Shown here piece after piece: positions 1 through 64,000 of a DNA stretch of 64,000 nucleotides (position 1 is its first letter; the number at the start of each line of letters is the position of its first letter). Source of the DNA: a virus; IMG/VR virus record IMGVR_UViG_3300045988_180880, positions 288,001 to 352,000 of that record, one strand, 5' to 3'. Under the pieces are notes generated by a model. It did not search any database, was not told where the DNA came from, and was given only the letters and a program-made list of their open reading frames with translations. Position numbers and translations under genes: made by a program.

Positions 1-2
1 GA

Positions 3-536
3 TTAAATGAGATTCTTTTAAAAGATATTAAAATAATTGATTATATACGAGACCATATAAATGACTATGTATTTTATGGAGGTTATTATAGTATGCTTCA
101 AACTCAAAGAGATGAAAAAGGTCATCTTGTATTTAGAACAGAAGAACTTAATAATCCAAATGCAGTAGTTATAAAGAAGAAAAAGAACGAGGATGGAAAT
201 ATAGAAGATATATTTTTAGCAATCGGAGATGATGGAAATCTATATGAAATTCCTAGTACTGAGGTAATATATATAAGTAATCCTAAACTTCGACTTACAA
301 ATGATCTCGAAGAAGGATGGAAAGAAAAGTCTAAACCAGAAAAGCCAAAATTAGGAAGAAATAAGGGATCAGAAAATAGAAATAAAGTTCTTAGGAAAGA
401 ATCATTTATGGCTTCTGAACCGTTATTTTATTCAAGTATTTTGAAGATAAAAGAATTAGTTATAAAAGAGCTTTTGATATCTCTTATTTCGTTAAGAGAT
501 CTTTCATCGCCTCAATTATTGGGATTAAATACCGAT
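3..536 (+). CDS. Morphogenesis protein (portal-like?), first exon in window; gene starts upstream of window
   Basis: Frame is open from nt 3; ORF-track 93..539 is its 3' part. It ends at the predicted 5' splice site ACCGAT|TAAAA (CCGAU pairs with guide GUCGG at 545-549). The portal call rests only on position and a weak motif. Confidence 0.4.
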
Positions 537-720
537 TAAAATTTGTCGGATTAGATAAATAAAATCTAATGGAACTTTGTAAATTGCTGGAAGATCAAGT
601 AAAGATAAATCAGCAAAAGATAGTAAAAACTACCTTCTCAACGACTAGATACAAAGAGAGAGTTTATATATAAATTCTTAAAGATATAGTCTAGTTTAAC
701 TAAATAATTGTTAATATTCG
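537..720 (+). ncRNA. Group I self-splicing intron, family A, ORF-less (A1)
   Basis: Group I core: P1 CCGAU/GUCGG with U.G, P2 ATTAGA/TCTAAT, P3 CTTTGTA/TACAAAG, P4 TGCTG/CAGCA, R TCTCAACGACTA, S GATATAGTCT (683-692). Terminal G720, P10 TTT/AAA. Removal joins ..LNTD|KSVPLE.. in frame. Confidence 0.8.
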
Positions 721-1039
721 AAAAGTGTCCCTCTAGAGACAATGAACGAATTATGCGCTCGATTACAGAAACTTGCAAACAATACGAATGAGTTGTCTTC
801 ATTCATCACATCTCAGTTCGATGTCACCTCGTTCATTGAGTCTGCATTAACTCAAAATGTTAAGGTTTTTCCTGACTATAATAGTACCATTACCTCAAGG
901 ACTTCACTACTCCCACTTGATAAATTAACAGACAAACTTTTAGATCTTATACAGAATCTTGATTATGTAAGAAATAGTGTTCTTTCTCCTCTTGGATTAC
1001 CATCTACTATATTAGATGGAACATCTGGCAGTAAGTGGT
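721..1039 (+). CDS. Portal-like morphogenesis protein, exon 2
   Basis: Same frame as ORF-track 742..1074. It ends 1 nt into a codon at AAGTGGT| (GGU pairs with GCC guide). Contains the stretch SPLGLPSTILDGTSGSKW. Confidence 0.45.
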
Positions 1040-1228
1040 TAATAAATTGGCCGTCTAGAGAAGCAATTCTTTAGATAATTAGTAAGTAAATTTGGTGAAA
1101 CTATTAATACTAGTAATACCAAGCCTTAGATTAATCTAATTAAGGTATAACGAATAAAGACTTACCAACTTATAAAAAGTTGAATTTATATTCTAAACTA
1201 TAATAAAAAGATTATAGAGATATCATTG
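1040..1228 (+). ncRNA. Group I self-splicing intron, family B, ORF-less (B1)
   Basis: P3 GTAAGT/ACTTAC, P4 TTGGT/ACCAA, perfect P8 hairpin. The core and 3' tail (TTCTAAACTATAATA..ATTG|) closely match the terL intron. The splice makes codon T|CA and restores the frame (phase 1 on both sides). Confidence 0.7.
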
Positions 1229-1656
1229 CAGTACTTCAACAGTCAGAAAGAGCTAATTCAAGAGTAACATCATTAATTTCAGGAATAAAAGATTCAATAG
1301 TAAATCTTGTTTGTAGTATTTATAAGGTAATATATAATGAAGATTTAGATCCAAGTTTAGTTCAAATTCATATATTCCAGAAAACAACTGTAGAGTATAA
1401 CAATCAGATAAATGAAGCTGAATCAGTTAGTGGTTTAGTTCAAGGTATCTCTGGAGTTTTATCTAATGCACTCCAAACTTTAGAACAAGCAACTCCATTA
1501 ATTGAACCAGAATCATATTTAAGTTATATTCAAAACTTACTTAAAGATATTGACCCAAGTACAGAATCTCTAATAAATGAAGATACGATTAAGCAGTATA
1601 TAGAATTTCTTAATCAAAAACTTCAGGCACAACGAGAACAGCTTGGACTCAGTTAA
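1229..1656 (+). CDS. Portal-like morphogenesis protein, exon 3 (C-terminus)
   Basis: An open frame of 142 codons with no ATG, absent from the ORF track. It reads ..VLQQSERANSRV...QAQREQLGLS* and is only reachable by splicing. Confidence 0.5.
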
Positions 1657-1671
1657 AATTATTCAAAGAAG

Positions 1672-2037
1672 ATGATAATTAAACGTAAATTATTTGCTTC
1701 TAATGATCCCACTCCAGAACAGTCTCCAGAAATTGGTCTAGCTAAACAAGAAATGACTTCTAAGGACTTGCAAATAGAACAAATGAGACTTCAACGTCAA
1801 ATCCTAGAAACTCAGAGAATGCGACAGAGAATGCAAGCTGAGGAAAGAATGCAAGAAATGAAGCAAGTCAATCAAACTCAGAAACTAGAACAGAAAAAGG
1901 ATGAAGCTCAAAAAGATAATCAATTAAAAGTAAAGAAAATTGACGCTCAGAATAGTAGGCAGGAAGTAAATAATATAGGATTGTACAAAACAAAATCAAA
2001 GCCTACGCCAACAGTATCAATGAAAACAAACTTGTAA
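1672..2037 (+). CDS. Leader-tagged (MIIKRKLFA) Q/E/R/M-rich coiled-coil protein
   Basis: ORF track. N-terminal family leader, then charged heptad-like sequence. Confidence 0.6.
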   Translation: MIIKRKLFASNDPTPEQSPEIGLAKQEMTSKDLQIEQMRLQRQILETQRMRQRMQAEERMQEMKQVNQTQKLEQKKDEAQKDNQLKVKKIDAQNSRQEVNNIGLYKTKSKPTPTVSMKTNL

Positions 2038-2130
2038 GATTATGATTAAAGAAAAGACATTTACAGAAGGAGTGGAAGATTCTAAAGAACAAGAAGAGAA
2101 AGGATTTGATCCACTAAGACCGTATATAAA

Positions 2131-2364
2131 ATGAAAATTAAAAGATTTTCCGGTTATTCAGAAGCTGCCCCTGAAGGTGTAACTTATCAAAAATCAAGTC
2201 AGGTAATTACAAGATATATTCTTGATCCTCTTGATTCTAGTGTAGATACCTTAGAAGAAACAGATAAACTTGGGGTAACTAAACGAAAGAGTGATAGAAT
2301 TAAGAAGGTAATAAAACCTCTTAAAAAATATTTTAAATATAAATCAAATAAAAACAGTAATTAA
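2131..2364 (+). CDS. Leader-tagged (MKIKRFS) small basic protein
   Basis: ORF track; its ATG overlaps the upstream mini-ORF stop (ATGA). Confidence 0.55.
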   Translation: MKIKRFSGYSEAAPEGVTYQKSSQVITRYILDPLDSSVDTLEETDKLGVTKRKSDRIKKVIKPLKKYFKYKSNKNSN

Positions 2365-2366
2365 GT

Positions 2367-2951
2367 ATGTATATTAGACGTAAAGTATTCTCATTACTAC
2401 AAGATGAGACAGGAGAAGAGAGATACTTCTCTACTACTGATGTAACACTGGAAAATGAGGAAGAGAGAACCTTTAGTGTTGCAGAAGATGCAGAAAGTTT
2501 GGAAGAAAAGGATTTCTCTGATAAAAAAAAAGAGGAAGATGATGAGCCAAAACTTACAACTAGTGATAAGATTAATATTAAGTTGAATAAAGCTCTGATT
2601 ACTAAGAAGGATCGCGAAGCATTTGTTGAAGCTTATGAAGATGGAAAATCTCATAAATACGGAAAACAGGCAGCTAAGTATGCAGCAATTGGTAATGGTA
2701 TAGGTGGCGGTATATTAGGTGCTGCAGTTGGTGGTAAAAAGGGTGCAGCTATTGGAGCCGGAATTGGCGCTGTTTCAGGTGCAGCAGGATCTTATGCTGG
2801 TACTAGAGCAGGTGTTGCACTTAATAAGCTTGCTAGAAAACATAGTGGTAGTCTTGATACTAAAACAAAATTAGCAGTAGATCGAGTAAAAGTAGCAGAT
2901 GGAAAAATGACAAAAGAAGAATTTGCTAAAAAATGGAGATCTAAGAAGTAA
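2367..2951 (+). CDS. Leader-tagged (MYIRRKVFS) protein with glycine-zipper segment
   Basis: Leader plus internal xFS sites (RYFS, RTFS, KDFS). Gly/Ala-rich stretch IGNGIGGGILGAAVGGKKGAAIGAGIGAVSGAAG. Confidence 0.6.
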   Translation: MYIRRKVFSLLQDETGEERYFSTTDVTLENEEERTFSVAEDAESLEEKDFSDKKKEEDDEPKLTTSDKINIKLNKALITKKDREAFVEAYEDGKSHKYGKQAAKYAAIGNGIGGGILGAAVGGKKGAAIGAGIGAVSGAAGSYAGTRAGVALNKLARKHSGSLDTKTKLAVDRVKVADGKMTKEEFAKKWRSKK

Positions 2952-2960
2952 AAGAAATAA

Positions 2961-2995
2961 TCTATAGAGGTAGTGTAATCAATCTCCTCTATAGA
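2961..2995 (+). terminator. Stem-loop after CDS 2367..2951
   Basis: 10-bp perfect stem TCTATAGAGG/CCTCTATAGA with a 15-nt loop; no clear T-run follows. Confidence 0.35.
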
Positions 2996-3096
2996 ACAAA
3001 CGCGCTAGATTTTTACAACCGAAGATTAATCGCACTAGGTGCAAAAAGTAAACGGTTGATAGTTGTAAAGCGCGAGAACTATAAAATAATAAATGT

Positions 3097-3614
3097 ATGA
3101 TAGGAACAGTTAACCCATTTAGTGACCCTGAATTTAAGAAACAAATTTTAGGGAAAGAAGGGAGAGCTGTTGATGACCCGGGAGATTATGAGATTTTGCA
3201 GCCGGAAGAGGATGTATCTAAAAACCTAAAAAATATTATAGGGTCAGCTCCAGTACTCCCTAAAACGGCTCGCAATATTATTATGGATGCTAGTGCTATT
3301 GCGAGTAATCAAAAAGAACAAAAAGCACTAGAATTAACTCATAAATTGAATGAAGTCTTTACTAGTTATAATAAAGAATATAATATAGATCTTCATGTTG
3401 ATTTCGGAAGCCTCTCAAATACTTTAGTTAATGTGGCAGATCCGAAGTCTAGACATATCTTAGAATTATATGTTTCTGAGGTATTTCAAAGTATAAGACC
3501 TATTTTAATTCTCAATATGATTTCTAAACTTTGTCTTTGTATTGATTATATACTCGATCCAATGAGACTCTTTGATAGTTCACAAATGACTTTACAAGAT
3601 TCATTTATTGCCGT
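3097..3614 (+). CDS. Hypothetical protein, exon 1
   Basis: ORF-track 3097..3633. Predicted 5' splice site TTGCCGT| (CCGU pairs with GCGG at 3625-3628), phase 2. Confidence 0.55.
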
Positions 3615-3805
3615 TAATATATCTGCGGCTTAGTTGAAATACTAAGAAAATTATACTAAAATGCTGAAAGATAGTTAAAACATAAATCAGCAAAAAGGAT
3701 TACTAATATAAATCCTTTCTCAACGACTAAATGTATAACTAAATTTGAAATATAATTTAGATGATATAGTCTAATTTAATAAAATAAATATTAAAAATAG
3801 ATATG
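3615..3805 (+). ncRNA. Group I intron, family A (A2)
   Basis: P2 CTTAGT/ACTAAG, P GCTGAAAG, Q AATCAGCA, P6 AGGATT/AATCCT, R TCTCAACGACTA, P8 CTAAATT/AATTTAG, S GATATAGTCT (3763-3772). Terminal G3805, P10 TCT/AGA. The splice removes an in-frame TGA. Confidence 0.8.
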
Positions 3806-3992
3806 AGAAAAAATTATGCAATTTATTCAACAATTAGAAGATATGAAGAGTCAGATAATTGTTAAAGGTTCTGATCTTGAATTGAAAAAAATTGCAGAAG
3901 AATCTGGAAATGAAGAGTTGAATAGTGAAGAGTCTAAGCAAATAGTAGCAGACTTTATGAGATTATTTCAAAAAGAACATGGAATAGAATAA
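3806..3992 (+). CDS. Hypothetical protein, exon 2
   Basis: GT|A junction codon, then EKIMQFIQQLEDMK...QKEHGIE*. Frame is consistent with the phase-2 donor. Confidence 0.55.
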
Positions 3993-4124
3993 AAAATGAG
4001 ATACACTATTCTCACGAACTATGTATCTCTACTTTAAATTATGATAATACCTACTACGACATAGGTAATTAGTACTATTTCTATATAAAAAGTGTAGTAA
4101 AGAAATAGCACTCGTTTATTCTAC

Positions 4125-4144
4125 TACACATATATAAGGCTTTT
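4125..4144 (-). promoter_or_regulatory. Copy of the conserved motif TACACATATATAAGGCTTTT
   Basis: One of 7 copies. This is the only copy without a minus-strand ATG 17-24 nt away. It lies 49 nt upstream of the tRNA cluster. Confidence 0.4.
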
Positions 4145-4192
4145 AAGTTTTATGATATTTTCTGATTTATATTTCATAATTAAATCAGAATT

Positions 4193-4266
4193 GCCTCTTT
4201 AGCTCAGTTGGCCAGAGCACGTGATTTGTAATCTCGGGGTCGTTGGTTCGAATCCGACAAGAGGCT
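4193..4266 (+). tRNA. tRNA-Thr: tRNA-Thr (anticodon TGT)
   Basis: Hand-folded cloverleaf: acceptor GCCTCTT/AAGAGGC, D arm GCTC/GAGC, anticodon loop TTTGTAA, T arm GTTGG-TTCGAAT-CCGAC. Confidence 0.85.
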
Positions 4267-4277
4267 CAAAAATAATA

Positions 4278-4350
4278 TTCTCCGTTAGCTCAGAGGCAGA
4301 GCATTTGACTGTTAATCAAAGGGTCGGTATATCGTAATTACCACGGAGAG
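4278..4350 (+). tRNA. tRNA-Asn: tRNA-Asn (anticodon GTT), atypical T arm
   Basis: Acceptor TCTCCGT/ACGGAGA is perfect; D arm GCTC/GAGC; anticodon stem TTTGA/TCAAA with loop CTGTTAA. The T arm (GGTA-TATCGTAAT-TACC) lacks the canonical TTCGAAT. Confidence 0.55.
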
Positions 4351-4358
4351 CTGTTTTA

Positions 4359-4443
4359 GGAGAGGTGGCAGAGTGGTCGATTGCGGCGGTCTTGAAAACC
4401 GTTGTACTGCGAGGTACCCGGGGTTCGAATCCCTGTCTCTCCG
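4359..4443 (+). tRNA. tRNA-Ser: tRNA-Ser (anticodon TGA), class II
   Basis: Acceptor GGAGAGG/TCTCTCC, anticodon loop CTTGAAA, long variable arm, T arm CGGGG-TTCGAAT-CCCTG. Confidence 0.85.
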
Positions 4444-4488
4444 CAATAATTTTAAAGATAAGAAAAATTATAAAAAAAACAATTAATT

Positions 4489-5273
4489 ATGGGAAAAGAG
4501 AAATATAACAAAGAAGAATTAATAAGATTATTAATTCATGAAGGAAAATCTTATAAAGAAGTTGCAGCTATGCGGGGTGATGGAAGCACTGGAGAAGCTA
4601 TACGTAAAGCAGCAAATAGATACGGGATAAAAGTATCAGATAGAAAGAAACTAAGAAAATGTGAATATTGTGGTAAAGAGCATGATGGTTCTTTTGGTTC
4701 TGGAAGATTTTGTTGTTCAGATTGTGCAAAGAAATATTCACTTAGTTTCAGCAAAGGTAAAAAACCAGAAGATAAATCTACTAAAGAAGAAAAAGTAGAA
4801 GAGTCTGTAAAGATAGCTCCTCCTAAGGAATGTACCACTGAATTGTCTAGATTTGATGGAAAATTAACTTCAGATTTATTAGGATATGTAGGTGAATGTG
4901 CGACAATGTTTCAATTAGCAAGAGTTGGAATTATGTCATCTAAACCTTGTGGAGTAGATAGATATGATGTAATTGCAGATATAGGAGGAATACTTTATAA
5001 AATTCAGGTTAAATCTACTGCTGGCTATATTGATAAAGATGGAGCATTATCGTACAATCTTCAAAATAAATCTGGATTATATAAAAAGGTGAAGTAGATT
5101 TCTTTGCCTTGTATAATTATGTACTTGATATTATACTATTAGTTCCCTTTAGTATACTTGAAGGTAAATATAAGGTGCGTATTCATTTTGGAAAAGAAAA
5201 AGATGAATCAGATTTATTCTTTTGGAAAGATTATATTTTATTTGATGTAGCGAAATCTTTATTATCCAGTTAA
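4489..5273 (+). CDS. PD-(D/E)xK (I-Ssp6803I-like) homing-endonuclease-like protein; needs a -1 shift at T_AAA_AAG (5082-5088)
   Basis: ORF-track 4489..5097 has a Cys-rich Zn motif (CEYCGK..CCSDC) and [18 protein letters not shown]. The -1 frame continues from 5088 for 61 more codons ([11 protein letters not shown]..), ending at 5271-5273. Sits among tRNA genes. Confidence 0.5.
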
Positions 5274-5286
5274 TTAATAATAAGTT

Positions 5287-5368
5287 TGTGTGATACTCAA
5301 GTGGTTAACGAGGATAGACTGTAAATCTATTAGCTTTGCTTTCGGGAGTTCGAATCTCTCTCACACAA
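5287..5368 (+). tRNA. tRNA-Tyr: tRNA-Tyr (anticodon GTA), class II
   Basis: Acceptor TGTGTGA/TCACACA, anticodon stem ATAGA/TCTAT with loop CTGTAAA, long variable arm, T arm GGGAG-TTCGAAT-CTCTC. Confidence 0.8.
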
Positions 5369-5388
5369 CATAAAATAAAATTATAAAT

Positions 5389-6372
5389 ATGAAAGTAAAA
5401 AGATTTAGTAAATTAGATACTCTACAAGATTCTATAAAAATTGTAAGTAAGAAAACAGGAGAATCTCTCACAATAAATAGATTTAAATCTTTTGTAGATA
5501 TTCTTGGAAAATTTATTAAGAGACTTAGAGAATGGAGTAATAAGAGACCGTCATTTGATATTTACTTAGGTTCTGAGAAAGTAGCAGAATTAAATCTTAT
5601 AGAAAAGTCCAAAGAAGAATTAAATATAATGTGGATTGAAACTTATGAAGATTATAGAGGTAAAGGATATTCTCAGGCTATTCTAACAGAGTTGATTAGA
5701 TTTGCTAAGTCTCAAGGTTATAAATATGTTACTCTTGAAGTGCCTGGTAGATCTCCTGATGCTAGACATATTTATGAGAAGCTTGGATTTAAGGATGATG
5801 GAGTCTTGACAACCCCAGAAGAAGATTTTTATTGGGGAGGTCTTACTAGAATGAAACTTAAATTGTTTGCAAATATTACTAATGTAACAAGTTTAACTCC
5901 ATTGAAAAATATAATAACAACTACTACTAGAAAAGCTACCGGACTATCTAATTCTAAAATAGCAACACAAGCAAAGAATGCAGCATTAGATTTACACTCT
6001 GTAACTAAAGATGCTCAAAATTCTTTTATATCTCCTAATGGTAATGGATATGTAACTAAAAGTTATTTTACTAAAAGACGTCCTAAAGGAAAGAAAGTTG
6101 AGTTTGTAGGAGATTTATTTGGGAATCCTAATCAATTACAGAAACCGAAAGTTATTAATAGCAGCAGTAGTAATAAAGGAGGAAATTCTTCAATTAGTAG
6201 TTTAGATGCTAAAAGAATGAATTTAAAACGGTATAATTCTCATAAAACAAGATCTTTGGAAGTAACACCTACTGCACCTGGACAAAATGAGTGGGTTAAA
6301 CGTGTAAAAACTAATGGACAAGCTAGGTGGGAAAATAATGGGTTATATATTCCTGGTTTTGAGAAATTATAA
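5389..6372 (+). CDS. Leader-tagged (MKVKRFS) GNAT-family acetyltransferase with basic C-terminal extension
   Basis: GNAT acetyl-CoA motif A-like sequence YEDYRGKGYSQAILTELIRFAKSQGYKYVTLEV..ARHIYEKLGF. Confidence 0.6.
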   Translation: MKVKRFSKLDTLQDSIKIVSKKTGESLTINRFKSFVDILGKFIKRLREWSNKRPSFDIYLGSEKVAELNLIEKSKEELNIMWIETYEDYRGKGYSQAILTELIRFAKSQGYKYVTLEVPGRSPDARHIYEKLGFKDDGVLTTPEEDFYWGGLTRMKLKLFANITNVTSLTPLKNIITTTTRKATGLSNSKIATQAKNAALDLHSVTKDAQNSFISPNGNGYVTKSYFTKRRPKGKKVEFVGDLFGNPNQLQKPKVINSSSSNKGGNSSISSLDAKRMNLKRYNSHKTRSLEVTPTAPGQNEWVKRVKTNGQARWENNGLYIPGFEKL

Positions 6373-6392
6373 AAAGAGAAAGGATCAAAATT

Positions 6393-6956
6393 ATGATTAA
6401 TTTCACAGACCATTTTGATCCCACTAAAAATATAGAAAAAGATTTAGCAAAAGTAGATCTTAGGGATCAATACACATCATTAACAGAAGATGAAAAGATA
6501 ATGGTATTTCTTCGTCTCAAAGGATTTACACACAGACCTCCAACGATAGAAAGATTATATTCTGATGATTATTATTTAGGTAGTCAGGAATTTTTTGATC
6601 ATGGAGATGTAATATTTCCTTTTTGGAAAGATGGATTGAAGAGAATTTTTCCAAATGAAGTTACAACAGCAAAACCATTACTCTGTTTGTCAGGAGCTAT
6701 TGGTATAGGTAAGTCTACGGTATCTAAATTAGCTATGACAAATACACTAGCTAGGTTAAGTTGTATGGCTAATCCGTGGAGAACATTTAAATTAGGTAAA
6801 AAACCACTTAGTTTTATCATCTTTCATAGAGATGAAGATGTAGCAAATGCTGAATTTCGAAGATGGATGCTAGATGATGTATTAAAGCAGAGTCCATTTT
6901 TTAGAAATTTACCACACAGACATAATATAAGAATATTAACTTCTGGTCCTAGGGGT
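6393..6956 (+). CDS. terL: Terminase large subunit, exon 1 (ATPase N-part)
   Basis: Walker A LSGAIGIGKST. It ends in phase 0 at AGGGGT| (GGGU pairs with guide GCCC at 6975-6978). Confidence 0.8.
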
Positions 6957-7167
6957 AATGTAGTATAAAAAGTTGCCCTCCATATTAAGAAATTATATGG
7001 TAATAAAGTAAGTAAATTCGGTGAAAGGATAATCCCAATACCGAGTCAAGGATCTTAGATAAATCTAAGTAATCTTTGATGTAACGAATAAAGACTTACT
7101 AACTTATATAATTATATAAGTTAAATTTATATTCTAAACTATAATAGAGTATTATAGAAATAGATTG
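6957..7167 (+). ncRNA. Group I intron, family B (B2)
   Basis: P3 GTAAGT/ACTTAC, P AAATTCGGTGAAA, Q AATACCGAG, P8 AACTTATATA/TATATAAGTT. 3' tail TTCTAAACTATAATAG..GATTG|, as in B1. Joins ..SGPRG|AGGLGTDLIF. Confidence 0.7.
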
Positions 7168-8490
7168 GCAGGTGGACTAGGAACTGACTTGATTTTTGCA
7201 ATCATGTCTGAGGTCAATTTTTGGCCTAACGAAGAAAAAGCCATGGAACGTGTAAATAGTACGTATATTCGTATTACATCTCGTTTTGATGTAAAAGAAA
7301 GTTTAACATTAGCCGGAAATCTAATAATTGATAGTTCTAGTAGAGGTGCAGGTGGTCCAACTGAAATATTTCTTGAGAATGCAGAACCTCAATTTACTTG
7401 GGATTGTAGACCTTCTCATTATGAAGTTAGAAAAAATCTGTACGAACGTTCAAGGGGAATAACTTTCTCAGTTTATACTGGAGATGGTAAATATCCTCCA
7501 AGAATATTAAATAAAAATGATAAAGAAGAGAACTATAAATTAGAAGATGATCAAGACCCTGATAGAGTGGAACATGTACCTATTCAATTATTTGGAGAAT
7601 TTAAATCTGATTTGATTAAAGCTCTTCAAGATAAATCTGGTATTAATACAGGATCATCAGATAGTTTTTTTGGAGGTACTATAGAACACTTATCTAAATG
7701 TTCAACAATAAAGAATAGAATTCCTGAAATTATTACAGTTGATTTTTATGATAAAGAAGATAGGATTATTAATCATGTAGAAAAAATGATTAATCTTATT
7801 CCAAAAGGTACTCCTATATGGCTAGGTCTTGACTTAGGTGTAGTAGATGATACAACTGGAATAGCAGCAGTTAGTTTTGATCATTGGGAAAATATAAATG
7901 GTACTTTAGTTCCTAAGGTTAAATGTCATTTTGTTTTAGGTGTATCTAGGTTAGAAGGACAAGAGACGAGTTTATTTCACATAGAGCAGTTTATAGAAGA
8001 TCTTAACAAGAAATTTAATATTATAGTTAGTGCTGACCAAGCTTTTTCTAAACAAATACTTCAATATTGTGAAAGAGAAGGAATTAGAAATAATGGGAGA
8101 ATTTCTACAGATAATACTCCTTGTGAACCGGCTCTTTATTTGAAGTATATAATAAACAATGAACTTCTTGAAATTCCTGAATATAAAAGATTACAAAGAG
8201 AGGCATATGATTTAAGATATGTTGGTCCAAAACGTAAAGTAGATCATCCTAAAAAAGCATCAATATCTCCATTATTTGATAATCCTGATGGTTCTAAGCC
8301 AGGAAGCAAGGATTTATGGGATGCTTTAGCTTCTAGTGTTTATTCTTTAAAATTATCTATTGATGAAGGAGAAGAGATGGGATATTCTTCAGGAATAGCT
8401 AAACAACTCGAATCTCTTACTAAAATAACAGCGGATCCAAGAGAAGAGTCACAAAAAGAACTTCAAAACATGTTGGAAAATATATTTTAA
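7168..8490 (+). CDS. terL: Terminase large subunit, exon 2 (Walker B region and nuclease domain)
   Basis: GTDLIFAIMSEV (Walker B-like). RNase-H-like nuclease motifs GLDLGVVDDTTGIAAV, SADQAF, KVDHP..SKDLWDA. The track's TTG 'start' at 7165 is intronic. Confidence 0.8.
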   Translation, partial: AGGLGTDLIFAIMSEVNFWPNEEKAMERVNSTYIRITSRFDVKESLTLAGNLIIDSSSRGAGGPTEIFLENAEPQFTWDCRPSHYEVRKNLYERSRGITFSVYTGDGKYPPRILNKNDKEENYKLEDDQDPDRVEHVPIQLFGEFKSDLIKALQDKSGINTGSSDSFFGGTIEHLSKCSTIKNRIPEIITVDFYDKEDRIINHVEKMINLIPKGTPIWLGLDLGVVDDTTGIAAVSFDHWENINGTLVPKVKCHFVLGVSRLEGQETSLFHIEQFIEDLNKKFNIIVSADQAFSKQILQYCEREGIRNNGRISTDNTPCEPALYLKYIINNELLEIPEYKRLQREAYDLRYVGPKRKVDHPKKASISPLFDNPDGSKPGSKDLWDALASSVYSLKLSIDEGEEMGYSSGIAKQLESLTKITADPREESQKELQNMLENIF

Positions 8491-8595
8491 GATTCTTTTT
8501 CCATAATATATAATCAATTCCTAGGATGGCCAGAGGAAAGTGGTCTATTGTTCGATCAAGTCCTAGGAACAGAAAAAAAAGAAAAGAGATATATT

Positions 8596-8805
8596 TCAAT
8601 CTCTTTCTTCCATACGTTTTACAAATTCCCATTCTTCTGGAGTAACATAATCCAGAACGCTTTTTGGAATTTCTACTTCTCTATCGTTTAACATTAATTT
8701 AACTTTAACAAATAATTTATTAGGAGTAATATCTACATCAGTTACTACTCCATAAAATCCTGTTTTACGAGATTTAACTTTATCTCCTACTTTTAAATTT
8801 TTCAT
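8596..8805 (-). CDS. Small KOW/SH3-like protein
   Basis: ORF track; VGDKVKSRKTGFYGVVTDV is KOW-like. The conserved motif lies 18 nt upstream of its ATG. Confidence 0.55.
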   Translation of the reverse strand: MKNLKVGDKVKSRKTGFYGVVTDVDITPNKLFVKVKLMLNDREVEIPKSVLDYVTPEEWEFVKRMEERD

Positions 8806-8823
8806 AATTTTCTATATTTATTA

Positions 8824-8842
8824 TTACACATATAAGGTTTTT
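8824..8842 (-). promoter_or_regulatory. Conserved motif TTACACATATAAGGTTTTT (minus-gene upstream element)
   Basis: One of 7 copies; lies 18 nt from the minus-strand ATG at 8805. Confidence 0.5.
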
Positions 8843-8849
8843 AGAGCTT

Positions 8850-9218
8850 ATGATAATACTACGAAAACAAAAATATAAAGAACTTCCCTGGACCAAAGAA
8901 AATATAGAAAAATATAAGTCACAGGAGAATATGTTAAAGCACGCAAGAAATACACCAGGAAAAACGGCTGGAAAATTATTAATAAACCCAGCCAAAGATG
9001 AGTTGGTGGGATATATAGCGTGCGAAGAAGATACTATTATTGCTCTAGAAGTTTCTCCGGGGTATAGAGGAAAAGGAATAGCAACTGATTTGATAAATTC
9101 TTCTGGGGCTAATAAACTTACAGTATCAAAGAAAAATATAAATGCGATAAATTTATATAAGAAACTTGGATTTGAAATTATATCAGAAACTCCAAAAATA
9201 TATTTTATGGAGAAATGA
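8850..9218 (+). CDS. Leader-like (MIILRKQKY) small GNAT acetyltransferase
   Basis: VSPGYRGKGIATDLI...INLYKKLGFEII matches the GNAT motif A/B pattern. Confidence 0.6.
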   Translation: MIILRKQKYKELPWTKENIEKYKSQENMLKHARNTPGKTAGKLLINPAKDELVGYIACEEDTIIALEVSPGYRGKGIATDLINSSGANKLTVSKKNINAINLYKKLGFEIISETPKIYFMEK

Positions 9219-9219
9219 T

Positions 9220-9291
9220 TGAACTATAGTATAATTGGCAATACACCAGATTTTGGTTCTGGGATTTCCTGTTCGAGTCAGGATAGTTCAA
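9220..9291 (+). tRNA. tRNA-Gln: tRNA-Gln (anticodon TTG)
   Basis: Acceptor TGAACTA/TAGTTCA, D stem GTAT/ATAC, anticodon stem CCAGA/TCTGG with loop TTTTGGT, T arm TCCTG-TTCGAGT-CAGGA. Confidence 0.8.
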
Positions 9292-9322
9292 CGAAAGAAA
9301 ATAATAATAACTAATAAAAACT

Positions 9323-9640
9323 ATGTTGAGAGTTAAAAGATTTAGTAAAGTTACTGATAAAGTTAAAGAAATAGGAAAATCTATTGAACATACAGTAACT
9401 CATCCTAAAGAAACTGGTAAGAAGGTGGTGGAGTATGTAAAGAAACACCCAGATGAAGCTATAATTCTTGGGACATCTGATATTGTTCCTGGAGTTGTTG
9501 CTGCCAAACTTGCAAAAGCTGGAAAAACAAAACAAGCAGCTATCGCAGGAACTATTGCAGCACTTCCTATTGGTGGTGCATATGTATCAGGGAAAATAGC
9601 TATTCGAAAATGGAATGAAAAAAGAAAGAAGAATAAATAG
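9323..9640 (+). CDS. Leader-tagged (MLRVKRFS) small protein with Gly/Ala-rich hydrophobic segment
   Basis: ORF track; sequence GVVAAKLAKAGKTKQAAIAGTIAALPIGGAYVSG. Confidence 0.55.
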   Translation: MLRVKRFSKVTDKVKEIGKSIEHTVTHPKETGKKVVEYVKKHPDEAIILGTSDIVPGVVAAKLAKAGKTKQAAIAGTIAALPIGGAYVSGKIAIRKWNEKRKKNK

Positions 9641-9648
9641 AATAGATT

Positions 9649-9721
9649 CGAGATGTAGTTCAGTAGATAGAACGCTTGGTTTGGGACCAAGAAGTCGCAC
9701 GTTTGAGCCGTGTCATCTCGA
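9649..9721 (+). tRNA. tRNA-Pro: tRNA-Pro (anticodon TGG)
   Basis: Acceptor CGAGATG/CATCTCG, D stem GTTC/GAAC, anticodon stem CTTGG/CCAAG with loop TTTGGGA, T arm GCACG-TTTGAGC-CGTGT. Confidence 0.8.
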
Positions 9722-9878
9722 CCTAGATAAATAGACGATGAGATATCGTGGAATTACTAACATGAATTATAAACCTTTAGGAAGAGTAAAAGTCGCGAGT
9801 TACTCTTCCACTACTAAGGATGACATGTTAATAATACAAGGATAGTTTGATATCTCGGGAAGCTATAAAATTTAATTC

Positions 9879-11327
9879 ATGATAGATACTAAATTATTAC
9901 CAGTACCTTTAGAGTATTCTTGTCCAATAGTAATGAGAGTAAAACTTCCCAGAAGAAATGATAGTGGGAGATTAAACTATTATACGTATGTTCCAGAATT
10001 AGGTACTTGGGTATTAGAAAAGATGAGAAATTCAGTTTTTAAGAAATTACAAAAATTAAATATAACTTTTAGGGACTGGGAAAATAGATGGTTACTTAAA
10101 TTACAACCATCTGATATGTATTCAGAACTTTGGGTAGATAAAATAATAGAAGTTTATTATAAAGATAAATTACCAAATACAAAAAGTTATATAAAAGATC
10201 AATTATTGTTAGATAATGATTATGTATTTACGGGTGTTATGGTTAAAGAGGATTTAATGGATATATTTATTAAATCTCGGGAGGGTAGTTTTATAGACAT
10301 AGTATATAATTATGATTTAGTACCTAAAATAATCGAAAAACTTACAGATGAAATATGTTTACAGTATTTAAATGATAATAATGAATATGAAAAATACTAT
10401 ACTACGTATTCAGATTTTATTTCAAGAGGGCTAAATTGTAGGTATTATGCTGCTAAACTTAGAAAAATAACGCTTAGTAATAAAGAATATCATTCGAGTA
10501 GATTAAAGACAACAGAAGCTTATATTACAGAATCAAAAGCTAAGTTTGGAGAAAATTCCTTTGAATATTTATCTGAATATACTGGAAGAATTGATAAAAT
10601 GACTTTTAAATGTAATAAGTGCGGAACAACTTTTTCGGTTTTAGCAAAAACACATTTAGAAAGTTCTCATGGTGGGTGTCCAGTTTGTAATACTAATTCT
10701 ATAAAAGAAGATAGAAAGTTTTCTAATCAAGACTTTCAAAATAGGTTGGATAATATTTATGGAATTGGAAAGTATAAGTTAATATCTAACTTTATCAATT
10801 GCAAGACTACTGTGGAAATTTTAGATCTTGAAACAAATACTATATTTAAACAAGATCCAGAGAATTTATTATATCATGGACTTACAGATCCTAGTACTGT
10901 TACTAAATCAAAGGGAGAACGATTAGTAGAGCTTTGGATTAATAAAAATTCAGATAAAATATTGGATTATAAGTGGAATACTAAAGTAAGTGGAATAGAG
11001 GGCAGGTGTAGAGATTATGTTATGATTGATTTTATTATTAACTATGGTGGGAAAACCATATGGATTGAATATAATGGAATTCAGCATTATACATATTTTT
11101 CACTATATCACAAATATGATAAAAATCTTTTTGATGACCAAAAAAGAAGAGATGAAAATGTAAGAATTTATTGCAAACAGAATAATATAATGTTGGTAGA
11201 AATTCCTTACACTATAAGTTCTTTTAAAAGAGTTTCTGAATTTTTAAATAAAGTAGTTTTTGAAAATATTGATCCAAGTACTTTAGTAGATTATAATCTT
11301 TTATATGAAACTACAAAAGGAAAATAA
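9879..11327 (+). CDS. Free-standing homing-endonuclease-like protein (Zn-ribbons plus Vsr/DUF559-like PD-(D/E)xK C-domain), paralog 1
   Basis: CNKCGTTF..GGCPVCN, and C-terminus DFIINYGGKTIWIEYNGIQHY..DDQKRRDENVRIYCKQNNIMLVEIPY. Paralogous to 26877 and 39120. Ends 20 nt before the 3-intron protease gene. Confidence 0.6.
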   Translation: MIDTKLLPVPLEYSCPIVMRVKLPRRNDSGRLNYYTYVPELGTWVLEKMRNSVFKKLQKLNITFRDWENRWLLKLQPSDMYSELWVDKIIEVYYKDKLPNTKSYIKDQLLLDNDYVFTGVMVKEDLMDIFIKSREGSFIDIVYNYDLVPKIIEKLTDEICLQYLNDNNEYEKYYTTYSDFISRGLNCRYYAAKLRKITLSNKEYHSSRLKTTEAYITESKAKFGENSFEYLSEYTGRIDKMTFKCNKCGTTFSVLAKTHLESSHGGCPVCNTNSIKEDRKFSNQDFQNRLDNIYGIGKYKLISNFINCKTTVEILDLETNTIFKQDPENLLYHGLTDPSTVTKSKGERLVELWINKNSDKILDYKWNTKVSGIEGRCRDYVMIDFIINYGGKTIWIEYNGIQHYTYFSLYHKYDKNLFDDQKRRDENVRIYCKQNNIMLVEIPYTISSFKRVSEFLNKVVFENIDPSTLVDYNLLYETTKGK

Positions 11328-11347
11328 TATAAAATTTAAATTGAAAT

Positions 11348-11569
11348 ATGAAATTTATTGCAAAATTGTTTTCGACAATGCTACCTGCATCTGACAGTAG
11401 TATGATACCTCGAGATGTTGCGGAATCTTTCTTTAGTAGCCAAGAGTTTAAACAAGCCTTAGAGGATAGAAAGCTCTTTGGAACATTAACACACTTAGCC
11501 AGAAATCTATCATCTGCCAAAAATGGTGGTCCTGCAGTATCTAAGACTATAGGGAAAGATGATCTCCTT
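11348..11569 (+). CDS. T4 gp21-like prohead protease, exon 1
   Basis: Begins MKFIAKLFS (leader-like). FGTLTHL aligns with T4 gp21 LGELNHP (catalytic His). Donor CTCCTT| (CCUU pairs with GAGG, directly before P2). Alternative donor at 11576. Confidence 0.55.
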
Positions 11570-11760
11570 TATTGCTAATAATGAGAGGCATAGATAAAAA
11601 GTTTATGAAAATGTTTTTAATTGCTGGAAAAAATAATAAATTAAATCAGCAAAAATAGATAATAAAATCTATTTCTCAACGACTAGAGTAAACACTAAGA
11701 ATACCGATTAATTCTTAGATAATATAGTCTATTATTGATTTTAAAATCAATTAGGTTAAG
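11570..11760 (+). ncRNA. Group I intron, family A (A3)
   Basis: P2 CATAGA/TTTATG, P AATTGCTGGAAA, Q AAATCAGCA, P6 ATAGAT/ATCTAT, R TTCTCAACGACTA, S AATATAGTCT. 3' end at G11760; alternative G11770. Confidence 0.7.
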
Positions 11761-11949
11761 TTATTAATTGGCGAAAGTTCACCTACACATGTGTTAACTA
11801 AAGTTTGGTTCGAAAATGACGGCTGGTGCTATGGGGAGTTTGAGGTTCTCTCCGAAGATGGCCTAGACGATGAAGCTATACAAAGAATCAGAAGAGTAAA
11901 GGGCCTTCTTAAAAATGGTTGCAAAATTGGAATTTCCTGTGTCGTTCTT
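11761..11949 (+). CDS. gp21-like prohead protease, exon 2
   Basis: THVLTKVWFENDGWCYGEFEVLSE and KIGISCVVL align with gp21 IIIEDMWWKGNDVYGRARVIEG and GVSSRGLG (catalytic Ser). Not in the ORF track (no ATG). Confidence 0.6.
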
Positions 11950-12132
11950 TAATTAACTGAGACTTAAGAAATTCATAAGTTCTTAAGAAAATTTCATAAA
12001 ATGCTGGAAAGGTTAGAATCAAATCAGCATCATCTAGCAGATAGCGAGATGTTCAACGACTAAAGATGGAACCTAGATTTTTAGGATAATATAGTCTAAA
12101 TTTAATAGCAAGCAATATATTAAAAAAAATTG
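11950..12132 (+). ncRNA. Group I intron, family A (A4)
   Basis: P1 TCUU/GAGA, P2 CTTAAGAA/TTCTTAAG, P AAATGCTGGAAA, Q AATCAGCA, R GTTCAACGACTA, S AATATAGTCT. G12132 is the only in-phase G; tail ends AATTG|. Confidence 0.8.
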
Positions 12133-12756
12133 GGATATTGGGAAAATTCTAGCGGAAGTGACTATTTAAAGCGTATGGTTGCGCTAAAAGGGGCTGACCT
12201 TACATTAAACCCTTCTTGGAAAAATGCGGGTATAGTTTCAATTGATGGTTCTGAGAGCGAAAAAACATTCTCTGAACTTGATATAGAGTATGATCCTGAA
12301 GCTTATAAGGATACAAAAATAAAAGTTAAGCAATTTTCTAACTTCGATTCGGGAGATTTATTAAAGTCTTCTAAGATTAATGGAAAGTTTACGCAATTAA
12401 AAGCTAAATCATTTTCATTTAATTCTGAAATAAATTCAATAGAAGATACTATCGTTAGTGAATCTGTAATAGAAGAACCTATTCAAAAAGATTTCTCAGT
12501 TGCTACAGTTAAAGAGAGAGTTAGAATTGGAAAGATGTCCCCTCGCCAAAGATTTCGTCTACTTGTTTTAGAATATAAGCAAGCAGTAAAACAAGCTGGT
12601 GGTTCTGAAAAGATGGATCCAGAAACACTTAAAATCATGAAGTCTTTGTTTACTACAGATCTTTTGGATATTATGAAGTCGATTACACCAGAAATCATGA
12701 ATGGAAAAAATCCAGGAACATTACTTGGTGCTTCTAGTTTAGGTAAGAATGTACGT
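12133..12756 (+). CDS. gp21-like prohead protease, exon 3 (plus scaffold-like extension)
   Basis: GYWENSS..KGADLTLNPSWKNAGIV aligns with gp21 GVDAVWGPSAPDAWV. Internal xFS sites (KTFS, KQFS, KSFS, KDFS). Donor GTACGT| (ACGU pairs with GCGU). Confidence 0.6.
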
Positions 12757-12930
12757 AAATAATATGCGTTTTTTATATGAATTGCTGGAAATATCTAAAT
12801 GAGATAAATCAGCATCAAATCATACTTAGATAAATCTAAAGAAGTGATTTGTTCAACGACTATGTATATAAACTGTCAAAATAGACAGAAGATATAGTCT
12901 AAATTATAAATAAATTTTATAAATACATTG
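12757..12930 (+). ncRNA. Group I intron, family A (A5)
   Basis: P AATTGCTGGAAA, Q AAATCAGCA, R GTTCAACGACTA, S GATATAGTCT (12891-12900). Tail ends CATTG|, P10 TAT/ATA. Phase 0 on both sides. Confidence 0.8.
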
Positions 12931-13137
12931 ATAAGTGTACAAAAATTGTTCTTACCATATAAGATGGCTATGTCTGAGGTATCTAAAACTAATGCAATAT
13001 CTAAGGCAAGATATCAAAAAATTCAAGCTGCTTATTCTGACTTTGTTAATGCAATGTTAGAGGAAATATTCGCGCCAAAGAATGGTACGAAGAAAGAAGA
13101 GCCAGTAGAAGAAGAAAACCCTGAAGAAAACAGTTAA
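12931..13137 (+). CDS. gp21-like prohead protease, exon 4 (C-terminus)
   Basis: ISVQKLFLPYKMAMSEV...EENPEENS*. The track's TTG start at 12928 is intronic. Confidence 0.55.
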   Translation: MSVQKLFLPYKMAMSEVSKTNAISKARYQKIQAAYSDFVNAMLEEIFAPKNGTKKEEPVEEENPEENS

Positions 13138-13143
13138 AAGATT

Positions 13144-14037
13144 ATGAAAGTAGAAAGACGTAAATTATTCTCTTCTTCGATTTCTCCACGGCGCAAGTTA
13201 TTTTCAGGTGGAGTAACTCAGGCAGAATATAAGAAAATTCAGTGTAGAGATTGTGGTTATATTATGGATACTTTAGCCACTACAACTAACTTCTTATGTC
13301 CTAAATGTGGAGCTGTAAATAGATTTAATGTTTTAGAAGTTACACCAAGTCCTGAAAATACTCCTGAAGCTGTACAAGTCGAAGTATCAAAAATTGAAGA
13401 AGTAGAAAAAGGATTCTCAAGACGTTCGTTATTCGGCGGAGATAATAATGCCGCTGTACAAAAAGAATTTTCAGAACCGTCGAACGAATTTGAGGTAAAA
13501 TTAAAAGAATTTTCTGGCAAAACTTTAAATGAATCAGAAGTTGTTAAGGCATTTGGTATTTCCGCCGAAGATTTAGTTGAAAAAGGTTTTGCTAGTATTG
13601 ATGAAGATAATAAAGTTACTATTCCTGAAACTGCATTCTTACAATCTAAATTATTCTCTAAGTTAATCGTATCAGTGACTAAGATTTTGGATTTAGACCC
13701 AATAGAAGGACCTAAGGAAGACATAATTAATATGTTAGAATCTAAAGGATCTTTAGGACCGAAAGGTATAATGCTAATTAAAAAAGCTCATTCTCTTCCA
13801 CTTGAAGAAATGAAAGAAGTTGAGTTCTCTAGCACTGAAGAAGTAGAGGATTGGATTAAAGATTCTGGAATTATTGGAGACTTAAAGATAGAGTTTGGTA
13901 ATTCTGCAATGGGAATTAAAGAATTTACAAAGATCCTAGAAGAGAGATATGATGATGCTCCAGATAATATAATAGATATATTAATTGATCGTGGAGTAAT
14001 CAAAATTCAAGGAAATCAAGTTGATATAATGAAATAA
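13144..14037 (+). CDS. Leader-tagged (MKVERRKLFS) head-assembly/scaffold-like protein with Zn-ribbon
   Basis: Seven xFS sites (RRKLFS twice, KGFS, KEFS twice, KLFS, VEFS). CRDCG..CPKCG. Lies between the protease and the acidic protein. Confidence 0.5.
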   Translation: MKVERRKLFSSSISPRRKLFSGGVTQAEYKKIQCRDCGYIMDTLATTTNFLCPKCGAVNRFNVLEVTPSPENTPEAVQVEVSKIEEVEKGFSRRSLFGGDNNAAVQKEFSEPSNEFEVKLKEFSGKTLNESEVVKAFGISAEDLVEKGFASIDEDNKVTIPETAFLQSKLFSKLIVSVTKILDLDPIEGPKEDIINMLESKGSLGPKGIMLIKKAHSLPLEEMKEVEFSSTEEVEDWIKDSGIIGDLKIEFGNSAMGIKEFTKILEERYDDAPDNIIDILIDRGVIKIQGNQVDIMK

Positions 14038-14056
14038 AATATTTATAAAACTCAGT

Positions 14057-16414
14057 ATGAAAAATACAAGATTTATGGAAGTCCTATTCTCAGCTGTAGA
14101 GGATAAGGATGAAGAATTAGCAAAGCAAGTAGCCAAAGATATTGAAGATGCTAAGGCTAATGGCTCTGTTGATACTGAAGAAGTAAAATATGAAAATATC
14201 GGTGACGGTAAAGTTTCAGTAACAGACAAAGAAAATGGCGAAGTTACTATCGTTGAAAAGGCTTCCGATGAGGACGATACTTATGATATGTATCCAGCTG
14301 AACAATCTGAACAAATCGAGGGATATCTTCATCCGGAAGGGGATGGAGTAACTCCGGGTAATCAGGTAGGTGCAGTTGACGAGGAAGTTGAAAGTCATAT
14401 GGATGGTAGTGCTGTTATTGCACCGAATCTTCCTGATGGTGGTTTAAATCCAGCAGCTGGTCATGAAGAAAGTGTAGAAATTACTGCACAAGAAGGTCCT
14501 GAAGCTGTAGAAGAATGCGAAGAAAAAGAATTCTCTGTAAGTACTGATAATAGCGTAGTTCTTAGAATTTTCTCAGATCAAGAATTTTGTGAAAGATTAT
14601 TCTCAGAAGTTATTGAATCAGAAGAAACAGCTAAAGTAGGTGATCTTAAAGTAGAGAAAACTGGTGAAAATGAAGTAGTTGTTACATCAGAATCTACAGG
14701 TGATCAAGCAAAGGTAGAGTTTAATGGTGAAGATATGGATGTTACTGAGCTAGAATCTAAGAATTTTAGTGAAGCAGAACAGTTTGATCCGTTGTTTGTA
14801 GTAGGAGTAGATCCAGTAAATCATGTTATTGTAGATGCTCCAGAGTATGACGAAGCATCAGCTCAAGAATTAGTTCAGAGTTTAACAGAAAAAGGAGTAG
14901 CAGGAGTTAGAATTTTTGATAACCCCGAAGACGCTCGTGAATATGCTATCGATCTCTTGAATGGTCTTGGTGTAGTTGAAGATGAACAACTTGGAGAACC
15001 TGAACAAGCAGAATTTTCAGATCATACTATTTACTTAACTGAATTCCAAGCTGATAATACAGACTTTATGTGTCGTTTCTTCTCTGAATCTGTAGATAGT
15101 ATTAGTGCAACTCAGGATGCTATTGAAGATGCTATTGAAAATGGTGATGAGATTGAAACAGATTCTGAAGTTATTACACCTATCGATTCTAAGACTGCAG
15201 TTATACAGGATAAAAATAAAGATGAATTTACTAAAGTTAGTTTAGAAGGTGAAGAAATGGAGCTTGAAAAGATAAGCGAAGATCAAGCAGAAGAGTTGAC
15301 AGATCATATCGTTGTTTCTGAAGAAGAGGAAGACGAAGATGAGGAAGAAGAAAAAGAATTCTCTGATGTTTGGTGTGACGAAGCAGAAACTAAATTTTTC
15401 TCAGAAAATGAAGAACTTACTCAGTATATGATTCGTTTGTTCTCTGAAGAGGCTGATTCTGCTGAAATTGAAAGCGCAATCCAAACTGGCGAACAAGTAG
15501 AAACAGATAAAGAAATTATTACGCCTATCGATTCTAAGACTGCAGTTATACAGGATAAAGAAAATGGCGAATTTACTAAAGCTGAGATGGATGAAGAAGT
15601 TCTTGATGTTAATCCTATCTCAGAAGCAGAAGCCGATAATCTAACAAACAGTATTGCAGTAGAAGATAAAGTTGAAAATCATGAAGAAAAAGAATTTTCT
15701 GAAGATATCTACTGTAATGAGGCAGAAACTAAATTCTTCTCTGAAGGTGAGGAATTTACTGAATATATGGTTCGTCTATTCTCTGAAGAAGATGGTCATT
15801 GTCCAGTAGAAAAAGCTATTGAAACTGGTAAGAAAGTAGAAACAGATAAAGAAATCATTACTCCAATTTCAGCTACAGAAGCAATTATAGAAGATAAGGA
15901 AAATGGTGAATTTACTAAGGCTACTATGAGTGAAGATGATATTGAATGTCATCCATTATCAGAAGAAGAAGCTGACAAACTTGAAGAACATTCTATTGAT
16001 AAAGAAGAAAAGAAATTCTCAGGAGATTATGAAGATCCTATTCTTAATAAATTCTTCTCAGATGTTGTAGGTGCAGTTCCTGTTCCTGCTGGAGAAGTAG
16101 ATCCTAATACTCCTGTAATTCCTTTAGCTGATCCTAATGCTGTAGCTCCTCAGGAAGTAGCAGTTCCGGCAGGTGTTGCTCCTGCACAAGGTGGTGCTAC
16201 TAGTGTTGAAGCTATTGAAGATAAAGCACTTCAGGCAGTTCAAAGTATCCAAGCAGTAGCAGAAGAAGCAGCTCAGCAAATTATGGAAGCAAAACAAGCT
16301 CCTGCACAGGCTCAAGAACAAGATCTTCAGGAAGCTCAGTTCTCAGAAAAGAAATTCAGTGATACAAATGATACTCTAGTATCATGGTTGACTGGAAATA
16401 GTTTTCGTAAGTAA
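14057..16414 (+). CDS. Highly acidic repeat protein, scaffold/internal-core polyprotein candidate
   Basis: 785 aa, D/E-rich, 17 FS dipeptides (EKEFS, TKFFS, xRLFS...). Three ~110-aa tandem repeats. Immediately upstream of the capsid gene. Confidence 0.5.
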   Translation: MKNTRFMEVLFSAVEDKDEELAKQVAKDIEDAKANGSVDTEEVKYENIGDGKVSVTDKENGEVTIVEKASDEDDTYDMYPAEQSEQIEGYLHPEGDGVTPGNQVGAVDEEVESHMDGSAVIAPNLPDGGLNPAAGHEESVEITAQEGPEAVEECEEKEFSVSTDNSVVLRIFSDQEFCERLFSEVIESEETAKVGDLKVEKTGENEVVVTSESTGDQAKVEFNGEDMDVTELESKNFSEAEQFDPLFVVGVDPVNHVIVDAPEYDEASAQELVQSLTEKGVAGVRIFDNPEDAREYAIDLLNGLGVVEDEQLGEPEQAEFSDHTIYLTEFQADNTDFMCRFFSESVDSISATQDAIEDAIENGDEIETDSEVITPIDSKTAVIQDKNKDEFTKVSLEGEEMELEKISEDQAEELTDHIVVSEEEEDEDEEEEKEFSDVWCDEAETKFFSENEELTQYMIRLFSEEADSAEIESAIQTGEQVETDKEIITPIDSKTAVIQDKENGEFTKAEMDEEVLDVNPISEAEADNLTNSIAVEDKVENHEEKEFSEDIYCNEAETKFFSEGEEFTEYMVRLFSEEDGHCPVEKAIETGKKVETDKEIITPISATEAIIEDKENGEFTKATMSEDDIECHPLSEEEADKLEEHSIDKEEKKFSGDYEDPILNKFFSDVVGAVPVPAGEVDPNTPVIPLADPNAVAPQEVAVPAGVAPAQGGATSVEAIEDKALQAVQSIQAVAEEAAQQIMEAKQAPAQAQEQDLQEAQFSEKKFSDTNDTLVSWLTGNSFRK
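15060..16030 (+). repeat. Three tandem ~330-nt coding repeats inside the acidic protein gene
   Basis: Repeated unit ..AETKFFSE.EE.T.YM.RLFSEE...VETDKEIITPIDSKTAVIQDKENGEFTKA...EEKEFS. The DNA is nearly identical over GATTCTAAGACTGCAGTTATACAGGATAAA. Confidence 0.75.
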
Positions 16415-16496
16415 TTAAATATAAATAGATAGGTTTATGGTTATCCTCAAAAACCATTTTACATAAACTAAAAATAATAAAAACATTATATATATT

Positions 16497-17945
16497 ATGA
16501 ATACACAGTATTTGCAAATGATGCAGACTCCTTCAATGATGGAGGCTCTTATTAATAGCTCAGTATCAGCAGAAGATGCTAACCTTCGTTCTCGTGAATA
16601 TGCTAAGATGTTCTCTCGTAACGATGAAATGAAAGATTTGTTTGGTCTAGGTAATGCAGGTAATTTGCTGCAGAAGACTTTCTCTGGTTATGCAGAAACT
16701 CCGTTGCTGTCTACTCAGTATTTCAATGCTTCTGTAGCTTCTTATGTAAGCTCATTCGCAGGTTATATGTCTATCGAACGTGACTTTGATCAGCCTAATG
16801 GTTTGTTCTATTGGTTCGACGTTTTGGGTGTAACTGATATGCGTTCTGTTATTCCTAACTTAGGTCCGGATAACTATCAGGATATTCAAGCTATGGGTAA
16901 CTTTACTTTGAATATTACTCCGACTACTAATGCTGACTACTCTTCTTTGATTGGTCGTAAGATTATCCCTGGTACAGTACGTGTTAAGATTGCTACTGCA
17001 ACTGAAAAATTCGAATTGATCGATAATGGTCAGGGTGCTTTCATGGCTGTTGCTGGTAAGATTTCTAACGGTACTATCAACTATTTGAATGGTCGTGTAG
17101 AATTTACTTTGGCTACTGCTTTGGCTGGTGATGCTGCTACTGAATCAATCACTATTGTAGGTAAGGAAGATGTTACTGGTACTCCTTGTAATACTATTGG
17201 TGCTTCTAATGCACATGCTAATGATAAGAGATTTATCGCTAAGATGCAACAGCTTGGTTTGGCTACTGTACCTGATATGTTGGTAGCTGAATATAACATT
17301 GCTGCTTTAGGTGCTATGAAGAAAGCAACTGGTTCTGATATGGCTACTTTCTTGTTCACTAAGCTTCGTGAATTGTATACTAAGGTAATTAACTATAAAT
17401 TGGTTTCTACTTTGGAAGAAGGTTATAATGGTAACGTTATGGCTGACTTGGATTTGACTCAGGGTGCTATGACTGGTCAGTTCATGGATTATCGTTCTAG
17501 AGTTGACTTGTTCGATGCTTACTTGATTAATGTTGAAAGTGCATTGGCAACTAAAGCTGTTAAGGGTGTTGATGTTACTGCCTATGTAGCTGGTAATATG
17601 GCATCTAATCAATTCCAGAAGGGTGGAATGATTGGTAAATGGGAACGTAATACTAAGATGACTTATATCAATGACCTGTTGGGTTGGTATAATGGTATTC
17701 CTGTACTTCGTTCTACTGATATTGCTGAAGCTCCGGGTGAAGGTACTTTCTATGCAATTCACAAAACAAAAGATGGTCAGATGGCTCCGCTTGCACGTGG
17801 TATCTATATGCCTTTGACTGATACTCCGACTATTGGTAACTACAATAACCCAACTCAGATGGCTTCTGGTATCTACTATCAGGAAGGTACTAAGTATATG
17901 GCTCCTGAATTGGTACAGAAGGTTACTTTCAAATTCGGTATCTAA
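16497..17945 (+). CDS. Major capsid protein (candidate)
   Basis: 482 aa, directly after the protease/scaffold genes. Codon usage shifts sharply to CGT/GGT/GCT/CTG/ACT. A strong terminator follows. xFS sites at aa 39-40 and 62-63 resemble prohead-protease cleavage of a delta-domain. Confidence 0.6.
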   Translation: MNTQYLQMMQTPSMMEALINSSVSAEDANLRSREYAKMFSRNDEMKDLFGLGNAGNLLQKTFSGYAETPLLSTQYFNASVASYVSSFAGYMSIERDFDQPNGLFYWFDVLGVTDMRSVIPNLGPDNYQDIQAMGNFTLNITPTTNADYSSLIGRKIIPGTVRVKIATATEKFELIDNGQGAFMAVAGKISNGTINYLNGRVEFTLATALAGDAATESITIVGKEDVTGTPCNTIGASNAHANDKRFIAKMQQLGLATVPDMLVAEYNIAALGAMKKATGSDMATFLFTKLRELYTKVINYKLVSTLEEGYNGNVMADLDLTQGAMTGQFMDYRSRVDLFDAYLINVESALATKAVKGVDVTAYVAGNMASNQFQKGGMIGKWERNTKMTYINDLLGWYNGIPVLRSTDIAEAPGEGTFYAIHKTKDGQMAPLARGIYMPLTDTPTIGNYNNPTQMASGIYYQEGTKYMAPELVQKVTFKFGI

Positions 17946-18011
17946 TTAAACCATAAAAATCATTTGGATCGTTAAACTCTCAGATCCCTAAAGAATAAAA
18001 TGATTTTAAAC

Positions 18012-18066
18012 AAAGAGAGGGATTCCCTAGGTCTTATAGACTTAAGGTTCCTTCTCTTTTTAATTT
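18012..18066 (+). terminator. Long imperfect hairpin plus T-run after the capsid gene
   Basis: AAGAGAGGGATTCCCTAGGTCT..AGACTTAAGGTTCCTTCTCTTTTTAATTTTT. Confidence 0.6.
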
Positions 18067-18074
18067 TTACAATT

Positions 18075-18440
18075 ATGGCAAGTACATTTAGATTAAAGAG
18101 AAAATTATATTCTGATGATAAAGGCGGAATGAGTACTGGGAAAAAATTAGCTTTAGGTGGCCTCGCAGCAGGTGCAGCCATTCTTGGGGCTAAAAAAGGT
18201 GCATTTGGTGCTAACATAATGGCTAAAACTAATACTGGACTAATGAAAGCTGGTAAAGCTGTTGGAGGAAAAGTTGGAGATAGAATGATGATGTCTGGAG
18301 CTAAGGATTTTGGAGTTGCACGAGCTAAACAAATTGATAATGCACTTTTAAAGAAAACAGGATCTCAGATGACAAAACAAGCTTTTAATGCAAAAGCTGA
18401 TCAAAAAGGTATGCAGGCACTTGGAAAAATTATGAAATAA
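18075..18440 (+). CDS. Leader-tagged (MASTFRLKRKLYS) Gly/Ala-rich small protein
   Basis: In-frame ATG at 18075 inside ORF-track 18000..18440. The upstream part overlaps the terminator hairpin. Confidence 0.55.
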   Translation: MASTFRLKRKLYSDDKGGMSTGKKLALGGLAAGAAILGAKKGAFGANIMAKTNTGLMKAGKAVGGKVGDRMMMSGAKDFGVARAKQIDNALLKKTGSQMTKQAFNAKADQKGMQALGKIMK

Positions 18441-18442
18441 TT

Positions 18443-18691
18443 ATGGCAACTTATAAGCTTAAAAGAAAAAATTTTGGATTATTTTCTCCATTCGCCAAAA
18501 CAGCGGCAAATTGGACTGCAGCAAAAGGAGCTTTTAAAGCAGGAGAAAATGCCAAAGGTTTTAAGAATTTAGCTTCTACTGTGGGAAGAGGCACTATTGG
18601 AATAGGTAAAGGATTAGGTGTTGCTGCCGCCGGAACTGCTGCATTAGGTGCTGGTACATTTTTAGCAGCAGAAAATAAAGCTAATAGTTAA
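18443..18691 (+). CDS. Leader-tagged (MATYKLKRKNFGLFS) Gly/Ala-rich small protein
   Basis: ORF track; sequence GIGKGLGVAAAGTAALGAGTFLAA. Confidence 0.55.
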   Translation: MATYKLKRKNFGLFSPFAKTAANWTAAKGAFKAGENAKGFKNLASTVGRGTIGIGKGLGVAAAGTAALGAGTFLAAENKANS

Positions 18692-18741
18692 GGAAGAAGT
18701 TAATCCCTGAAAATTAATTTTAAAATATTAAAATAAGTTTT

Positions 18742-19878
18742 ATGAGTGATGTAATTTACAGAGGTCTTAAACTCTCTTCTAATAAATGTAGGTATTTTCA
18801 AGTAAAAGAAGGACAAATAAGCTCTATAGTAGAGGATACTTCAAGATCTACTCTCACTCTAACTTATTCTCCAGGAAGTACTTCTGGAAGTTTATCAGAT
18901 CTTTTAGGAATACCGTGTACTGAAAAAAGAATCGACATGCTCCCTACAGGACTTCCTAAATTATTTAAAAATACTTATGTTACATTAAATGGACTTAAGT
19001 TAAGAAAATTAACTTATGATCCACATACTATTAATATAGTTATTGTAAATGACTCAGAATCTAGAGTTATCCAAAACTATAATTATACAACAATAGTAGT
19101 TTCGGAAGGAGATTATAAAAATCCTGAGTTTATAAATTTCTTGTTTTACTCTGGAAATCTTATATATCTTCAACCTATTGGACCTAGACCAAGCTGTTAT
19201 GAGATAAGAAATTTTCCTAAAATTATAATTAGTTCAGATGATGTTACACTTGAATCTGAATCTGAAACAATATTTACATTAAGAAGGAAATATAATGATT
19301 ATGTTATAAGAGCTGTAGATTATCAAGATCAATTTATTCTAGAATTACGTAAAATTTTAGATGATTATGGTTTAGAGTTAGTTAGAATTAATAAAGAAAC
19401 TACATTAACTAAAACATCACATGTTGTTTATCAATTTCTTCAGACTCCAGTGAAAGATAATCATCCTAAGTATTCTGATGATAAAGTAATGCAGCATAAA
19501 ATACCAGTTGAATTTTATCTAAGAAGTACTGATATGCCATTATTCTTTGACTTTAAAAATAGATATATGAATGTCACATTACTTACTAATTTCTGTGAAT
19601 TCAAAACATCAGATAGATATGGACAAAGATGGACAGCTGCAATAAAATGGGGAGGAATAACTGAAGATTTTAACCAGACATATCAACAAGATGATAATTC
19701 AAATTTCTCTTATCAATGTCAATTCAGATGTGAACTATTTTTCTATGAAGTAATTGATGATAGATATAAATTCCTAGAAGAAATAGTTCAGAATATAGAG
19801 TTTGAACGAAATAATCCAGATTATCATTATGAAGTTCCGGTTGATACTGAAACAACAATTATAAACAAAGGGTTATGA
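18742..19878 (+). CDS. Hypothetical structural protein (no leader)
   Basis: ORF track, 378 aa. Its stop overlaps the next start (ATGA). Confidence 0.5.
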   Translation: MSDVIYRGLKLSSNKCRYFQVKEGQISSIVEDTSRSTLTLTYSPGSTSGSLSDLLGIPCTEKRIDMLPTGLPKLFKNTYVTLNGLKLRKLTYDPHTINIVIVNDSESRVIQNYNYTTIVVSEGDYKNPEFINFLFYSGNLIYLQPIGPRPSCYEIRNFPKIIISSDDVTLESESETIFTLRRKYNDYVIRAVDYQDQFILELRKILDDYGLELVRINKETTLTKTSHVVYQFLQTPVKDNHPKYSDDKVMQHKIPVEFYLRSTDMPLFFDFKNRYMNVTLLTNFCEFKTSDRYGQRWTAAIKWGGITEDFNQTYQQDDNSNFSYQCQFRCELFFYEVIDDRYKFLEEIVQNIEFERNNPDYHYEVPVDTETTIINKGL

Positions 19879-20246
19879 TAAATTTTAGAAAGAAGAAATA
19901 CCTTATCCAAAATTTAATGCCGGACGCTATTGAATATTTAAAGAAACAAGGATTACGGCCTAATATTATAACTCCAGAGCAAGCAGATAGCGTTAGTAGA
20001 GTTAATTCTAAGGCTATGGTTTTAGTTTCATTTATAAAAAATGAGTCTGGATATTATCAAATTCAAGTACAGGATAAGGAATTATACAATTATACTCAAA
20101 AATTAATCAAAGATATTTTTAGAATGAGAATAACTGATATTAATAAAGAAACCAGAGTAATCACAGCAGAAACTGATCACTTAGGAATAGCTTTTGATAT
20201 TATAGAAATTCTCGCTACAAAATATAATTTATCAGTTGTGGCATGA
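19875..20246 (+). CDS. Leader-variant (MINFRKKKY) protein
   Basis: ORF track; translationally coupled. Confidence 0.5.
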   Translation: MINFRKKKYLIQNLMPDAIEYLKKQGLRPNIITPEQADSVSRVNSKAMVLVSFIKNESGYYQIQVQDKELYNYTQKLIKDIFRMRITDINKETRVITAETDHLGIAFDIIEILATKYNLSVVA

Positions 20247-20953
20247 TTAAATTTAGACAGAAAGAATTTACAGAATATGATGCAATGAGAAGTCTTTATG
20301 TAAAACTTATGCGATATTCTGATAGAAATAAATTCGGAGTAATAGATACTAGTGCATTAATTCCTGTTCTTAGAGGAAATAATGTAGTAATCGAAAGATT
20401 TGTAATTAGTACTTCTATGTTTGGAAAAGATAAATATAGAATGTATCTAAAAATTGGTGCCAAAGCAAAGTTACCAGATGAGGTTAGACTTCCAGGTAAA
20501 ACATATGATAAACGTCTTGGAAATATGCAATTAAACGTAAGTCATTCTATATTTGCGCCAAAAGATAGTGATCCAAATTGGAATAATAACAATAATGGAG
20601 GAAATAATAATACTTCTTTAGGAGACACTTCTGGACCTAGGAATGATAATCCTGAAGAAAGAAGAGGTGGAAAAAAGAAAGAAAAGAAGTATTCAGAATT
20701 TCCAGGATCAATTTTAGAGCAAAGAGAATTTAAGAGTAAAGGCGGTGATAAACAATATCCCTATCTATCTGGTTCATTCTCTCCTTCCTTTGATCTATCT
20801 TATGAAGTTTCTGAATTGCTTGGAGAGGCTATCAAATATGATAAAAAATCAAGATCATTGGTCTTAGAATTCAAATCTATCGAAGATGCTATTAATGCAT
20901 TGAATATATTACCCTTCGGATTAGGTTATAAGATATATTTACTTAATGCATGA
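20243..20953 (+). CDS. Leader-variant (MIKFRQKEF) protein with Asn-rich low-complexity centre
   Basis: ORF track; contains NWNNNNNGGNNNTS. Confidence 0.5.
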   Translation: MIKFRQKEFTEYDAMRSLYVKLMRYSDRNKFGVIDTSALIPVLRGNNVVIERFVISTSMFGKDKYRMYLKIGAKAKLPDEVRLPGKTYDKRLGNMQLNVSHSIFAPKDSDPNWNNNNNGGNNNTSLGDTSGPRNDNPEERRGGKKKEKKYSEFPGSILEQREFKSKGGDKQYPYLSGSFSPSFDLSYEVSELLGEAIKYDKKSRSLVLEFKSIEDAINALNILPFGLGYKIYLLNA

Positions 20954-21174
20954 TGATTGTAAAGAGATTTTCTCAAACCAAGATATTAAATACTAATAAC
21001 CCAGCTCTTGGTTTCACTAAAGGGAGAAAATATGATACAGATATGGATAGACTGGGTAGAATGAATACTTCTCAACGTGAATTAGCTGGAATCGGTAATT
21101 TAGGAAAAGAAATGAGAAAATTAAATCAAGAATTAAATCGTGGAGGAAGAGGTAAATGGCAAGATACAGATTAA
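20950..21174 (+). CDS. Leader-tagged (MMIVKRFS) small basic protein
   Basis: ORF track. Confidence 0.5.
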   Translation: MMIVKRFSQTKILNTNNPALGFTKGRKYDTDMDRLGRMNTSQRELAGIGNLGKEMRKLNQELNRGGRGKWQDTD

Positions 21175-21443
21175 AAAGAAAATGTTACAATGCACTAACT
21201 GAAGCTGCCGGAAATACACTAGGAGGAGTTACAGAAGGAGTTGGTAAAGCTCTTGATAATAAAGTAGCCGGAATTGCTGGTGGTGTTTTAGGAGCTACTA
21301 AATTAGGAGGAACTATTGGAACAATGATAGGGGGACCATTTGGAAGTATTTTAGGTATGGGAGCTGGTTATCTCTTAGGTTCTGCAGCTACTAGAGGTCT
21401 TGGAAAAGGTCTTAAAACTGCCGGTCAAGATATGCAAACTTAA
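21156..21443 (+). CDS. Leader-variant (MARYRLKRKCY) glycine-zipper protein
   Basis: Sequence GIAGGVLGATKLGGTIGTMIGGPFGSILGMGAGYLLGSAA. Confidence 0.55.
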   Translation: MARYRLKRKCYNALTEAAGNTLGGVTEGVGKALDNKVAGIAGGVLGATKLGGTIGTMIGGPFGSILGMGAGYLLGSAATRGLGKGLKTAGQDMQT

Positions 21444-21462
21444 TTATAGGAGGATTTAAATT

Positions 21463-22494
21463 ATGATTAAGTTTAGACAAAAAGAATTTTTTTGGGGAAT
21501 GGCTTTAAATGCTGCAGGGGCTATTGGTACAGGTCTTTCTCTAAAACAAGGTTCTGATCAAATGAAACAAGCTGAGGAACAAGCAGCACAGGCAGAGGAA
21601 CAAAATAGAAAGATGACCAAAGCTTTAAATAAAATTGCAGAGAACGCAAAAAATAATCCACAAGCAGCACAACAAGCAGCAGATGTAATGGGACAAAAAC
21701 AGTTTGCTCAAATAAATTTTGCAAAACTTACAGCAACTCTTAAGAATAATAAAACTTTAGGAAATGCTAAAGGTCTCGCTAAAGATGTTGGTAAAATTGT
21801 GTGGAAAGGAAAAAATAAGCTGATTGGTGGAACTATGATGGGAGCTACAATGGCAGGAGCTTCATATCTTACTGATAAAGCAATTCAAAAAGATATGAAG
21901 AAAAATGGAATGCCTCTTGAAAAAACCTATTCTGCTGGATCTATAATGAAAGCAGTAAAAGGTACTGGAAAAGTTTTAGGAGAAGCTGCAAAAAAAAATA
22001 AAGGAACGTTAATAACGATGGCTGCTCTAGGTTCTGCTCCCATGGCTCTCGGATACTCTGCTGAAAAAGCTCAATATAAAGATCAGATGGCATTAACTCA
22101 GAGAAACTATGCAGTCCCTGGAGTAATGGCAGTTAAAAGATTACTTACTGGCGCTTCTAAATCTGTAAGAAATTCACAGATATTTAAAACTCCTGGACAA
22201 ACAATTTTAGGTGGACTTTCTAATTTATCTGGCGGAGGTGGTCGAAAAGGTGTATACAAATTCGGTCATCAGTTAAATAGATATGGAAAACACTCAGGTT
22301 CAGTATGGTCTCAAAAAGCAGGTAAATTCATTATGGATAACCCCAAAACAGCCTTAGCAGGTAGTATTCCAGTCGGTGCTGCAGTTTTAGGAGCAACATG
22401 GGGAACTGGAGAGAAAATAGTAAATAAAACAGCTCGGGCTCTAGATAAAGATGCTTTCAAATATCAAGATTCTAAAAATCAAGAAATACAATGA
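21463..22494 (+). CDS. Leader-variant (MIKFRQKEF) protein with Gly/Ala-rich hydrophobic segments
   Basis: ORF track, 343 aa. Confidence 0.55.
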   Translation: MIKFRQKEFFWGMALNAAGAIGTGLSLKQGSDQMKQAEEQAAQAEEQNRKMTKALNKIAENAKNNPQAAQQAADVMGQKQFAQINFAKLTATLKNNKTLGNAKGLAKDVGKIVWKGKNKLIGGTMMGATMAGASYLTDKAIQKDMKKNGMPLEKTYSAGSIMKAVKGTGKVLGEAAKKNKGTLITMAALGSAPMALGYSAEKAQYKDQMALTQRNYAVPGVMAVKRLLTGASKSVRNSQIFKTPGQTILGGLSNLSGGGGRKGVYKFGHQLNRYGKHSGSVWSQKAGKFIMDNPKTALAGSIPVGAAVLGATWGTGEKIVNKTARALDKDAFKYQDSKNQEIQ

Positions 22495-22904
22495 TTATAA
22501 AAAGAAAATTATTCACTAAATACGACGATACTGATAATCTTAAAAGAATGAAGGATTCAGATATTCTTGCTGAAAAACCAAAACAGGCTCCTGGATATGG
22601 TTCTGTAGCTGGGGCTGCTCTTGGTGGGGCTGCTCTTGGTGGAACAGTTGGTTCTGTAGCTGGAGCTTTTGGAAAGAATAAGGCAGGTCGTAGTTTACTC
22701 GGAAGAATGGGTAAAGGTGGAAAAACTGGATTAGTTGTTGGTGGTCTTCTAGCAGGTGGAATGGCTCTTCGAAATAGAAATAAACAAGCTGAAAATAATG
22801 AATGGTATAATAAAAGACTTAATTATGCTCAAAGACAGGCTAGACGAAGAGAAAAACAAGATTGGAAGACGAATATGACTCAAAGAGATGGTTATTCCTA
22901 TTAA
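22491..22904 (+). CDS. Leader-tagged (MIIKRKLFT) glycine-zipper protein
   Basis: Sequence GSVAGAALGGAALGGTVGSVAGAFG..GLVVGGLLAGGMAL. Confidence 0.55.
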   Translation: MIIKRKLFTKYDDTDNLKRMKDSDILAEKPKQAPGYGSVAGAALGGAALGGTVGSVAGAFGKNKAGRSLLGRMGKGGKTGLVVGGLLAGGMALRNRNKQAENNEWYNKRLNYAQRQARRREKQDWKTNMTQRDGYSY

Positions 22905-22918
22905 AACTAATAAAAATT

Positions 22919-23872
22919 ATGGCAAAATTTAAACCAAAGAAAATAATCAGAGATGTAAAGGAGTTTTATAAAAATAATCCTACGGCAAAAATTACTACTG
23001 CCACTGCTGGATTTTCTGGAACTAATCTTGCTATTAATGCTACTAGAAAAAATTCTGATAAAAAATATCAAGAAGAACAACTAGAAGCAATGGATAAATT
23101 AACTAAAGCACTTGGAGGAGTTAATAAAACTTTAAAAGAGGTAGAAGTAAAAGAACCAAAAAAGACAACCTCTTATAAATTTAAAAAAATCTTTTCCGAG
23201 AGAAATGATAATAATATGATTACATTTAGAAGAAAAGACTTTAGTATATTATCTGATACTGTTAAAGGAGCTATAATTGGTGGAAACGTAGCTACCCTAA
23301 GTTTACCATTATCCGGAAAAGATGCTAAAAATATTAAATATGAAGGGAGTAATCCTACTTTCCGAAAATTAAATGCTCTAAGTCCATTTGCTAAACGACT
23401 TGGAGTAGTAGCCGCCGGAACATTAGTCGGAGCAGCTCTTGGAGCCTTAGTTGGTACTATAAAAAAAGGTGATGAGGCTATTTCCAGAAAGTTAACAGTT
23501 GACAATAGATTAATGGATAGAGTAGTAGAGGATCTTAAGAAAACAGGTTTTAAAGAAGGCTCCGATTTTACAAGAGATCCTAAAACGGCGGATTCTCTTA
23601 AATCAGCAATAAGTGTAGCTATAACAAGAAATTCTGGTGAACTTAGACTTCTAGTAAATACAATAGCAGATAATAAACTAAAAGATATAACAAAAAACAT
23701 AATACGAAATCTACCAAACTCAAGTGCAGTAACAGAAGAAAGTAAAAGTAGATATAATGAGATTTCTATAACTACTATATCTGATGGAACCGCTGATGTT
23801 GGTTTAATAGCTGGAATATGTGAAAAATTTATAAGAAATAAATATCCAGTATATCTCGTAGAAGTTGGTTAA
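22919..23872 (+). CDS. Protein with N-terminal MAKFKPKK and a second internal leader (KKIFS..MITFRRKDFS at nt 23216)
   Basis: ATG at 22919 is preferred over the track start 22862, which overlaps the upstream gene. Confidence 0.5.
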   Translation: MAKFKPKKIIRDVKEFYKNNPTAKITTATAGFSGTNLAINATRKNSDKKYQEEQLEAMDKLTKALGGVNKTLKEVEVKEPKKTTSYKFKKIFSERNDNNMITFRRKDFSILSDTVKGAIIGGNVATLSLPLSGKDAKNIKYEGSNPTFRKLNALSPFAKRLGVVAAGTLVGAALGALVGTIKKGDEAISRKLTVDNRLMDRVVEDLKKTGFKEGSDFTRDPKTADSLKSAISVAITRNSGELRLLVNTIADNKLKDITKNIIRNLPNSSAVTEESKSRYNEISITTISDGTADVGLIAGICEKFIRNKYPVYLVEVG

Positions 23873-23901
23873 ATAAAACAATTAATTATTATATTTAAAT
23901 T

Positions 23902-25909
23902 ATGGCACAATGGACTGAAACTCTCGAACCGTATGTAAAAGTTATAGAGAGAGTACATACCGCAGCTCTTAATCCTACTGCAGGTGAAAGTTTAATTATC
24001 GGAGTGACTTTAATTTCTGATGCAGGCCCAGCAGTTCCTACACTGATCTCTAGTCAATCTGAATTCTTAAAAACTTATGCTTCAGGGGACTTAACAGAAG
24101 ATTATATGGCATCCTTGAATAATCTTTATCATGATGCTAATAATACAGGAGATAAAAATGTAGCTGCAACAATGTGGATGAATGCTTATAGATTGGCTGG
24201 CTCTAATGTTATGCTGGTTTGTAGAGCATCTAAAGCTAACGATATCTACTACGCTAAACCCATGACTAAAACTGATTATAGTACATATATCCTTAGAGAT
24301 GGTGCTTTAATGAAGGGATTTAGAGATGCTGATAAAGGTGTCGTTAAGTTTGTTCTTGATATTGATGGTGATGATGCAGAACATGATCAAGATGGATGGT
24401 CAATTAATTTGAATGGAGTAGGTATTCTTGGTAATCGTACCACCGATGATGGTCCTCAATATGATTACTATGTAAGAACTCTCCCCGACTTAGTAAATCA
24501 AATGAATGAAACTAATAAATTCTTCTCTCCATCTTATAAATTCTTCACAGATCCTAATAATATCATCTCTGAAAATGAAACAACTGATCCCGATAAAGCA
24601 AAGGCAGTTGTATTCTATGAACTTTATCTAGGACAGGATATGCTAGATACTTCAGACTCTAGATGTCCACTAGGAAAGCAGTATATCGTGATTTGTGAAC
24701 CTGATTGGACTAGTGATAATCCTAATCAAAAACTTATAGATATTAATGCTTCCGCTTGGTCTGGTTTCGAAGAACAGAAATATTATGCAGTTAATCAATA
24801 TAACTCTAATACTGATCTGAGAGTTAGAATTAGACGTTTTAATCATGATGCAGTAGTTACCAAAGAATTAACTAACCCCGCTTTGAACGAAAACTCTGAT
24901 TCTCCTTATATGGTACTATCGGCCGTTCTAGATACCTATACTAAGAAAGGAACAGTAGAACCGTCAGAAAGTATCCTACAGCGAGATTTTTATGAAGTCG
25001 CTGTTCTTGATCCTAATATTTCTGACGAAGTACAGTTCTTTAATATAGGTAAAGTAACCGGCCGTGGAGATATGGAAGTATCAGAACTCAATGAACTCCT
25101 AAGTATGATTCAACTTCAACTCCCTGACGATATGAGAGAGCTTGGATTGAACTACTATGGATACGGAGCTGATGATAAAGTATGGGTAGAACTTGATCCT
25201 AATGACCCAAATGCAGGTTCTTATAAGCAAACAGTTTCTTCAATGACTGATCTTTACAACTCAATAGGTATGTCAGTTGGAGATGTTTACCGAGTTGGAT
25301 CTGGAAGTTCATATAAGTACTATGAATATCAAGAAAATGGTGGAGATCAAGTTTATGCAAAATTAGGCGTAGATCCAACTGAAACAGATATTCTTGACGT
25401 ATCTGAATCGGATCTTAAGAAAGCACTTGACGAAATCAATATTCAGGAAATTTATGTGGTTGAAGGATTATGTGACCTTGGAAATACATCACTAAGTTTC
25501 CAGAATTACTTGGCTAATATGGCTATCAACTCTAACTATTTCTATCCAATATCAACAGTTCAGAGCACAAATTATATGACTATCGCTAATAATGCAACTA
25601 AGATAGCACAAGATTCATATAAACTCTATCTATCTGCACCTTGGGATATCGACTCTGGTACATTTGGATGGAAATATTATTGCTCACCTGCTGTTGTTTA
25701 CTGGGAAGCTGTAGCTAGAAACCGTAGAAATAATGCAGAATTTGCTCCTGTACTTGGACAAACTAATGGTATTGTTCAGTATCAGAGACCTATGACAGAG
25801 TTTAATAAAAAAACTCGTCAACTTCTATTATCTAAACGAGTAAATACTGTACTCTGGAATTATCAAACTAATGCTTGGAACATGAATGATAAACAAAATT
25901 GTCCAATTT
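23902..25909 (+). CDS. Tail sheath protein, exon 1
   Basis: 670-aa ORF with a sheath-like N-terminus (GVTLISDAGPAVPTLISSQSEFLKTY) and C-region (SPAVVYWEAVARNRRNNAEFAPVLGQTNG..LLSKRVNTVLW). Donor AATTT| (pairs with GAAT), phase 1. Confidence 0.7.
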
Positions 25910-26098
25910 ATTGAAATTGAATTTTTATGAACTGCTGGGATTTATATAAAAAAAATAAAAATCAGCAAAAAGGATTACTAATATAAATCCTTTCTCAACG
26001 ACTAAGTATAAAAGATAAATAAATTTTATTATTTTTCAAGATATAGTCTAGCGAAATTACCAAATAATTTTCTAAAACGAATTATACTAAGCAAAGTG
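25910..26098 (+). ncRNA. Group I intron, family A (A6)
   Basis: P3 TTTTAT/ATAAAA, P AACTGCTGGGA, Q AAATCAGCA, P6 AGGATT/AATCCT (same as A2), R TCTCAACGACTA, S GATATAGTCT. G26098 is the only phase-compatible terminal G. Boundaries +/-20 nt. Confidence 0.7.
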
Positions 26099-26331
26099 TG
26101 GATAATATTGTTTCAGATGAAGGTAACTCTCGTTTAGCTATTCGTATCTCAAAAGCTATGCCTGTACTACTTAAACAGTATATAGGCTGGAGAATTGCAC
26201 CAAAACTATGGGAAAGTGCGATTGGAACTATCGATTACTGGTTTAAATCAACTATTCTCCCAATGTCTTATAATATCGATGATTACCGTATTATCATCGA
26301 TGAGACAAATAACCCTGTTCAAATTCAGCGT
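26099..26331 (+). CDS. Tail sheath protein, exon 2
   Basis: ..DNIVSDEGNSRLAIRISKAMPVLLKQYIGW...IIIDETNNPVQIQR. Donor CAGCGT| (GCGU pairs with GCGC). Confidence 0.65.
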
Positions 26332-26510
26332 AAATAATTGCGCCTTGGATTTTTATATTACCAAGAAAAATAAGAGAATTGCTGGAAGATAATAAAATAA
26401 ATCAGCAAAGAAAGTTTACAAAAATTTTCTCTCAACGACTATGTACTTATTAAAATGATATAGTCTGATCTTAAATATTAATCTTATATTTAAGTTTAAC
26501 AATAATGCAG
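26332..26510 (+). ncRNA. Group I intron, family A (A7)
   Basis: P2 CTTGG/CCAAG, P AATTGCTGGAAG, Q AAATCAGCA, R TCTCAACGACTA, S GATATAGTCT, P9 CTTAAATA/TATTTAAG. Terminal G26510, P10 ATT/AAT. Joins IQR|NKMVVNV. Confidence 0.8.
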
Positions 26511-26569
26511 AATAAAATGGTGGTTAACGTTTTGGTTAGATACCAGAGAGCTTTGAAATATGTCATCGT
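26511..26569 (+). CDS. Tail sheath protein, exon 3 (59-nt mini-exon)
   Basis: NKMVVNVLVRYQRALKYVI, typical of a sheath C-terminal strand. Donor ATCGT| (UCGU pairs with GCGA), phase 2. Confidence 0.6.
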
Positions 26570-26737
26570 AAAGTATATGCGATTATTATACCAATTGCTG
26601 GAACTTAATAAATCCAAAGAATCAGCAAAAATAGATATAATTCTATTTCTCAACGACTAGATGTATAATTAAAATTTCATGAAGATTTTAAAAGATATAG
26701 TCTGAACATGAGTAGATAATACTTAGCAAACATATTG
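26570..26737 (+). ncRNA. Group I intron, family A (A8)
   Basis: P3 TATAC/GTATA, P AATTGCTGGAAC, Q GAATCAGCA, P6 ATAGAT/ATCTAT-like, R TCTCAACGACTA, S GATATAGTCT. Tail ends TATTG|, P10 TAT/ATA. Confidence 0.8.
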
Positions 26738-26816
26738 ATATCACGACATTTTCGACGTTGGTATGCAACTTGCAGTCTCAGAGTACGAAGATACTAGAGG
26801 AGCAGCCCTTGAATAA
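26738..26816 (+). CDS. Tail sheath protein, exon 4 (C-terminus)
   Basis: GT|A junction codon, then YHDIFDVGMQLAVSEYEDTRGAALE*. A genomic TGA lies just upstream, so it is only reachable by splicing. Confidence 0.55.
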
Positions 26817-26826
26817 TAAATAACAT

Positions 26827-26858
26827 GATAGTATGCTGGAGAGATCTGGCATACTATC
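26827..26858 (+). terminator. Hairpin after the sheath gene
   Basis: 10-bp perfect stem GATAGTATGC/GCATACTATC followed by CTTT. Confidence 0.55.
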
Positions 26859-26876
26859 CTTTATAAATAATAGAAT

Positions 26877-28175
26877 ATGCAAAAATTTACAAAAGATGAA
26901 ATAATATATAATATTATTTCAAAATTAACTAAAGATATTGAATTCCTAGGATTAGAAAACTATTCAAAAGATATATCTACAAAAAAATTAAAAATTATTT
27001 TAAGATGTAAATTACATAATATAAGTAAAATTATAAAATATTCTAGTTTTATATTAAATGGATGGCATTGTCCTGAATGTTCAAAAATAAAAAGAACACT
27101 TCCAGAAAATATAGCAATAGAAAGAATACAAAAATCCATATTAAAGAAAAATAATGAAGGGAGTAATATATCTTTTTTAGGATTTGTAAATTTTTGGAAA
27201 GGCTCATCAACAAAATTGATTTTAAAATGTAATATTCATAATATTATTTGGAAAACAACGACCTATAATGGATTTATTTCGAATAATTTAATTGGTTGTC
27301 CTGAATGTTCAAAAGAAAGAAAAAAAAGAAAATTAACTAATTTAGAAGCAGAAAATAATATAATCGAATTTCATAAATCATCTTCTACAAATGAATCGTC
27401 AATATTTTGTAATATTCATAATAGCTACACAGGTTATAATTCTCCAGTTGAATTAGTTTGTTATAAACATGGAAAATTTTCATGTTATTATAGTTATTTA
27501 ATGACTGATAAAAGTAGAAATATTATACTATGTCCTAAATGTAGAGAATTATTTGAACGTGAACAGGAAAAGAAAAGATATCATAACTTAATAATAGATA
27601 GAGTAAATCATTTAAATAAAAAATATAATATATCTTTAGAATTTTTAGGATTTAAAGAAGAATTTAATTATCAAAATACATATCTAATACTAAAATGTAA
27701 TATTCATAATCATATTTGGGATACTACTAGACTAGGTATATTTTTAAAACATGAAGGAAAATACTGTATATATTGTTCAAAAACTAGTAGTATTTCGTTT
27801 ATGGAAAATTCTTTATACTCTATTTTAAATAGTTATTATTTAAACATAATTCGTCAATATAAATTAATAATAAATAATAGAATATTTTATTTAGATTTTT
27901 ACATACCAAAATTAAATGTAATAATAGAGTATGATGGAAAACAACATTATGAATTTACTTCTTTCTTTCAACCCACATATCAAAATTTCGTAAATCAAGT
28001 TAACCGAGATAGATGTTTAGAACAATATTGCAAAGAAAATAATATAAAACTTCTTCGAATTTCTTATAAAGACAATAATAGAATCCCTGAAATCATAAAG
28101 ATATTTTTCGAAGAAGGAAAAGATATAACAACAAAAGTAGAACCTAAATTATTACCAGTATTATATCATGGATAA
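26877..28175 (+). CDS. Free-standing homing-endonuclease-like protein (Zn-ribbon repeats plus Vsr/DUF559-like domain), paralog 2
   Basis: Repeated CPECSK/CPKC ribbons. C-terminus LDFYIPKLNVIIEYDGKQHYEF..VNRDRCLEQYCKENNIKLLRISY. Starts 61 nt after the sheath gene. Confidence 0.6.
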   Translation: MQKFTKDEIIYNIISKLTKDIEFLGLENYSKDISTKKLKIILRCKLHNISKIIKYSSFILNGWHCPECSKIKRTLPENIAIERIQKSILKKNNEGSNISFLGFVNFWKGSSTKLILKCNIHNIIWKTTTYNGFISNNLIGCPECSKERKKRKLTNLEAENNIIEFHKSSSTNESSIFCNIHNSYTGYNSPVELVCYKHGKFSCYYSYLMTDKSRNIILCPKCRELFEREQEKKRYHNLIIDRVNHLNKKYNISLEFLGFKEEFNYQNTYLILKCNIHNHIWDTTRLGIFLKHEGKYCIYCSKTSSISFMENSLYSILNSYYLNIIRQYKLIINNRIFYLDFYIPKLNVIIEYDGKQHYEFTSFFQPTYQNFVNQVNRDRCLEQYCKENNIKLLRISYKDNNRIPEIIKIFFEEGKDITTKVEPKLLPVLYHG

Positions 28176-28908
28176 AACATTATTAATAGATCTTAAAAAG
28201 AAGTTATTTATCAGGAGTGCTCTTATAAGTTTGACGTCTCTTGATGAAATTTTAGCCTTGAACGATTTTTTGAGTCCAGATGAGATATTACTGGAGATAA
28301 TTAAGGAGTCGTTAAGAGAATTTGAACATACCTTGCCATTGATTCTGGAGATGAAAATGAACCGTTCTCAGATGTGTAGTTGTGAGAACATGGGACTTGA
28401 AGGGTATTGTGAGATTAAGAGTAATTTTACATTATTTCTTGATTGTAAAATATCGGAAGATCAGATTATATTAATTCCAAACTCTATTCCTATGTACAGG
28501 GTGGGGTCTATATCTTATCCAGCTCCAGGAAACTATACTTACTTCACAGATTATAGACGTCCTTATGTTTTTATGATGGATATGCCCAGTTACGATCAAT
28601 TCTATATTAGAGGAATATGTAGTCGACCAATAATTCCTGACTTTCTTCCTGATAAAACGTTTAATCCAGGATCATCTAAAGCAGCTATTTATTGGCTGAA
28701 TGTAGAAGAAGGGTCGAGAGGTACATTTTTTATGGATCTCTGTATGACTCATTTACTAGACTATATTAGGAACCTAAAGGCTTCATTAATGTTACCTAAT
28801 GTTGGTTTGGAAGTTCTTAATAATATCGACGCTGCATATCAAGAGCTTAGATCTAGGTGTGATAATTATATACTCCAATCTGGATGGTATGGAGATTTAC
28901 TTGTTTAA
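28168..28908 (+). CDS. Hypothetical structural protein
   Basis: ORF track, 246 aa; its start overlaps the upstream stop. Confidence 0.5.
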   Translation: MDKTLLIDLKKKLFIRSALISLTSLDEILALNDFLSPDEILLEIIKESLREFEHTLPLILEMKMNRSQMCSCENMGLEGYCEIKSNFTLFLDCKISEDQIILIPNSIPMYRVGSISYPAPGNYTYFTDYRRPYVFMMDMPSYDQFYIRGICSRPIIPDFLPDKTFNPGSSKAAIYWLNVEEGSRGTFFMDLCMTHLLDYIRNLKASLMLPNVGLEVLNNIDAAYQELRSRCDNYILQSGWYGDLLV

Positions 28909-28919
28909 TATATAAAATT

Positions 28920-29381
28920 ATGATAATAAAAAGAAAGTTGTATTCTCTTACAGGAACTAGAGTATTGGCTGGATTTAATAAAAAAGTTCTTAGAAAGACT
29001 CCAATGGCTGCAAAAAGATCCGCCATAAAAACACAAAATAAAGTCTTAGAAGCTACAGCAAGAGGTTTAAATAAGATAGAAGGAGTAAAAATGGCGGCAA
29101 ATCAAGCAGCCATTAATCCAGGAAGAGTTGTAAATACTAAAGTAATTCAACCATCTATAGAAGCACCTATAACTTCTGTAGCTATGAAAACAGTACCTAT
29201 TCCTGGAACATCTGCTTTAGTTAGTGTAGTAGGAAAACCAGAGAAAACTATATGGAAAAAGATTGGAGTTGGTGATAAAATGTCTAAGGCTGCATCTAAG
29301 TATGTAGATAGTAAAGGAGGTAGAGTTGTAGAAGATGTAGTAAATAGCTCGACTAATTATTTAAAAAATCTTATGGTATGA
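28920..29381 (+). CDS. Leader-tagged (MIIKRKLYS) protein
   Basis: In-frame ATG at 28920 within ORF-track 28884..29381 gives the canonical leader. Confidence 0.55.
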   Translation: MIIKRKLYSLTGTRVLAGFNKKVLRKTPMAAKRSAIKTQNKVLEATARGLNKIEGVKMAANQAAINPGRVVNTKVIQPSIEAPITSVAMKTVPIPGTSALVSVVGKPEKTIWKKIGVGDKMSKAASKYVDSKGGRVVEDVVNSSTNYLKNLMV

Positions 29382-30571
29382 CAAAATTTAGACAAAAACA
29401 ATATACAATTCCGGAGGGTCACTATACAGGTCCTAAGGATATGGATAAGGTTCCAGGAGCTATAGAAGTAATCGGAAAATCTGCCTTAGCTGGTGCTGGT
29501 ATTGGAGGAGTTACAGGTAGTCTCCTAAAAGATGCTAGTATTACCAGTGGTGCTATAACTGGAGGTAAATATGGAACTATAGCAGGTGTAGTATTAAAAT
29601 TCTTCTTAAACTATTTACACAATCCAATGTCATCTATTAAATTTCAAGAAGTAGATAAATTAATTCGTCGTGAGTTTGGTATTTATAGAGCTTCTGGAGT
29701 AACTATAGGAGATTCATTAGATAAAAGAGCAAAAATAGATGAGAAGTTTAGTTTTAATGATCGAAATGTAACAGCTTATAAATTAAATTTTTCAATACAA
29801 GATAATTCCATTACCATGTATACTTTTGGAATGACCTCTAAGGAATTGGAAAAGACTTCAGATAGTTTAGACTATTACTGTAAGAAGTATACAGGGATGG
29901 AATATAGTAGTTATGCAATCAATTCTAGAAATAATTCTTATTCAGTGGCTATTGTATTTACAAATTATCAAGTTATAGCCAACTTTATAATGGAACTCAG
30001 TAATACTCTTGGAGTAAAAATAAATCTTCTTGATAACAAAGCTTTAGTTGAAAATAGAATTAAGGAAGTTGAACAGAAGGATTTTTCAGTTAAGTCTTTA
30101 AATAAATATGATTTAAAGAAATTCATTGGAAAGACAGGAAAATTTCTATTTTCCGGTAAATCTGAAGATCTTATCGGTTTAATTTATAGTGCTGCAGTAA
30201 CTTTTTCTAATGATCCTGATATAATTCCTACATATCGAGGAGATTTTGGAAATAAGTACTTAGAAAATAGCCTTAAAAGACTTCGTTATGTTGAAGGTTT
30301 AGATTATACTGTTGGGGAATTTGGTGGAGATATAGGTATTAATATGTCAATGATCTCTGGAATATTCGTAATAACAGTAAATAAAGAGGATACCGACGAA
30401 CTTAAGAAGATTGATTCTATTTTCTGGAATCACTTAAAAACGATAGTAAATAGGGTAGATACTGGAAAAGTAGTTGTATATAACTACACAATTAAAACAA
30501 GAAATGAATTTGATTTTATCTTAAAAAAATTCATGTCAACTGATGTAAAACCTAATATATTTGAAAAATGA
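29378..30571 (+). CDS. Leader-variant (MTKFRQKQY) protein with glycine-zipper segment
   Basis: Sequence SALAGAGIGGVTGSLL..GGKYGTIAGVVL; 397 aa. Confidence 0.55.
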   Translation: MTKFRQKQYTIPEGHYTGPKDMDKVPGAIEVIGKSALAGAGIGGVTGSLLKDASITSGAITGGKYGTIAGVVLKFFLNYLHNPMSSIKFQEVDKLIRREFGIYRASGVTIGDSLDKRAKIDEKFSFNDRNVTAYKLNFSIQDNSITMYTFGMTSKELEKTSDSLDYYCKKYTGMEYSSYAINSRNNSYSVAIVFTNYQVIANFIMELSNTLGVKINLLDNKALVENRIKEVEQKDFSVKSLNKYDLKKFIGKTGKFLFSGKSEDLIGLIYSAAVTFSNDPDIIPTYRGDFGNKYLENSLKRLRYVEGLDYTVGEFGGDIGINMSMISGIFVITVNKEDTDELKKIDSIFWNHLKTIVNRVDTGKVVVYNYTIKTRNEFDFILKKFMSTDVKPNIFEK

Positions 30572-30939
30572 TAGTACCTAGAATTCGATATTTTTCAGAT
30601 TTACAAGCTAGAAAGATGATAACGAAATTAACAGAGAAATTGGATAAAGATCGTATCGGGGATTATGAAGTTTCTAGTAAAATTCCCAAAGATGTAATTA
30701 GTATATATCCTGATCCATCTTCAATTAAAATATATATTCCAAAAGATCTTGAATATAGTCAGTACGAAATTGATGATTTCATTAGATCTATGGCAGCTCA
30801 TATTAGAACAACTACGATCCTAGAGAGAGATATATATGTAATGAAACTATCAGGATCTCTTACTTTTGAACAGATATATAAATTAATACGTGAAATAATT
30901 GATACAGAAGAATTTTGTACTATTATTGACTGTGATTAA
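30568..30939 (+). CDS. Leader-variant (MIVPRIRYFS) protein
   Basis: ORF track; ATGA coupling. Confidence 0.5.
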   Translation: MIVPRIRYFSDLQARKMITKLTEKLDKDRIGDYEVSSKIPKDVISIYPDPSSIKIYIPKDLEYSQYEIDDFIRSMAAHIRTTTILERDIYVMKLSGSLTFEQIYKLIREIIDTEEFCTIIDCD

Positions 30940-30963
30940 TCTTTAAACTAAATATATACTATT

Positions 30964-31395
30964 ATGGCGGATATGATTTCAAAAAACTTAGATAAGGCAA
31001 ATAGGCTTTATTCTATTGGAATGAAAAATATAAAATTACAATTAAAACTTCTTGGGACTGAATTTGTAGTACTCAGACCAAAGAGTAATTCAAAATGGAA
31101 AAATGTTTTTGGAGGTACATATTCATCAAGTAGTACATTAGAGAACGATTATGATCAATTTACTACAATATTGATATTAAATCAGAATGAACTAAGAGAT
31201 GTATGGAATCGAAACAGAGATAATCTAGAAGTATATACAGATGATGGATCTCTTGAAGTAGGGGATGAATTACAATATACTCGTGGAAAATATACATTCA
31301 GATTTAAAATATCTCTTAAAATGGGTTACTCTGAAGTAGCTGAAGTATTCTATGTTTATACATTGAATAGTATTATTGAAACTTTAGATATGTAA
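30964..31395 (+). CDS. Hypothetical structural protein
   Basis: ORF track, 143 aa. Confidence 0.5.
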   Translation: MADMISKNLDKANRLYSIGMKNIKLQLKLLGTEFVVLRPKSNSKWKNVFGGTYSSSSTLENDYDQFTTILILNQNELRDVWNRNRDNLEVYTDDGSLEVGDELQYTRGKYTFRFKISLKMGYSEVAEVFYVYTLNSIIETLDM

Positions 31396-31397
31396 TT

Positions 31398-34300
31398 ATG
31401 AGAGAAAGAAATATAGAAAATGAGATTCTGAAGCAAAATAAAATTCCTGGATGTGATCAACTTACTAGACCTGAGGAAGTAAAAGCTCTTAGTAAATATC
31501 TTAAAAGTATTAGAACAACTCAAGAAAATCATACTTCCCTAGAGAAAGATAATCTAGAACTCCCTGGAAGAACAACAGGGAGGATTCCAGAAATTAATTC
31601 TCTCGAAGATCATGTAGAAGGATTAGATGGAATTAGGGGTGTAAAGAATTTATATAAAGAAAGTAGTAGAATATCTTTGAGTGATGATCAAGGAGAAAAG
31701 ATACCTACAGGATTATATACAGAAAAGTCACGTGAAAATTTAGAGGATAAAAGAAAAATATTCTTAGAGAATAAACGTGAGGATCTTAAAAATACTTTAG
31801 AGGATCCTAAACTTGAAAAACACAGAGAAAATCTTGATACAGATTCTTCGGGGATAGATGAACTTAACAAAGAAAAAGTAAATCTAGAAGGAGTTAGGGA
31901 TGTAAGAAATCTTTATATAAATACAAAAGAAAAACTTAAGGTTCCAGAAGAAGATCTAAAACTAGGAAAAGAAAAGGAATCTCTTATTGATAATCATAAT
32001 CCAGAACTAGACCTAACGAGAATAGATCTTGAAGGGTTTAGAGATTTATCTTATAAAGAACAACTAGAGGTAGATTCTAAAAATGAATTAGATACTACTA
32101 GGATATCATTAAAGAAGACCACGGAAAATCCTGAATTATCTAATCACAAGGAAAATCTTAAGAAAACTCCCGAAGAATTAGATAAATTAGGGAGTTATAA
32201 AGAGTCTTTGGGGAATGTAGAAGATAAACTAGAGGAGCTTAATGGTACTAAGGTTAAGCTTAGAAATCCAGTAAGTGATATTGAACTCTCTAAAACCAAA
32301 GTATCTTTAGAGAGAACTGCAGAAGATAAGGAGTTAGAAACTTATAGGGAAAATCTTAAGAAAACTCCCGAAGAATTAGATAAATTAGAGAATCACAAAG
32401 AATCTCTTAGGAGTGGGGAAGAATTAGAAAACCTACCTAAAGATAAAATAGCTCTTGAAGGTATTGCGGAAACATTAGAAGAACTAGGAAATACTAGAAT
32501 AGACTTAGATGGTACTGAAGAATCTGAAATATTTACTTTAGAGGATTATAGAGAAAACCTAAGTGTAGAAGATAATAATTCTCTTGAAGATAAAAGGATA
32601 GACCTAGAAGATACAAAGGAGTCTGAACCTAAAGCGCTAGAGGATGAAAGAATTGATCTAAATGGCACTAAAGAATCTGAGATATCTACTTTAGAGGATT
32701 ATAGAGAAAACTTAAGTGTAGAAGATAATAATTCTCTTGAAGATACTAGAATAGACCTAACAGGAACAAAAGAAGCTGAAGTATCCGAACTTGAAGATTA
32801 TCTTGATGAATTAGATAATACAAAAGATTATGAAGCTTCTGAGTTAGAGGATACTAGGATAGACTTAACTGGGACTAAAGAAGCAGAACCTGAATCTTTA
32901 GAAGACAAGAGAATAGACTTAGAGGATACTGAAGAATATGAATCGAGTTCTTTAGAGGATGAAAGGATAAATCTAGAAAGTACAGAGGAATTCGAACCTG
33001 GAAGTCTTGAAGATTTTATAGATAAACTTGAAGACTCTAGAGATACCGAACTTGAAGATGAAATACTTGAACTTCCTGAAACTTCTGGAGATGAGTATGA
33101 AGGTTATAATCCATTAGGTCCAGATGAATTAGATAGTCTTGGTGGGAATATCAATAATTTCTATGATTCTCTTCTTGAAGTTCCTGAAACAGGTGATGCT
33201 CCTAGACAATCTGGGGATTATACTCCTCTTGGTCCAGAAGAATTAGATAGTCTTGGTGGAGATCTTGGAAATTTTTACGATTCTATTCTTGAAGTTCCAG
33301 AAGATACTGAACATATTATTGAAGAGCTAAATGATGATATTAAAGAAAAAATTCCTGAAGCACAAGTAGATGAAAGTCAAAAAGATTGGAAATATTTAAA
33401 GGAATTAACCGAAGATGATCTCTATAAAGAAACTATTCGTTTACTTAGTGAGAAAGAAGCTGGAGAGTGGGGTAAGAAAATGCAATCTTTAGTAAGTGCA
33501 TATCTTAGTTCAGAAGCCATATCTCCTGATCGAGCAGAAGAATATATAAATAAACTTGGAAAGGAGATCTTAATTCAACAAGAGTCTTCGAGAGTGGAAG
33601 GTCCTTCTATGAAATTACCAAAATTTGGATTAGAATCTCTTAACTTAAGTAATTATCTTAGGTGGACAGCTGAGAAAACTATTGGATGGACTGGAGTACA
33701 TGGATCAGCGAGACAACTTCTTCTTAATGAAACAATAGCTGCACTTGTAGTAGCTAGAGATGAGTTAGAAAAATTATCTAAATCAAATCGATATAGATTA
33801 CCTGGAAATGATAGAGGTTTATTAGGTGATTTAGTATCTGGAGGAGTTTCTGGTGCTCTTGATAACTTGGGAGATAAACTAGGTGATGCAGTTAATACAA
33901 TAGTTGGGAGCAAATCTGTAGATATCTCTAATCCTATAAATAGACCAGAAAAAAATGAGCATAGAGATGGATGGGAAGAAGGAAATATACGACCATCAGG
34001 AAGTAATCCATTTCTACCAACACAAAGTCATTCAGAGTTTTCTCAAAAAGAAGGTAATCTATTATCCAAGATAACTAAAAGTAGTGGAAGTAGTGGGGAT
34101 AGTAATAAATTCTGGAAAAAAGTAGGAAGTGCAGCAAAAGATATGCTTCTAGGCTCTAGCAGTGGAGAAACAACTTATAAATTTAAATCTAATTATGTAT
34201 CTGGAAAAGGAATAAATATCACATTAGAGGAATTATGTGGAATTTCTGGCACAGATGATGCAAATACTGTAGAAGGATTGTATAATGTATTAAAATCTAG

Positions 34301-35090
34301 CCCATTTATTACTACTCCAGATAAATTTACCTCAACTGGATATTCAGATTATAGAACTCAAACATTAGATACTAATGCATACTGGGAAGTTGTTTTAGAA
34401 CCCTATGTAGGTCCTGAAAATGGAAATCTTAATTATCTTCCTGGAATTCATGAAATCAATACTAGAAATATAGCTCAACACGGAGTAAATACTGCTTATA
34501 ATAGATGGATTCCTTATGTTAGTTTTGATCTTCAAAAATCTAAATTAACAAATAAAACACTCAATCTATATGATGGTGAAATCAGTTATCCTGTTTCAAT
34601 GGAATTTACTAATGAATTTAGATTAACTATAGCTGACGATCAATATAAGTCTTGGAGACGATATTTTGAAGAATGTGCTAAAGCTGCAATTTATAATAGT
34701 GAAGGACATGATGAATCTTATTATAAAGAAGGCGGTACTGAAGGAGTTTTAGGATTAACTGCAATAGATACTAATAACGTATGTATTGCTATGTATAAAA
34801 ATATATGCTTCAGATGTAGAATATACGTTATGACACCGCAATATAGTACAATTCAAAAATTTGATTTACTTTTAGTAATGAAAGATTTTTCTGAAGAATA
34901 TACAGGAGATATTGGAGATGGTGCAGGAGATCTTACAGTATCATTTAGTATTGTAGGAGAGAATCCAAATGAAGGAGAAATTCCAAAAGTTAAAGTAATA
35001 CAGCATAAAGCTCCTGATAATTCTTCAAAAACGGATTATGGTTCTATAGTAGAAAGTGGAGTAAATTCAGTAATGAAACTAATTAAATAA
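31398..35090 (+). CDS. Large virion protein with Glu/Leu-rich tandem repeats and globular C-terminal domain
   Basis: 1230-aa ORF. The N-terminal ~600 aa is made of degenerate LED/ENL repeats. Confidence 0.55.
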   Translation: MRERNIENEILKQNKIPGCDQLTRPEEVKALSKYLKSIRTTQENHTSLEKDNLELPGRTTGRIPEINSLEDHVEGLDGIRGVKNLYKESSRISLSDDQGEKIPTGLYTEKSRENLEDKRKIFLENKREDLKNTLEDPKLEKHRENLDTDSSGIDELNKEKVNLEGVRDVRNLYINTKEKLKVPEEDLKLGKEKESLIDNHNPELDLTRIDLEGFRDLSYKEQLEVDSKNELDTTRISLKKTTENPELSNHKENLKKTPEELDKLGSYKESLGNVEDKLEELNGTKVKLRNPVSDIELSKTKVSLERTAEDKELETYRENLKKTPEELDKLENHKESLRSGEELENLPKDKIALEGIAETLEELGNTRIDLDGTEESEIFTLEDYRENLSVEDNNSLEDKRIDLEDTKESEPKALEDERIDLNGTKESEISTLEDYRENLSVEDNNSLEDTRIDLTGTKEAEVSELEDYLDELDNTKDYEASELEDTRIDLTGTKEAEPESLEDKRIDLEDTEEYESSSLEDERINLESTEEFEPGSLEDFIDKLEDSRDTELEDEILELPETSGDEYEGYNPLGPDELDSLGGNINNFYDSLLEVPETGDAPRQSGDYTPLGPEELDSLGGDLGNFYDSILEVPEDTEHIIEELNDDIKEKIPEAQVDESQKDWKYLKELTEDDLYKETIRLLSEKEAGEWGKKMQSLVSAYLSSEAISPDRAEEYINKLGKEILIQQESSRVEGPSMKLPKFGLESLNLSNYLRWTAEKTIGWTGVHGSARQLLLNETIAALVVARDELEKLSKSNRYRLPGNDRGLLGDLVSGGVSGALDNLGDKLGDAVNTIVGSKSVDISNPINRPEKNEHRDGWEEGNIRPSGSNPFLPTQSHSEFSQKEGNLLSKITKSSGSSGDSNKFWKKVGSAAKDMLLGSSSGETTYKFKSNYVSGKGINITLEELCGISGTDDANTVEGLYNVLKSSPFITTPDKFTSTGYSDYRTQTLDTNAYWEVVLEPYVGPENGNLNYLPGIHEINTRNIAQHGVNTAYNRWIPYVSFDLQKSKLTNKTLNLYDGEISYPVSMEFTNEFRLTIADDQYKSWRRYFEECAKAAIYNSEGHDESYYKEGGTEGVLGLTAIDTNNVCIAMYKNICFRCRIYVMTPQYSTIQKFDLLLVMKDFSEEYTGDIGDGAGDLTVSFSIVGENPNEGEIPKVKVIQHKAPDNSSKTDYGSIVESGVNSVMKLIK
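31560..33310 (+). repeat. Degenerate coding tandem repeats (LEDxRIDLxGTKExE and similar)
   Basis: Duplicated blocks: ENLKKTPEELDKL (2 copies), TLEDYRENLSVEDNNSLED (2 copies), (Y)xPLGP(D/E)ELDSLGG..NFYDS(L/I)LEVPE (2 copies). Confidence 0.7.
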
Positions 35091-35099
35091 AATAAGATT

Positions 35100-37454
35100 A
35101 TGTATTTAAGATTAGGAACAACTAATATAAAGTACTCCACTGAACAAGATGATTTTACAGTATTTTCTGAAGTTGTAGATTCTAAGATGTCATATGAGAA
35201 ACCAGTACTTGTGAGAACTCCTGATGAACTTGACATCTGGTTTGGATCAGATTTTCCAGGGAAAGATTATTACGATGAACTTTTAGAATCTGGAGTTACT
35301 TTATTTTTATATAGACCAATTAAGGTTGAACAAAATACTAATGCTCCTGACTATATTGATCTAAAAGAATATTCTATAGATCAAAAATTATACTATAACT
35401 TAACAGAACTTCCAGAAGTCGGAGAAGATAAAGTTTTGTATAAAGTAGTAACAGGAGAAGGCGAATATAAAGAAGGAAATTTGTGGTATACTCTTTATAT
35501 ATATTATCTAGGAGAATATATGAAAATCCTAGAATTACCACAAAATCTTGACACTAATAATACGAGTTCTCTAGAAAATAGAGATGTATTAAATATAAAT
35601 TATCCAGGTTTTATTGGACCTGAATATTGTTATCCGAAATATATAGAGGAAGGAGATGTTGATTATACTGAAAAAATTGATGAAGAAGTATTATTATCTC
35701 ATCTTCCTGATCTGCTAAGAGTATCAAAAGGGTATGAAACTTTAGCTTATTCCTTAGTATATAACCCTGAGATAGATTTTTACCCGGTAGACGAGGGATT
35801 AACTTCTAAATATATAATCCTGAAAAAACTTAAAAATGACTCTTATGAAAATATAATGATTTGGTTTAAAGAGGAAATTAATAGTATCCCTAATATTCCA
35901 AGTCAATATTATGATGAAGCAATTGAGGTTGAAATTAAAGCAAAAGAAAGTAATAAGGAAATTTTCAAGAGGTTAGTAGAAGTTATAATTCCAAGTCAAT
36001 TAGGTTATACTATCGAAGGAAATATCTCGGAGGGTTACAAAATATACACATCATATTCTATTCAAGTTACCTATTTTACTAATATTACTGGTCTATTATT
36101 CGAACCAGATTTTAACACTACACACAATATACTATCAAAAATCTCGAGTGGAAGTACTAGAATGAGATTTATATCGAAAACAACTGGTACTGAAGGTGGA
36201 GATTCCGAATATTTAGATAGTGATATTAGTGTAAATATTGAGAAACTGAAGGGAGATGATAAATATAGAGTAACAATCGAGAGGTATAAATATCAAGAAA
36301 TTTATGAAGGTGGTTTATTTACTATTGGACAGGAAAGGCTTGATACTATAATTACTTCAGAGTCTAAGTTAGTTAGATGTATTCTTTCAACATCTTACGT
36401 AAATCGAGAGACAGATGAAGAGGTAGAGTATAAAAAAGGTTCTAAAGAATCTGAATTACCCTCTGGAACATGGTATCTTAAACGAGCCTGGAAAGAAACG
36501 GCCGAAGATATAAATGGGGAATATTGGAAAGCGGCAGAGGCTATTTTTGGATCTGACAACGCTGGAATTATTGATTATTTCTTAGTCCCTGATATCTATA
36601 AATACTCGGCCGGAATGAAGACAGGCTCGGAGACTAGTTATTATCCAGAATATGAGAGATTTTTAGGATATGCGAAGAGTTTAGGTTTTCAAGTATTATT
36701 CCAAAATTCTGATAATGGATGGACCTACGTAGAAACTCAAGAACTTCCATCGGCCGAAGATATAACCTCAGGAACAATTTATATAGTATCACAACCTACT
36801 GGAGGAGTAAAATTCTATAAAGTAGAGAATGGAAACTTAATAGAAACAACTGACCCTGAGGAAACTAATACGGCCGGAAATAACTACGTCTTTAATTATA
36901 CCTCTGATGCTGATAATCGACTCTTATATTTTTATCGAGGGCAGACAATTTTTGGGCAAGATAGACCTGGATATTACTTACATATTAGAGGGCTCTTACA
37001 AGATATTTACTCAATAACTAGCGATCAAATCTTATATCAAACACCTACAACAGATCCTTACACCTTTGAATCACCAGAAGATAAACTTGAGGAATACAAA
37101 AGTAATTATCTAGTATTCAATAACCAGATATATTACTATAAAAAATATCAAAATGGACAAGACTTCAATACTTCAGGGTGGATGAGATTCTGTATAGGAA
37201 AAGTAGCGAGAGAATTGGAAAAGAATAAATGGAAAATTCTTAGTACTAAATCAGCCGGAGATATAAGAGCTAGAATAGAACAGATCTTAAATAGGATATC
37301 AACTGGGTACTCATATATAGATTCATTAGTTATTACTGGATTTTACCTAGACTTACCAAATAATAGACTAGGACTTGAAGTGGAATCTAGAATGAGTGAC
37401 TTAGTAGATAATGATATGACGATCGATATAACTTTAAATTACGATAAAAAATAA
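35100..37454 (+). CDS. Large tail/baseplate-associated structural protein (function unknown)
   Basis: 784-aa ORF just upstream of the tube gene. Contains four CGGCCG sites within 36499-36876. Confidence 0.5.
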   Translation: MYLRLGTTNIKYSTEQDDFTVFSEVVDSKMSYEKPVLVRTPDELDIWFGSDFPGKDYYDELLESGVTLFLYRPIKVEQNTNAPDYIDLKEYSIDQKLYYNLTELPEVGEDKVLYKVVTGEGEYKEGNLWYTLYIYYLGEYMKILELPQNLDTNNTSSLENRDVLNINYPGFIGPEYCYPKYIEEGDVDYTEKIDEEVLLSHLPDLLRVSKGYETLAYSLVYNPEIDFYPVDEGLTSKYIILKKLKNDSYENIMIWFKEEINSIPNIPSQYYDEAIEVEIKAKESNKEIFKRLVEVIIPSQLGYTIEGNISEGYKIYTSYSIQVTYFTNITGLLFEPDFNTTHNILSKISSGSTRMRFISKTTGTEGGDSEYLDSDISVNIEKLKGDDKYRVTIERYKYQEIYEGGLFTIGQERLDTIITSESKLVRCILSTSYVNRETDEEVEYKKGSKESELPSGTWYLKRAWKETAEDINGEYWKAAEAIFGSDNAGIIDYFLVPDIYKYSAGMKTGSETSYYPEYERFLGYAKSLGFQVLFQNSDNGWTYVETQELPSAEDITSGTIYIVSQPTGGVKFYKVENGNLIETTDPEETNTAGNNYVFNYTSDADNRLLYFYRGQTIFGQDRPGYYLHIRGLLQDIYSITSDQILYQTPTTDPYTFESPEDKLEEYKSNYLVFNNQIYYYKKYQNGQDFNTSGWMRFCIGKVARELEKNKWKILSTKSAGDIRARIEQILNRISTGYSYIDSLVITGFYLDLPNNRLGLEVESRMSDLVDNDMTIDITLNYDKK

Positions 37455-37462
37455 TAAAAACT

Positions 37463-37602
37463 ATGGCAAGCGTAGCAAGTTTAGTCCGCGGAAGTGACGG
37501 ATACATGAAATTTATTGACTATCAAAGTACATATAAAGATAATAATAAAGAATTCCTTCGTGGTGACATGTGGGAACTTCAATTCATTAATGTACCTAAG
37601 AT
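37463..37602 (+). CDS. Tail tube protein (T4 gp19-like), exon 1
   Basis: MASVASLVRGSDGYMKF..FLRGDMWELQFINVPK. Donor CTAAGAT| forms a 7-bp P1 with GTCTTAG (U.G at the site), phase 2. The genomic frame stops 16 codons later. Confidence 0.65.
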
Positions 37603-37763
37603 AAATAATTGTCTTAGTAAAACTTTGTAAACTGCTGGAAGATCAAGTAAAGATAAATCAGCAAAAATAGATAAAAAATCTATTTCTCAACGACTATTAG
37701 CAAAGAAAAGAAATAGCCATAGATTTCTTTTATGATATAGTCTAAACATAGAACAAATGTTTG
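37603..37763 (+). ncRNA. Group I intron, family A (A9)
   Basis: P3 CTTTG/CAAAG, P AACTGCTGGAAG. The 5' half is nearly identical to A1. P6 ATAGAT/ATCTAT, R TTCTCAACGACTA, P8 AAGAAAT/ATTTCTT, S GATATAGTCT. Terminal G37763. Confidence 0.8.
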
Positions 37764-37965
37764 AGTTTATTTCCCTGGTACTGATATTTTCAATGCTAGA
37801 TTAAATGCCGTTCAGGTAGGTATTGATTATAGTGTATCAGGTTTTGAAAAGAGAATGCGTGGTAATTATACTATCATTCAGAAGACAGGTCAAAACACAG
37901 CTGGAACCCTGTCGTTGGCTTTTGTAGATAAGGAAGATCAGGCAATTACTTACTGGTTTGATAAT
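37764..37965 (+). CDS. Tail tube protein, exon 2
   Basis: AT|A junction codon, then VYFPGTDIFNARLNAVQVGIDYSVSGFEKRMRGNYTIIQK..AFVDKEDQAITYWFDN. Donor GATAAT| (pairs with GTTGTC). Confidence 0.6.
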
Positions 37966-38182
37966 TTAAAAGTTGTCCATTAAGAGATTAAAAGTTCCTT
38001 AATGAATCTTTGTGAACTGCTGGAAATTTTAATCGCTCAAGAATGATAAAAACTAAGAGCGGAAAAATAATCAGCAGAAATAGATATGATTCTATTTTTC
38101 AACGACTAAGTACAAAGAAAGAGGATAAGCCATAGTTCCTCTTATGATATAGTCTAGTATGATTTAAAACAAAAACCATAAG
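37966..38182 (+). ncRNA. Group I intron, family A (A10)
   Basis: P2 CATTAAG/CTTAATG, P3 CTTTG/CAAAG, P AACTGCTGGAAA, extended P5, Q TAATCAGCA, R TTTCAACGACTA, S GATATAGTCT. 3' end at G38182 (alternative G38183). Confidence 0.7.
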
Positions 38183-38368
38183 GACTATCGCCAGAAAATT
38201 GCAGATCGTGATACTAAATATTCTTTCAGAAAGGATGACTTAGTATGCGACCTTAGATTAATCTTAACTAACTCAAGCCGTATCAAAGTTCGTACTCTTA
38301 ATTTCTATAACTGTATTCTTCAGGATGCACCGATTGATGAAAATGGGCAGACTGAGGACGGAACCGAT
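38183..38368 (+). CDS. Tail tube protein, exon 3
   Basis: DYRQKIADRDTKYSFRKDDLVCDLRLILTNSSRIKVRTLNFYNCILQDAPIDENGQTEDGTD. Donor CCGAT| (CGAU pairs with GTCG), as in A1. Confidence 0.6.
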
Positions 38369-38559
38369 TAATAGCTTAGTCGCTTAAATAATAAAATTTA
38401 AGAAAATTATACTAAAATGCTGGAAAAATCTTGGTTATACCAAGTATAAATCAGCAAAAACTATTAAAAATAGTTTCTCAACGACTAAATGTATAACTTA
38501 AGAAGTATTAATTCTTAAGATGATATAGTCTATAATATATTAATGTATATTAACAAATG
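38369..38559 (+). ncRNA. Group I intron, family A (A11)
   Basis: P2 CTTAAAT/ATTTAAG, P3 TTATAC/GTATAA, P AAATGCTGGAAA, Q AAATCAGCA, R TTCTCAACGACTA, P8 CTTAAGAA/TTCTTAAG, S GATATAGTCT, P9 TAATATA/TATATTA. Terminal G38559. Confidence 0.8.
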
Positions 38560-38583
38560 CGAGCAGATATCCAAGTCAGCTTT
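38560..38583 (+). CDS. Tail tube protein, exon 4 (24-nt micro-exon)
   Basis: RADIQVSF resembles T4 gp19 ..EIQTFEV. Donor GCTTT| (CUUU pairs with GAAG, directly before P2). Confidence 0.5.
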
Positions 38584-38764
38584 TTCAAATGAAGAAGCAT
38601 AAAGTAATATAAACTTTATGAAAAATTCTATTAAAATGCTGGAATATCAAATAGATAATCAGCAAAAATTAGAAAAGATCTAATTTCTCAACGACTAAAT
38701 ATAGAACTAAGTTTGAAATATAATTTAGATGATATAGTCTATTCATTGATAAAAATAATTAATG
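38584..38764 (+). ncRNA. Group I intron, family A (A12)
   Basis: P2 CATAAAG/CTTTATG, P3 TTCTAT/ATAGAA, P AAATGCTGGAAT, Q TAATCAGCA, R TTCTCAACGACTA. P8 is identical to that of A2. S GATATAGTCT. Terminal G38764 gives a consistent frame. Confidence 0.75.
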
Positions 38765-38785
38765 ACTTTAAAGCAATTTGAACAT
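38765..38785 (+). CDS. Tail tube protein, exon 5 (21-nt micro-exon)
   Basis: TLKQFEH resembles T4 gp19 TLALDYWE. It is bounded by independently predicted sites: G38764 and donor GAACAT| (pairs with GTGTTT). Confidence 0.45.
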
Positions 38786-38953
38786 TTTGGAAAATTTCAT
38801 GGTGTTTTCTACAAGAATTGCTGGAAAATTTGTATCTTTGTATACAAATAATCAGCATCCTAGATATTAACATAAATCTAGGTTCAACGACTATGTATGT
38901 AGACTGAGGAAATTCCTTAGGTGATATAGTCTGTCATGAGGTGAAATTCATTG
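38786..38953 (+). ncRNA. Group I intron, family A (A13)
   Basis: P3 TCTACA/TGTAGA, P AATTGCTGGAAA, Q TAATCAGCA, R GTTCAACGACTA, P8 GAGGAAATTCCTTAG, S GATATAGTCT (38923-38932). The 3' end is uncertain (candidate Gs at 38933-38964). Confidence 0.7.
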
Positions 38954-38965
38954 ATTAACGTATGA
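38954..38965 (+). CDS. Tail tube protein, terminal exon (very short; position uncertain)
   Basis: With a CATTG| acceptor it reads INV*. The alternative acceptor G38960 gives YERTFDNI*. Confidence 0.25.
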   Translation: MNV

Positions 38966-39119
38966 AAGAACTTTTGATAATATTTAAAAAAATAACTTAA
39001 TAAACTAGAAGTATCTAATTTATTATTTCTTATGATTGCAAGGAAGGGTGGATCTGATCAATCTGCCCTTCTTCATAAGAAATATATTAGATATTTCCTT
39101 AAAAAAAATTGCAATCAAT

Positions 39120-39962
39120 ATGAAACTTAGAGCAAAAGATACTGAAAGTTTTATTCAAAAAAGTAAAGATAAATATGGTGAAGATGCTTTAGATTATTCT
39201 GAAGTAAACTATATTGATAAATTAACTCCTGTAAAACTAATATGTAAGAAATGTGGGAATATATTTTATCAATCACCAGCAGAACATTTAAGAGATAGAA
39301 AGAAAATATCTTGTCCTAAATGTGCAGTAATAGATTCCAGAGAAAGAAGGTCTATTAAACAGAAAGAAGTTTGGTTAAGGAAATGTAAAGATAAGTTTGG
39401 AGATAAATTTGATTACTCTAAAGTTAATTACATAAATAATAAATTAGATGTATGGATTTATTGTAATAGTTGTAAAAAATGGTTTAAACAATCTCCACAT
39501 CATCATATTAGAAATATTCATGGATGTCCTTTCTGTGCAATGAAAGAGAAATCTGGATATGAATTTATGGTTGAGAGTTATCTTGAATATTTAGTAAAAA
39601 ATGATAAAACGTTATCATATAATTCAGAATACAGTATTTTAAATAGGATAGCGGGAAGGAATTCTAACAAAATAATGATAGATTTTAAATTAAATATAAA
39701 TAACTTAGAATATTGGATAGAAGTTAATGGTCAGCAACATTACAAATTTATAAATTTCTTTCATAAAACAAAAGAAGATTTCCAAAAACAATTAAAAAGG
39801 GATGAAAATGTTAGAGAATACTGTAAAGAAAATAATATAATTCTCATAGAAATTCCATATACTTACAATACATATGAGAAAATATCTGAAGTTCTAAGAA
39901 GAATTTTAATTGGTGGTGAATCTCCAAATATAATAGTTCAGCCAAAAATAATACAACCATAA
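39120..39962 (+). CDS. Free-standing homing-endonuclease-like protein (Zn-ribbons plus Vsr/DUF559-like domain), paralog 3
   Basis: ATG at 39120 (MKLRAKDTESF..). CKKCGN..CPKCA, CNSCKK..CPFCA. C-terminus MIDFKLNINNLEYWIEVNGQQHY..LKRDENVREYCKENNIILIEIPY. Confidence 0.6.
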   Translation: MKLRAKDTESFIQKSKDKYGEDALDYSEVNYIDKLTPVKLICKKCGNIFYQSPAEHLRDRKKISCPKCAVIDSRERRSIKQKEVWLRKCKDKFGDKFDYSKVNYINNKLDVWIYCNSCKKWFKQSPHHHIRNIHGCPFCAMKEKSGYEFMVESYLEYLVKNDKTLSYNSEYSILNRIAGRNSNKIMIDFKLNINNLEYWIEVNGQQHYKFINFFHKTKEDFQKQLKRDENVREYCKENNIILIEIPYTYNTYEKISEVLRRILIGGESPNIIVQPKIIQP

Positions 39963-39971
39963 ACAATAAAG

Positions 39972-39998
39972 GAGAGTAACTTTGATCGGTTACTTTTC
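39972..39998 (+). terminator. Hairpin GAGTAAC..GTTACTTTT (repeated element)
   Basis: Stem AGTAAC/GTTACT plus a T-run. The same element occurs at 41485-41510. Confidence 0.5.
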
Positions 39999-40018
39999 TA
40001 CTAAAACAATTATTTATT

Positions 40019-40534
40019 ATGAACCTACTAGATATATTACTCCCACTCCCTAGACGAAGAAGAGAAAAGGAAGAATTGAAAAAACTAGAGCCAGAAATAA
40101 AAAATCTTGAAGAAAAACTTGGATTAATTGGAAGAACTGGAACAGAAGTTTATTATGATCCACTCTATGAACGAAATAGAGGAAGAAAATATGATCTTAA
40201 AGGCCGAAAGGAATACCTAGAAGACCTCAGAAAACGATTAAACAATGGGTATAAGAGTTCGAATGTAATACGAGCTAGTGGATATTTTAGTCCAGGTAAT
40301 TCTAATGAAAAAGATACTTTTAACCCAATCATAAAAGAATTACCTAAACCAAGTAAGGTAGTGTATGTAGTATTAATAAGAAAAACTATTGATATCCCAA
40401 AAACGATAAAAATAGAGAACAGTACTGAATATAAAATAAAAAGTACAAACTCTGAATGTGATAATATAGAGGATTACTATATTATAAAAGAATTGGATGA
40501 AAACGCTAAAAAATTTATTAAATCTCTAATATGA
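40019..40534 (+). CDS. Hypothetical protein (MNLLDILLP family)
   Basis: ORF track. Paralogous to the truncated copy at 41528. Confidence 0.5.
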   Translation: MNLLDILLPLPRRRREKEELKKLEPEIKNLEEKLGLIGRTGTEVYYDPLYERNRGRKYDLKGRKEYLEDLRKRLNNGYKSSNVIRASGYFSPGNSNEKDTFNPIIKELPKPSKVVYVVLIRKTIDIPKTIKIENSTEYKIKSTNSECDNIEDYYIIKELDENAKKFIKSLI

Positions 40535-41454
40535 TCATATTAAGAAAATACCCAGAGGAACAGAAAGAATTTAGTATACTTTCAGAAATATCTCAATTGG
40601 GTTTAAGGAAAGGAACGAAAAATTATATCAGGAAACAAAAAAGAGATGTGGTGAACAAATTAATTCAAAATAAACGAGATTTTCTTGCAAAAACGAAGAA
40701 GACAGAAAGAAAATTGACTAATCTTCGAAAAGAAACAAAAGAGAATGAATTAATAGCCAATAATCTGAAAAAAGAAGCTAATAGAGTAAACACTGATATA
40801 ATACCCGATAATAAATTTTCTAAACTAGTACATCAGCCTAAAGGAGATAAATCCTATATTCTCGATAAAGAAAAGAGAAATCTACTTAAGCAAATGTCTA
40901 ATGATAAAAATTTGGATAAAGCTAGTAGAGAGTTAGCCAGATCAAGTTCGGCCAAAGATGCAATTATAAATCTTAACTCTGATGCAATAGGAAAAGACAC
41001 CCCGTTTGTTGCCCATGAACTAGGTCATGTTAAAAATAGTAAAAAATCTATTAATTCTGCAATTCAAAAACTAGCTGATAAATCTAATAATAGTAAAGGA
41101 ATATTAGCTGATATTGGGAAAAGAACTATTGGAATTCAAGAAGAAAATAATGCCTGGAAAAATGGAATAAAGGATTTAAAAAAGGCTGGTGCAACGAAAG
41201 AAGAGATTAAACATGCCAAAAGTCTAGAAAATGCTGCAGTAGATACATATAGAAAAGGAAATAGTTTAAGAAATAACTTAAATGAAAAGCTATTAAATAA
41301 ATTACATCCAAAAGAAATAGATAACTATAAAGTATTTCCTGGATCTCATAAAGAAGAAAAAGATTTAATGGAACTTTTTGGAGATAAAGGAAGAACTGAA
41401 AGACAGAAATATAATTTAAGAAGAAAAATAATAAATAAAAGGAAATCTAAATAA
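40531..41454 (+). CDS. Leader-variant (MIILRKYPEEQKEFS) HExxH zinc-metalloprotease-like protein
   Basis: FVAHELGHVKN, then downstream EENNAWKNGIKDLKKAGATKEE (candidate third ligand Glu). Family shared with 42379, 46777 and 52678. Confidence 0.55.
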   Translation: MIILRKYPEEQKEFSILSEISQLGLRKGTKNYIRKQKRDVVNKLIQNKRDFLAKTKKTERKLTNLRKETKENELIANNLKKEANRVNTDIIPDNKFSKLVHQPKGDKSYILDKEKRNLLKQMSNDKNLDKASRELARSSSAKDAIINLNSDAIGKDTPFVAHELGHVKNSKKSINSAIQKLADKSNNSKGILADIGKRTIGIQEENNAWKNGIKDLKKAGATKEEIKHAKSLENAAVDTYRKGNSLRNNLNEKLLNKLHPKEIDNYKVFPGSHKEEKDLMELFGDKGRTERQKYNLRRKIINKRKSK

Positions 41455-41484
41455 TTATATACTATTATAAAAAAAACAATAAAG

Positions 41485-41510
41485 AAGAGTAACTTTGATC
41501 GGTTACTCTT
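41485..41510 (+). terminator. Hairpin AAGAGTAAC..GTTACTCTT (repeated element)
   Basis: 9-bp perfect stem. Duplicate of the 39972 element. Confidence 0.5.
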
Positions 41511-41527
41511 CTACTAAAACAATTACT

Positions 41528-41701
41528 ATGAGCCTACTAAATATATTACTTCCTAGACAAAGGATGATAAATCAAGAAATAAAAAGTCTTGAAGAAAAAC
41601 TTGGATTAACCGAAAGAGATACAAAAACTCTTTTCTATGATCCACATTATATTAGAAATAAATCATTTCAAACAAGAAAAGATTATCTAAACTATAACTA
41701 G
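41528..41701 (+). CDS. Truncated paralog of 40019 (MSLLNILLP..)
   Basis: 57 aa. Shares the 5' flank, the N-terminus and the EEKLGL..YDP.Y motif with 40019. Confidence 0.4.
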   Translation: MSLLNILLPRQRMINQEIKSLEEKLGLTERDTKTLFYDPHYIRNKSFQTRKDYLNYN

Positions 41702-41764
41702 AAAAAAATGATAGGGCGCTAAAATGCTTCTCTAAAAGTAAGAAAAAACATTAGAAGGATAAAA

Positions 41765-41793
41765 AAGAAGATCAACTTTTCGTCAATCTTCTT
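41765..41793. terminator. Hairpin between convergent genes
   Basis: Stem AAGAAGAT/ATCTTCTT (8 bp), flanked by an A-run and a T-run. Confidence 0.45.
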
Positions 41794-41801
41794 TGTAGGG
41801 A

Positions 41802-42071
41802 CTATTTAAGTGATTCTTTATATTCTTTTATCTCTTTACCACATTGATAGATCAATTCAGAAATACCTTCTGCACTTTCTAATGTATCTGTATTATCTAA
41901 TACATTAGATACAACTTTACACCAATGTCTATCTTTTTCAGAAAGAGAATCTGGATTTTTCTTATATTTATACATCATTTCTGCACCTAAATTATACCCT
42001 GCACCTTTTACCAATTTAAAAGCTGCTATAATTGATATAGTAGCTAATCCAATTTTTAATAATGTTTTCAT
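41802..42071 (-). CDS. Small protein with N-terminal hydrophobic (signal/TM-like) segment
   Basis: MKTLLKIGLATISIIAAFKLV.. The conserved motif lies 21 nt upstream of its ATG. Confidence 0.55.
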   Translation of the reverse strand: MKTLLKIGLATISIIAAFKLVKGAGYNLGAEMMYKYKKNPDSLSEKDRHWCKVVSNVLDNTDTLESAEGISELIYQCGKEIKEYKESLK

Positions 42072-42092
42072 ATCTTTTATATATTTTATTTA

Positions 42093-42111
42093 TTACATAT
42101 ATAAGGCTTTT
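42093..42111 (-). promoter_or_regulatory. Conserved motif TTACATATATAAGGCTTTT
   Basis: One of 7 copies. Confidence 0.55.
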
Positions 42112-42127
42112 ACTCCTTCCAAAAATT

Positions 42128-42170
42128 AATATCGGGGGGGGGTAAAAGTATAAACAATTCCTCTTCGATA
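42128..42170 (+). promoter_or_regulatory. G9-tract element (degenerate copy)
   Basis: GGGGGGGGG at 42134-42142, 39 nt upstream of the leader-gene ATG at 42181. Confidence 0.4.
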
Positions 42171-42180
42171 CAAATATTAA

Positions 42181-42315
42181 ATGATTATAAAACGTAAACT
42201 ATTTTCTAAAGATTCAAAAGTTCTCGTCCCTTATTTTGAACCTGGCATTACTGAAACTGGTAGACGATACGTAACACTAATCACTAACGATGGAAGAAAG
42301 AAGCGGCAATATATA
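42181..42315 (+). CDS. Leader-tagged (MIIKRKLFS) 44-aa ORF, possibly a remnant
   Basis: Hand translation; below the ORF-track size cutoff. Confidence 0.35.
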
Positions 42316-42378
42316 GATCCGTATAGAAAGAGAACTAAAAAAGAATTAGAAAACTAACTTAACTTATTAATTAAAATT

Positions 42379-43177
42379 ATGATAATCAAAAGAAAACTGT
42401 TTAGTAAAAAAAGAGGAGAATAAAAACTTCAATGACACTAGTTCAAAAGCAAAAGGAACTGCTTTATATCTTGGAGGTGCGGTAGCGGGTCAAGGTATCG
42501 CTGCACCTATAATGATGAAACATATGCAAGACGAACCCTCAGAAGAATCTGCAAAAATAGCTGAAAAACTAAAAAGATTAGCTTCTAGACGAGGACATAA
42601 AGTAGATAATATTACATATACTGGAATGGGACCTGCATATCAAAATAATAAAATTTATACAAGTGGAACAAAAGCAGCTGATGTTCTTTCACATGAAATG
42701 GGACATGCTCACTATGATAAAAGAAAAGTAAAATCAGTAAGTGATGCTATTGGTAAAGTTGCTCATAAAGCTTATCTAAAAACTGGTGGAATGTTGAATC
42801 ATACAGTTCTAGCTCCTACAGCAGGAATAATAGCAGGTGTTAGATCAGGTAAAAAAGCAGCAGAAAAAGAAGCAGCCGGAGAAAAAGAATCAAAACTCTC
42901 CAGACATAGTGGATGGGCATCTGGTTTAGCTGTTCAATCTCCAGGGCTAGTATCAGAGGCTATGGCAAGTAAACATGGTCTAGATTTAATGAAAAAAGCT
43001 GGTGCCTCTAAGAAATTAATGAAAGCTAGTCGAAAAAACCTAGGTGTAGCTTTAGGAACTTATGCTGGAGTTGCTGTAACTAATGCAGGAATGTCAGAAT
43101 TAGCTAGAGGAATTGCATATAGAAAGAAAAAGAAAAAATTAGAGAAGGAAAAAGATAAAAAGAAAGATGATAAATAA
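42379..43177 (+). CDS. Leader-tagged (MIIKRKLFS) HExxH metalloprotease-like protein; frame broken at an A7 run (42406-42412)
   Basis: ATG at 42379 gives MIIKRKLFSKKRGE*. A +1 shift in the A7 run joins it to ORF-track 42512..43177 (..EENKNFNDTSSKAKGTALYLGG..VLSHEMGHAHYD..SEAMASKHGLDLMKKAGASKK). Confidence 0.5.
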
Positions 43178-43191
43178 CTAATATCATCTTT
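43163..43191. terminator. Hairpin overlapping the stop of 42379..43177
   Basis: Stem AAAGATGAT/ATCATCTTT (9 bp), between convergent ORFs. Confidence 0.45.
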
Positions 43192-43205
43192 CTTATAAAT
43201 CGTAA

Positions 43206-43280
43206 CTAAAATATCTTTCCAAAATGACGAAAGTATTTAAAAAAGTTACGATAACCAATAAATAATCCTAATCCTTTCAT
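43206..43280 (-). CDS. 24-aa basic/hydrophobic peptide (MKGLGLFIGYRNFFKYFRHFGKIF)
   Basis: Its ATG sits 20 nt from a conserved motif copy, the same spacing as the other minus-strand genes. It is the last 24 codons of track ORF 43206..43460. Confidence 0.35.
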   Translation of the reverse strand: MKGLGLFIGYRNFFKYFRHFGKIF

Positions 43281-43300
43281 AATCTTATATATTTTATATA

Positions 43301-43319
43301 TCACATATATAAGGCTTTT
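43301..43319 (-). promoter_or_regulatory. Conserved motif TCACATATATAAGGCTTTT
   Basis: One of 7 copies. Confidence 0.5.
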
Positions 43320-43344
43320 AAGGAATATAGAGTGTAAAACTATA

Positions 43345-43406
43345 AATCCTGGGAAAGTTTGGGATATAACTGCCCAGGAACTAATTAAATAAAAATAAAG
43401 AGCTAT
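43345..43406 (+). repeat. 62-nt repeat with hairpin CCTGGG..CCCAGG (copy 1)
   Basis: Nearly identical to 52621-52679. Here it is followed only by a 14-codon remnant ORF (MIFQKKYKNLERNI*). Confidence 0.7.
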
Positions 43407-43555
43407 ATGATATTCCAAAAGAAGTACAAAAATCTGGAAAGAAACATTTAAGTAATGCATTTAGAATCCATGAAATTAATGAAGTTAAGAAAATAATCTC
43501 AGATAATACTAATAGACTTCTTGGAAAAATAGAAATAAATAAAGAGATTTGGAAA

Positions 43556-43846
43556 CTAATCCAAATCTCTAATCTCAATAGCATAATAACCTTCAGGAAT
43601 ATTCCATACCCCTGGATCTAATGCATTTGTGGGTATTTCTGTATTTTCATTGATAGGATACAAGTCTACTCTTTTATGATCAAGCCAATCTGAACAAGGA
43701 GTTTTTGATGTATTATGATAATCCTTTAAAAAGATTAATTCATTTCTTTTTACTCTCATACTTTTATTAGATTTATTAAGATTTTCTACTATTTTTTCAA
43801 ATCTTAGCATAGGATTTTCTATAGAGCTAATATCTTTATCATCCAT
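43556..43846 (-). CDS. Small protein with C-terminal YPINENTE(I/V)P.NAL..WNIPEGYY.IEI domain
   Basis: Start taken at Met27 of track ORF 43556..43924. Its C-terminal domain is paralogous to 43860..44063. Confidence 0.5.
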   Translation of the reverse strand: MDDKDISSIENPMLRFEKIVENLNKSNKSMRVKRNELIFLKDYHNTSKTPCSDWLDHKRVDLYPINENTEIPTNALDPGVWNIPEGYYAIEIRDLD

Positions 43847-43859
43847 AATTTTATAATAT

Positions 43860-44063
43860 TTAAATGTTAATTTCAATAGTGTAGTAACCTTCTGGAATAT
43901 TCCATATCTCAGAAGATAATGCATTTTTAGGTACTTCTGTATTTTCGTTAATAGGATATAACATTACTATTTTATAATTACATTCTAAATGAGATCTTAT
44001 TATATCTTTCTCTTCATCAGTAAGTTTTTTCTCAATTACCGCTTCTTTGACTATTCTTTTCAT
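43860..44063 (-). CDS. Small protein, paralogous domain to 43556..43846
   Basis: ORF track. The conserved motif lies 24 nt upstream of its ATG. Confidence 0.5.
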   Translation of the reverse strand: MKRIVKEAVIEKKLTDEEKDIIRSHLECNYKIVMLYPINENTEVPKNALSSEIWNIPEGYYTIEINI

Positions 44064-44087
44064 AATTCTACGTATTTAAAATTTATA

Positions 44088-44106
44088 TTACATATACGAG
44101 GCTTTC
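44088..44106 (-). promoter_or_regulatory. Conserved motif variant TTACATATACGAGGCTTTC
   Basis: One of 7 copies. Confidence 0.45.
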
Positions 44107-44596
44107 AAATTGATAAAAAGGAGGTTTTATATAGGTTTGTCCCTTATTTATGAGGACAAAGGAGTTTCCCTTATCCTACACCTCTAACCGCTACCGCTAG
44201 AGGTGTCTTAGAAAAGAAACATTGAATAAGATATATAGGAAATTTTAATATAATATCATTTTAATTAAGTTGACACCCCTTTGGCCTCTGGGGGCCAGGG
44301 GTGGTGTTTCTAGATTAAAAGCTCATAGAAATCCTAAACATAAATATTCCATGTCTCCGACATAATCTTATGTTCTTTATCTATATGAGCAAGTGTCGCA
44401 AATTCTTTAGATAATATCTTTTATAGTGGAGAGTCAAAAATAATAAATTAAATCGACAAAATGCGTATAATATCCTTTCAATCCCTTATGATTGAAAAGG
44501 GAATCCTCCTATGTCTTCAATTTAAAGAGACATAGAAATTCTTTTAACTGGATTCTCTATTAGATTATAATAAATTTAATAAAAAATTATACGTAT

Positions 44597-46669
44597 ATGT
44601 CAATACTAAAATTACCTAATATCGTAGTACCAAGAGGTATTAGATATATTTCAGAAATGGATAGTTTATTTAGATTTTATAAACTACCTGTAAAGTGTAT
44701 AATTAATAAGCAACTTCCTGGATGTGGTTTTACAGAATACTGTATTAATGGACCAGAAAATGTTATTCTGTGTAGTCCTAGAAAAATGCTCTTAAAGAAT
44801 AAGAAGGATCAACATGGTAGAGATGTTTATTTGGTTGTAAATGAACTTGAGAAGGAAATAGAGGTTGATAAAGATCTCTCCAAGATAGATAAAATTAGAT
44901 CTCAAGTATTTATGGATACTCTTAAAGAAGTAGTTCATGGAAAGGATACAGTTTATAATAAATTAATGAATGAAATTAAAGATTATCTAAATGAGAGGAA
45001 GTACTTAGGGGATAAGCCCGCTAAGATCTTAGTTACATATGATTCATATAGAATAGTAAAAGATATTCTAAAAAGTCTTGGAATATTTCAGAGTTTCTAT
45101 ACAGTAATAGATGAATTTCAAACTATCCTACATGATTCTAAATTTAAATCAGATACTGAATTAGAATTCTTAGATATTCTTAAGCAATCTCATAGTGCAT
45201 TATTTGTATCAGCTACTCCTATGTTAGAGGAATATCTTAATATGTTAGATGAGTTTGATGGTTTACCTTATATTAATATGGATTGGGGTAAGGAGGATTC
45301 AACACGAATTATTAAACCAAATCTTAAGGTTTTATCTATGAAATCTACTGGATCTAAAGCAGAAGAGATCATAAAAACATATAAAGAGGGTAACTTTGAA
45401 AAATTTATCAAAATGGTTAATGGATATCCTAGGGAAATAATATCAGATGAAGCAGTGCTTTATGTAAACAGTGTGAATCATATTATATCTATCATCAAGA
45501 AATGTGATTTACAACCTGAAGAAGTAAATATCCTCTGTTCTAATACTCCTGAGAATCTAAAAAGAATACAAAAGAAATTAGGAAAGAAGTTTGTAATAGG
45601 GGAAGTTCCATTGAAAGGAGTAAAATCTAAAATGTTTACATTTTGTACAAGAACGGTTTACCTAGGCGCGGATTTCTATAGTTTATGTGCTAGATCTTTT
45701 ATCTTTAGTGATAGTAATATAGATAGTCTAGCCGTAGATATCTCAGAAGACTTGCCTCAGATATTAGGACGTCAGAGATTGTTTGATAATCCTTGGAAAA
45801 ATAATGCAATATTTTATTATAGACCTACATGTGACTATAGAAAGGTTAGTCAAGAGGAATTTGATAGAGAGATTGAGAGAAAGAAAAAAGCTACTAATGA
45901 TTTACTACTGTCATATAGTTCAACTCCTGATGAGGCAAAATTAACGTTGGCTGAGAGATATCAAAAAATGGCAAAGTCATTTAATTATAAAGATGACTAT
46001 GTAGCAGTAAATGAACACTCCAGGTCTACTCTAATTCCTGTTATTAATAACCTAGTTCTGGTAAATGAAATTAGAGCCTTCAGGATACAACAATATGACT
46101 ATAAGGATAGATTTACAGTATTTAGTTCAGTACATAATACACTAGATACAAATGATCTAATAAATCGAGAGGTTTCTGAATTTTTAAGTATGTATCAAGA
46201 ATTAAAAACATACTATGATAAAATAAAATTACTATGTGAATATAACTTATCTGAGCAGGGGGTTAGAATAATATTAGATCAGTTAGGAGGAGATGAGATA
46301 GCATCTCACTATATAGCATTGGGTCCTGATAGATTAAGGAAACTTTATTATAATAAAACTAACATTAAGAAGGAACTAGGTATAGTAACCTTCAGTAGGG
46401 AACTCTTAGTTAATACAGTTCTCTCCAAGTTTTCTATTGGAGATAGAATAGGTCAAGCAAGGATAAAAGAAATTCTTAAAAGTCTATATAATTCTATTGG
46501 ATATTCTGCTATTCCAAAGGCTACTGATTTGGAAGAATTCTTTAATATAAAAAGAGCAAAAGTTAGTGAAGTTCTTTTAGATGGTACAAAAAAAAGAATA
46601 GATGCATTAGAGATAATAGGAGTTAAGCCAGAGTATCAAGGAATATATAATAACCTGAAAAAACAATAA
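44597..46669 (+). CDS. Superfamily-2 (DEAD/DEAH-like) helicase
   Basis: Motif I-like LPGCGFTE, motif II VIDEFQ, motif III FVSATP, motif VI QILGRQR. Confidence 0.55.
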   Translation: MSILKLPNIVVPRGIRYISEMDSLFRFYKLPVKCIINKQLPGCGFTEYCINGPENVILCSPRKMLLKNKKDQHGRDVYLVVNELEKEIEVDKDLSKIDKIRSQVFMDTLKEVVHGKDTVYNKLMNEIKDYLNERKYLGDKPAKILVTYDSYRIVKDILKSLGIFQSFYTVIDEFQTILHDSKFKSDTELEFLDILKQSHSALFVSATPMLEEYLNMLDEFDGLPYINMDWGKEDSTRIIKPNLKVLSMKSTGSKAEEIIKTYKEGNFEKFIKMVNGYPREIISDEAVLYVNSVNHIISIIKKCDLQPEEVNILCSNTPENLKRIQKKLGKKFVIGEVPLKGVKSKMFTFCTRTVYLGADFYSLCARSFIFSDSNIDSLAVDISEDLPQILGRQRLFDNPWKNNAIFYYRPTCDYRKVSQEEFDREIERKKKATNDLLLSYSSTPDEAKLTLAERYQKMAKSFNYKDDYVAVNEHSRSTLIPVINNLVLVNEIRAFRIQQYDYKDRFTVFSSVHNTLDTNDLINREVSEFLSMYQELKTYYDKIKLLCEYNLSEQGVRIILDQLGGDEIASHYIALGPDRLRKLYYNKTNIKKELGIVTFSRELLVNTVLSKFSIGDRIGQARIKEILKSLYNSIGYSAIPKATDLEEFFNIKRAKVSEVLLDGTKKRIDALEIIGVKPEYQGIYNNLKKQ

Positions 46670-46776
46670 AACAATATTTTATGAGGTAAGTGTTCGATCT
46701 TACCTGAGACATAATAATTCTCATTCGCCAGTAAAGGTGAGTGGGAATTTTATTTTGAATAAAATTAGTACAAGAT

Positions 46777-47646
46777 ATGATAATAAAACGTAAACTAATT
46801 TTTGATAGTCCTGAACAAAGAGAGTTTGGGATTCCTTGGAAAAAGTATGCGAAATATGGAATGAGGTCTGTTAAAGACCACGGGTTAAGAAAAGGAATAA
46901 GAAAACTTCGATTTAAGATTTCTGATGATATTGATAAATCAATTAAAGCAAATGAAAAGGCTCATAAGGCTCTTGATGAATATACTAATAATACTGAATT
47001 TCCCAAACGATCAGAAGTAATGGAAGCTTTAGGTCAAGAAGCAAAGAAAAGAGGAATAGTTGTAATAAAAGGTAAAAAAGAATATAAACAGATATTGAAA
47101 GGTGGAGAAAAAATAAAACGCTCTTCTTATGATAGAAGTGAACCTTGGGCAGTTCCTAAAGAATATATAAAAAAGAAAGATATAATTAAGTATACTAAAT
47201 CTAATTTTCCAGAGGATAGAGAACTTGGAAAAGCATTATCTAAAGGAAAAGCTGTAATAAATCAAAAAGGAAGTCAGGCAGTACTTGCTCATGATATTGG
47301 ACATATTATGAATCGAAGTAAGACAAAAACAGGGATTGTATCTAAAGTAAATGATGTAACAAAATCGATTTATCAAGATAGTAGAAATAAAAAGGGATTA
47401 GGAAATTATTTACTAACTTCTGCAACAGGAAAGATTTTATTAAAAGAAGAAAAGAATGCTACTAAAAATGCAATGAGTCTTTTAAAATCAGCTAATGCAA
47501 CTCCAAATGAAATGATTGCAGCCAGAAAAGAATTAGGAGCAGATTTTGGAACATATATGCATGGTTATAAAGCAAGTAAGGGAAGAATATTAAAGGGAGT
47601 AGTAAAACCGAATAGAATAAAGAAGAAAAATAAAAAGAGACGTTAG
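46777..47646 (+). CDS. Leader-tagged (MIIKRKLIF..QREFG) HExxH-family protein with HDxxH variant
   Basis: VLAHDIGHIMN and EEKNATKNAMSLLKSANATPNE are homologous to the 40531/52678 family. The catalytic Glu is replaced by Asp. Confidence 0.5.
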   Translation: MIIKRKLIFDSPEQREFGIPWKKYAKYGMRSVKDHGLRKGIRKLRFKISDDIDKSIKANEKAHKALDEYTNNTEFPKRSEVMEALGQEAKKRGIVVIKGKKEYKQILKGGEKIKRSSYDRSEPWAVPKEYIKKKDIIKYTKSNFPEDRELGKALSKGKAVINQKGSQAVLAHDIGHIMNRSKTKTGIVSKVNDVTKSIYQDSRNKKGLGNYLLTSATGKILLKEEKNATKNAMSLLKSANATPNEMIAARKELGADFGTYMHGYKASKGRILKGVVKPNRIKKKNKKRR

Positions 47647-47966
47647 GCCTCTTTTTCTTGAATTTTAGAAATTAAACTATTAATATATTTTTCAGCTAAT
47701 TCTTTTGTCTTAAATTTATTATTGAAAGATCCAATAATATAATATTTCTCTGGATCTTCTAGATTTATATTATATAATAGTTTAAAAGTTTCTAAATCTT
47801 CTTTCTTAATATTTAATATTTTCATATCTTTAGGAACATCGTATTCTTCTTTAGATACTTGAATTAATGTAATAAACGAAATCCCTTGTTCAAAAACTTT
47901 AGCTGTAGTGAACATTTTAGATATCTGTTTATTAGGTTTTACAATTTTAATAATATCTTTTTTCAT
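47643..47966 (-). CDS. Small protein convergent with, and overlapping by 4 nt, the HDxxH gene
   Basis: ORF track, 107 aa. The conserved motif lies 18 nt upstream of its ATG. Confidence 0.55.
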   Translation of the reverse strand: MKKDIIKIVKPNKQISKMFTTAKVFEQGISFITLIQVSKEEYDVPKDMKILNIKKEDLETFKLLYNINLEDPEKYYIIGSFNNKFKTKELAEKYINSLISKIQEKEA

Positions 47967-47984
47967 ATTCTTATATATTTATCA

Positions 47985-48003
47985 TTACATATATAAGGCT
48001 TTT
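47985..48003 (-). promoter_or_regulatory. Conserved motif TTACATATATAAGGCTTTT
   Basis: One of 7 copies. Confidence 0.55.
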
Positions 48004-48057
48004 AGTTTATTATATTCCGTTCTTTATTTATGATCGGAAAAGTAAAAAATCATATTC

Positions 48058-48100
48058 TCTAAAGGGGGGGGGTATGAAGTTTAATATTCCCCTTAAATAG
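48058..48100 (+). promoter_or_regulatory. G9-tract element with 8-codon uORF (MKFNIPLK*)
   Basis: G9 at 48064-48072, then T-ATGAAGTTTAATATTCCCCTTAAATAG. The main ATG follows 12 nt later. Confidence 0.5.
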
Positions 48101-48112
48101 TATATAAATAGT

Positions 48113-49057
48113 ATGATAATAAAAAGAAAATTATTCTCTAAGAAATTAACAGCCGAAGAGAGAAAACAGAGAGCTGCAGATCAGATTGATAAAACTCGTA
48201 AAGGAGTATCTACTGCGCATGGAATTTTAGCTGGTGGTACTGTAGCTGGGGTAGGTCTTTTAGGTTCTGATATTGCCAGAAATGAAGCTATGTATAAAGT
48301 AACTAAACAAACTAATAAACATGTAGATAAAATTAGCGAAAATTATGGTAATAAACTAGATAAGATAAGAAATACTGGAGATAAAGTTCGAGAATTGGCT
48401 AAGAAGAGATTGAAGAAAACTGGAAATCCTATAAAAGATCTTGCTAATGAACTTGATATTGATAGAAAGGTTGATTATGTCGAAAATGTCTATAAAACAG
48501 GAGCTGGAGAAGAATATAATGCTAAAATCGAAACTCTTAAAAAAGCTTCTAATAGATTAAAGGATAGAATTTCAAAGAAAGCTTCAAAGAGAAATAAGAA
48601 GATCTTGGTAGGAGCAGCTTTATTAGGAACAGCGGCGGGATTAGCTTCAAACCATTCAATGAAGAAACGTGCAGAAAAACTTAGAGAGAATAAATTTTCT
48701 AAGGCTGATAATGATTTAGATGAAGAAACATATCTTGGGATGTCAGAAGAATTTGATGATTCTAAATTCTCTCGAAAGTCAGATAAATGGCTTAAAGAAA
48801 GAGCTAGATATAATGAAGGTTTGACTGATAGAGAGAAAAAGAATATAAAGAAGACTGCTGCTAAAGCGATGATAGGTTTAGGTGTGACAGGAGCTTCAAT
48901 TGGATTAGCTAAGAAATTATCTTTAAAAAGAGGTTTAATAGGAGCTGGAATCGGTGCTGCTACAGGTGCCGGAATTGCTGCAGCTGCACATCTTCATCAT
49001 AAATCAGAAGCAAGAAAGGCTCGTAAAGAATTAGAGCGTAGAGAAAAAGAAGATTAA
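48113..49057 (+). CDS. Leader-tagged (MIIKRKLFS) coiled-coil protein with Gly/Ala-rich hydrophobic segments
   Basis: ORF track, 314 aa; contains ILAGGTVAGVGLLG and GLIGAGIGAATGAGIAAAA. Confidence 0.55.
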   Translation: MIIKRKLFSKKLTAEERKQRAADQIDKTRKGVSTAHGILAGGTVAGVGLLGSDIARNEAMYKVTKQTNKHVDKISENYGNKLDKIRNTGDKVRELAKKRLKKTGNPIKDLANELDIDRKVDYVENVYKTGAGEEYNAKIETLKKASNRLKDRISKKASKRNKKILVGAALLGTAAGLASNHSMKKRAEKLRENKFSKADNDLDEETYLGMSEEFDDSKFSRKSDKWLKERARYNEGLTDREKKNIKKTAAKAMIGLGVTGASIGLAKKLSLKRGLIGAGIGAATGAGIAAAAHLHHKSEARKARKELERREKED

Positions 49058-49085
49058 TTAATAAAAAAATGAGAGTTTAACGATT

Positions 49086-49847
49086 ATGAATATTTTAACA
49101 TCACAATTACCATCAGGAGGATATGGATATAAATTCCCAAGTGTTAAGGTTAGTCCTATGACATTCTTAGAGATAACGAGATATCTTGAGAATCTTCCTT
49201 CTGATGATCCACTAGAAAAATACTTATATGATATCAACTTACTTATCCAGGAAGATGAAACTATCCTAGATTGTTATTTAATGGATGTAGATTTCTTGAT
49301 ATTTTATAAAAAGCTTTGTACGGTTTCTGGAGAATTATCTTATGAAATTGAGGTAACATGTCCAGAATGTGGAAAGAAAATGAAAAAAACTATATCCTTC
49401 GAGAAAGATATACACTTTAAACAGATCGATCAAAAGATTATGAATGGTGCTTTTATTGAACTCGGTGGACATAGATACGAGACTATAGTTCCGACAGTTA
49501 GAGAATTTATGAAGGTTTTTCAAACTTACCTTAGATATCGAACTGTAACTGATCTTAAGATGATTAAAACTATAGCACTGATTAAAGATTTTGATTATCA
49601 GGGAACACAGATTGAAAAAGATGTCCTTGGGGCTACTCACTCTGATGTTACACTTCTCTTAGCTTTACGTGACTTATATTATGATCGTCTTGAGCCAGTT
49701 CAATTGTTTTGTTCAGAATGTAATAAAGGTAAAAAACCGAAGGAAAGGAGGAGTGTGGCAGTAAGTGTAGAATCTCTTACTGTCGACTTCTTTCGAGACA
49801 TCTGTAACAATTCCCCAATTGATGGATCTAAAATTTTATTTAAATAA
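49086..49847 (+). CDS. Zn-ribbon protein, possible baseplate-hub/tail-assembly factor
   Basis: N-terminal QLPSGGYGYKFP, and CPECGK...CSECNK. The functional guess relies on a remembered T4 gp26/gp51-type motif only. Confidence 0.3.
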   Translation: MNILTSQLPSGGYGYKFPSVKVSPMTFLEITRYLENLPSDDPLEKYLYDINLLIQEDETILDCYLMDVDFLIFYKKLCTVSGELSYEIEVTCPECGKKMKKTISFEKDIHFKQIDQKIMNGAFIELGGHRYETIVPTVREFMKVFQTYLRYRTVTDLKMIKTIALIKDFDYQGTQIEKDVLGATHSDVTLLLALRDLYYDRLEPVQLFCSECNKGKKPKERRSVAVSVESLTVDFFRDICNNSPIDGSKILFK

Positions 49848-50103
49848 ATTTCTTAAGGCAGATGGAATAGAGAATTATACATTGAGTTCTCTTAAAGCTC
49901 TTAGGGAATGTTATGAGAATTTTCTTGATACTACTGAAGGAACTGATCCAGACTTCCCATTACTTAATTTTGGTGGTAAGAAGGGACAGAGGCTTAAGGG
50001 TATATCAGCAGCACAGCGCCAAGCCTACTATGAATCTGAAGCTGAGAGAAAAGAAATGATGGGTGAGGGAGGAATAATAAATGTAAACATTTTAGACTTA
50101 TGA
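49822..50103 (+). CDS. Hypothetical protein overlapping the 3' end of 49086..49847 in the +1 frame
   Basis: ORF track (ATG at 49822). Its stop overlaps the next ATG (ATGA). Confidence 0.4.
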   Translation: MDLKFYLNKFLKADGIENYTLSSLKALRECYENFLDTTEGTDPDFPLLNFGGKKGQRLKGISAAQRQAYYESEAERKEMMGEGGIINVNILDL

Positions 50104-50887
50104 TTATAAAACGTAAATTATTTAGTCAGAAAAAAAAGAATCTGATGACAAACTTAAGAGGGCCGCATCAATAGCCGGAGGAGCGGTAGTTACTAAAGAA
50201 GGATTGAATATACTAGATAATGTACATCAATCTGGAGAAGTATCTGGTAGGGTTAGATTATATCATGGAACTACTAAGAAAAATAAGAAGAAAATACTAG
50301 AAGAAGGTTTGAAAGGTGAAAAAGCTCTTACTAGTGATGCTATTACTAATTAAAGAATAGGTGATGTTGGTAAAAAGTTTGGGAAGAAGATAGTATATAC
50401 TGGAAAAAAGAGAGCGCCAGCGATTGACATGATAGTATCTCACGCAATGAATGCTGAAACACCTTCTATGGTTAGGATGTCAATTCCCTACAAAGAGTAT
50501 CAGAACATGAGGTCTAGGAGAGTATATGAGAATCCTGAATTTACTATCGCTCACAATGCAAAAACTAAAAAAGAGTTTGCTGAGGATATGAAGAATAATA
50601 TATTTCATCCAATGACTAAGAGAGAAGCTAATAAATATTATGATAAGTTTTCTGGTGCTAAAGGAACTTCTGGAACAAGAATTTTTGAAGGTGATATTGA
50701 ATCTAAATATATAAAAGGAGGAAAAGGTTATCAAAAAAATTCTATCAAAGAGGTTGGAAAATATATTAAAAAGAATCCTAAACGTTTTGCTAAGGGTCTT
50801 GGAAAAGCTTCTCTTGGTGCTGGATTAATTGCAGGAGGAGCGGCATTAGCTATCAAAGGTGGAAAAAAGAAAGATAATACTGAATAA
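50100..50887 (+). pseudogene. Leader-tagged ART-fold paralog, disrupted (A_AAA_AAG shift site plus in-frame TAA at 50351)
   Basis: MIIKRKLFSQKKK, then the -1 frame reads ESDDKLK..GRVRLYHGTTKKNKKKILEEGLKG..AITN*, then in the same frame RIGDVGKKFGKKIVYTG.. which continues into ORF-track 50429..50887. Confidence 0.55.
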
Positions 50888-50917
50888 ATTAATCTATAAT
50901 AAAAACTTCTATCTTCC

Positions 50918-50965
50918 TGTAAACGGGGGGGGGTATGAAGTTTAATAATTCCCCTATATAATATT
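50918..50965 (+). promoter_or_regulatory. G9-tract element with 8-codon uORF (MKFNNSPI*)
   Basis: G9 at 50925-50933, then T-ATGAAGTTTAATAATTCCCCTATATAA. The main ATG follows 6 nt later. Confidence 0.5.
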
Positions 50966-50967
50966 TT

Positions 50968-51897
50968 ATGATTATTAAGAGAAAATTATTTTCTAAAAAA
51001 GAAGATAATAAGAAATTAAAAGAAGGAGTAGGATTATCTTCTATTATAGGAGGTGGATATTTAATTTCTAAATCAAATAATAAAGGAGATTTAACAGGAA
51101 GGCATAAATTCTATCATTCAACTGAAAAGAAGAATGTTAAATCTATTTTAGAAAGTGGTCTTAAAGGTTCTAAAGCATTAGAGGATGGAAACTTTACAAA
51201 TTCATTTCTTCATGGTGCCGGAAAAGATGATGGAAGGGAGTTAGTATATTTAGCAAAAAATAAAAAATCAGCTAGGAATGTTTCGGATGCTAGGATTGAA
51301 GCTGGTAGAGGAAAATCAAAGACTCTAAAAGTAGAAATACCACATGAAGACTATAAAAAAATGAAAATAGCTAATGGAAATCCAGAACTAGAAGGAGCCA
51401 AAACATATAAAGAATTTCTAAATAATAGAAGTTATAGAGAGGATAATAAATATAATAGATCTCTTTGGAAAGATTTAGGAGGAGATAGGAATTCTAACAC
51501 TAGAATGATTGAAGGAAATATAGATTCTAAACATATCGTTGGTGGGAAAGGATATAAAAAATTAAGTACTAAAGAGTTAAGAGGTTATATCAAGAAAAAT
51601 CCCAAAAAATTTTTAAGAGGGGCTGGAAAATTATCTTTAGGTGTCTCCGGAGTTTATATAGGAGGAAAATTACTTCGGAATAATGCAGAAAATTCTAAAT
51701 CTAACAGTATCGATAATTCAGAAAAAATTTTAGTAAGTGCTGGAGCAATTGGATCTGGAATTAAAACTGCTAGGACTGAATTAAAGAAAGTTAAACAAAA
51801 TGATGTTATTGGTAGATCTAAAATTGACCAATTTTCTTCTGGATCTTTCAGAAAAAAAGCAAAAATCGTAAAAGATCTTGTTAAAAAGAAGGAGTAA
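50968..51897 (+). CDS. Leader-tagged (MIIKRKLFS) ADP-ribosyltransferase-fold candidate (H-Y-E, Tpt1/DarT/PARP-like); possible -1 extension to 52109
   Basis: RHKFYHSTEKKNVKSILESGLKG (H-x-[ST]...I..GL), RELVYLAKN (Tyr) and TRMIEGNI (Glu). T_AAA_AAG at 51882-51888 opens a 74-codon -1 frame that has no ATG of its own near its start. Confidence 0.4.
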   Translation: MIIKRKLFSKKEDNKKLKEGVGLSSIIGGGYLISKSNNKGDLTGRHKFYHSTEKKNVKSILESGLKGSKALEDGNFTNSFLHGAGKDDGRELVYLAKNKKSARNVSDARIEAGRGKSKTLKVEIPHEDYKKMKIANGNPELEGAKTYKEFLNNRSYREDNKYNRSLWKDLGGDRNSNTRMIEGNIDSKHIVGGKGYKKLSTKELRGYIKKNPKKFLRGAGKLSLGVSGVYIGGKLLRNNAENSKSNSIDNSEKILVSAGAIGSGIKTARTELKKVKQNDVIGRSKIDQFSSGSFRKKAKIVKDLVKKKE

Positions 51898-52111
51898 GTA
51901 ACTTTGATGATATTTATAAGAGAGCGGGAGAAGCTGTAGAAAATGATATTAATATTGAAAGAAAAGCACAAGAGAAAGGAATGAATATATTAAAAAAAGC
52001 AAAGAAATTAGGAAAACAGAAATCTATAGCAAAAGGAGCTTTAGTAACTTCTTCCTTATTAGGTGCTTATGCTGGATATAGAAAATATAGAAAAGATAGG
52101 GAGGAATAATT

Positions 52112-52594
52112 ATGAGAGTATTAAGACAAAAAGTATTTTCTTTACTAACTGAACGAATTAGAGAAGAATACTTAATAAAACCTGGAGATTTCGATAAATT
52201 TCCAAAAATCGTTCAAAATTATTACTTACAGGGAATTAATAAGGATTTTTATGATTTAATTAATCTCCAAGGATGTCATGGATTTAATCCATTTCCAACT
52301 CCAATATTAGATAAAAAACCTAATAAAGATGGATATATTCCTTTATTTGCAGAAAATCAAGATTATGCTGACTTAGATAATCCTACAGTTTACTATAAAG
52401 ATGGAGTATTATTCAAGAAGACTGGGATATTTTTCAAAAAGATAGTTCCTATGAGTGACTTGAAATTTAAGAGTTTTCTTCTCAATAGTATGATTAATGA
52501 AGATGATTTAGGTCAGGAGTGGAAACAACATCCTAATGGAAATAGGATAATAGCTCTTGAAGAAAAGATGGAGAGGAAAATTAATAGATTATAG
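52112..52594 (+). CDS. Leader-variant (MRVLRQKVFS) hypothetical protein
   Basis: ORF track, 160 aa. Confidence 0.5.
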   Translation: MRVLRQKVFSLLTERIREEYLIKPGDFDKFPKIVQNYYLQGINKDFYDLINLQGCHGFNPFPTPILDKKPNKDGYIPLFAENQDYADLDNPTVYYKDGVLFKKTGIFFKKIVPMSDLKFKSFLLNSMINEDDLGQEWKQHPNGNRIIALEEKMERKINRL

Positions 52595-52620
52595 AAAATT
52601 AATCCTCCTTAAAAACATAC

Positions 52621-52679
52621 AATCCTGGGAAAGTTTGGGATATAACTGCCCAGGAACTAAATTAAAAATAAAGAGCTAT
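52621..52679 (+). repeat. Repeat with hairpin CCTGGG..CCCAGG (copy 2), 5' flank of 52678 gene
   Basis: Nearly identical to 43345-43406. Confidence 0.7.
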
Positions 52680-53616
52680 GATTATACTATTGAAAAATAA
52701 ATCATTAACAGGGAGAGAAAAATCTATAGTAGAACAGAAAGAATTTAGCTTGCCAAGTAGTATAATGAAATCTATAAGAAATTTTATTGCTCCTATTAAT
52801 AAAAGAGATGGATCTAATAAAATAAAGAATCCATTAGTATTGTACGCTAGAGATCAGAAAGCTAGAAGAATTAGAGCAAATAGAAAACTAGGAATTGATT
52901 TAAAAACAAATGTTCCCAAGAATCCTAAGTTAAATCAGAGTCTAACAAAAGAGATAACAAAGGATGGAGAAAATTGGGTATTGGATAATAATGGCTGGTA
53001 TAAATTTCAAAATAACGTTGCGAGAGAATCAGCTGCTCCAGTAAATAGAGTTACATTAGGGATAAATAATCTTAAATATACAAAAATTTCTCCAAAAGAC
53101 TGTATAGATCTTTCAGAATCAAAAGCACTACTAGCTGCTAAAACAAAGAAAAATATAATAAACCTTGAAGGAAGTTTGTTAGATTCTACAACTCCTATGT
53201 CTCATGAATATGGACATATATTAAATTCTAAAAATCCAAGAACTAGAAAGGTAGGGATGAGAATTAGAAGATTACAGAATCAAGAAAACAAAACGACCTC
53301 TAATAGATTCTTTGGAAAAGCAAAATCTACATGGAATATTGCTAGATTAAATAACTCTATTGTTTCTGAAGAGAAGAATGCTTGGAAGAACGGAATAAAT
53401 GCATTGAAAAGAAATGGTGCTACTTCAGAAGATCTAAAGTATACTAATAAATATAAAAATGCAGCTTTAGATACATATAAGAGTAGTAGAAATTTAAAAA
53501 TTGTATCGAAAGTATATGACATGTTTAAATCAAAAAATTCGGTTAATCCAATAGAATCATTAATGAAAGATAGAAAATATAAATGGAATGCAGTAGATCT
53601 AGGGTCTAATTTGTAA
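52678..53616 (+). CDS. Leader-variant (MIILLKNK..EQKEFS) HExxH zinc-metalloprotease-like protein
   Basis: PMSHEYGHILN and EEKNAWKNGINALKRNGATSED. Closest paralog is 40531..41454. Confidence 0.55.
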   Translation: MIILLKNKSLTGREKSIVEQKEFSLPSSIMKSIRNFIAPINKRDGSNKIKNPLVLYARDQKARRIRANRKLGIDLKTNVPKNPKLNQSLTKEITKDGENWVLDNNGWYKFQNNVARESAAPVNRVTLGINNLKYTKISPKDCIDLSESKALLAAKTKKNIINLEGSLLDSTTPMSHEYGHILNSKNPRTRKVGMRIRRLQNQENKTTSNRFFGKAKSTWNIARLNNSIVSEEKNAWKNGINALKRNGATSEDLKYTNKYKNAALDTYKSSRNLKIVSKVYDMFKSKNSVNPIESLMKDRKYKWNAVDLGSNL

Positions 53617-53624
53617 AAAAAAAT

Positions 53625-53658
53625 AAAAAGTAGAAATCTTTGTTAATCTCTACTTTTT
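53625..53658. terminator. Hairpin between convergent genes
   Basis: Stem AAAAAGTAGA/TCTACTTTTT (10 bp). It overlaps the stop of the minus-strand gene. Confidence 0.5.
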
Positions 53659-54019
53659 ACAAATCATACTTACTTAAATAATCCTTTATTATTTTTAGAT
53701 CCCCATTATCAAATTCAATTATATTATTAGGTATATCGAATTGCCATTCTCCTGGCGCAGTATAAACGTAATTACACTCTTTACCATCATCTTCTATAAT
53801 TTGAATATCTGAGGTATTACCTTTATACTCTACCATTGGTCTAAGTCTAATTATTCTTTTATCACTACTAATAGGATTTTTAGTAAATATGAATAGTTCT
53901 ACTGATTTAGGTTTATCTTCTTCATCCCTAAATGTTAATTCAGCGTCTTCGGTAAATTCAAATTGACATGAAGACACATCTAATTCACTTTTTTTAATAA
54001 ATCTTATTCCTATTTTCAT
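53657..54019 (-). CDS. Small protein convergent with the HExxH gene
   Basis: ORF track, 120 aa. The conserved motif lies 17 nt upstream of its ATG. Confidence 0.55.
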   Translation of the reverse strand: MKIGIRFIKKSELDVSSCQFEFTEDAELTFRDEEDKPKSVELFIFTKNPISSDKRIIRLRPMVEYKGNTSDIQIIEDDGKECNYVYTAPGEWQFDIPNNIIEFDNGDLKIIKDYLSKYDL

Positions 54020-54036
54020 ATTTCTTTGGTTTTATA

Positions 54037-54054
54037 TTACATATATAAGGCTTT
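54037..54054 (-). promoter_or_regulatory. Conserved motif TTACATATATAAGGCTTT
   Basis: One of 7 copies. Confidence 0.55.
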
Positions 54055-54103
54055 GAAGTTATATGAAGATTAAAGAGAGATAAAAAAATAAGGAGGCTAT
54101 ATT

Positions 54104-54919
54104 ATGTTTGGATTTATCAGAAGATATGTAAAGAGAAAGAAGTTTAGGTCTAAGGTAGAAGTAGAACTACATGATATATTAAGAAACTTTTTTGATTTTA
54201 ACGGAAATATATATATTTATTTAGATGAGTATAGTACGGAGAGATTATTGGATTGTGTAGAAGGTCTAAAAAGTCTTCATAACAAGTATTTAGGGAAAGA
54301 TATCCAATTTTTTCATAATTGCGAAGATATTCAATATATCTTATATTCTAATATTGATCAATTAAGTAATATTATAGAAACCGATTTGGAGTCTCGAGAG
54401 TATTTATATAATTTTCTGAAAGATTATATATCTAAAAGAGTTTCTCTTAATGAATTAGATCTAAGTAGGGAATATAATAAAGAATTTTTTAATATTTTCT
54501 CAACTATCGTAAATATAATAGATGATGGCGGTATAGGTATTAATTATAAAAATTTTATTAATTCTTATCTATATTCATCTAGTATATTATTTAATGAAAT
54601 GAATGATATATTGAATGAGTATATAAAATTATATCCACTAAGTAATAAGGATATAGTTCGGGAAAAAGTGACTGTACATGAACCAAAAATGATAAAAGTT
54701 TCGGGTGATTATATACCAACAAGTGAATTCGTAGATTATTCAGTATTATATGTAAAAACTCCAAAAGATAGATATGAATTATTATCTCCTTATTCTTTAG
54801 AGGATGAAAAATATTATATCAATGAGTTTCGCAAAGAAGATGATACTAAGAAAGATTTTAACTTGGATAATATACTTTCTATAGAACACTTTATAAGAAA
54901 CTATATAAAACAAAAATAA
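54104..54919 (+). CDS. Hypothetical protein
   Basis: ORF track, 271 aa; Asn/Ile/Tyr-rich. Confidence 0.5.
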   Translation: MFGFIRRYVKRKKFRSKVEVELHDILRNFFDFNGNIYIYLDEYSTERLLDCVEGLKSLHNKYLGKDIQFFHNCEDIQYILYSNIDQLSNIIETDLESREYLYNFLKDYISKRVSLNELDLSREYNKEFFNIFSTIVNIIDDGGIGINYKNFINSYLYSSSILFNEMNDILNEYIKLYPLSNKDIVREKVTVHEPKMIKVSGDYIPTSEFVDYSVLYVKTPKDRYELLSPYSLEDEKYYINEFRKEDDTKKDFNLDNILSIEHFIRNYIKQK

Positions 54920-54922
54920 ACA

Positions 54923-57900
54923 ATGGCTGCAGAAGATATAGAAAATAAAGTAAGAAAAATGTCTTCCCAGAAACCAGAGGATGGGAAAGACTTACAACAA
55001 CTCCAAGAAGCACAAAACCAGATTGTTCAGATAAATGCAGAACGTCAGGGAAACTTACAAACAGCTAGACTCGAAAATAATGCTGATGCGGCTAATAATG
55101 AAACTATGAGTCAAGCTGTAGAGATGGCTGCACTTGGAGGATTAGGTGGAGCAGCAGTACAACAACAAGTACAGGCAATGAATCCACAAACTCAGGCTGT
55201 CTTAGGAAAATATGGACTTGGACAACCTAAAGTACAGCGAACATCTTCAAGGAGTGTACAAGTAACTCCACAGAAGATAACAATAAATAATAACACTACG
55301 AACACAACGACTAATAACGTTGCTGTTCCCGCTGCTAATATTGGTGGTCCTGTCCAAGGGAGAACATTAGCAGTAAAACAAAATCCAGATGAAGGACAGG
55401 CTCGATTTAAAACTTGGATATCTAATGCCTTTGCTAAACAGAATCAACAAGCAGCGGCCAGAGAAAAAGAATATCAACGTCGTGAGTGGTCCTTGACAAG
55501 AAGTACTAATAAATTAATGAAACACTTATCTGACTTAGGAAAGAGTGTTTCAGAGAGATTAGACCCTAGGAAATTAGCATCTTCGGTAGGTGGACAATTT
55601 AAAACTATTCTCTTCCTCTTTGGTACTATGTTCTTAGCAAAAAATTGGAAAAGAATTATTAAATTTGCTGCTAATGTAGAGACTTTCTTTTTTGGAGAAC
55701 CTGATCCAAATGATCCCAAAGCTCCAAGAGGCAGATCTGGATTTTCTAAAATGTTAATTAGTTTATTTGGAGGAGATCCTAATAGCAATAAATCTACTAT
55801 ACTAGGTTCATTAAAAGACTTGCTTTATACAGGTGATGAAAAGCGTCCTGGAGCATTCGACTACTTATTTTTAAAGATAAAGAATTATTTTTCAGAAGGT
55901 GCAGAGGCGATAAAAAATTTAGAGTTGCCAAAAATAGATACAGATGATCTTTTAGGTTCTTTAAAAAATATAGTTGGATATTTTGGAAACGTTATATCTA
56001 CGCTATTTACTGGAGCAGATGGATTAAAAAAAGGAATTGATAATCAGATAAAAGAGGTTTCTAAAAATTCTAAATATGGATTAACTAGTGATGGTAAGAA
56101 AGATTTATCGTGGATAGATGATCGTGCGGATGTTAATGAAAAATTATCAAATTTTTATACACAACATTTTAGAGAATCTTATGGAAATTTAAAAGGTTAT
56201 GAAGACTTAATAGATTCTAAAGGTAGGTTAACTGATATTGCTAGAGGAGATATAATTCATACAAGGGATAAAGATGCTAATAATTATGTAAGATATTCAG
56301 ATGTTACTGAATCAGGAGAATTGACTGGTACTGTAGGTTCTACATTTAGAGCTTCTAATGCTGTATCAAGTATGTTAGGTGATAAAAAAACTGTCAATAC
56401 TGTTGGAGTTACTAGTTTACTCGGAGATATTGAAAAGGCAGTAGATAAAAATGAAGAATCAGGAGATAAGAAGGGTATAGCTATCGAATCTTCAGAATTT
56501 TTAACAAGAACAGGACTAACTTTAGATGATATTGATGAATTGAAAAAACGTGGAGATATCACTGAAGGTAGTTTTAAATATGTTTTAGAACCAAAAACTT
56601 TAGAGGAATTAGCTTTTGAGTATAAAAATCAACCCCCAGGACCAGAAGAGGCTGCATTAAAAGCTGGATTACAAACTCATTTAGAAAATGTTACTGGTAT
56701 AGGGGATTTAAAGAAATGGGGTTTTAGATTGGCAGGGTTAGCTGGAGGTATTGCACTTTGTTTTGTTCCAGGAGGACAAGCATTAGCAATTCCTTTGATA
56801 GCTGGTGGATTAACTGCTGGTGAGTTAACTGCGCAGGCATCTCAATCACCATGGGTTAGAGGTGGATTAGCTGCTTTAAATACAAAAAAAGCAAGAGTAC
56901 TTCCTAGATATACTATGAGATTAGTTGATGTAAATGACCCTAGACCAGGAGTAGATTTAGGTCGTATGGGAGATATGTCAACAATTACTGTACCTAAAAA
57001 TCAGAAAGATGCTACTATAGTTAATGGTTATAGAATTAAAAAAGGGGTAATAAATAGGATTAAAGACAGAATTGGTGGTTTTAAAACGAAAGATAAAGAT
57101 GGAAATGTATCTTATAAATCATTTGATATAACTGATTCTGAAATAAGAACTAATATGGATAAGCATGTTAGAGGCATACAAACAGCTCTTCATGGAAAAG
57201 TGGCTGAAAATGTAGATTATGATTTGAATAATTACAAAGGCATCCAAAATGTACTGGATCTTAAAGCCAAAAATCGTGCTTATGAACAAGAAGTATGGAA
57301 TAATTCTCCTATGAAAAAAAGTGGCGAATATATAGGTGATGCAGTAGATGGTGTGAAAGGGTATATTACAGGAAATAGACCACCTGAAAAGATAACTGAT
57401 GAGGTGAGAAAGGCTAGAATACTAAAAGCCATGGATTTTGCTATGAAGGAACTTGGGATGACTAAAGAACAAGCTGCCGGGTTAGTTGGTAATTTTTTAA
57501 GAGAGTCTCAATTAGTTACTACTGCTAAGAATCCAGACTCTCCAGCAACTGGAATAGCTCAGTGGTTAGGAGTTAGAAGAAGAGCTTTTGAACATGGTAA
57601 ACTTAGTGAGAAAGAAAAAAAAGCTGGATGGAAACATTATGATGGACCAGGTTCAGGTAAATCTTTGGGAGATGCATCCTTTGAAGAACAACTTCAATTT
57701 GTTAAGTGGGAAATGGAAAATATTCCGGCTTATAGAGAAGGTTTGAAGAAAATAAAAGCTTCAAAAGATCATCTTGAAGCAGCTCGAAATGTTTTTGGAT
57801 ATTATGAATTTTCAGCAGGTCCAGAAAAATCAGCTCAACATATGGAAGATAAAGGGCAAGATGGTTGGGGATCCTTGAAAAAAGGAGAAAATTTTGCAGG

Positions 57901-58447
57901 AGATGCTTTATTAACTTACAACTCTTTTAAAGGTGATACTCTAGAAAATACCAATACTAATTCCACAAATTCTGAAGAGTCTATTTATATGGCTGATGCT
58001 TCATCTACAACTCCAGATAATTATGTAGAACAGAGAACAGATAAAGGATCTAGTATATCTACTTATGATTGGAGTACTGCAGGTGTTAATTCTTTTGGAA
58101 GTGATTCTGGATTGATAATGGCTCAGAGTAGTATTTTAGCTCCAGAAAAAGTTACACCAACTACACCAACTTCAGAAAAATCTATTCCAGGTAATACTTC
58201 AGAATCTGCTGGACGAGAATTAATAGCTGATGCAGAAAAAGATAAGACGGAAGATCTTTATACAAAAGTTTCTGATATTAATGAAAATATAAAACTTCTT
58301 TCAAAAACATCTATAGCACAAGCAGAAGCAATTAATAATGTTTCTACAGCCATAGCATCTCTTAAGTTTGGAGGAAATATAAATATGGGTGGTGGAGATG
58401 GAAGAACTAAAGTACAGAGTATTACTACTCCCCCTTATAGAGGATAA
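54923..58447 (+). CDS. Tape-measure-like protein with tail-lysozyme (peptidoglycan hydrolase) domain
   Basis: 1174 aa with hydrophobic Gly-rich segments (LAGLAGGIALCFVPGGQALAIPLIAGGLTAG). AAGLVGNFLRESQL..PATGIAQWLGVRRRAF matches the phage tail lysozyme motif pattern (GN..ES / G.AQW). Confidence 0.6.
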   Translation: MAAEDIENKVRKMSSQKPEDGKDLQQLQEAQNQIVQINAERQGNLQTARLENNADAANNETMSQAVEMAALGGLGGAAVQQQVQAMNPQTQAVLGKYGLGQPKVQRTSSRSVQVTPQKITINNNTTNTTTNNVAVPAANIGGPVQGRTLAVKQNPDEGQARFKTWISNAFAKQNQQAAAREKEYQRREWSLTRSTNKLMKHLSDLGKSVSERLDPRKLASSVGGQFKTILFLFGTMFLAKNWKRIIKFAANVETFFFGEPDPNDPKAPRGRSGFSKMLISLFGGDPNSNKSTILGSLKDLLYTGDEKRPGAFDYLFLKIKNYFSEGAEAIKNLELPKIDTDDLLGSLKNIVGYFGNVISTLFTGADGLKKGIDNQIKEVSKNSKYGLTSDGKKDLSWIDDRADVNEKLSNFYTQHFRESYGNLKGYEDLIDSKGRLTDIARGDIIHTRDKDANNYVRYSDVTESGELTGTVGSTFRASNAVSSMLGDKKTVNTVGVTSLLGDIEKAVDKNEESGDKKGIAIESSEFLTRTGLTLDDIDELKKRGDITEGSFKYVLEPKTLEELAFEYKNQPPGPEEAALKAGLQTHLENVTGIGDLKKWGFRLAGLAGGIALCFVPGGQALAIPLIAGGLTAGELTAQASQSPWVRGGLAALNTKKARVLPRYTMRLVDVNDPRPGVDLGRMGDMSTITVPKNQKDATIVNGYRIKKGVINRIKDRIGGFKTKDKDGNVSYKSFDITDSEIRTNMDKHVRGIQTALHGKVAENVDYDLNNYKGIQNVLDLKAKNRAYEQEVWNNSPMKKSGEYIGDAVDGVKGYITGNRPPEKITDEVRKARILKAMDFAMKELGMTKEQAAGLVGNFLRESQLVTTAKNPDSPATGIAQWLGVRRRAFEHGKLSEKEKKAGWKHYDGPGSGKSLGDASFEEQLQFVKWEMENIPAYREGLKKIKASKDHLEAARNVFGYYEFSAGPEKSAQHMEDKGQDGWGSLKKGENFAGDALLTYNSFKGDTLENTNTNSTNSEESIYMADASSTTPDNYVEQRTDKGSSISTYDWSTAGVNSFGSDSGLIMAQSSILAPEKVTPTTPTSEKSIPGNTSESAGRELIADAEKDKTEDLYTKVSDINENIKLLSKTSIAQAEAINNVSTAIASLKFGGNINMGGGDGRTKVQSITTPPYRG

Positions 58448-58468
58448 ATTATTTAAACAATCATAATT

Positions 58469-59608
58469 ATGGCTGGTATTACTGATGAAGAACTAGATAG
58501 GGAACTAGCAAGATGTGGATTTAACCCTAAGGATGATAATAGTGGGGCAGTTGTTTCTAGACATCATGCATTTTATTATGATAGACAAATAGATAAAGTT
58601 CTTACTCATATAACTCTTCATGCTAATTCTTATTTAGATGGAAAAGGGGAATGGCAAAAAATGGGTTCATCCTATTCTTTAGATGAAGAAGGTTATAATA
58701 CAGTACCTCTTTATAAAGGAATTCTAAATGAAGATTTTATTGTTCAAGCTGGTAATTCCTGGACTGATTTTGGAGATGATCCTATAGGTGGTATGTGGAA
58801 TAATCTAAAACCTTATGCTCCATATGCGAAAGAACTTACGAAAACAGCTGAATCAATGTTGAGAGATACAACTGGAGACAGTACTGTTGAAAAACTAGCA
58901 AAAAAAGTATTATCTGGTATAGCTACTGCAACTGGTACAGCATCTAAACTCCTTAATAGATCTCTTGTAACTCAGGGGTGTAGATTTTCTTACTATTCTG
59001 GAACTAGTACTAGTTTTGGAAATTTAGCTATGAAATTTACAGTACTTCCTGATTATTCTGGTGGAGTATTTAAAACGGTTTCAGAACAGCTTCAAGAGTT
59101 ATATCCATATATAATGGGTAAATATACTCAAGGAGTTGTTGATGAAAATGGAACAGTACTAGGATCAAAAATTGAATCTAATAAAGAAGGCGTTAATACT
59201 GGAATTACTGGAGAAGATGGAAAATTGCTTAATACATTTTTTAGTTGGCAAATGCCTCCTGCTGGATATGAGCCGGATCTTTTAAATATGGATACTATCT
59301 TAACTGGTACACTCAAGCTAAAATTTGGGGCTTTTTATGCACTAAATTCTCTTGTATGTACTAATGCTCAATTTAGTTTTTCAAAGCAAGTAGTAAAATA
59401 TTGGGATGCATCAAAGAAAATGAATACTTTAAGTCCATTATACTGTGATGTTATTCTTAATTTCCAACCATCTACTAAATACTCTGATATATCACTTCAG
59501 AAATTTATTAGTGGACAGTCTACAAAAGATTTTATTACTGCTGCGAAAAATAATATGAGAGATGGTCTGAAAAGAGAAAAAGATAAAATAGATAACTTAT
59601 TAAAATAA
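58469..59608 (+). CDS. Tail/baseplate protein, paralog A (tube-baseplate junction candidate)
   Basis: Shares NSWT(S)DFGD, KPYAPY, LNR(S/A)LVT..GRFSYYSGT..FGNL..KFT, LKLKFG..Y with 59613..60812. Confidence 0.4.
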   Translation: MAGITDEELDRELARCGFNPKDDNSGAVVSRHHAFYYDRQIDKVLTHITLHANSYLDGKGEWQKMGSSYSLDEEGYNTVPLYKGILNEDFIVQAGNSWTDFGDDPIGGMWNNLKPYAPYAKELTKTAESMLRDTTGDSTVEKLAKKVLSGIATATGTASKLLNRSLVTQGCRFSYYSGTSTSFGNLAMKFTVLPDYSGGVFKTVSEQLQELYPYIMGKYTQGVVDENGTVLGSKIESNKEGVNTGITGEDGKLLNTFFSWQMPPAGYEPDLLNMDTILTGTLKLKFGAFYALNSLVCTNAQFSFSKQVVKYWDASKKMNTLSPLYCDVILNFQPSTKYSDISLQKFISGQSTKDFITAAKNNMRDGLKREKDKIDNLLK

Positions 59609-59612
59609 TAAT

Positions 59613-60812
59613 ATGCCATTAAATACAGCAGAAAAACCGGGAAAAATAAAAACTCCTAATCCTCCATCATTAGGAAGTATGGTTAAATCATCTCCTTCTG
59701 CCCCAAGAATTGAAGTTCCACAACAAAAACATTATGGAGAAGGAATGAGTAGTGGAACCAAAGTTAGTGGATTTTACTATGATACTAATCGTGGTAATGA
59801 TTTAATGTCAGTTTCTCTTCATTATAACTCCGTTCTTTATGATGATGGATCTTGGGGTGAATATCACGGTGCAAAAGACGATGATGGGTATTCTTATGAA
59901 CCATTATGTAGAGCTATTATGTCTGAAGATTATCAAGCTGCTATTTCTAATTCTTGGTCTGAATTTGGAGATGAAAAGATTAATGATGTATTTAATCAAT
60001 TTAAACCTTATGCACCATATCTATCATTTTTCTCTAAAGAACTTGAAAAAATGAATAGTGCAGAAGAGGAAATGAAGACTGGATCAGAAGAGGATAGGAT
60101 GGCTATATTTAGTACTATTGGACAAATATTTGATAAAACAACTGATGTTCTAGAAAAATTAGCAAAAGCAGGAACTGATTATTTAAATAGAGCTTTAGTA
60201 ACTAAGACTGGAAGATTTTCTTACTATTCTGGTACTGGAGTTGGATTTGGTAATCTAACGATAAAATTTACTATATTTTCTGATTATGTAGATGGGAAAT
60301 TCAAATCTGTATATGATCAGATTATGGAATTATATCCATATTGTTTTGGAAAATTAGTTAAGTTTTTAAATGATAGTGGAGAGCCAGCAAGTAAAGATGA
60401 TACTGAAGTAGCGTTGATAAAAGAATTAGTTGATAGATATTTTGGTTGGCAGATCCCTCCTGGTGGATTTAAAGCTGAGTTGGATAATATAGATAAAATA
60501 CAATTTGGAACTCTTAAACTTAAATTCGGCTCACTTTATGCTATTGATAATCTTGTTTGTGAGAGTGCTACTTTCCAAATGTCTAAACAAATGATGAAGA
60601 GATGGGATACTGGATCTAAAGAAAATGATCTATGTCCTTTATCTTGTGATATTACAATGACTTTCAAACCAGCATCTAAATTTACTGATGTTAGACTTAA
60701 GAGATTAATAGGAGGAGATGCTACACAAAAAGAAAGACAAGCGATGGAGTTAATATTACAAGATAATATAAATAAAAAAATAGAAGAAAATAAAAAATTA
60801 TTAGGAGGATAA
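59613..60812 (+). CDS. Tail/baseplate protein, paralog B
   Basis: Tandem paralog of 58469..59608. Confidence 0.4.
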   Translation: MPLNTAEKPGKIKTPNPPSLGSMVKSSPSAPRIEVPQQKHYGEGMSSGTKVSGFYYDTNRGNDLMSVSLHYNSVLYDDGSWGEYHGAKDDDGYSYEPLCRAIMSEDYQAAISNSWSEFGDEKINDVFNQFKPYAPYLSFFSKELEKMNSAEEEMKTGSEEDRMAIFSTIGQIFDKTTDVLEKLAKAGTDYLNRALVTKTGRFSYYSGTGVGFGNLTIKFTIFSDYVDGKFKSVYDQIMELYPYCFGKLVKFLNDSGEPASKDDTEVALIKELVDRYFGWQIPPGGFKAELDNIDKIQFGTLKLKFGSLYAIDNLVCESATFQMSKQMMKRWDTGSKENDLCPLSCDITMTFKPASKFTDVRLKRLIGGDATQKERQAMELILQDNINKKIEENKKLLGG

Positions 60813-60813
60813 A

Positions 60814-61119
60814 ATGTATACTAAAAAAGATGAGATAATTAGCAATAAGGAAAATCTTTCAAACTATATAGATGGAATAGATGTATATAACTCTAGTATA
60901 TTAGTATACTTAAATAATCCAATTATAGAAAGAGAATCTTATGAAATAACAGCATATGAATATAGACCAGATCTTATTGCAGAGGATTATTATGGTTCTA
61001 CTTCATATGCTGGCCTCCTAATGTTACAGGCTGCTAGAGGGCTTGAAACTTATAAAAGAGGCGCAATTTTAAAATTAATTCCAAAAAGAGTATTAGATAA
61101 CATATTAGGAAGTTTATGA
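60814..61119 (+). CDS. LysM-like tail protein X candidate
   Basis: YEITAYEYRPDLIAEDYYGSTSYAGLLMLQAARGLETYKRGAILKLIP fits the LysM/gpX pattern. Positioned between the TMP and the hub. Confidence 0.4.
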   Translation: MYTKKDEIISNKENLSNYIDGIDVYNSSILVYLNNPIIERESYEITAYEYRPDLIAEDYYGSTSYAGLLMLQAARGLETYKRGAILKLIPKRVLDNILGSL

Positions 61120-62207
61120 AATATATTAATTCTTATAAGGTTTCTATTAATTTCACTCCATGGTTTGACTCTGGGTATAAATTTGATAATATCCATATGT
61201 ACGAAGAACTTGGCGGAAAAATAGCTAGTGGGGAAATTAGTATGTCACATGACGGTTCTGGGGAAGCTCTTAAATTAATTACAGATCAATATACTGGACA
61301 GATAACTTTGGAGAAGGAAGGTGGAAATATTTATATTATTGATGTTTTCATAATTAATAAAAAATATTTTAAAAACTTTTTAACTCTAAACTTTATCTGT
61401 ATAAAAGATAAGAAATTTTATACAGAACTTATACAAGCTGAGTGGGATGATATCACTTCAGCTATTGAATCTTTATATCCAGGAAAAAAGGATATAAGAT
61501 GTAAATGTGATATTAATAATAAACTTACAATTTTTCAAAACTCAGAAACAAATCAATCATTATGTTCTAAATTATCATATGGATTTAAGAAAAAGTCTAT
61601 ATTTGCTTATGGATGGGAAGGGTATTTAATGAAGGAGATTATAGGTATTGATCATGGAGGAAATCAAGAACCATATTATAGTATAGAGGGTTCTTCTGAA
61701 TTCTTACAATTAGATTCTTATAACCTAAATTATAATCCTTTAATTTATTATACTCCAACTAATCCATGGGAACCGGTTAAAGGAGATGAGAATAATGGGG
61801 AGCAAGCAAATAATAGTACAGATGATTATACAGATCTTCAACCTAAAAATTCTAGAACTCTCCAATTTTATGAAGATTATACAATTGTTGGAAAAGATTT
61901 TGAACAACTTATGCATAACTATTGGAGAAACTTAGGATATATGAATTCTGATTTCTTCACTGCATTTAGAATAAAAGATTTTGATATGCCTAAATATAAA
62001 CTTGGTGATATCTTGAAGTATAAACGTGGTGAGCAAAAAACAGAATTACCATTTAAATTATTCTTAGTTCGATCTAATGAATTATTTATGGCTATTGAAG
62101 ATTCCAGTTCTGTAGGCCCTGATGGAGAGAGTTTTTCTTGGACTTCATTGTTATCAGGTGTAGAGGAAAAAGAAGAAATATTACCAATTGTAGATCCAAC
62201 AAATTAA
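61116..62207 (+). CDS. Baseplate hub (gpD/Mu gp44-like) candidate
   Basis: Size (363 aa) and position between the X-like gene and the spike; no motif recognised. Confidence 0.3.
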   Translation: MKYINSYKVSINFTPWFDSGYKFDNIHMYEELGGKIASGEISMSHDGSGEALKLITDQYTGQITLEKEGGNIYIIDVFIINKKYFKNFLTLNFICIKDKKFYTELIQAEWDDITSAIESLYPGKKDIRCKCDINNKLTIFQNSETNQSLCSKLSYGFKKKSIFAYGWEGYLMKEIIGIDHGGNQEPYYSIEGSSEFLQLDSYNLNYNPLIYYTPTNPWEPVKGDENNGEQANNSTDDYTDLQPKNSRTLQFYEDYTIVGKDFEQLMHNYWRNLGYMNSDFFTAFRIKDFDMPKYKLGDILKYKRGEQKTELPFKLFLVRSNELFMAIEDSSSVGPDGESFSWTSLLSGVEEKEEILPIVDPTN

Positions 62208-62217
62208 ATAGAAAAAT

Positions 62218-62859
62218 ATGAAAGAAGCAGATTTATACTATACTGGAACAATTGTAGAAGTTTTAGATAAAGTATTGTATGAAATAAAGGTGGATATCCC
62301 AGGAATAAAATCGGGAGTTAAGGCATTTCCATTTAGAGGAGAAGTAGATGAGCCAAGAGTAGGTGATTTCGTATTTCTTAAGTGTCTTGATCCAGTATTT
62401 CAGAGTTATTACTTATATCAAAAAATAAAAGAAAATGATTATATAGGTTTTAGAAGTAATGGAAAAATGGTAGATATTACACCTGATTATATAAGGGTTG
62501 CTATTTTTGATCCAGGAACTGAGTATAATGATCCAAATAATAATCCTAGACCTGAACCAACCGATTGGGTGACTATAGATAAAGATGGAAACATGGATAT
62601 TAATATGAGATCTAATGTAACTATCAATATAGGAAAAAATTGTGATGTTACTATAAATGGGAAAACAAATGTAGAATTAGTTGGATCTGCAGTAGTTAAA
62701 GGATCTGATATTACACTTAAAGGTCCTGGAACATTAACAGTAAAGGGTAAAGTAGTAGCGGGAGGACATACAGCTCTCGGACCTTTTGTATTATCACCTA
62801 CTTTCTTAACTCCAGGATCTCCTATACCTACATCAGATACTATATTATTAGAGAGTTGA
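62218..62859 (+). CDS. Baseplate spike (gpV / Mu gp45 / gp5-like)
   Basis: N-terminal OB-like sequence GTIVEVLDKVLYEIKVDIPG..PRVGDFVFLKCLD. C-terminal beta-helix-like repeats NVTINIGKNCDVTINGKTNVELVGSAVVKGSDITLKGPGTLTVKG. Confidence 0.55.
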   Translation: MKEADLYYTGTIVEVLDKVLYEIKVDIPGIKSGVKAFPFRGEVDEPRVGDFVFLKCLDPVFQSYYLYQKIKENDYIGFRSNGKMVDITPDYIRVAIFDPGTEYNDPNNNPRPEPTDWVTIDKDGNMDINMRSNVTINIGKNCDVTINGKTNVELVGSAVVKGSDITLKGPGTLTVKGKVVAGGHTALGPFVLSPTFLTPGSPIPTSDTILLES

Positions 62860-62865
62860 TATATT

Positions 62866-63642
62866 ATGAAAAATTTATTAAGTGCATTGTCTGCTAAAGC
62901 AGCTCAATCAATATCATTAAAGAAATATCAAGATTCTCTTCCTGAGTTTAAGGATGAATCTAATGAAATAAAAGATCCTGAAGCAAAAAAGAAATATAAA
63001 GAAACTCTAGATAATGCTAAGGAGGATATGAAGAAAAGAGGAGAGGAAATGTTGGATAAAGCTAATGAAAAACTTGGTCAGATGTATAATCAAATGATAG
63101 AAGATTTCAATGAGCTTGGACAAGATTTAGGTCATCTTTCAGTAGGAACAGCTCAATTTGCTGCGAGAATTGCAATGGTTCCTCCAGCATTGATTTCTGT
63201 AACTCCTATGGGTCCTGGCGTTTCTGCTCAATTAGCTCCTCCATTACTTCAACAACTTAAAGCTGAAGGAGATAATCTTAGTGCAGTTTATGATAGAGTT
63301 GATGCTAAGGTAAGTAAACTAGGATTAAAATCTCTTATGGGAACTATACCGGTCGTTGGATCTGTAATGAGTATTGTAGAAACTACACAGGCAGTTGCTA
63401 AACCATTAATTGCACTAGTTGGAGCTAATGTTGGTGATATCATTGATGATCTTCCTATTCCTGAAATAGAAATACCAATACCTATTCCTGACTTAAGTGC
63501 AGCAAATTGTTCTGCTTTTTCTCCAAAAGATTTAGATCTTACGAATATATCAGCATCTAACTGTAGTAAATTTGTAGCTCTCAATGATGATGATCCTACA
63601 GTTAAATGTAATAATTGTAAAAATTATAAATCAAGATTATGA
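62866..63642 (+). CDS. Hypothetical baseplate-module protein with Cys-rich C-terminus
   Basis: ORF track, 258 aa. Confidence 0.45.
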   Translation: MKNLLSALSAKAAQSISLKKYQDSLPEFKDESNEIKDPEAKKKYKETLDNAKEDMKKRGEEMLDKANEKLGQMYNQMIEDFNELGQDLGHLSVGTAQFAARIAMVPPALISVTPMGPGVSAQLAPPLLQQLKAEGDNLSAVYDRVDAKVSKLGLKSLMGTIPVVGSVMSIVETTQAVAKPLIALVGANVGDIIDDLPIPEIEIPIPIPDLSAANCSAFSPKDLDLTNISASNCSKFVALNDDDPTVKCNNCKNYKSRL

Positions 63643-63983
63643 ATTACCTACTTTCAACAGGTCAAATAACAAATCAAGTGGAGTATTATATTATAGATCT
63701 TTTCAAACTCTACTTAAATATCTGGCCAAAGGATATTCCAGGAGCATCTAAAATTGGATTTAACTTTATTTTTACTAATACCAAGAAAAAAGATTTAGCA
63801 TCTGAAATTACTGGTAGGGTAGAACAGTTAATAACAAAAATAAAAGAGAAATTTACAAAAACACTTGATATAAAAATTGTTTCACTCGACTTAATAGATG
63901 AAACAAAAGTAAAACTAGTAATAAGTGTTAATCAGGTAGAGTCTGATGATATACTAGTTGATATAAATGAAACAACAGGATAA
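63639..63983 (+). CDS. gp25/gpW-like baseplate wedge protein candidate
   Basis: 114 aa, positioned after the spike. The pattern ..IWPKDIPGASKIGFNFIF..ITGRVEQLI..LDIKIVSLDLIDETKVKLVISV resembles the GPW_gp25 layout. Confidence 0.4.
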   Translation: MNYLLSTGQITNQVEYYIIDLFKLYLNIWPKDIPGASKIGFNFIFTNTKKKDLASEITGRVEQLITKIKEKFTKTLDIKIVSLDLIDETKVKLVISVNQVESDDILVDINETTG

Positions 63984-64000
63984 TTATTATGAAATCATTA

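Follow-up and report, generated by a model that had tools for sequence, protein, structure and literature searches.

The stretch between positions 39963 and 54054 of the 64,000-nucleotide DNA analysed here (the window) is a hyperplastic accessory locus within the late tail module of a jumbo phage with a genome of roughly 390 kb, all sequences of which come from human-associated metagenomes. The plus strand of the locus encodes very basic proteins of one multigene family, marked by a common short N-terminal tag, and the largest subgroup of these is predicted to have a zincin-like metallopeptidase core. Most of the peptidase genes form two-gene modules with a small gene on the opposite strand. 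The best explanation of the locus as a whole, to which we give about an even chance, is that tagged peptidases are delivered and are accompanied by dedicated small binding partners.

Setting and borders of the island

Relatives of this phage are represented by contigs that reach about 400 kb, and across eight relatives of ~90% identity the island varies in size from 9.5 to 17 kb. A preliminary description of the sequence had placed it between tube and tape-measure genes. The tape-measure assignment is supported by the gene at the right border, and the tube gene was not confirmed, the ORF at 37463 having no significant match in Pfam or PDB. The product of 49086-49847 has a weak match to the T4 baseplate-hub protein gp26, and in c179979 the variable gene preceding the tape measure comes after enzyme E8, with a 4-nt overlap.

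Core and border genes (all plus strand):
44597-46669: 690-aa core gene, in all relatives; putative, weak DEAD-box match
49086-50103: two overlapping core genes (49086-49847 and 49819-50103), both in all relatives
54104-54919: 271-aa variable gene immediately 5' of the tape measure; contains DEKYYINE
54923-58447: gene at the island's right border; tape-measure-like product that includes a tail lysozyme domain

Tagged basic proteins and their predicted peptidase core

Twelve ORFs within the window, three of them beyond the island, carry the tag, which has a short form, MII[KL]R[KQ]..F[ST], and a long form ending in EQ[RK]E[FY][GS]. Selection on the tag acts on the peptide: its codons show synonymous variation, and distant homologues keep it (e.g. 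MIILRQ..FS and MIIKRKYFT). The tagged proteins have a pI of about 10.

Plus-strand features:
40019-40534: 171-aa gene of co-directional partner type; 4-nt overlap with the start of enzyme gene 40531
40531-41454: enzyme E2; HELGH at 162-166, E205, Y240; tag MIILRKYPEEQKEFS
41495-41701: truncated copy of a 40019 paralogue; relatives have a 165-aa gene and then E5, which is deleted here
42181-42357: 58-aa ORF with tag MIIKRKLFS
42379-43177: enzyme E7, HEMGH; 264 aa in relatives, long ORF here 42512-43177
43361-43543: remnant of enzyme E6 (upstream element 43361-43385, last ~139 nt 43405-43543; gene body deleted)
46777-47646: enzyme E0, HDIGH; tag MIIKRKLIFDSPEQREFG
48113-49057: basic protein that carries the tag and has hydrophobic segments rich in Gly/Ala; without a minus-strand partner
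50100-50887: decayed, frameshifted copy of 50968; tag at 50100
50968-51897: tag-bearing basic protein; weak likeness to Tpt1/KptA (ADP-ribosyltransferase superfamily), E 0.46, not significant
52637-52661: conserved upstream element, hairpin plus GGGATATAACTGCCCAGGAACTAAA, common to other cassettes
52678-53616: enzyme E9, HEYGH; tag MIILLKNKSLTGREKSIVEQKEFS

The four HExxH-family genes (40531, 42379/42512, 46777 and 52678) are mutually paralogous, as had been proposed (BLASTP, E 1e-24 to 9e-6), with H162, G165, H166, E205, A208 and Y240 invariant among nine family members compared; the 46777 protein carries HDIGH, not HExxH. An AF2 model of the 40531 protein (pLDDT 72.7) contains three strands, the HExxH helix and a Glu-bearing helix, a topology that agrees with the definition of the MPTase core given in PMC5512222. 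Foldseek returned no significant match. PF04298 is matched by 15 of 44 family members (best E 5.5e-6); its matches to the window enzymes are sub-threshold, none of these enzymes reaching the Pfam threshold. We suggest that the enzymes are zincin-like, with an HExGH…E…Y signature on three strands and two helices. The variable C-terminal parts of these very basic proteins share one fold throughout, which departs from the architecture of polymorphic toxin/immunity loci.

The 40019 gene, whose product ends in NIEDYYIIKE with an E-x-Y-Y motif, accompanies 40531 in all eight relatives, and members of its family also lie upstream of enzymes E5 and E11. Duplication and decay are visible as first described, in the truncated 41495 copy, the enzyme remnant at 43405-43543 and the decayed copy of 50968 at 50100-50887. 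E2 is frameshifted in three of eight relatives, the 42379 gene has a +1 frameshift from an additional A in an A7 run, and E6, intact in relatives, survives in the window as its 3' remnant and upstream element.

Small convergent genes downstream of the enzymes

Minus-strand units follow all four HExxH genes within 350 nt, in agreement with the earlier account. The ORF 41802-42071 lies 347 nt beyond 40531-41454, with the truncated 41495-41701 ORF in between; 42379/42512-43177 is followed after 28 nt by the 24-aa ORF 43206-43280 and then by 43556-43924 and 43860-44063; 46777-47646 and 47643-47966 overlap by 4 nt; and 53657-54019 comes 40 nt after 52678-53616. The next gene is a minus unit for three of the four HExxH genes versus about 2 of 52 other plus-strand genes in the window (Fisher p = 0.0014).

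Convergent units with their signals:
41764-41794: hairpin terminator downstream of 41802-42071
41802-42071, minus: small gene (89 aa), product with a hydrophobic helix at the N-terminus; orphan here, convergent partner of E5 in relatives
42092-42108, minus: promoter-like motif AGCCTTATATATGTAAT, 20 nt ahead of the start codon (ATG) of 41802-42071
43206-43280, minus: 24-aa ORF MKGLGLFIGYRNFFKYFRHFGKIF, convergent with E7
43300-43316, minus: promoter-like motif, 1 mismatch; putative driver of the 24-aa ORF
43543-43570: hairpin terminator at the end of 43556-43924
43556-44063, minus: tandem pair of small paralogues (43860-44063 and 43556-43924), both with a C-terminal ...W.IPEGYY.IE
44087-44103, minus: promoter-like motif, 2 mismatches, upstream of 43860-44063
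47632-47656: hairpin across the stop codons of 46777 and 47643, which overlap
47643-47966, minus: 107-aa partner of E0, with which it always co-occurs
47984-48000, minus: promoter-like motif, exact; homology with relatives stops at 48004
About 53620-53656: hairpin between the 52678 and 53657 genes, read from the sequence
53657-54019, minus: 120-aa acidic partner of E9, pI 4.6, dN/dS 0.30
54036-54052, minus: promoter-like motif, exact

Common to the minus units is the promoter-like motif AAAGCCTTATATATGTAAT (at 42092, 43300, 44087, 47984, 54036 and 8823, all on the minus strand). At up to three mismatches it has 9 matches versus 0.76 expected, and 7 of the 9 are minus-strand; in related loci all 60 of its copies are on the minus strand too, 15-23 nt upstream of the ATG. 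Each unit had been credited with its own conserved upstream motif; the motif is there, but because all minus units carry AAAGCCTTATATATGTAAT it is one shared motif rather than one per unit. Hairpins had likewise been placed between the convergent partners, which holds for three of the four pairs, none being seen between 43177 and 43206; those at 41764-41794, 43543-43570, 47632-47656 and about 53620-53656 are flanked by A/T runs. Because the small gene has its own copy of this genome-wide phage promoter and ends at a shared bidirectional hairpin, its expression may be timed differently from that of the enzyme.

Among the partners, dN/dS values of 0.19-0.37 in four of them indicate purifying selection on these ORFs (0.19 for 47643-47966); the 43556-44063 genes have a value of about 0.7. 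The AF2 model of the 47643 product (pLDDT 82.6) has an alpha/beta fold for which no PDB match was found. In four of the six longer partner families the proteins are acidic (pI about 4.5), whereas the enzymes are basic; 41802 and 47643 have pI values of 8.5 and 9.1. That the partners are mutually unrelated is mostly correct, the exceptions being the 43556/43860 paralogues and a short E-x-Y-Y motif common to several.

The island contains six of the seven promoter-bearing minus-strand units of the window, as originally counted. Minus-strand ORFs clear of plus-strand ORFs in the window are those of the island together with 26471-26653, which is doubtful (TTG start, no promoter motif), and 8596-8805, a similar unit beyond the island and behind a non-peptidase gene. 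The latter favours a reading in which the minus units are simply independent neighbours, that is, ordinary small accessory genes under a promoter class of their own, probably an early one, beside late peptidases with which they do not interact. The same reading gains from the mutual unrelatedness of the partner families and from the motif itself, which is used genome-wide, including in co-directional gene arrays unconnected with peptidases, and has most of its copies away from peptidase genes; because of this genome-wide use, the partners belong to a general expression class.

Module exchange and persistence of pairs

Island breakpoints fall at the tag ATGs 46777 and 50100, at minus promoters (43324, 48004 and 54064) and at the 52610-52672 upstream element. 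Related genomes acquire, lose and exchange modules through recombination at such short conserved sequences, with the tag and upstream element on one side and the minus promoter on the other. Breakpoints at conserved regulatory sequences, as in T4 PeSL shuffling (PMC4122927), also suit independent neighbours, which would have come to lie tail-to-tail only via recombination of cassettes at conserved promoters, upstream elements and terminators in a hyperplastic region.

This reading leaves unexplained, however, that a convergent unit is present within 45 nt, or with a 4-nt overlap at the stop codons, in 12 of 17 enzyme families, versus none after the tagged non-peptidase genes 48113, 50968, n33 and n56. 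Nine families (E0, E1, E4-E7, E9, E14 and E15) have the unit with the promoter motif; in L031, the source of E10-E12, no motif was found within two mismatches. Some enzymes, namely E2, E3 and E8, have no convergent partner. Nor does it account for the persistence of an E6-type enzyme/43556-family pair in L031 at 44% enzyme identity, the 43556 family being the convergent partner of E6/E10 in relatives and in L031, where two enzyme/partner pairs have paralogous partners. Equally unexplained is a 47643-family member in another phage that lies 8 nt downstream of an HExxH gene in the same direction, with a second member convergent nearby; the 47643 homologues P0140 and L087 4655-4978 both adjoin an HExxH gene. 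We consider independent neighbours unlikely.

Comparison of the island across related phages, proposed earlier as a check, shows a separate partner family for every enzyme family, and two pairs recur in diverged genomes, that in L031 and the E9/53657 pair in L088 (84% enzyme and 62% partner identity); this one-to-one mapping may largely reflect common descent because related genomes are not independent samples. Orphan partners are frequent, and 53657, behind enzyme 52678 in the window, stands behind the non-enzyme n28 in c179979, just as n36 comes after either enzyme E1 or n28, an arrangement that again favours independent neighbours; beside n28, the other flank of 53657 and n36 is a different enzyme family. 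Five genomes retain E7 together with the 24-aa peptide, the latter as two variants, and the partners of E7, E14 and E15 are mutually unrelated peptides of 24-34 aa, not conserved between related enzymes. In more distant phages the enzymes lie in plain co-directional arrays without convergent partners.

Discussion

We judge it plausible, with the balance about level, that the small minus-strand protein is a dedicated functional partner of the tagged zinc-peptidase-like enzyme. The tag would direct the basic proteins into the virion for subsequent delivery into the next host cell, and the small protein would bind its enzyme, as an inhibitor that silences the peptidase or as a packaging chaperone, rather than being an unrelated neighbour.

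A stricter version, close to the preliminary description, makes the peptidases putatively toxic effectors and the convergent proteins their cognate neutralisers, protecting the producing cell, the assembling virion, or an infected cell against the effectors of a superinfecting relative. Consistent with this, each enzyme family has its partner family, orphan partners outlast loss or decay of the enzyme, enzymes are often frameshifted with partners intact, enzyme and partner are of opposite charge, the L088 partner diverges faster than its enzyme, and a separate promoter permits partner expression ahead of the enzyme. However, convergent orientation under a genome-wide promoter is not an immunity-gene layout, one partner can sit beside enzymes of different families or beside a gene that is no enzyme, the very short peptide partners show no conservation, the enzymes of distant phages have no such partner, and the C-terminal variable parts form one fold instead of assorted toxin folds; we regard strict toxin/immunity as improbable. 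Finally, it is very unlikely that the convergent promoter matters and the encoded protein does not, with AAAGCCTTATATATGTAAT transcription toward the peptidase 3' end yielding antisense RNA or transcriptional interference that would silence the enzyme gene until late or insulate late operons, and short ORFs being secondary: promoter and orientation are indeed kept where the ORF is an unconserved 24-34 aa, as in L032, and the motif lies on the minus strand throughout the late region, but bidirectional hairpins in three of four pairs should halt read-through, four partner ORFs are under purifying selection and one folds confidently (AF2), the 24-aa peptide is conserved, and the co-directional 47643-family member in L087 could not work in this way.

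Compared with known systems, the proposed peptidase/partner modules share with polymorphic toxin/immunity loci a tagged N-terminus and an adjacent small gene, here on the opposite strand with its own promoter and hairpin; that much of the earlier comparison stands, while the layout differs, the partner being convergent under a genome-wide promoter class and not co-transcribed. The coincidence of island breakpoints with conserved short sequences resembles PeSL-type shuffling in T4 (PMC4122927). The tagged proteins can be likened to the T4 internal proteins, which are diverse and carry a capsid-targeting sequence (PMC3012670), and it is by this analogy that the tag would serve for entry into the virion. 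We regard the locus as real and as T4 internal-protein-like, with tagged peptidases and convergent small genes.

The predicted island peptidases form one zincin-like family

The coordinates of the preliminary description were all correct, with minus-strand ORFs following each of the four HExxH genes of the island at 350 nt or less, and sequence comparison agrees with its claim that these four genes are paralogous.

Predicted peptidase genes of the island and the families to which they belong
40531, family E2
42379, family E7
46777, family E0
52678, family E9
43405-43543, remnant of family E6

The enzymes are ~300 aa in length with a pI of ~10, and the group comprises at least ten families (E0-E9) with mutual identities of 25-33%. 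In an alignment of the four window enzymes and five family members from relatives, residues H162, G165, H166, E205, A208, and Y240 are invariant; HE.GH is likewise invariant in the nine members with the exception of HDIGH in 46777, and E205, the candidate for the third zinc ligand, is invariant in 44 sequences. An AF2 model of 40531 (pLDDT 72.7) has a long N-terminal helix followed by three strands (88-91, 107-110, and 144-147), the HExxH helix (157-171), and a helix (191-218) carrying E205; the mean pLDDT of 10-residue blocks is 83-94 over residues 81-150 and 77-89 over residues 151-170. This model fits the definition of the zincin core as a three-stranded sheet flanked by helices (PMC5512222).

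The window enzymes matched nothing in Pfam or PHROGs, while 15 of 44 homologues gave sub-threshold matches to PF04298 (best E 5.5e-6) and five match Peptidase_M78. Foldseek with the enzyme model against PDB and BFVD returned nothing significant (the best hits were to a 'Peptidase M48', E 0.69, and to an uncharacterised protein from a phage, E 0.095), and a PDB profile search with the enzyme returned only weak, non-significant matches to M3 and myroilysin. Because of their motif and topology, we call the enzymes zincin-like (gluzincin type) peptidases, with predicted activity.

Minus-strand units share one promoter-like motif

Each minus-strand unit had been described as having its own conserved upstream motif; the conservation holds, but the units share a single motif, AAAGCCTTATATATGTAAT, which lies 15-23 nt upstream of every minus-strand ATG.

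Copies of the promoter-like motif AAAGCCTTATATATGTAAT in the window
8823, minus strand
42092, minus strand
43300, minus strand
44087, minus strand
47984, minus strand
54036, minus strand

The clustering of minus-strand units in the island is likewise real, 8596-8805 being the sole unit with the motif elsewhere in the window. Across 25 related stretches all copies (60/60) are on the minus strand ahead of small ORFs, and the copy at 43300 precedes a 24-aa ORF (43206-43280) that is conserved in five genomes. A sigma-70 scan was uninformative, with 96 matches against 89.6 expected, no better than shuffled sequence. Hairpins proposed to separate the convergent partners were found, with A/T flanks, for three of the four pairs but not for the fourth.

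The small proteins encoded by these units, hereafter partners, are diverse. Among the six longer partner families, four are acidic (pI ~4.5) and two, 41802 and 47643, are basic. The AF2 model of 47643 is a confident alpha/beta domain (pLDDT 82.6) that matched nothing in the PDB. Word-based searches with 47643 and 53657 found close relatives only, and a deep HMMER search with the 47643 family added a single distant relative, P0140. A superfamily uniting the partners was rejected: the similarities seen by eye between 47643 and n36, a gene of relatives (z 1.8), and between 53657 and n26, another such gene (z 1.3), were non-significant, and jackhmmer was negative.

Separately, we observed a motif, E-x-Y-Y-[IALV], which was recognised post hoc and has seven matches in 233 ORFs against 2.1 expected; 54104 was left out when the motif was derived.

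Carriers of E-x-Y-Y-[IALV]
40019
43556, minus strand
47643, minus strand
54104
4821-5018 of L031, a stretch from another genome
9472-10026 of L031
4324-4488 of L087, a stretch from another phage

Six of the seven lie in genes adjoining an HExxH gene or remnant, on either strand, and the L087 gene lies two genes downstream of one. The motif may mark a common binding element of partner proteins.

Possible coupling of peptidases and partners beyond adjacency

Several observations argue that the pairing exceeds mere adjacency. In the window alone, minus-strand units are enriched after HExxH genes (p = 0.0014). A convergent unit lies within 45 nt, or overlaps by 4 nt, in 12 of 17 enzyme families (nine from the clade of the window, including stretch L032, and three from the more distant L031), counts that are not independent across related genomes on account of shared ancestry; none of the tagged non-peptidase genes has such a unit. 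On the proposed co-variation of enzyme and partner across relatives, the observations point both ways: the convergent pairs are one-to-one, but 53657 and n36 also adjoin other genes, and the genomes share ancestry.

Convergent pairs, one-to-one (enzyme family, partner)
E0, 47643
E1, n36
E4, n26
E5, 41802
E6, 43556
E7, 24-aa peptide
E9, 53657

The E6 pair is kept in L031 despite an enzyme identity of 44%, and the E9 pair is kept in stretch L088 with identities of 84% for the enzyme and 62% for the partner. L031 has two pairs, the partners of which are paralogous to each other. In L087, P0140 is convergent with a frameshifted HExxH gene at a distance of ~0.9 kb, and a paralogue of P0140 lies 8 nt downstream of the frameshifted HExxH gene on the same strand. 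The confident fold of 47643, the acidity of four longer partner families, and purifying selection on four partners also count in favour of pairing.

Other observations argue against pairing and would fit unrelated neighbours brought together through cassette shuffling. AAAGCCTTATATATGTAAT is used throughout the genomes, in many cases within co-directional arrays that lack a neighbouring peptidase, and orphan partners are frequent. 53657 follows E9 in the window and the non-enzyme gene n28 in contig c179979, where a different enzyme, E8, is inserted between the 53657 promoter and 54104; n36 also follows n28 in some genomes. For E7, E14, and E15, which are related enzymes, the partners are mutually unrelated peptides of 24-34 aa. 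In more distant phages, HExxH genes stand in plain co-directional arrays, in one case two genes upstream of a tape measure. We regard shuffling of unrelated neighbours as a rather unlikely explanation.

The island is a variable locus upstream of the tape measure

The window has a GC content of ~30% and codes nearly entirely on the plus strand. Standard libraries recognise almost nothing in it, the exceptions being a tape-measure-like protein, two homing-endonuclease-like genes, and six tRNAs.

Recognised protein-coding genes of the window
26877-28175, zinc-finger homing-endonuclease-like gene, similar to 39036-39962
39036-39962, zinc-finger (DUF4379) homing-endonuclease-like gene, left edge of the island
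54923-58447, tape-measure-like protein with tail lysozyme domain

When scanned against Pfam and PHROGs, the island proteins and their partners gave nothing significant, and megablast and tblastn found no match among GenBank phages; IMG/VR, ENA, and Logan contain close relatives, contigs of up to ~400 kb with 90-99% identity. The window is therefore part of an uncultured jumbo phage, the most likely source being human-associated metagenomes. Searches did not confirm the 'tube' and sheath identities proposed for neighbouring genes. The two overlapping genes at 49086-50103 are core genes found in all relatives; the first weakly matched the baseplate hub family of T4 gp26 (E 2e-4) and a PHROG baseplate hub (E 1.8e-3), and the two may be the real tail-assembly genes of the region. 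The homing-endonuclease-like gene at 39036-39962 is missing in six of eight relatives, the sequence of which runs directly from 39004 to 39961, and by this comparison is a recent insertion.

To the left, 37555-38953 holds four to five tandem elements of ~150-200 nt each that give sub-threshold matches to the group I intron model of Rfam (27-36 bits, where the gathering score is 50; E between 4e-7 and 2e-4 for 1.7 kb searched). Conserved blocks TGCTGGAA, AATCAGCA, TTCTCAACGACTA, and GATGATATAGTCT are common to the copies, with hairpins showing compensatory changes between them. The copy at ~37603-37764 interrupts a putative tail-tube ORF exactly between ...VPKI and VYFPGTD..., and this 160-nt insert is not present in relatives.

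We rebuilt the island whole for seven relatives and in part for 14 more. Measured from the 40531 homologue up to the tape measure, the island spans 9.5-17 kb in eight relatives, and the gene sets differ: 40019 with 40531, 44597, 49086 with 49819, and the tape measure are kept in all relatives, and the rest varies. Homology blocks end at the tag ATGs of 46777 and 50100, just past the minus-strand promoters at 43324, 48004, and 54064, and at a conserved plus-strand hairpin/upstream element at 52610-52672, of which a second copy lies at 43361. A conserved promoter motif and stem-loops thus flank the variable ORFs in the manner of PeSL cassettes, and the breakpoints coincide with them.

The decay noted in the preliminary description is borne out. 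A 165-aa gene survives at 41495 as a truncated copy; 43405-43543 preserves the 3' end of an enzyme gene, the intact form of which occurs in relatives and the upstream element of which remains at 43361; and 50100-50887 is a frameshifted, decayed copy of 50968, just upstream of it. Within 42379-42420 of the E7 gene, an A7 run has one A more than the six of the relatives, which may reflect either an assembly error or on/off variation prone to slippage. Several relatives also carry, after the 44597 homologue, a gene (for example, 13811-14902 of contig c35283_119) that is absent from the window and encodes 363 aa with a T5orf172 (GIY-YIG-like) domain at the N-terminus; DNA similarity suggests that it duplicates the C-terminal part of 44597, and it looks like another mobile gene of the island.

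A conserved N-terminal tag marks a genome-wide class of proteins

Twelve ORFs of the window begin with the tag, a short MIIKRKL-type peptide that is also kept in distant homologues. Three of them (1672, 22491, and 28920) are basic ORFs starting MIIKRKL[FY] far outside the island, 22491 having long Gly/Ala-rich segments; therefore, the tag marks a genome-wide protein class and not a feature of the island. Because the peptide is conserved while its codons vary synonymously, we rejected the idea of a DNA-level recombination artefact. A longer form of the tag, MIIxRKLxTKxFTGRDLVERLYSEGWELEQREYG, shows the constant core to be [RQ][KR][LE][FY][SG], and a literature search for the tag sequence gave no match.

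The tagged proteins include non-peptidases, among them 48113, with Gly/Ala-rich hydrophobic segments, and 50968. PDB alignments of the segment FYHST..NVKSILESGLKG in 50968-51897 were solely to RNA 2'-phosphotransferase (Tpt1/KptA, ADP-ribosyltransferase superfamily) and non-significant (E 0.46). No prohead protease was identified among the window genes. A G-run element, GGGGGGGTAWRARK, occurs at 42136, 48066, and 50927, ~45 nt upstream of the tagged genes 42181, 48113, and 50968, respectively; these are its only matches in the window, with 0.22 expected, and at 48066 and 50927 it is followed by TTTAATA..TTCCCCT.

Interpretation

Our working hypothesis, to which we attach about even confidence, is that the island constitutes a hyperplastic locus for proteins that bear the tag and are probably delivered by the virion, and that the peptidases in it travel with a dedicated, separately timed small partner. 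Tagged proteins would be packaged in the virion and delivered to the host, following the logic of T4 internal proteins; a peptidase gene and its small partner gene would move as a two-gene module, with the partner under temporal control separate from that of the enzyme. The partner could be an inhibitor, a strict 'immunity' protein, or a packaging chaperone.

A strict toxin/immunity system, with a toxic enzyme neutralised by its partner, is in our judgement unlikely; assignment to the polymorphic-toxin family fails because the C-terminal domains of the enzymes are one fold rather than unrelated folds and because a co-transcribed downstream immunity gene is absent. More speculatively, the modules would be weapons and shields between phages, virion-delivered metallopeptidases set against family-specific small neutralisers. 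The peptidases would be directed at host defences or at the proteins of a relative that is resident or co-infecting, the small proteins from a fast, separate promoter class would form a superinfection-immunity repertoire, and orphan shields would be retained once the matching weapon was lost. We consider this improbable; if true, it would be a polymorphic effector/immunity system that is particle-delivered and shuffled by the phage's own regulatory sequences. A purely transcriptional or antisense role of the minus-strand units is very improbable, and four partners are under purifying selection (dN/dS 0.19-0.37).

If tagged proteins are virion cargo, as in our working hypothesis, this uncultured human-associated jumbo phage would have a large, rapidly shuffled arsenal of delivered enzymes, with about ten peptidase families plus others. 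The recognisable tag could then predict cargo across the phage clade and could load foreign proteins, for which the T4 capsid-targeting sequence is a precedent. Enzyme/partner pairs in which a peptidase is regularly coupled to a small gene with a different promoter would represent a form of organisation new to phages. Candidate inhibitor or chaperone pairs are 46777/47643, 52678/53657, 42379 with the 24-aa peptide, and the E6 family with the 43556 family, and AAAGCCTTATATATGTAAT and the junction sequences would offer a handle on the transcription programme and on genome diversification.

Comparison with known systems

Pairs of type III secretion effectors and class I chaperones resemble the modules in that small partners of ~100-140 aa, acidic in four of the six longer families here, lie beside basic, probably delivered proteins and would each be specific for one effector; unlike in those pairs, there is no sequence or fold match here and the delivery machine differs.

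T4 internal proteins carry a capsid-targeting tag of ~10 aa on diverse basic proteins encoded in a hyperplastic cluster, and are proposed to be packaged into virions and to accompany the DNA on delivery, acting against the host (PMC3012670; PMC4122927). The island similarly has a short conserved tag on otherwise diverse basic proteins in a cluster that varies between close relatives. However, its tag is unrelated in sequence, with putative cleavage and targeting; the island is located in an apparent tail module, upstream of the tape measure; and many of its proteins are zincin-like paralogues of ~300 aa, not small inhibitors. The island enzymes also have convergent partner genes, which T4 internal protein genes lack.

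In PeSL cassettes of T4-like phages, promoter and stem-loop sequences flank variable ORFs and indel breakpoints lie there (PMC2839356; PMC4122927). Conserved short sequences at breakpoints similarly point to modular shuffling in this hyperplastic region, but the sequences differ and there are two kinds of junction, a plus-strand hairpin/upstream element with the tag and a minus-strand promoter; the exchanged unit is therefore a convergent gene pair.

Polyvalent proteins of phages and plasmids, which are thought to enter the cell with the invading DNA, carry zincin-like MPTase domains proposed to process cargo or to attack host proteins (PMC5512222). The island enzymes share with them HExxH and a downstream Glu on a three-strand/helix core. 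They differ in that each genome has ~10 paralogous genes in which the domain is preceded by nothing but a short tag and a long helix, whereas in polyvalent proteins it is part of a single giant fusion, and in that just one family member matches PF18818, weakly (E 0.048).

The analogy drawn earlier with polymorphic toxin/immunity loci is useful for the evolution of the locus, given the common N-terminal part, diversifying enzyme, small family-specific neighbour, orphan partners, and decayed enzyme copies. As a family assignment it does not hold: the enzyme parts are of one homologous fold, though the other tagged proteins 48113 and 50968 do differ, the partner lies convergent under a promoter of its own that is used genome-wide, and delivery would be by the virion. 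In the literature, we found no description of the tag, the enzyme family, or the module layout. We conclude that the locus is best filed as a variant combining loci of internal proteins with capsid-targeting sequences (IP/CTS), PeSL shuffling, and zincin effectors, and not as a new category.
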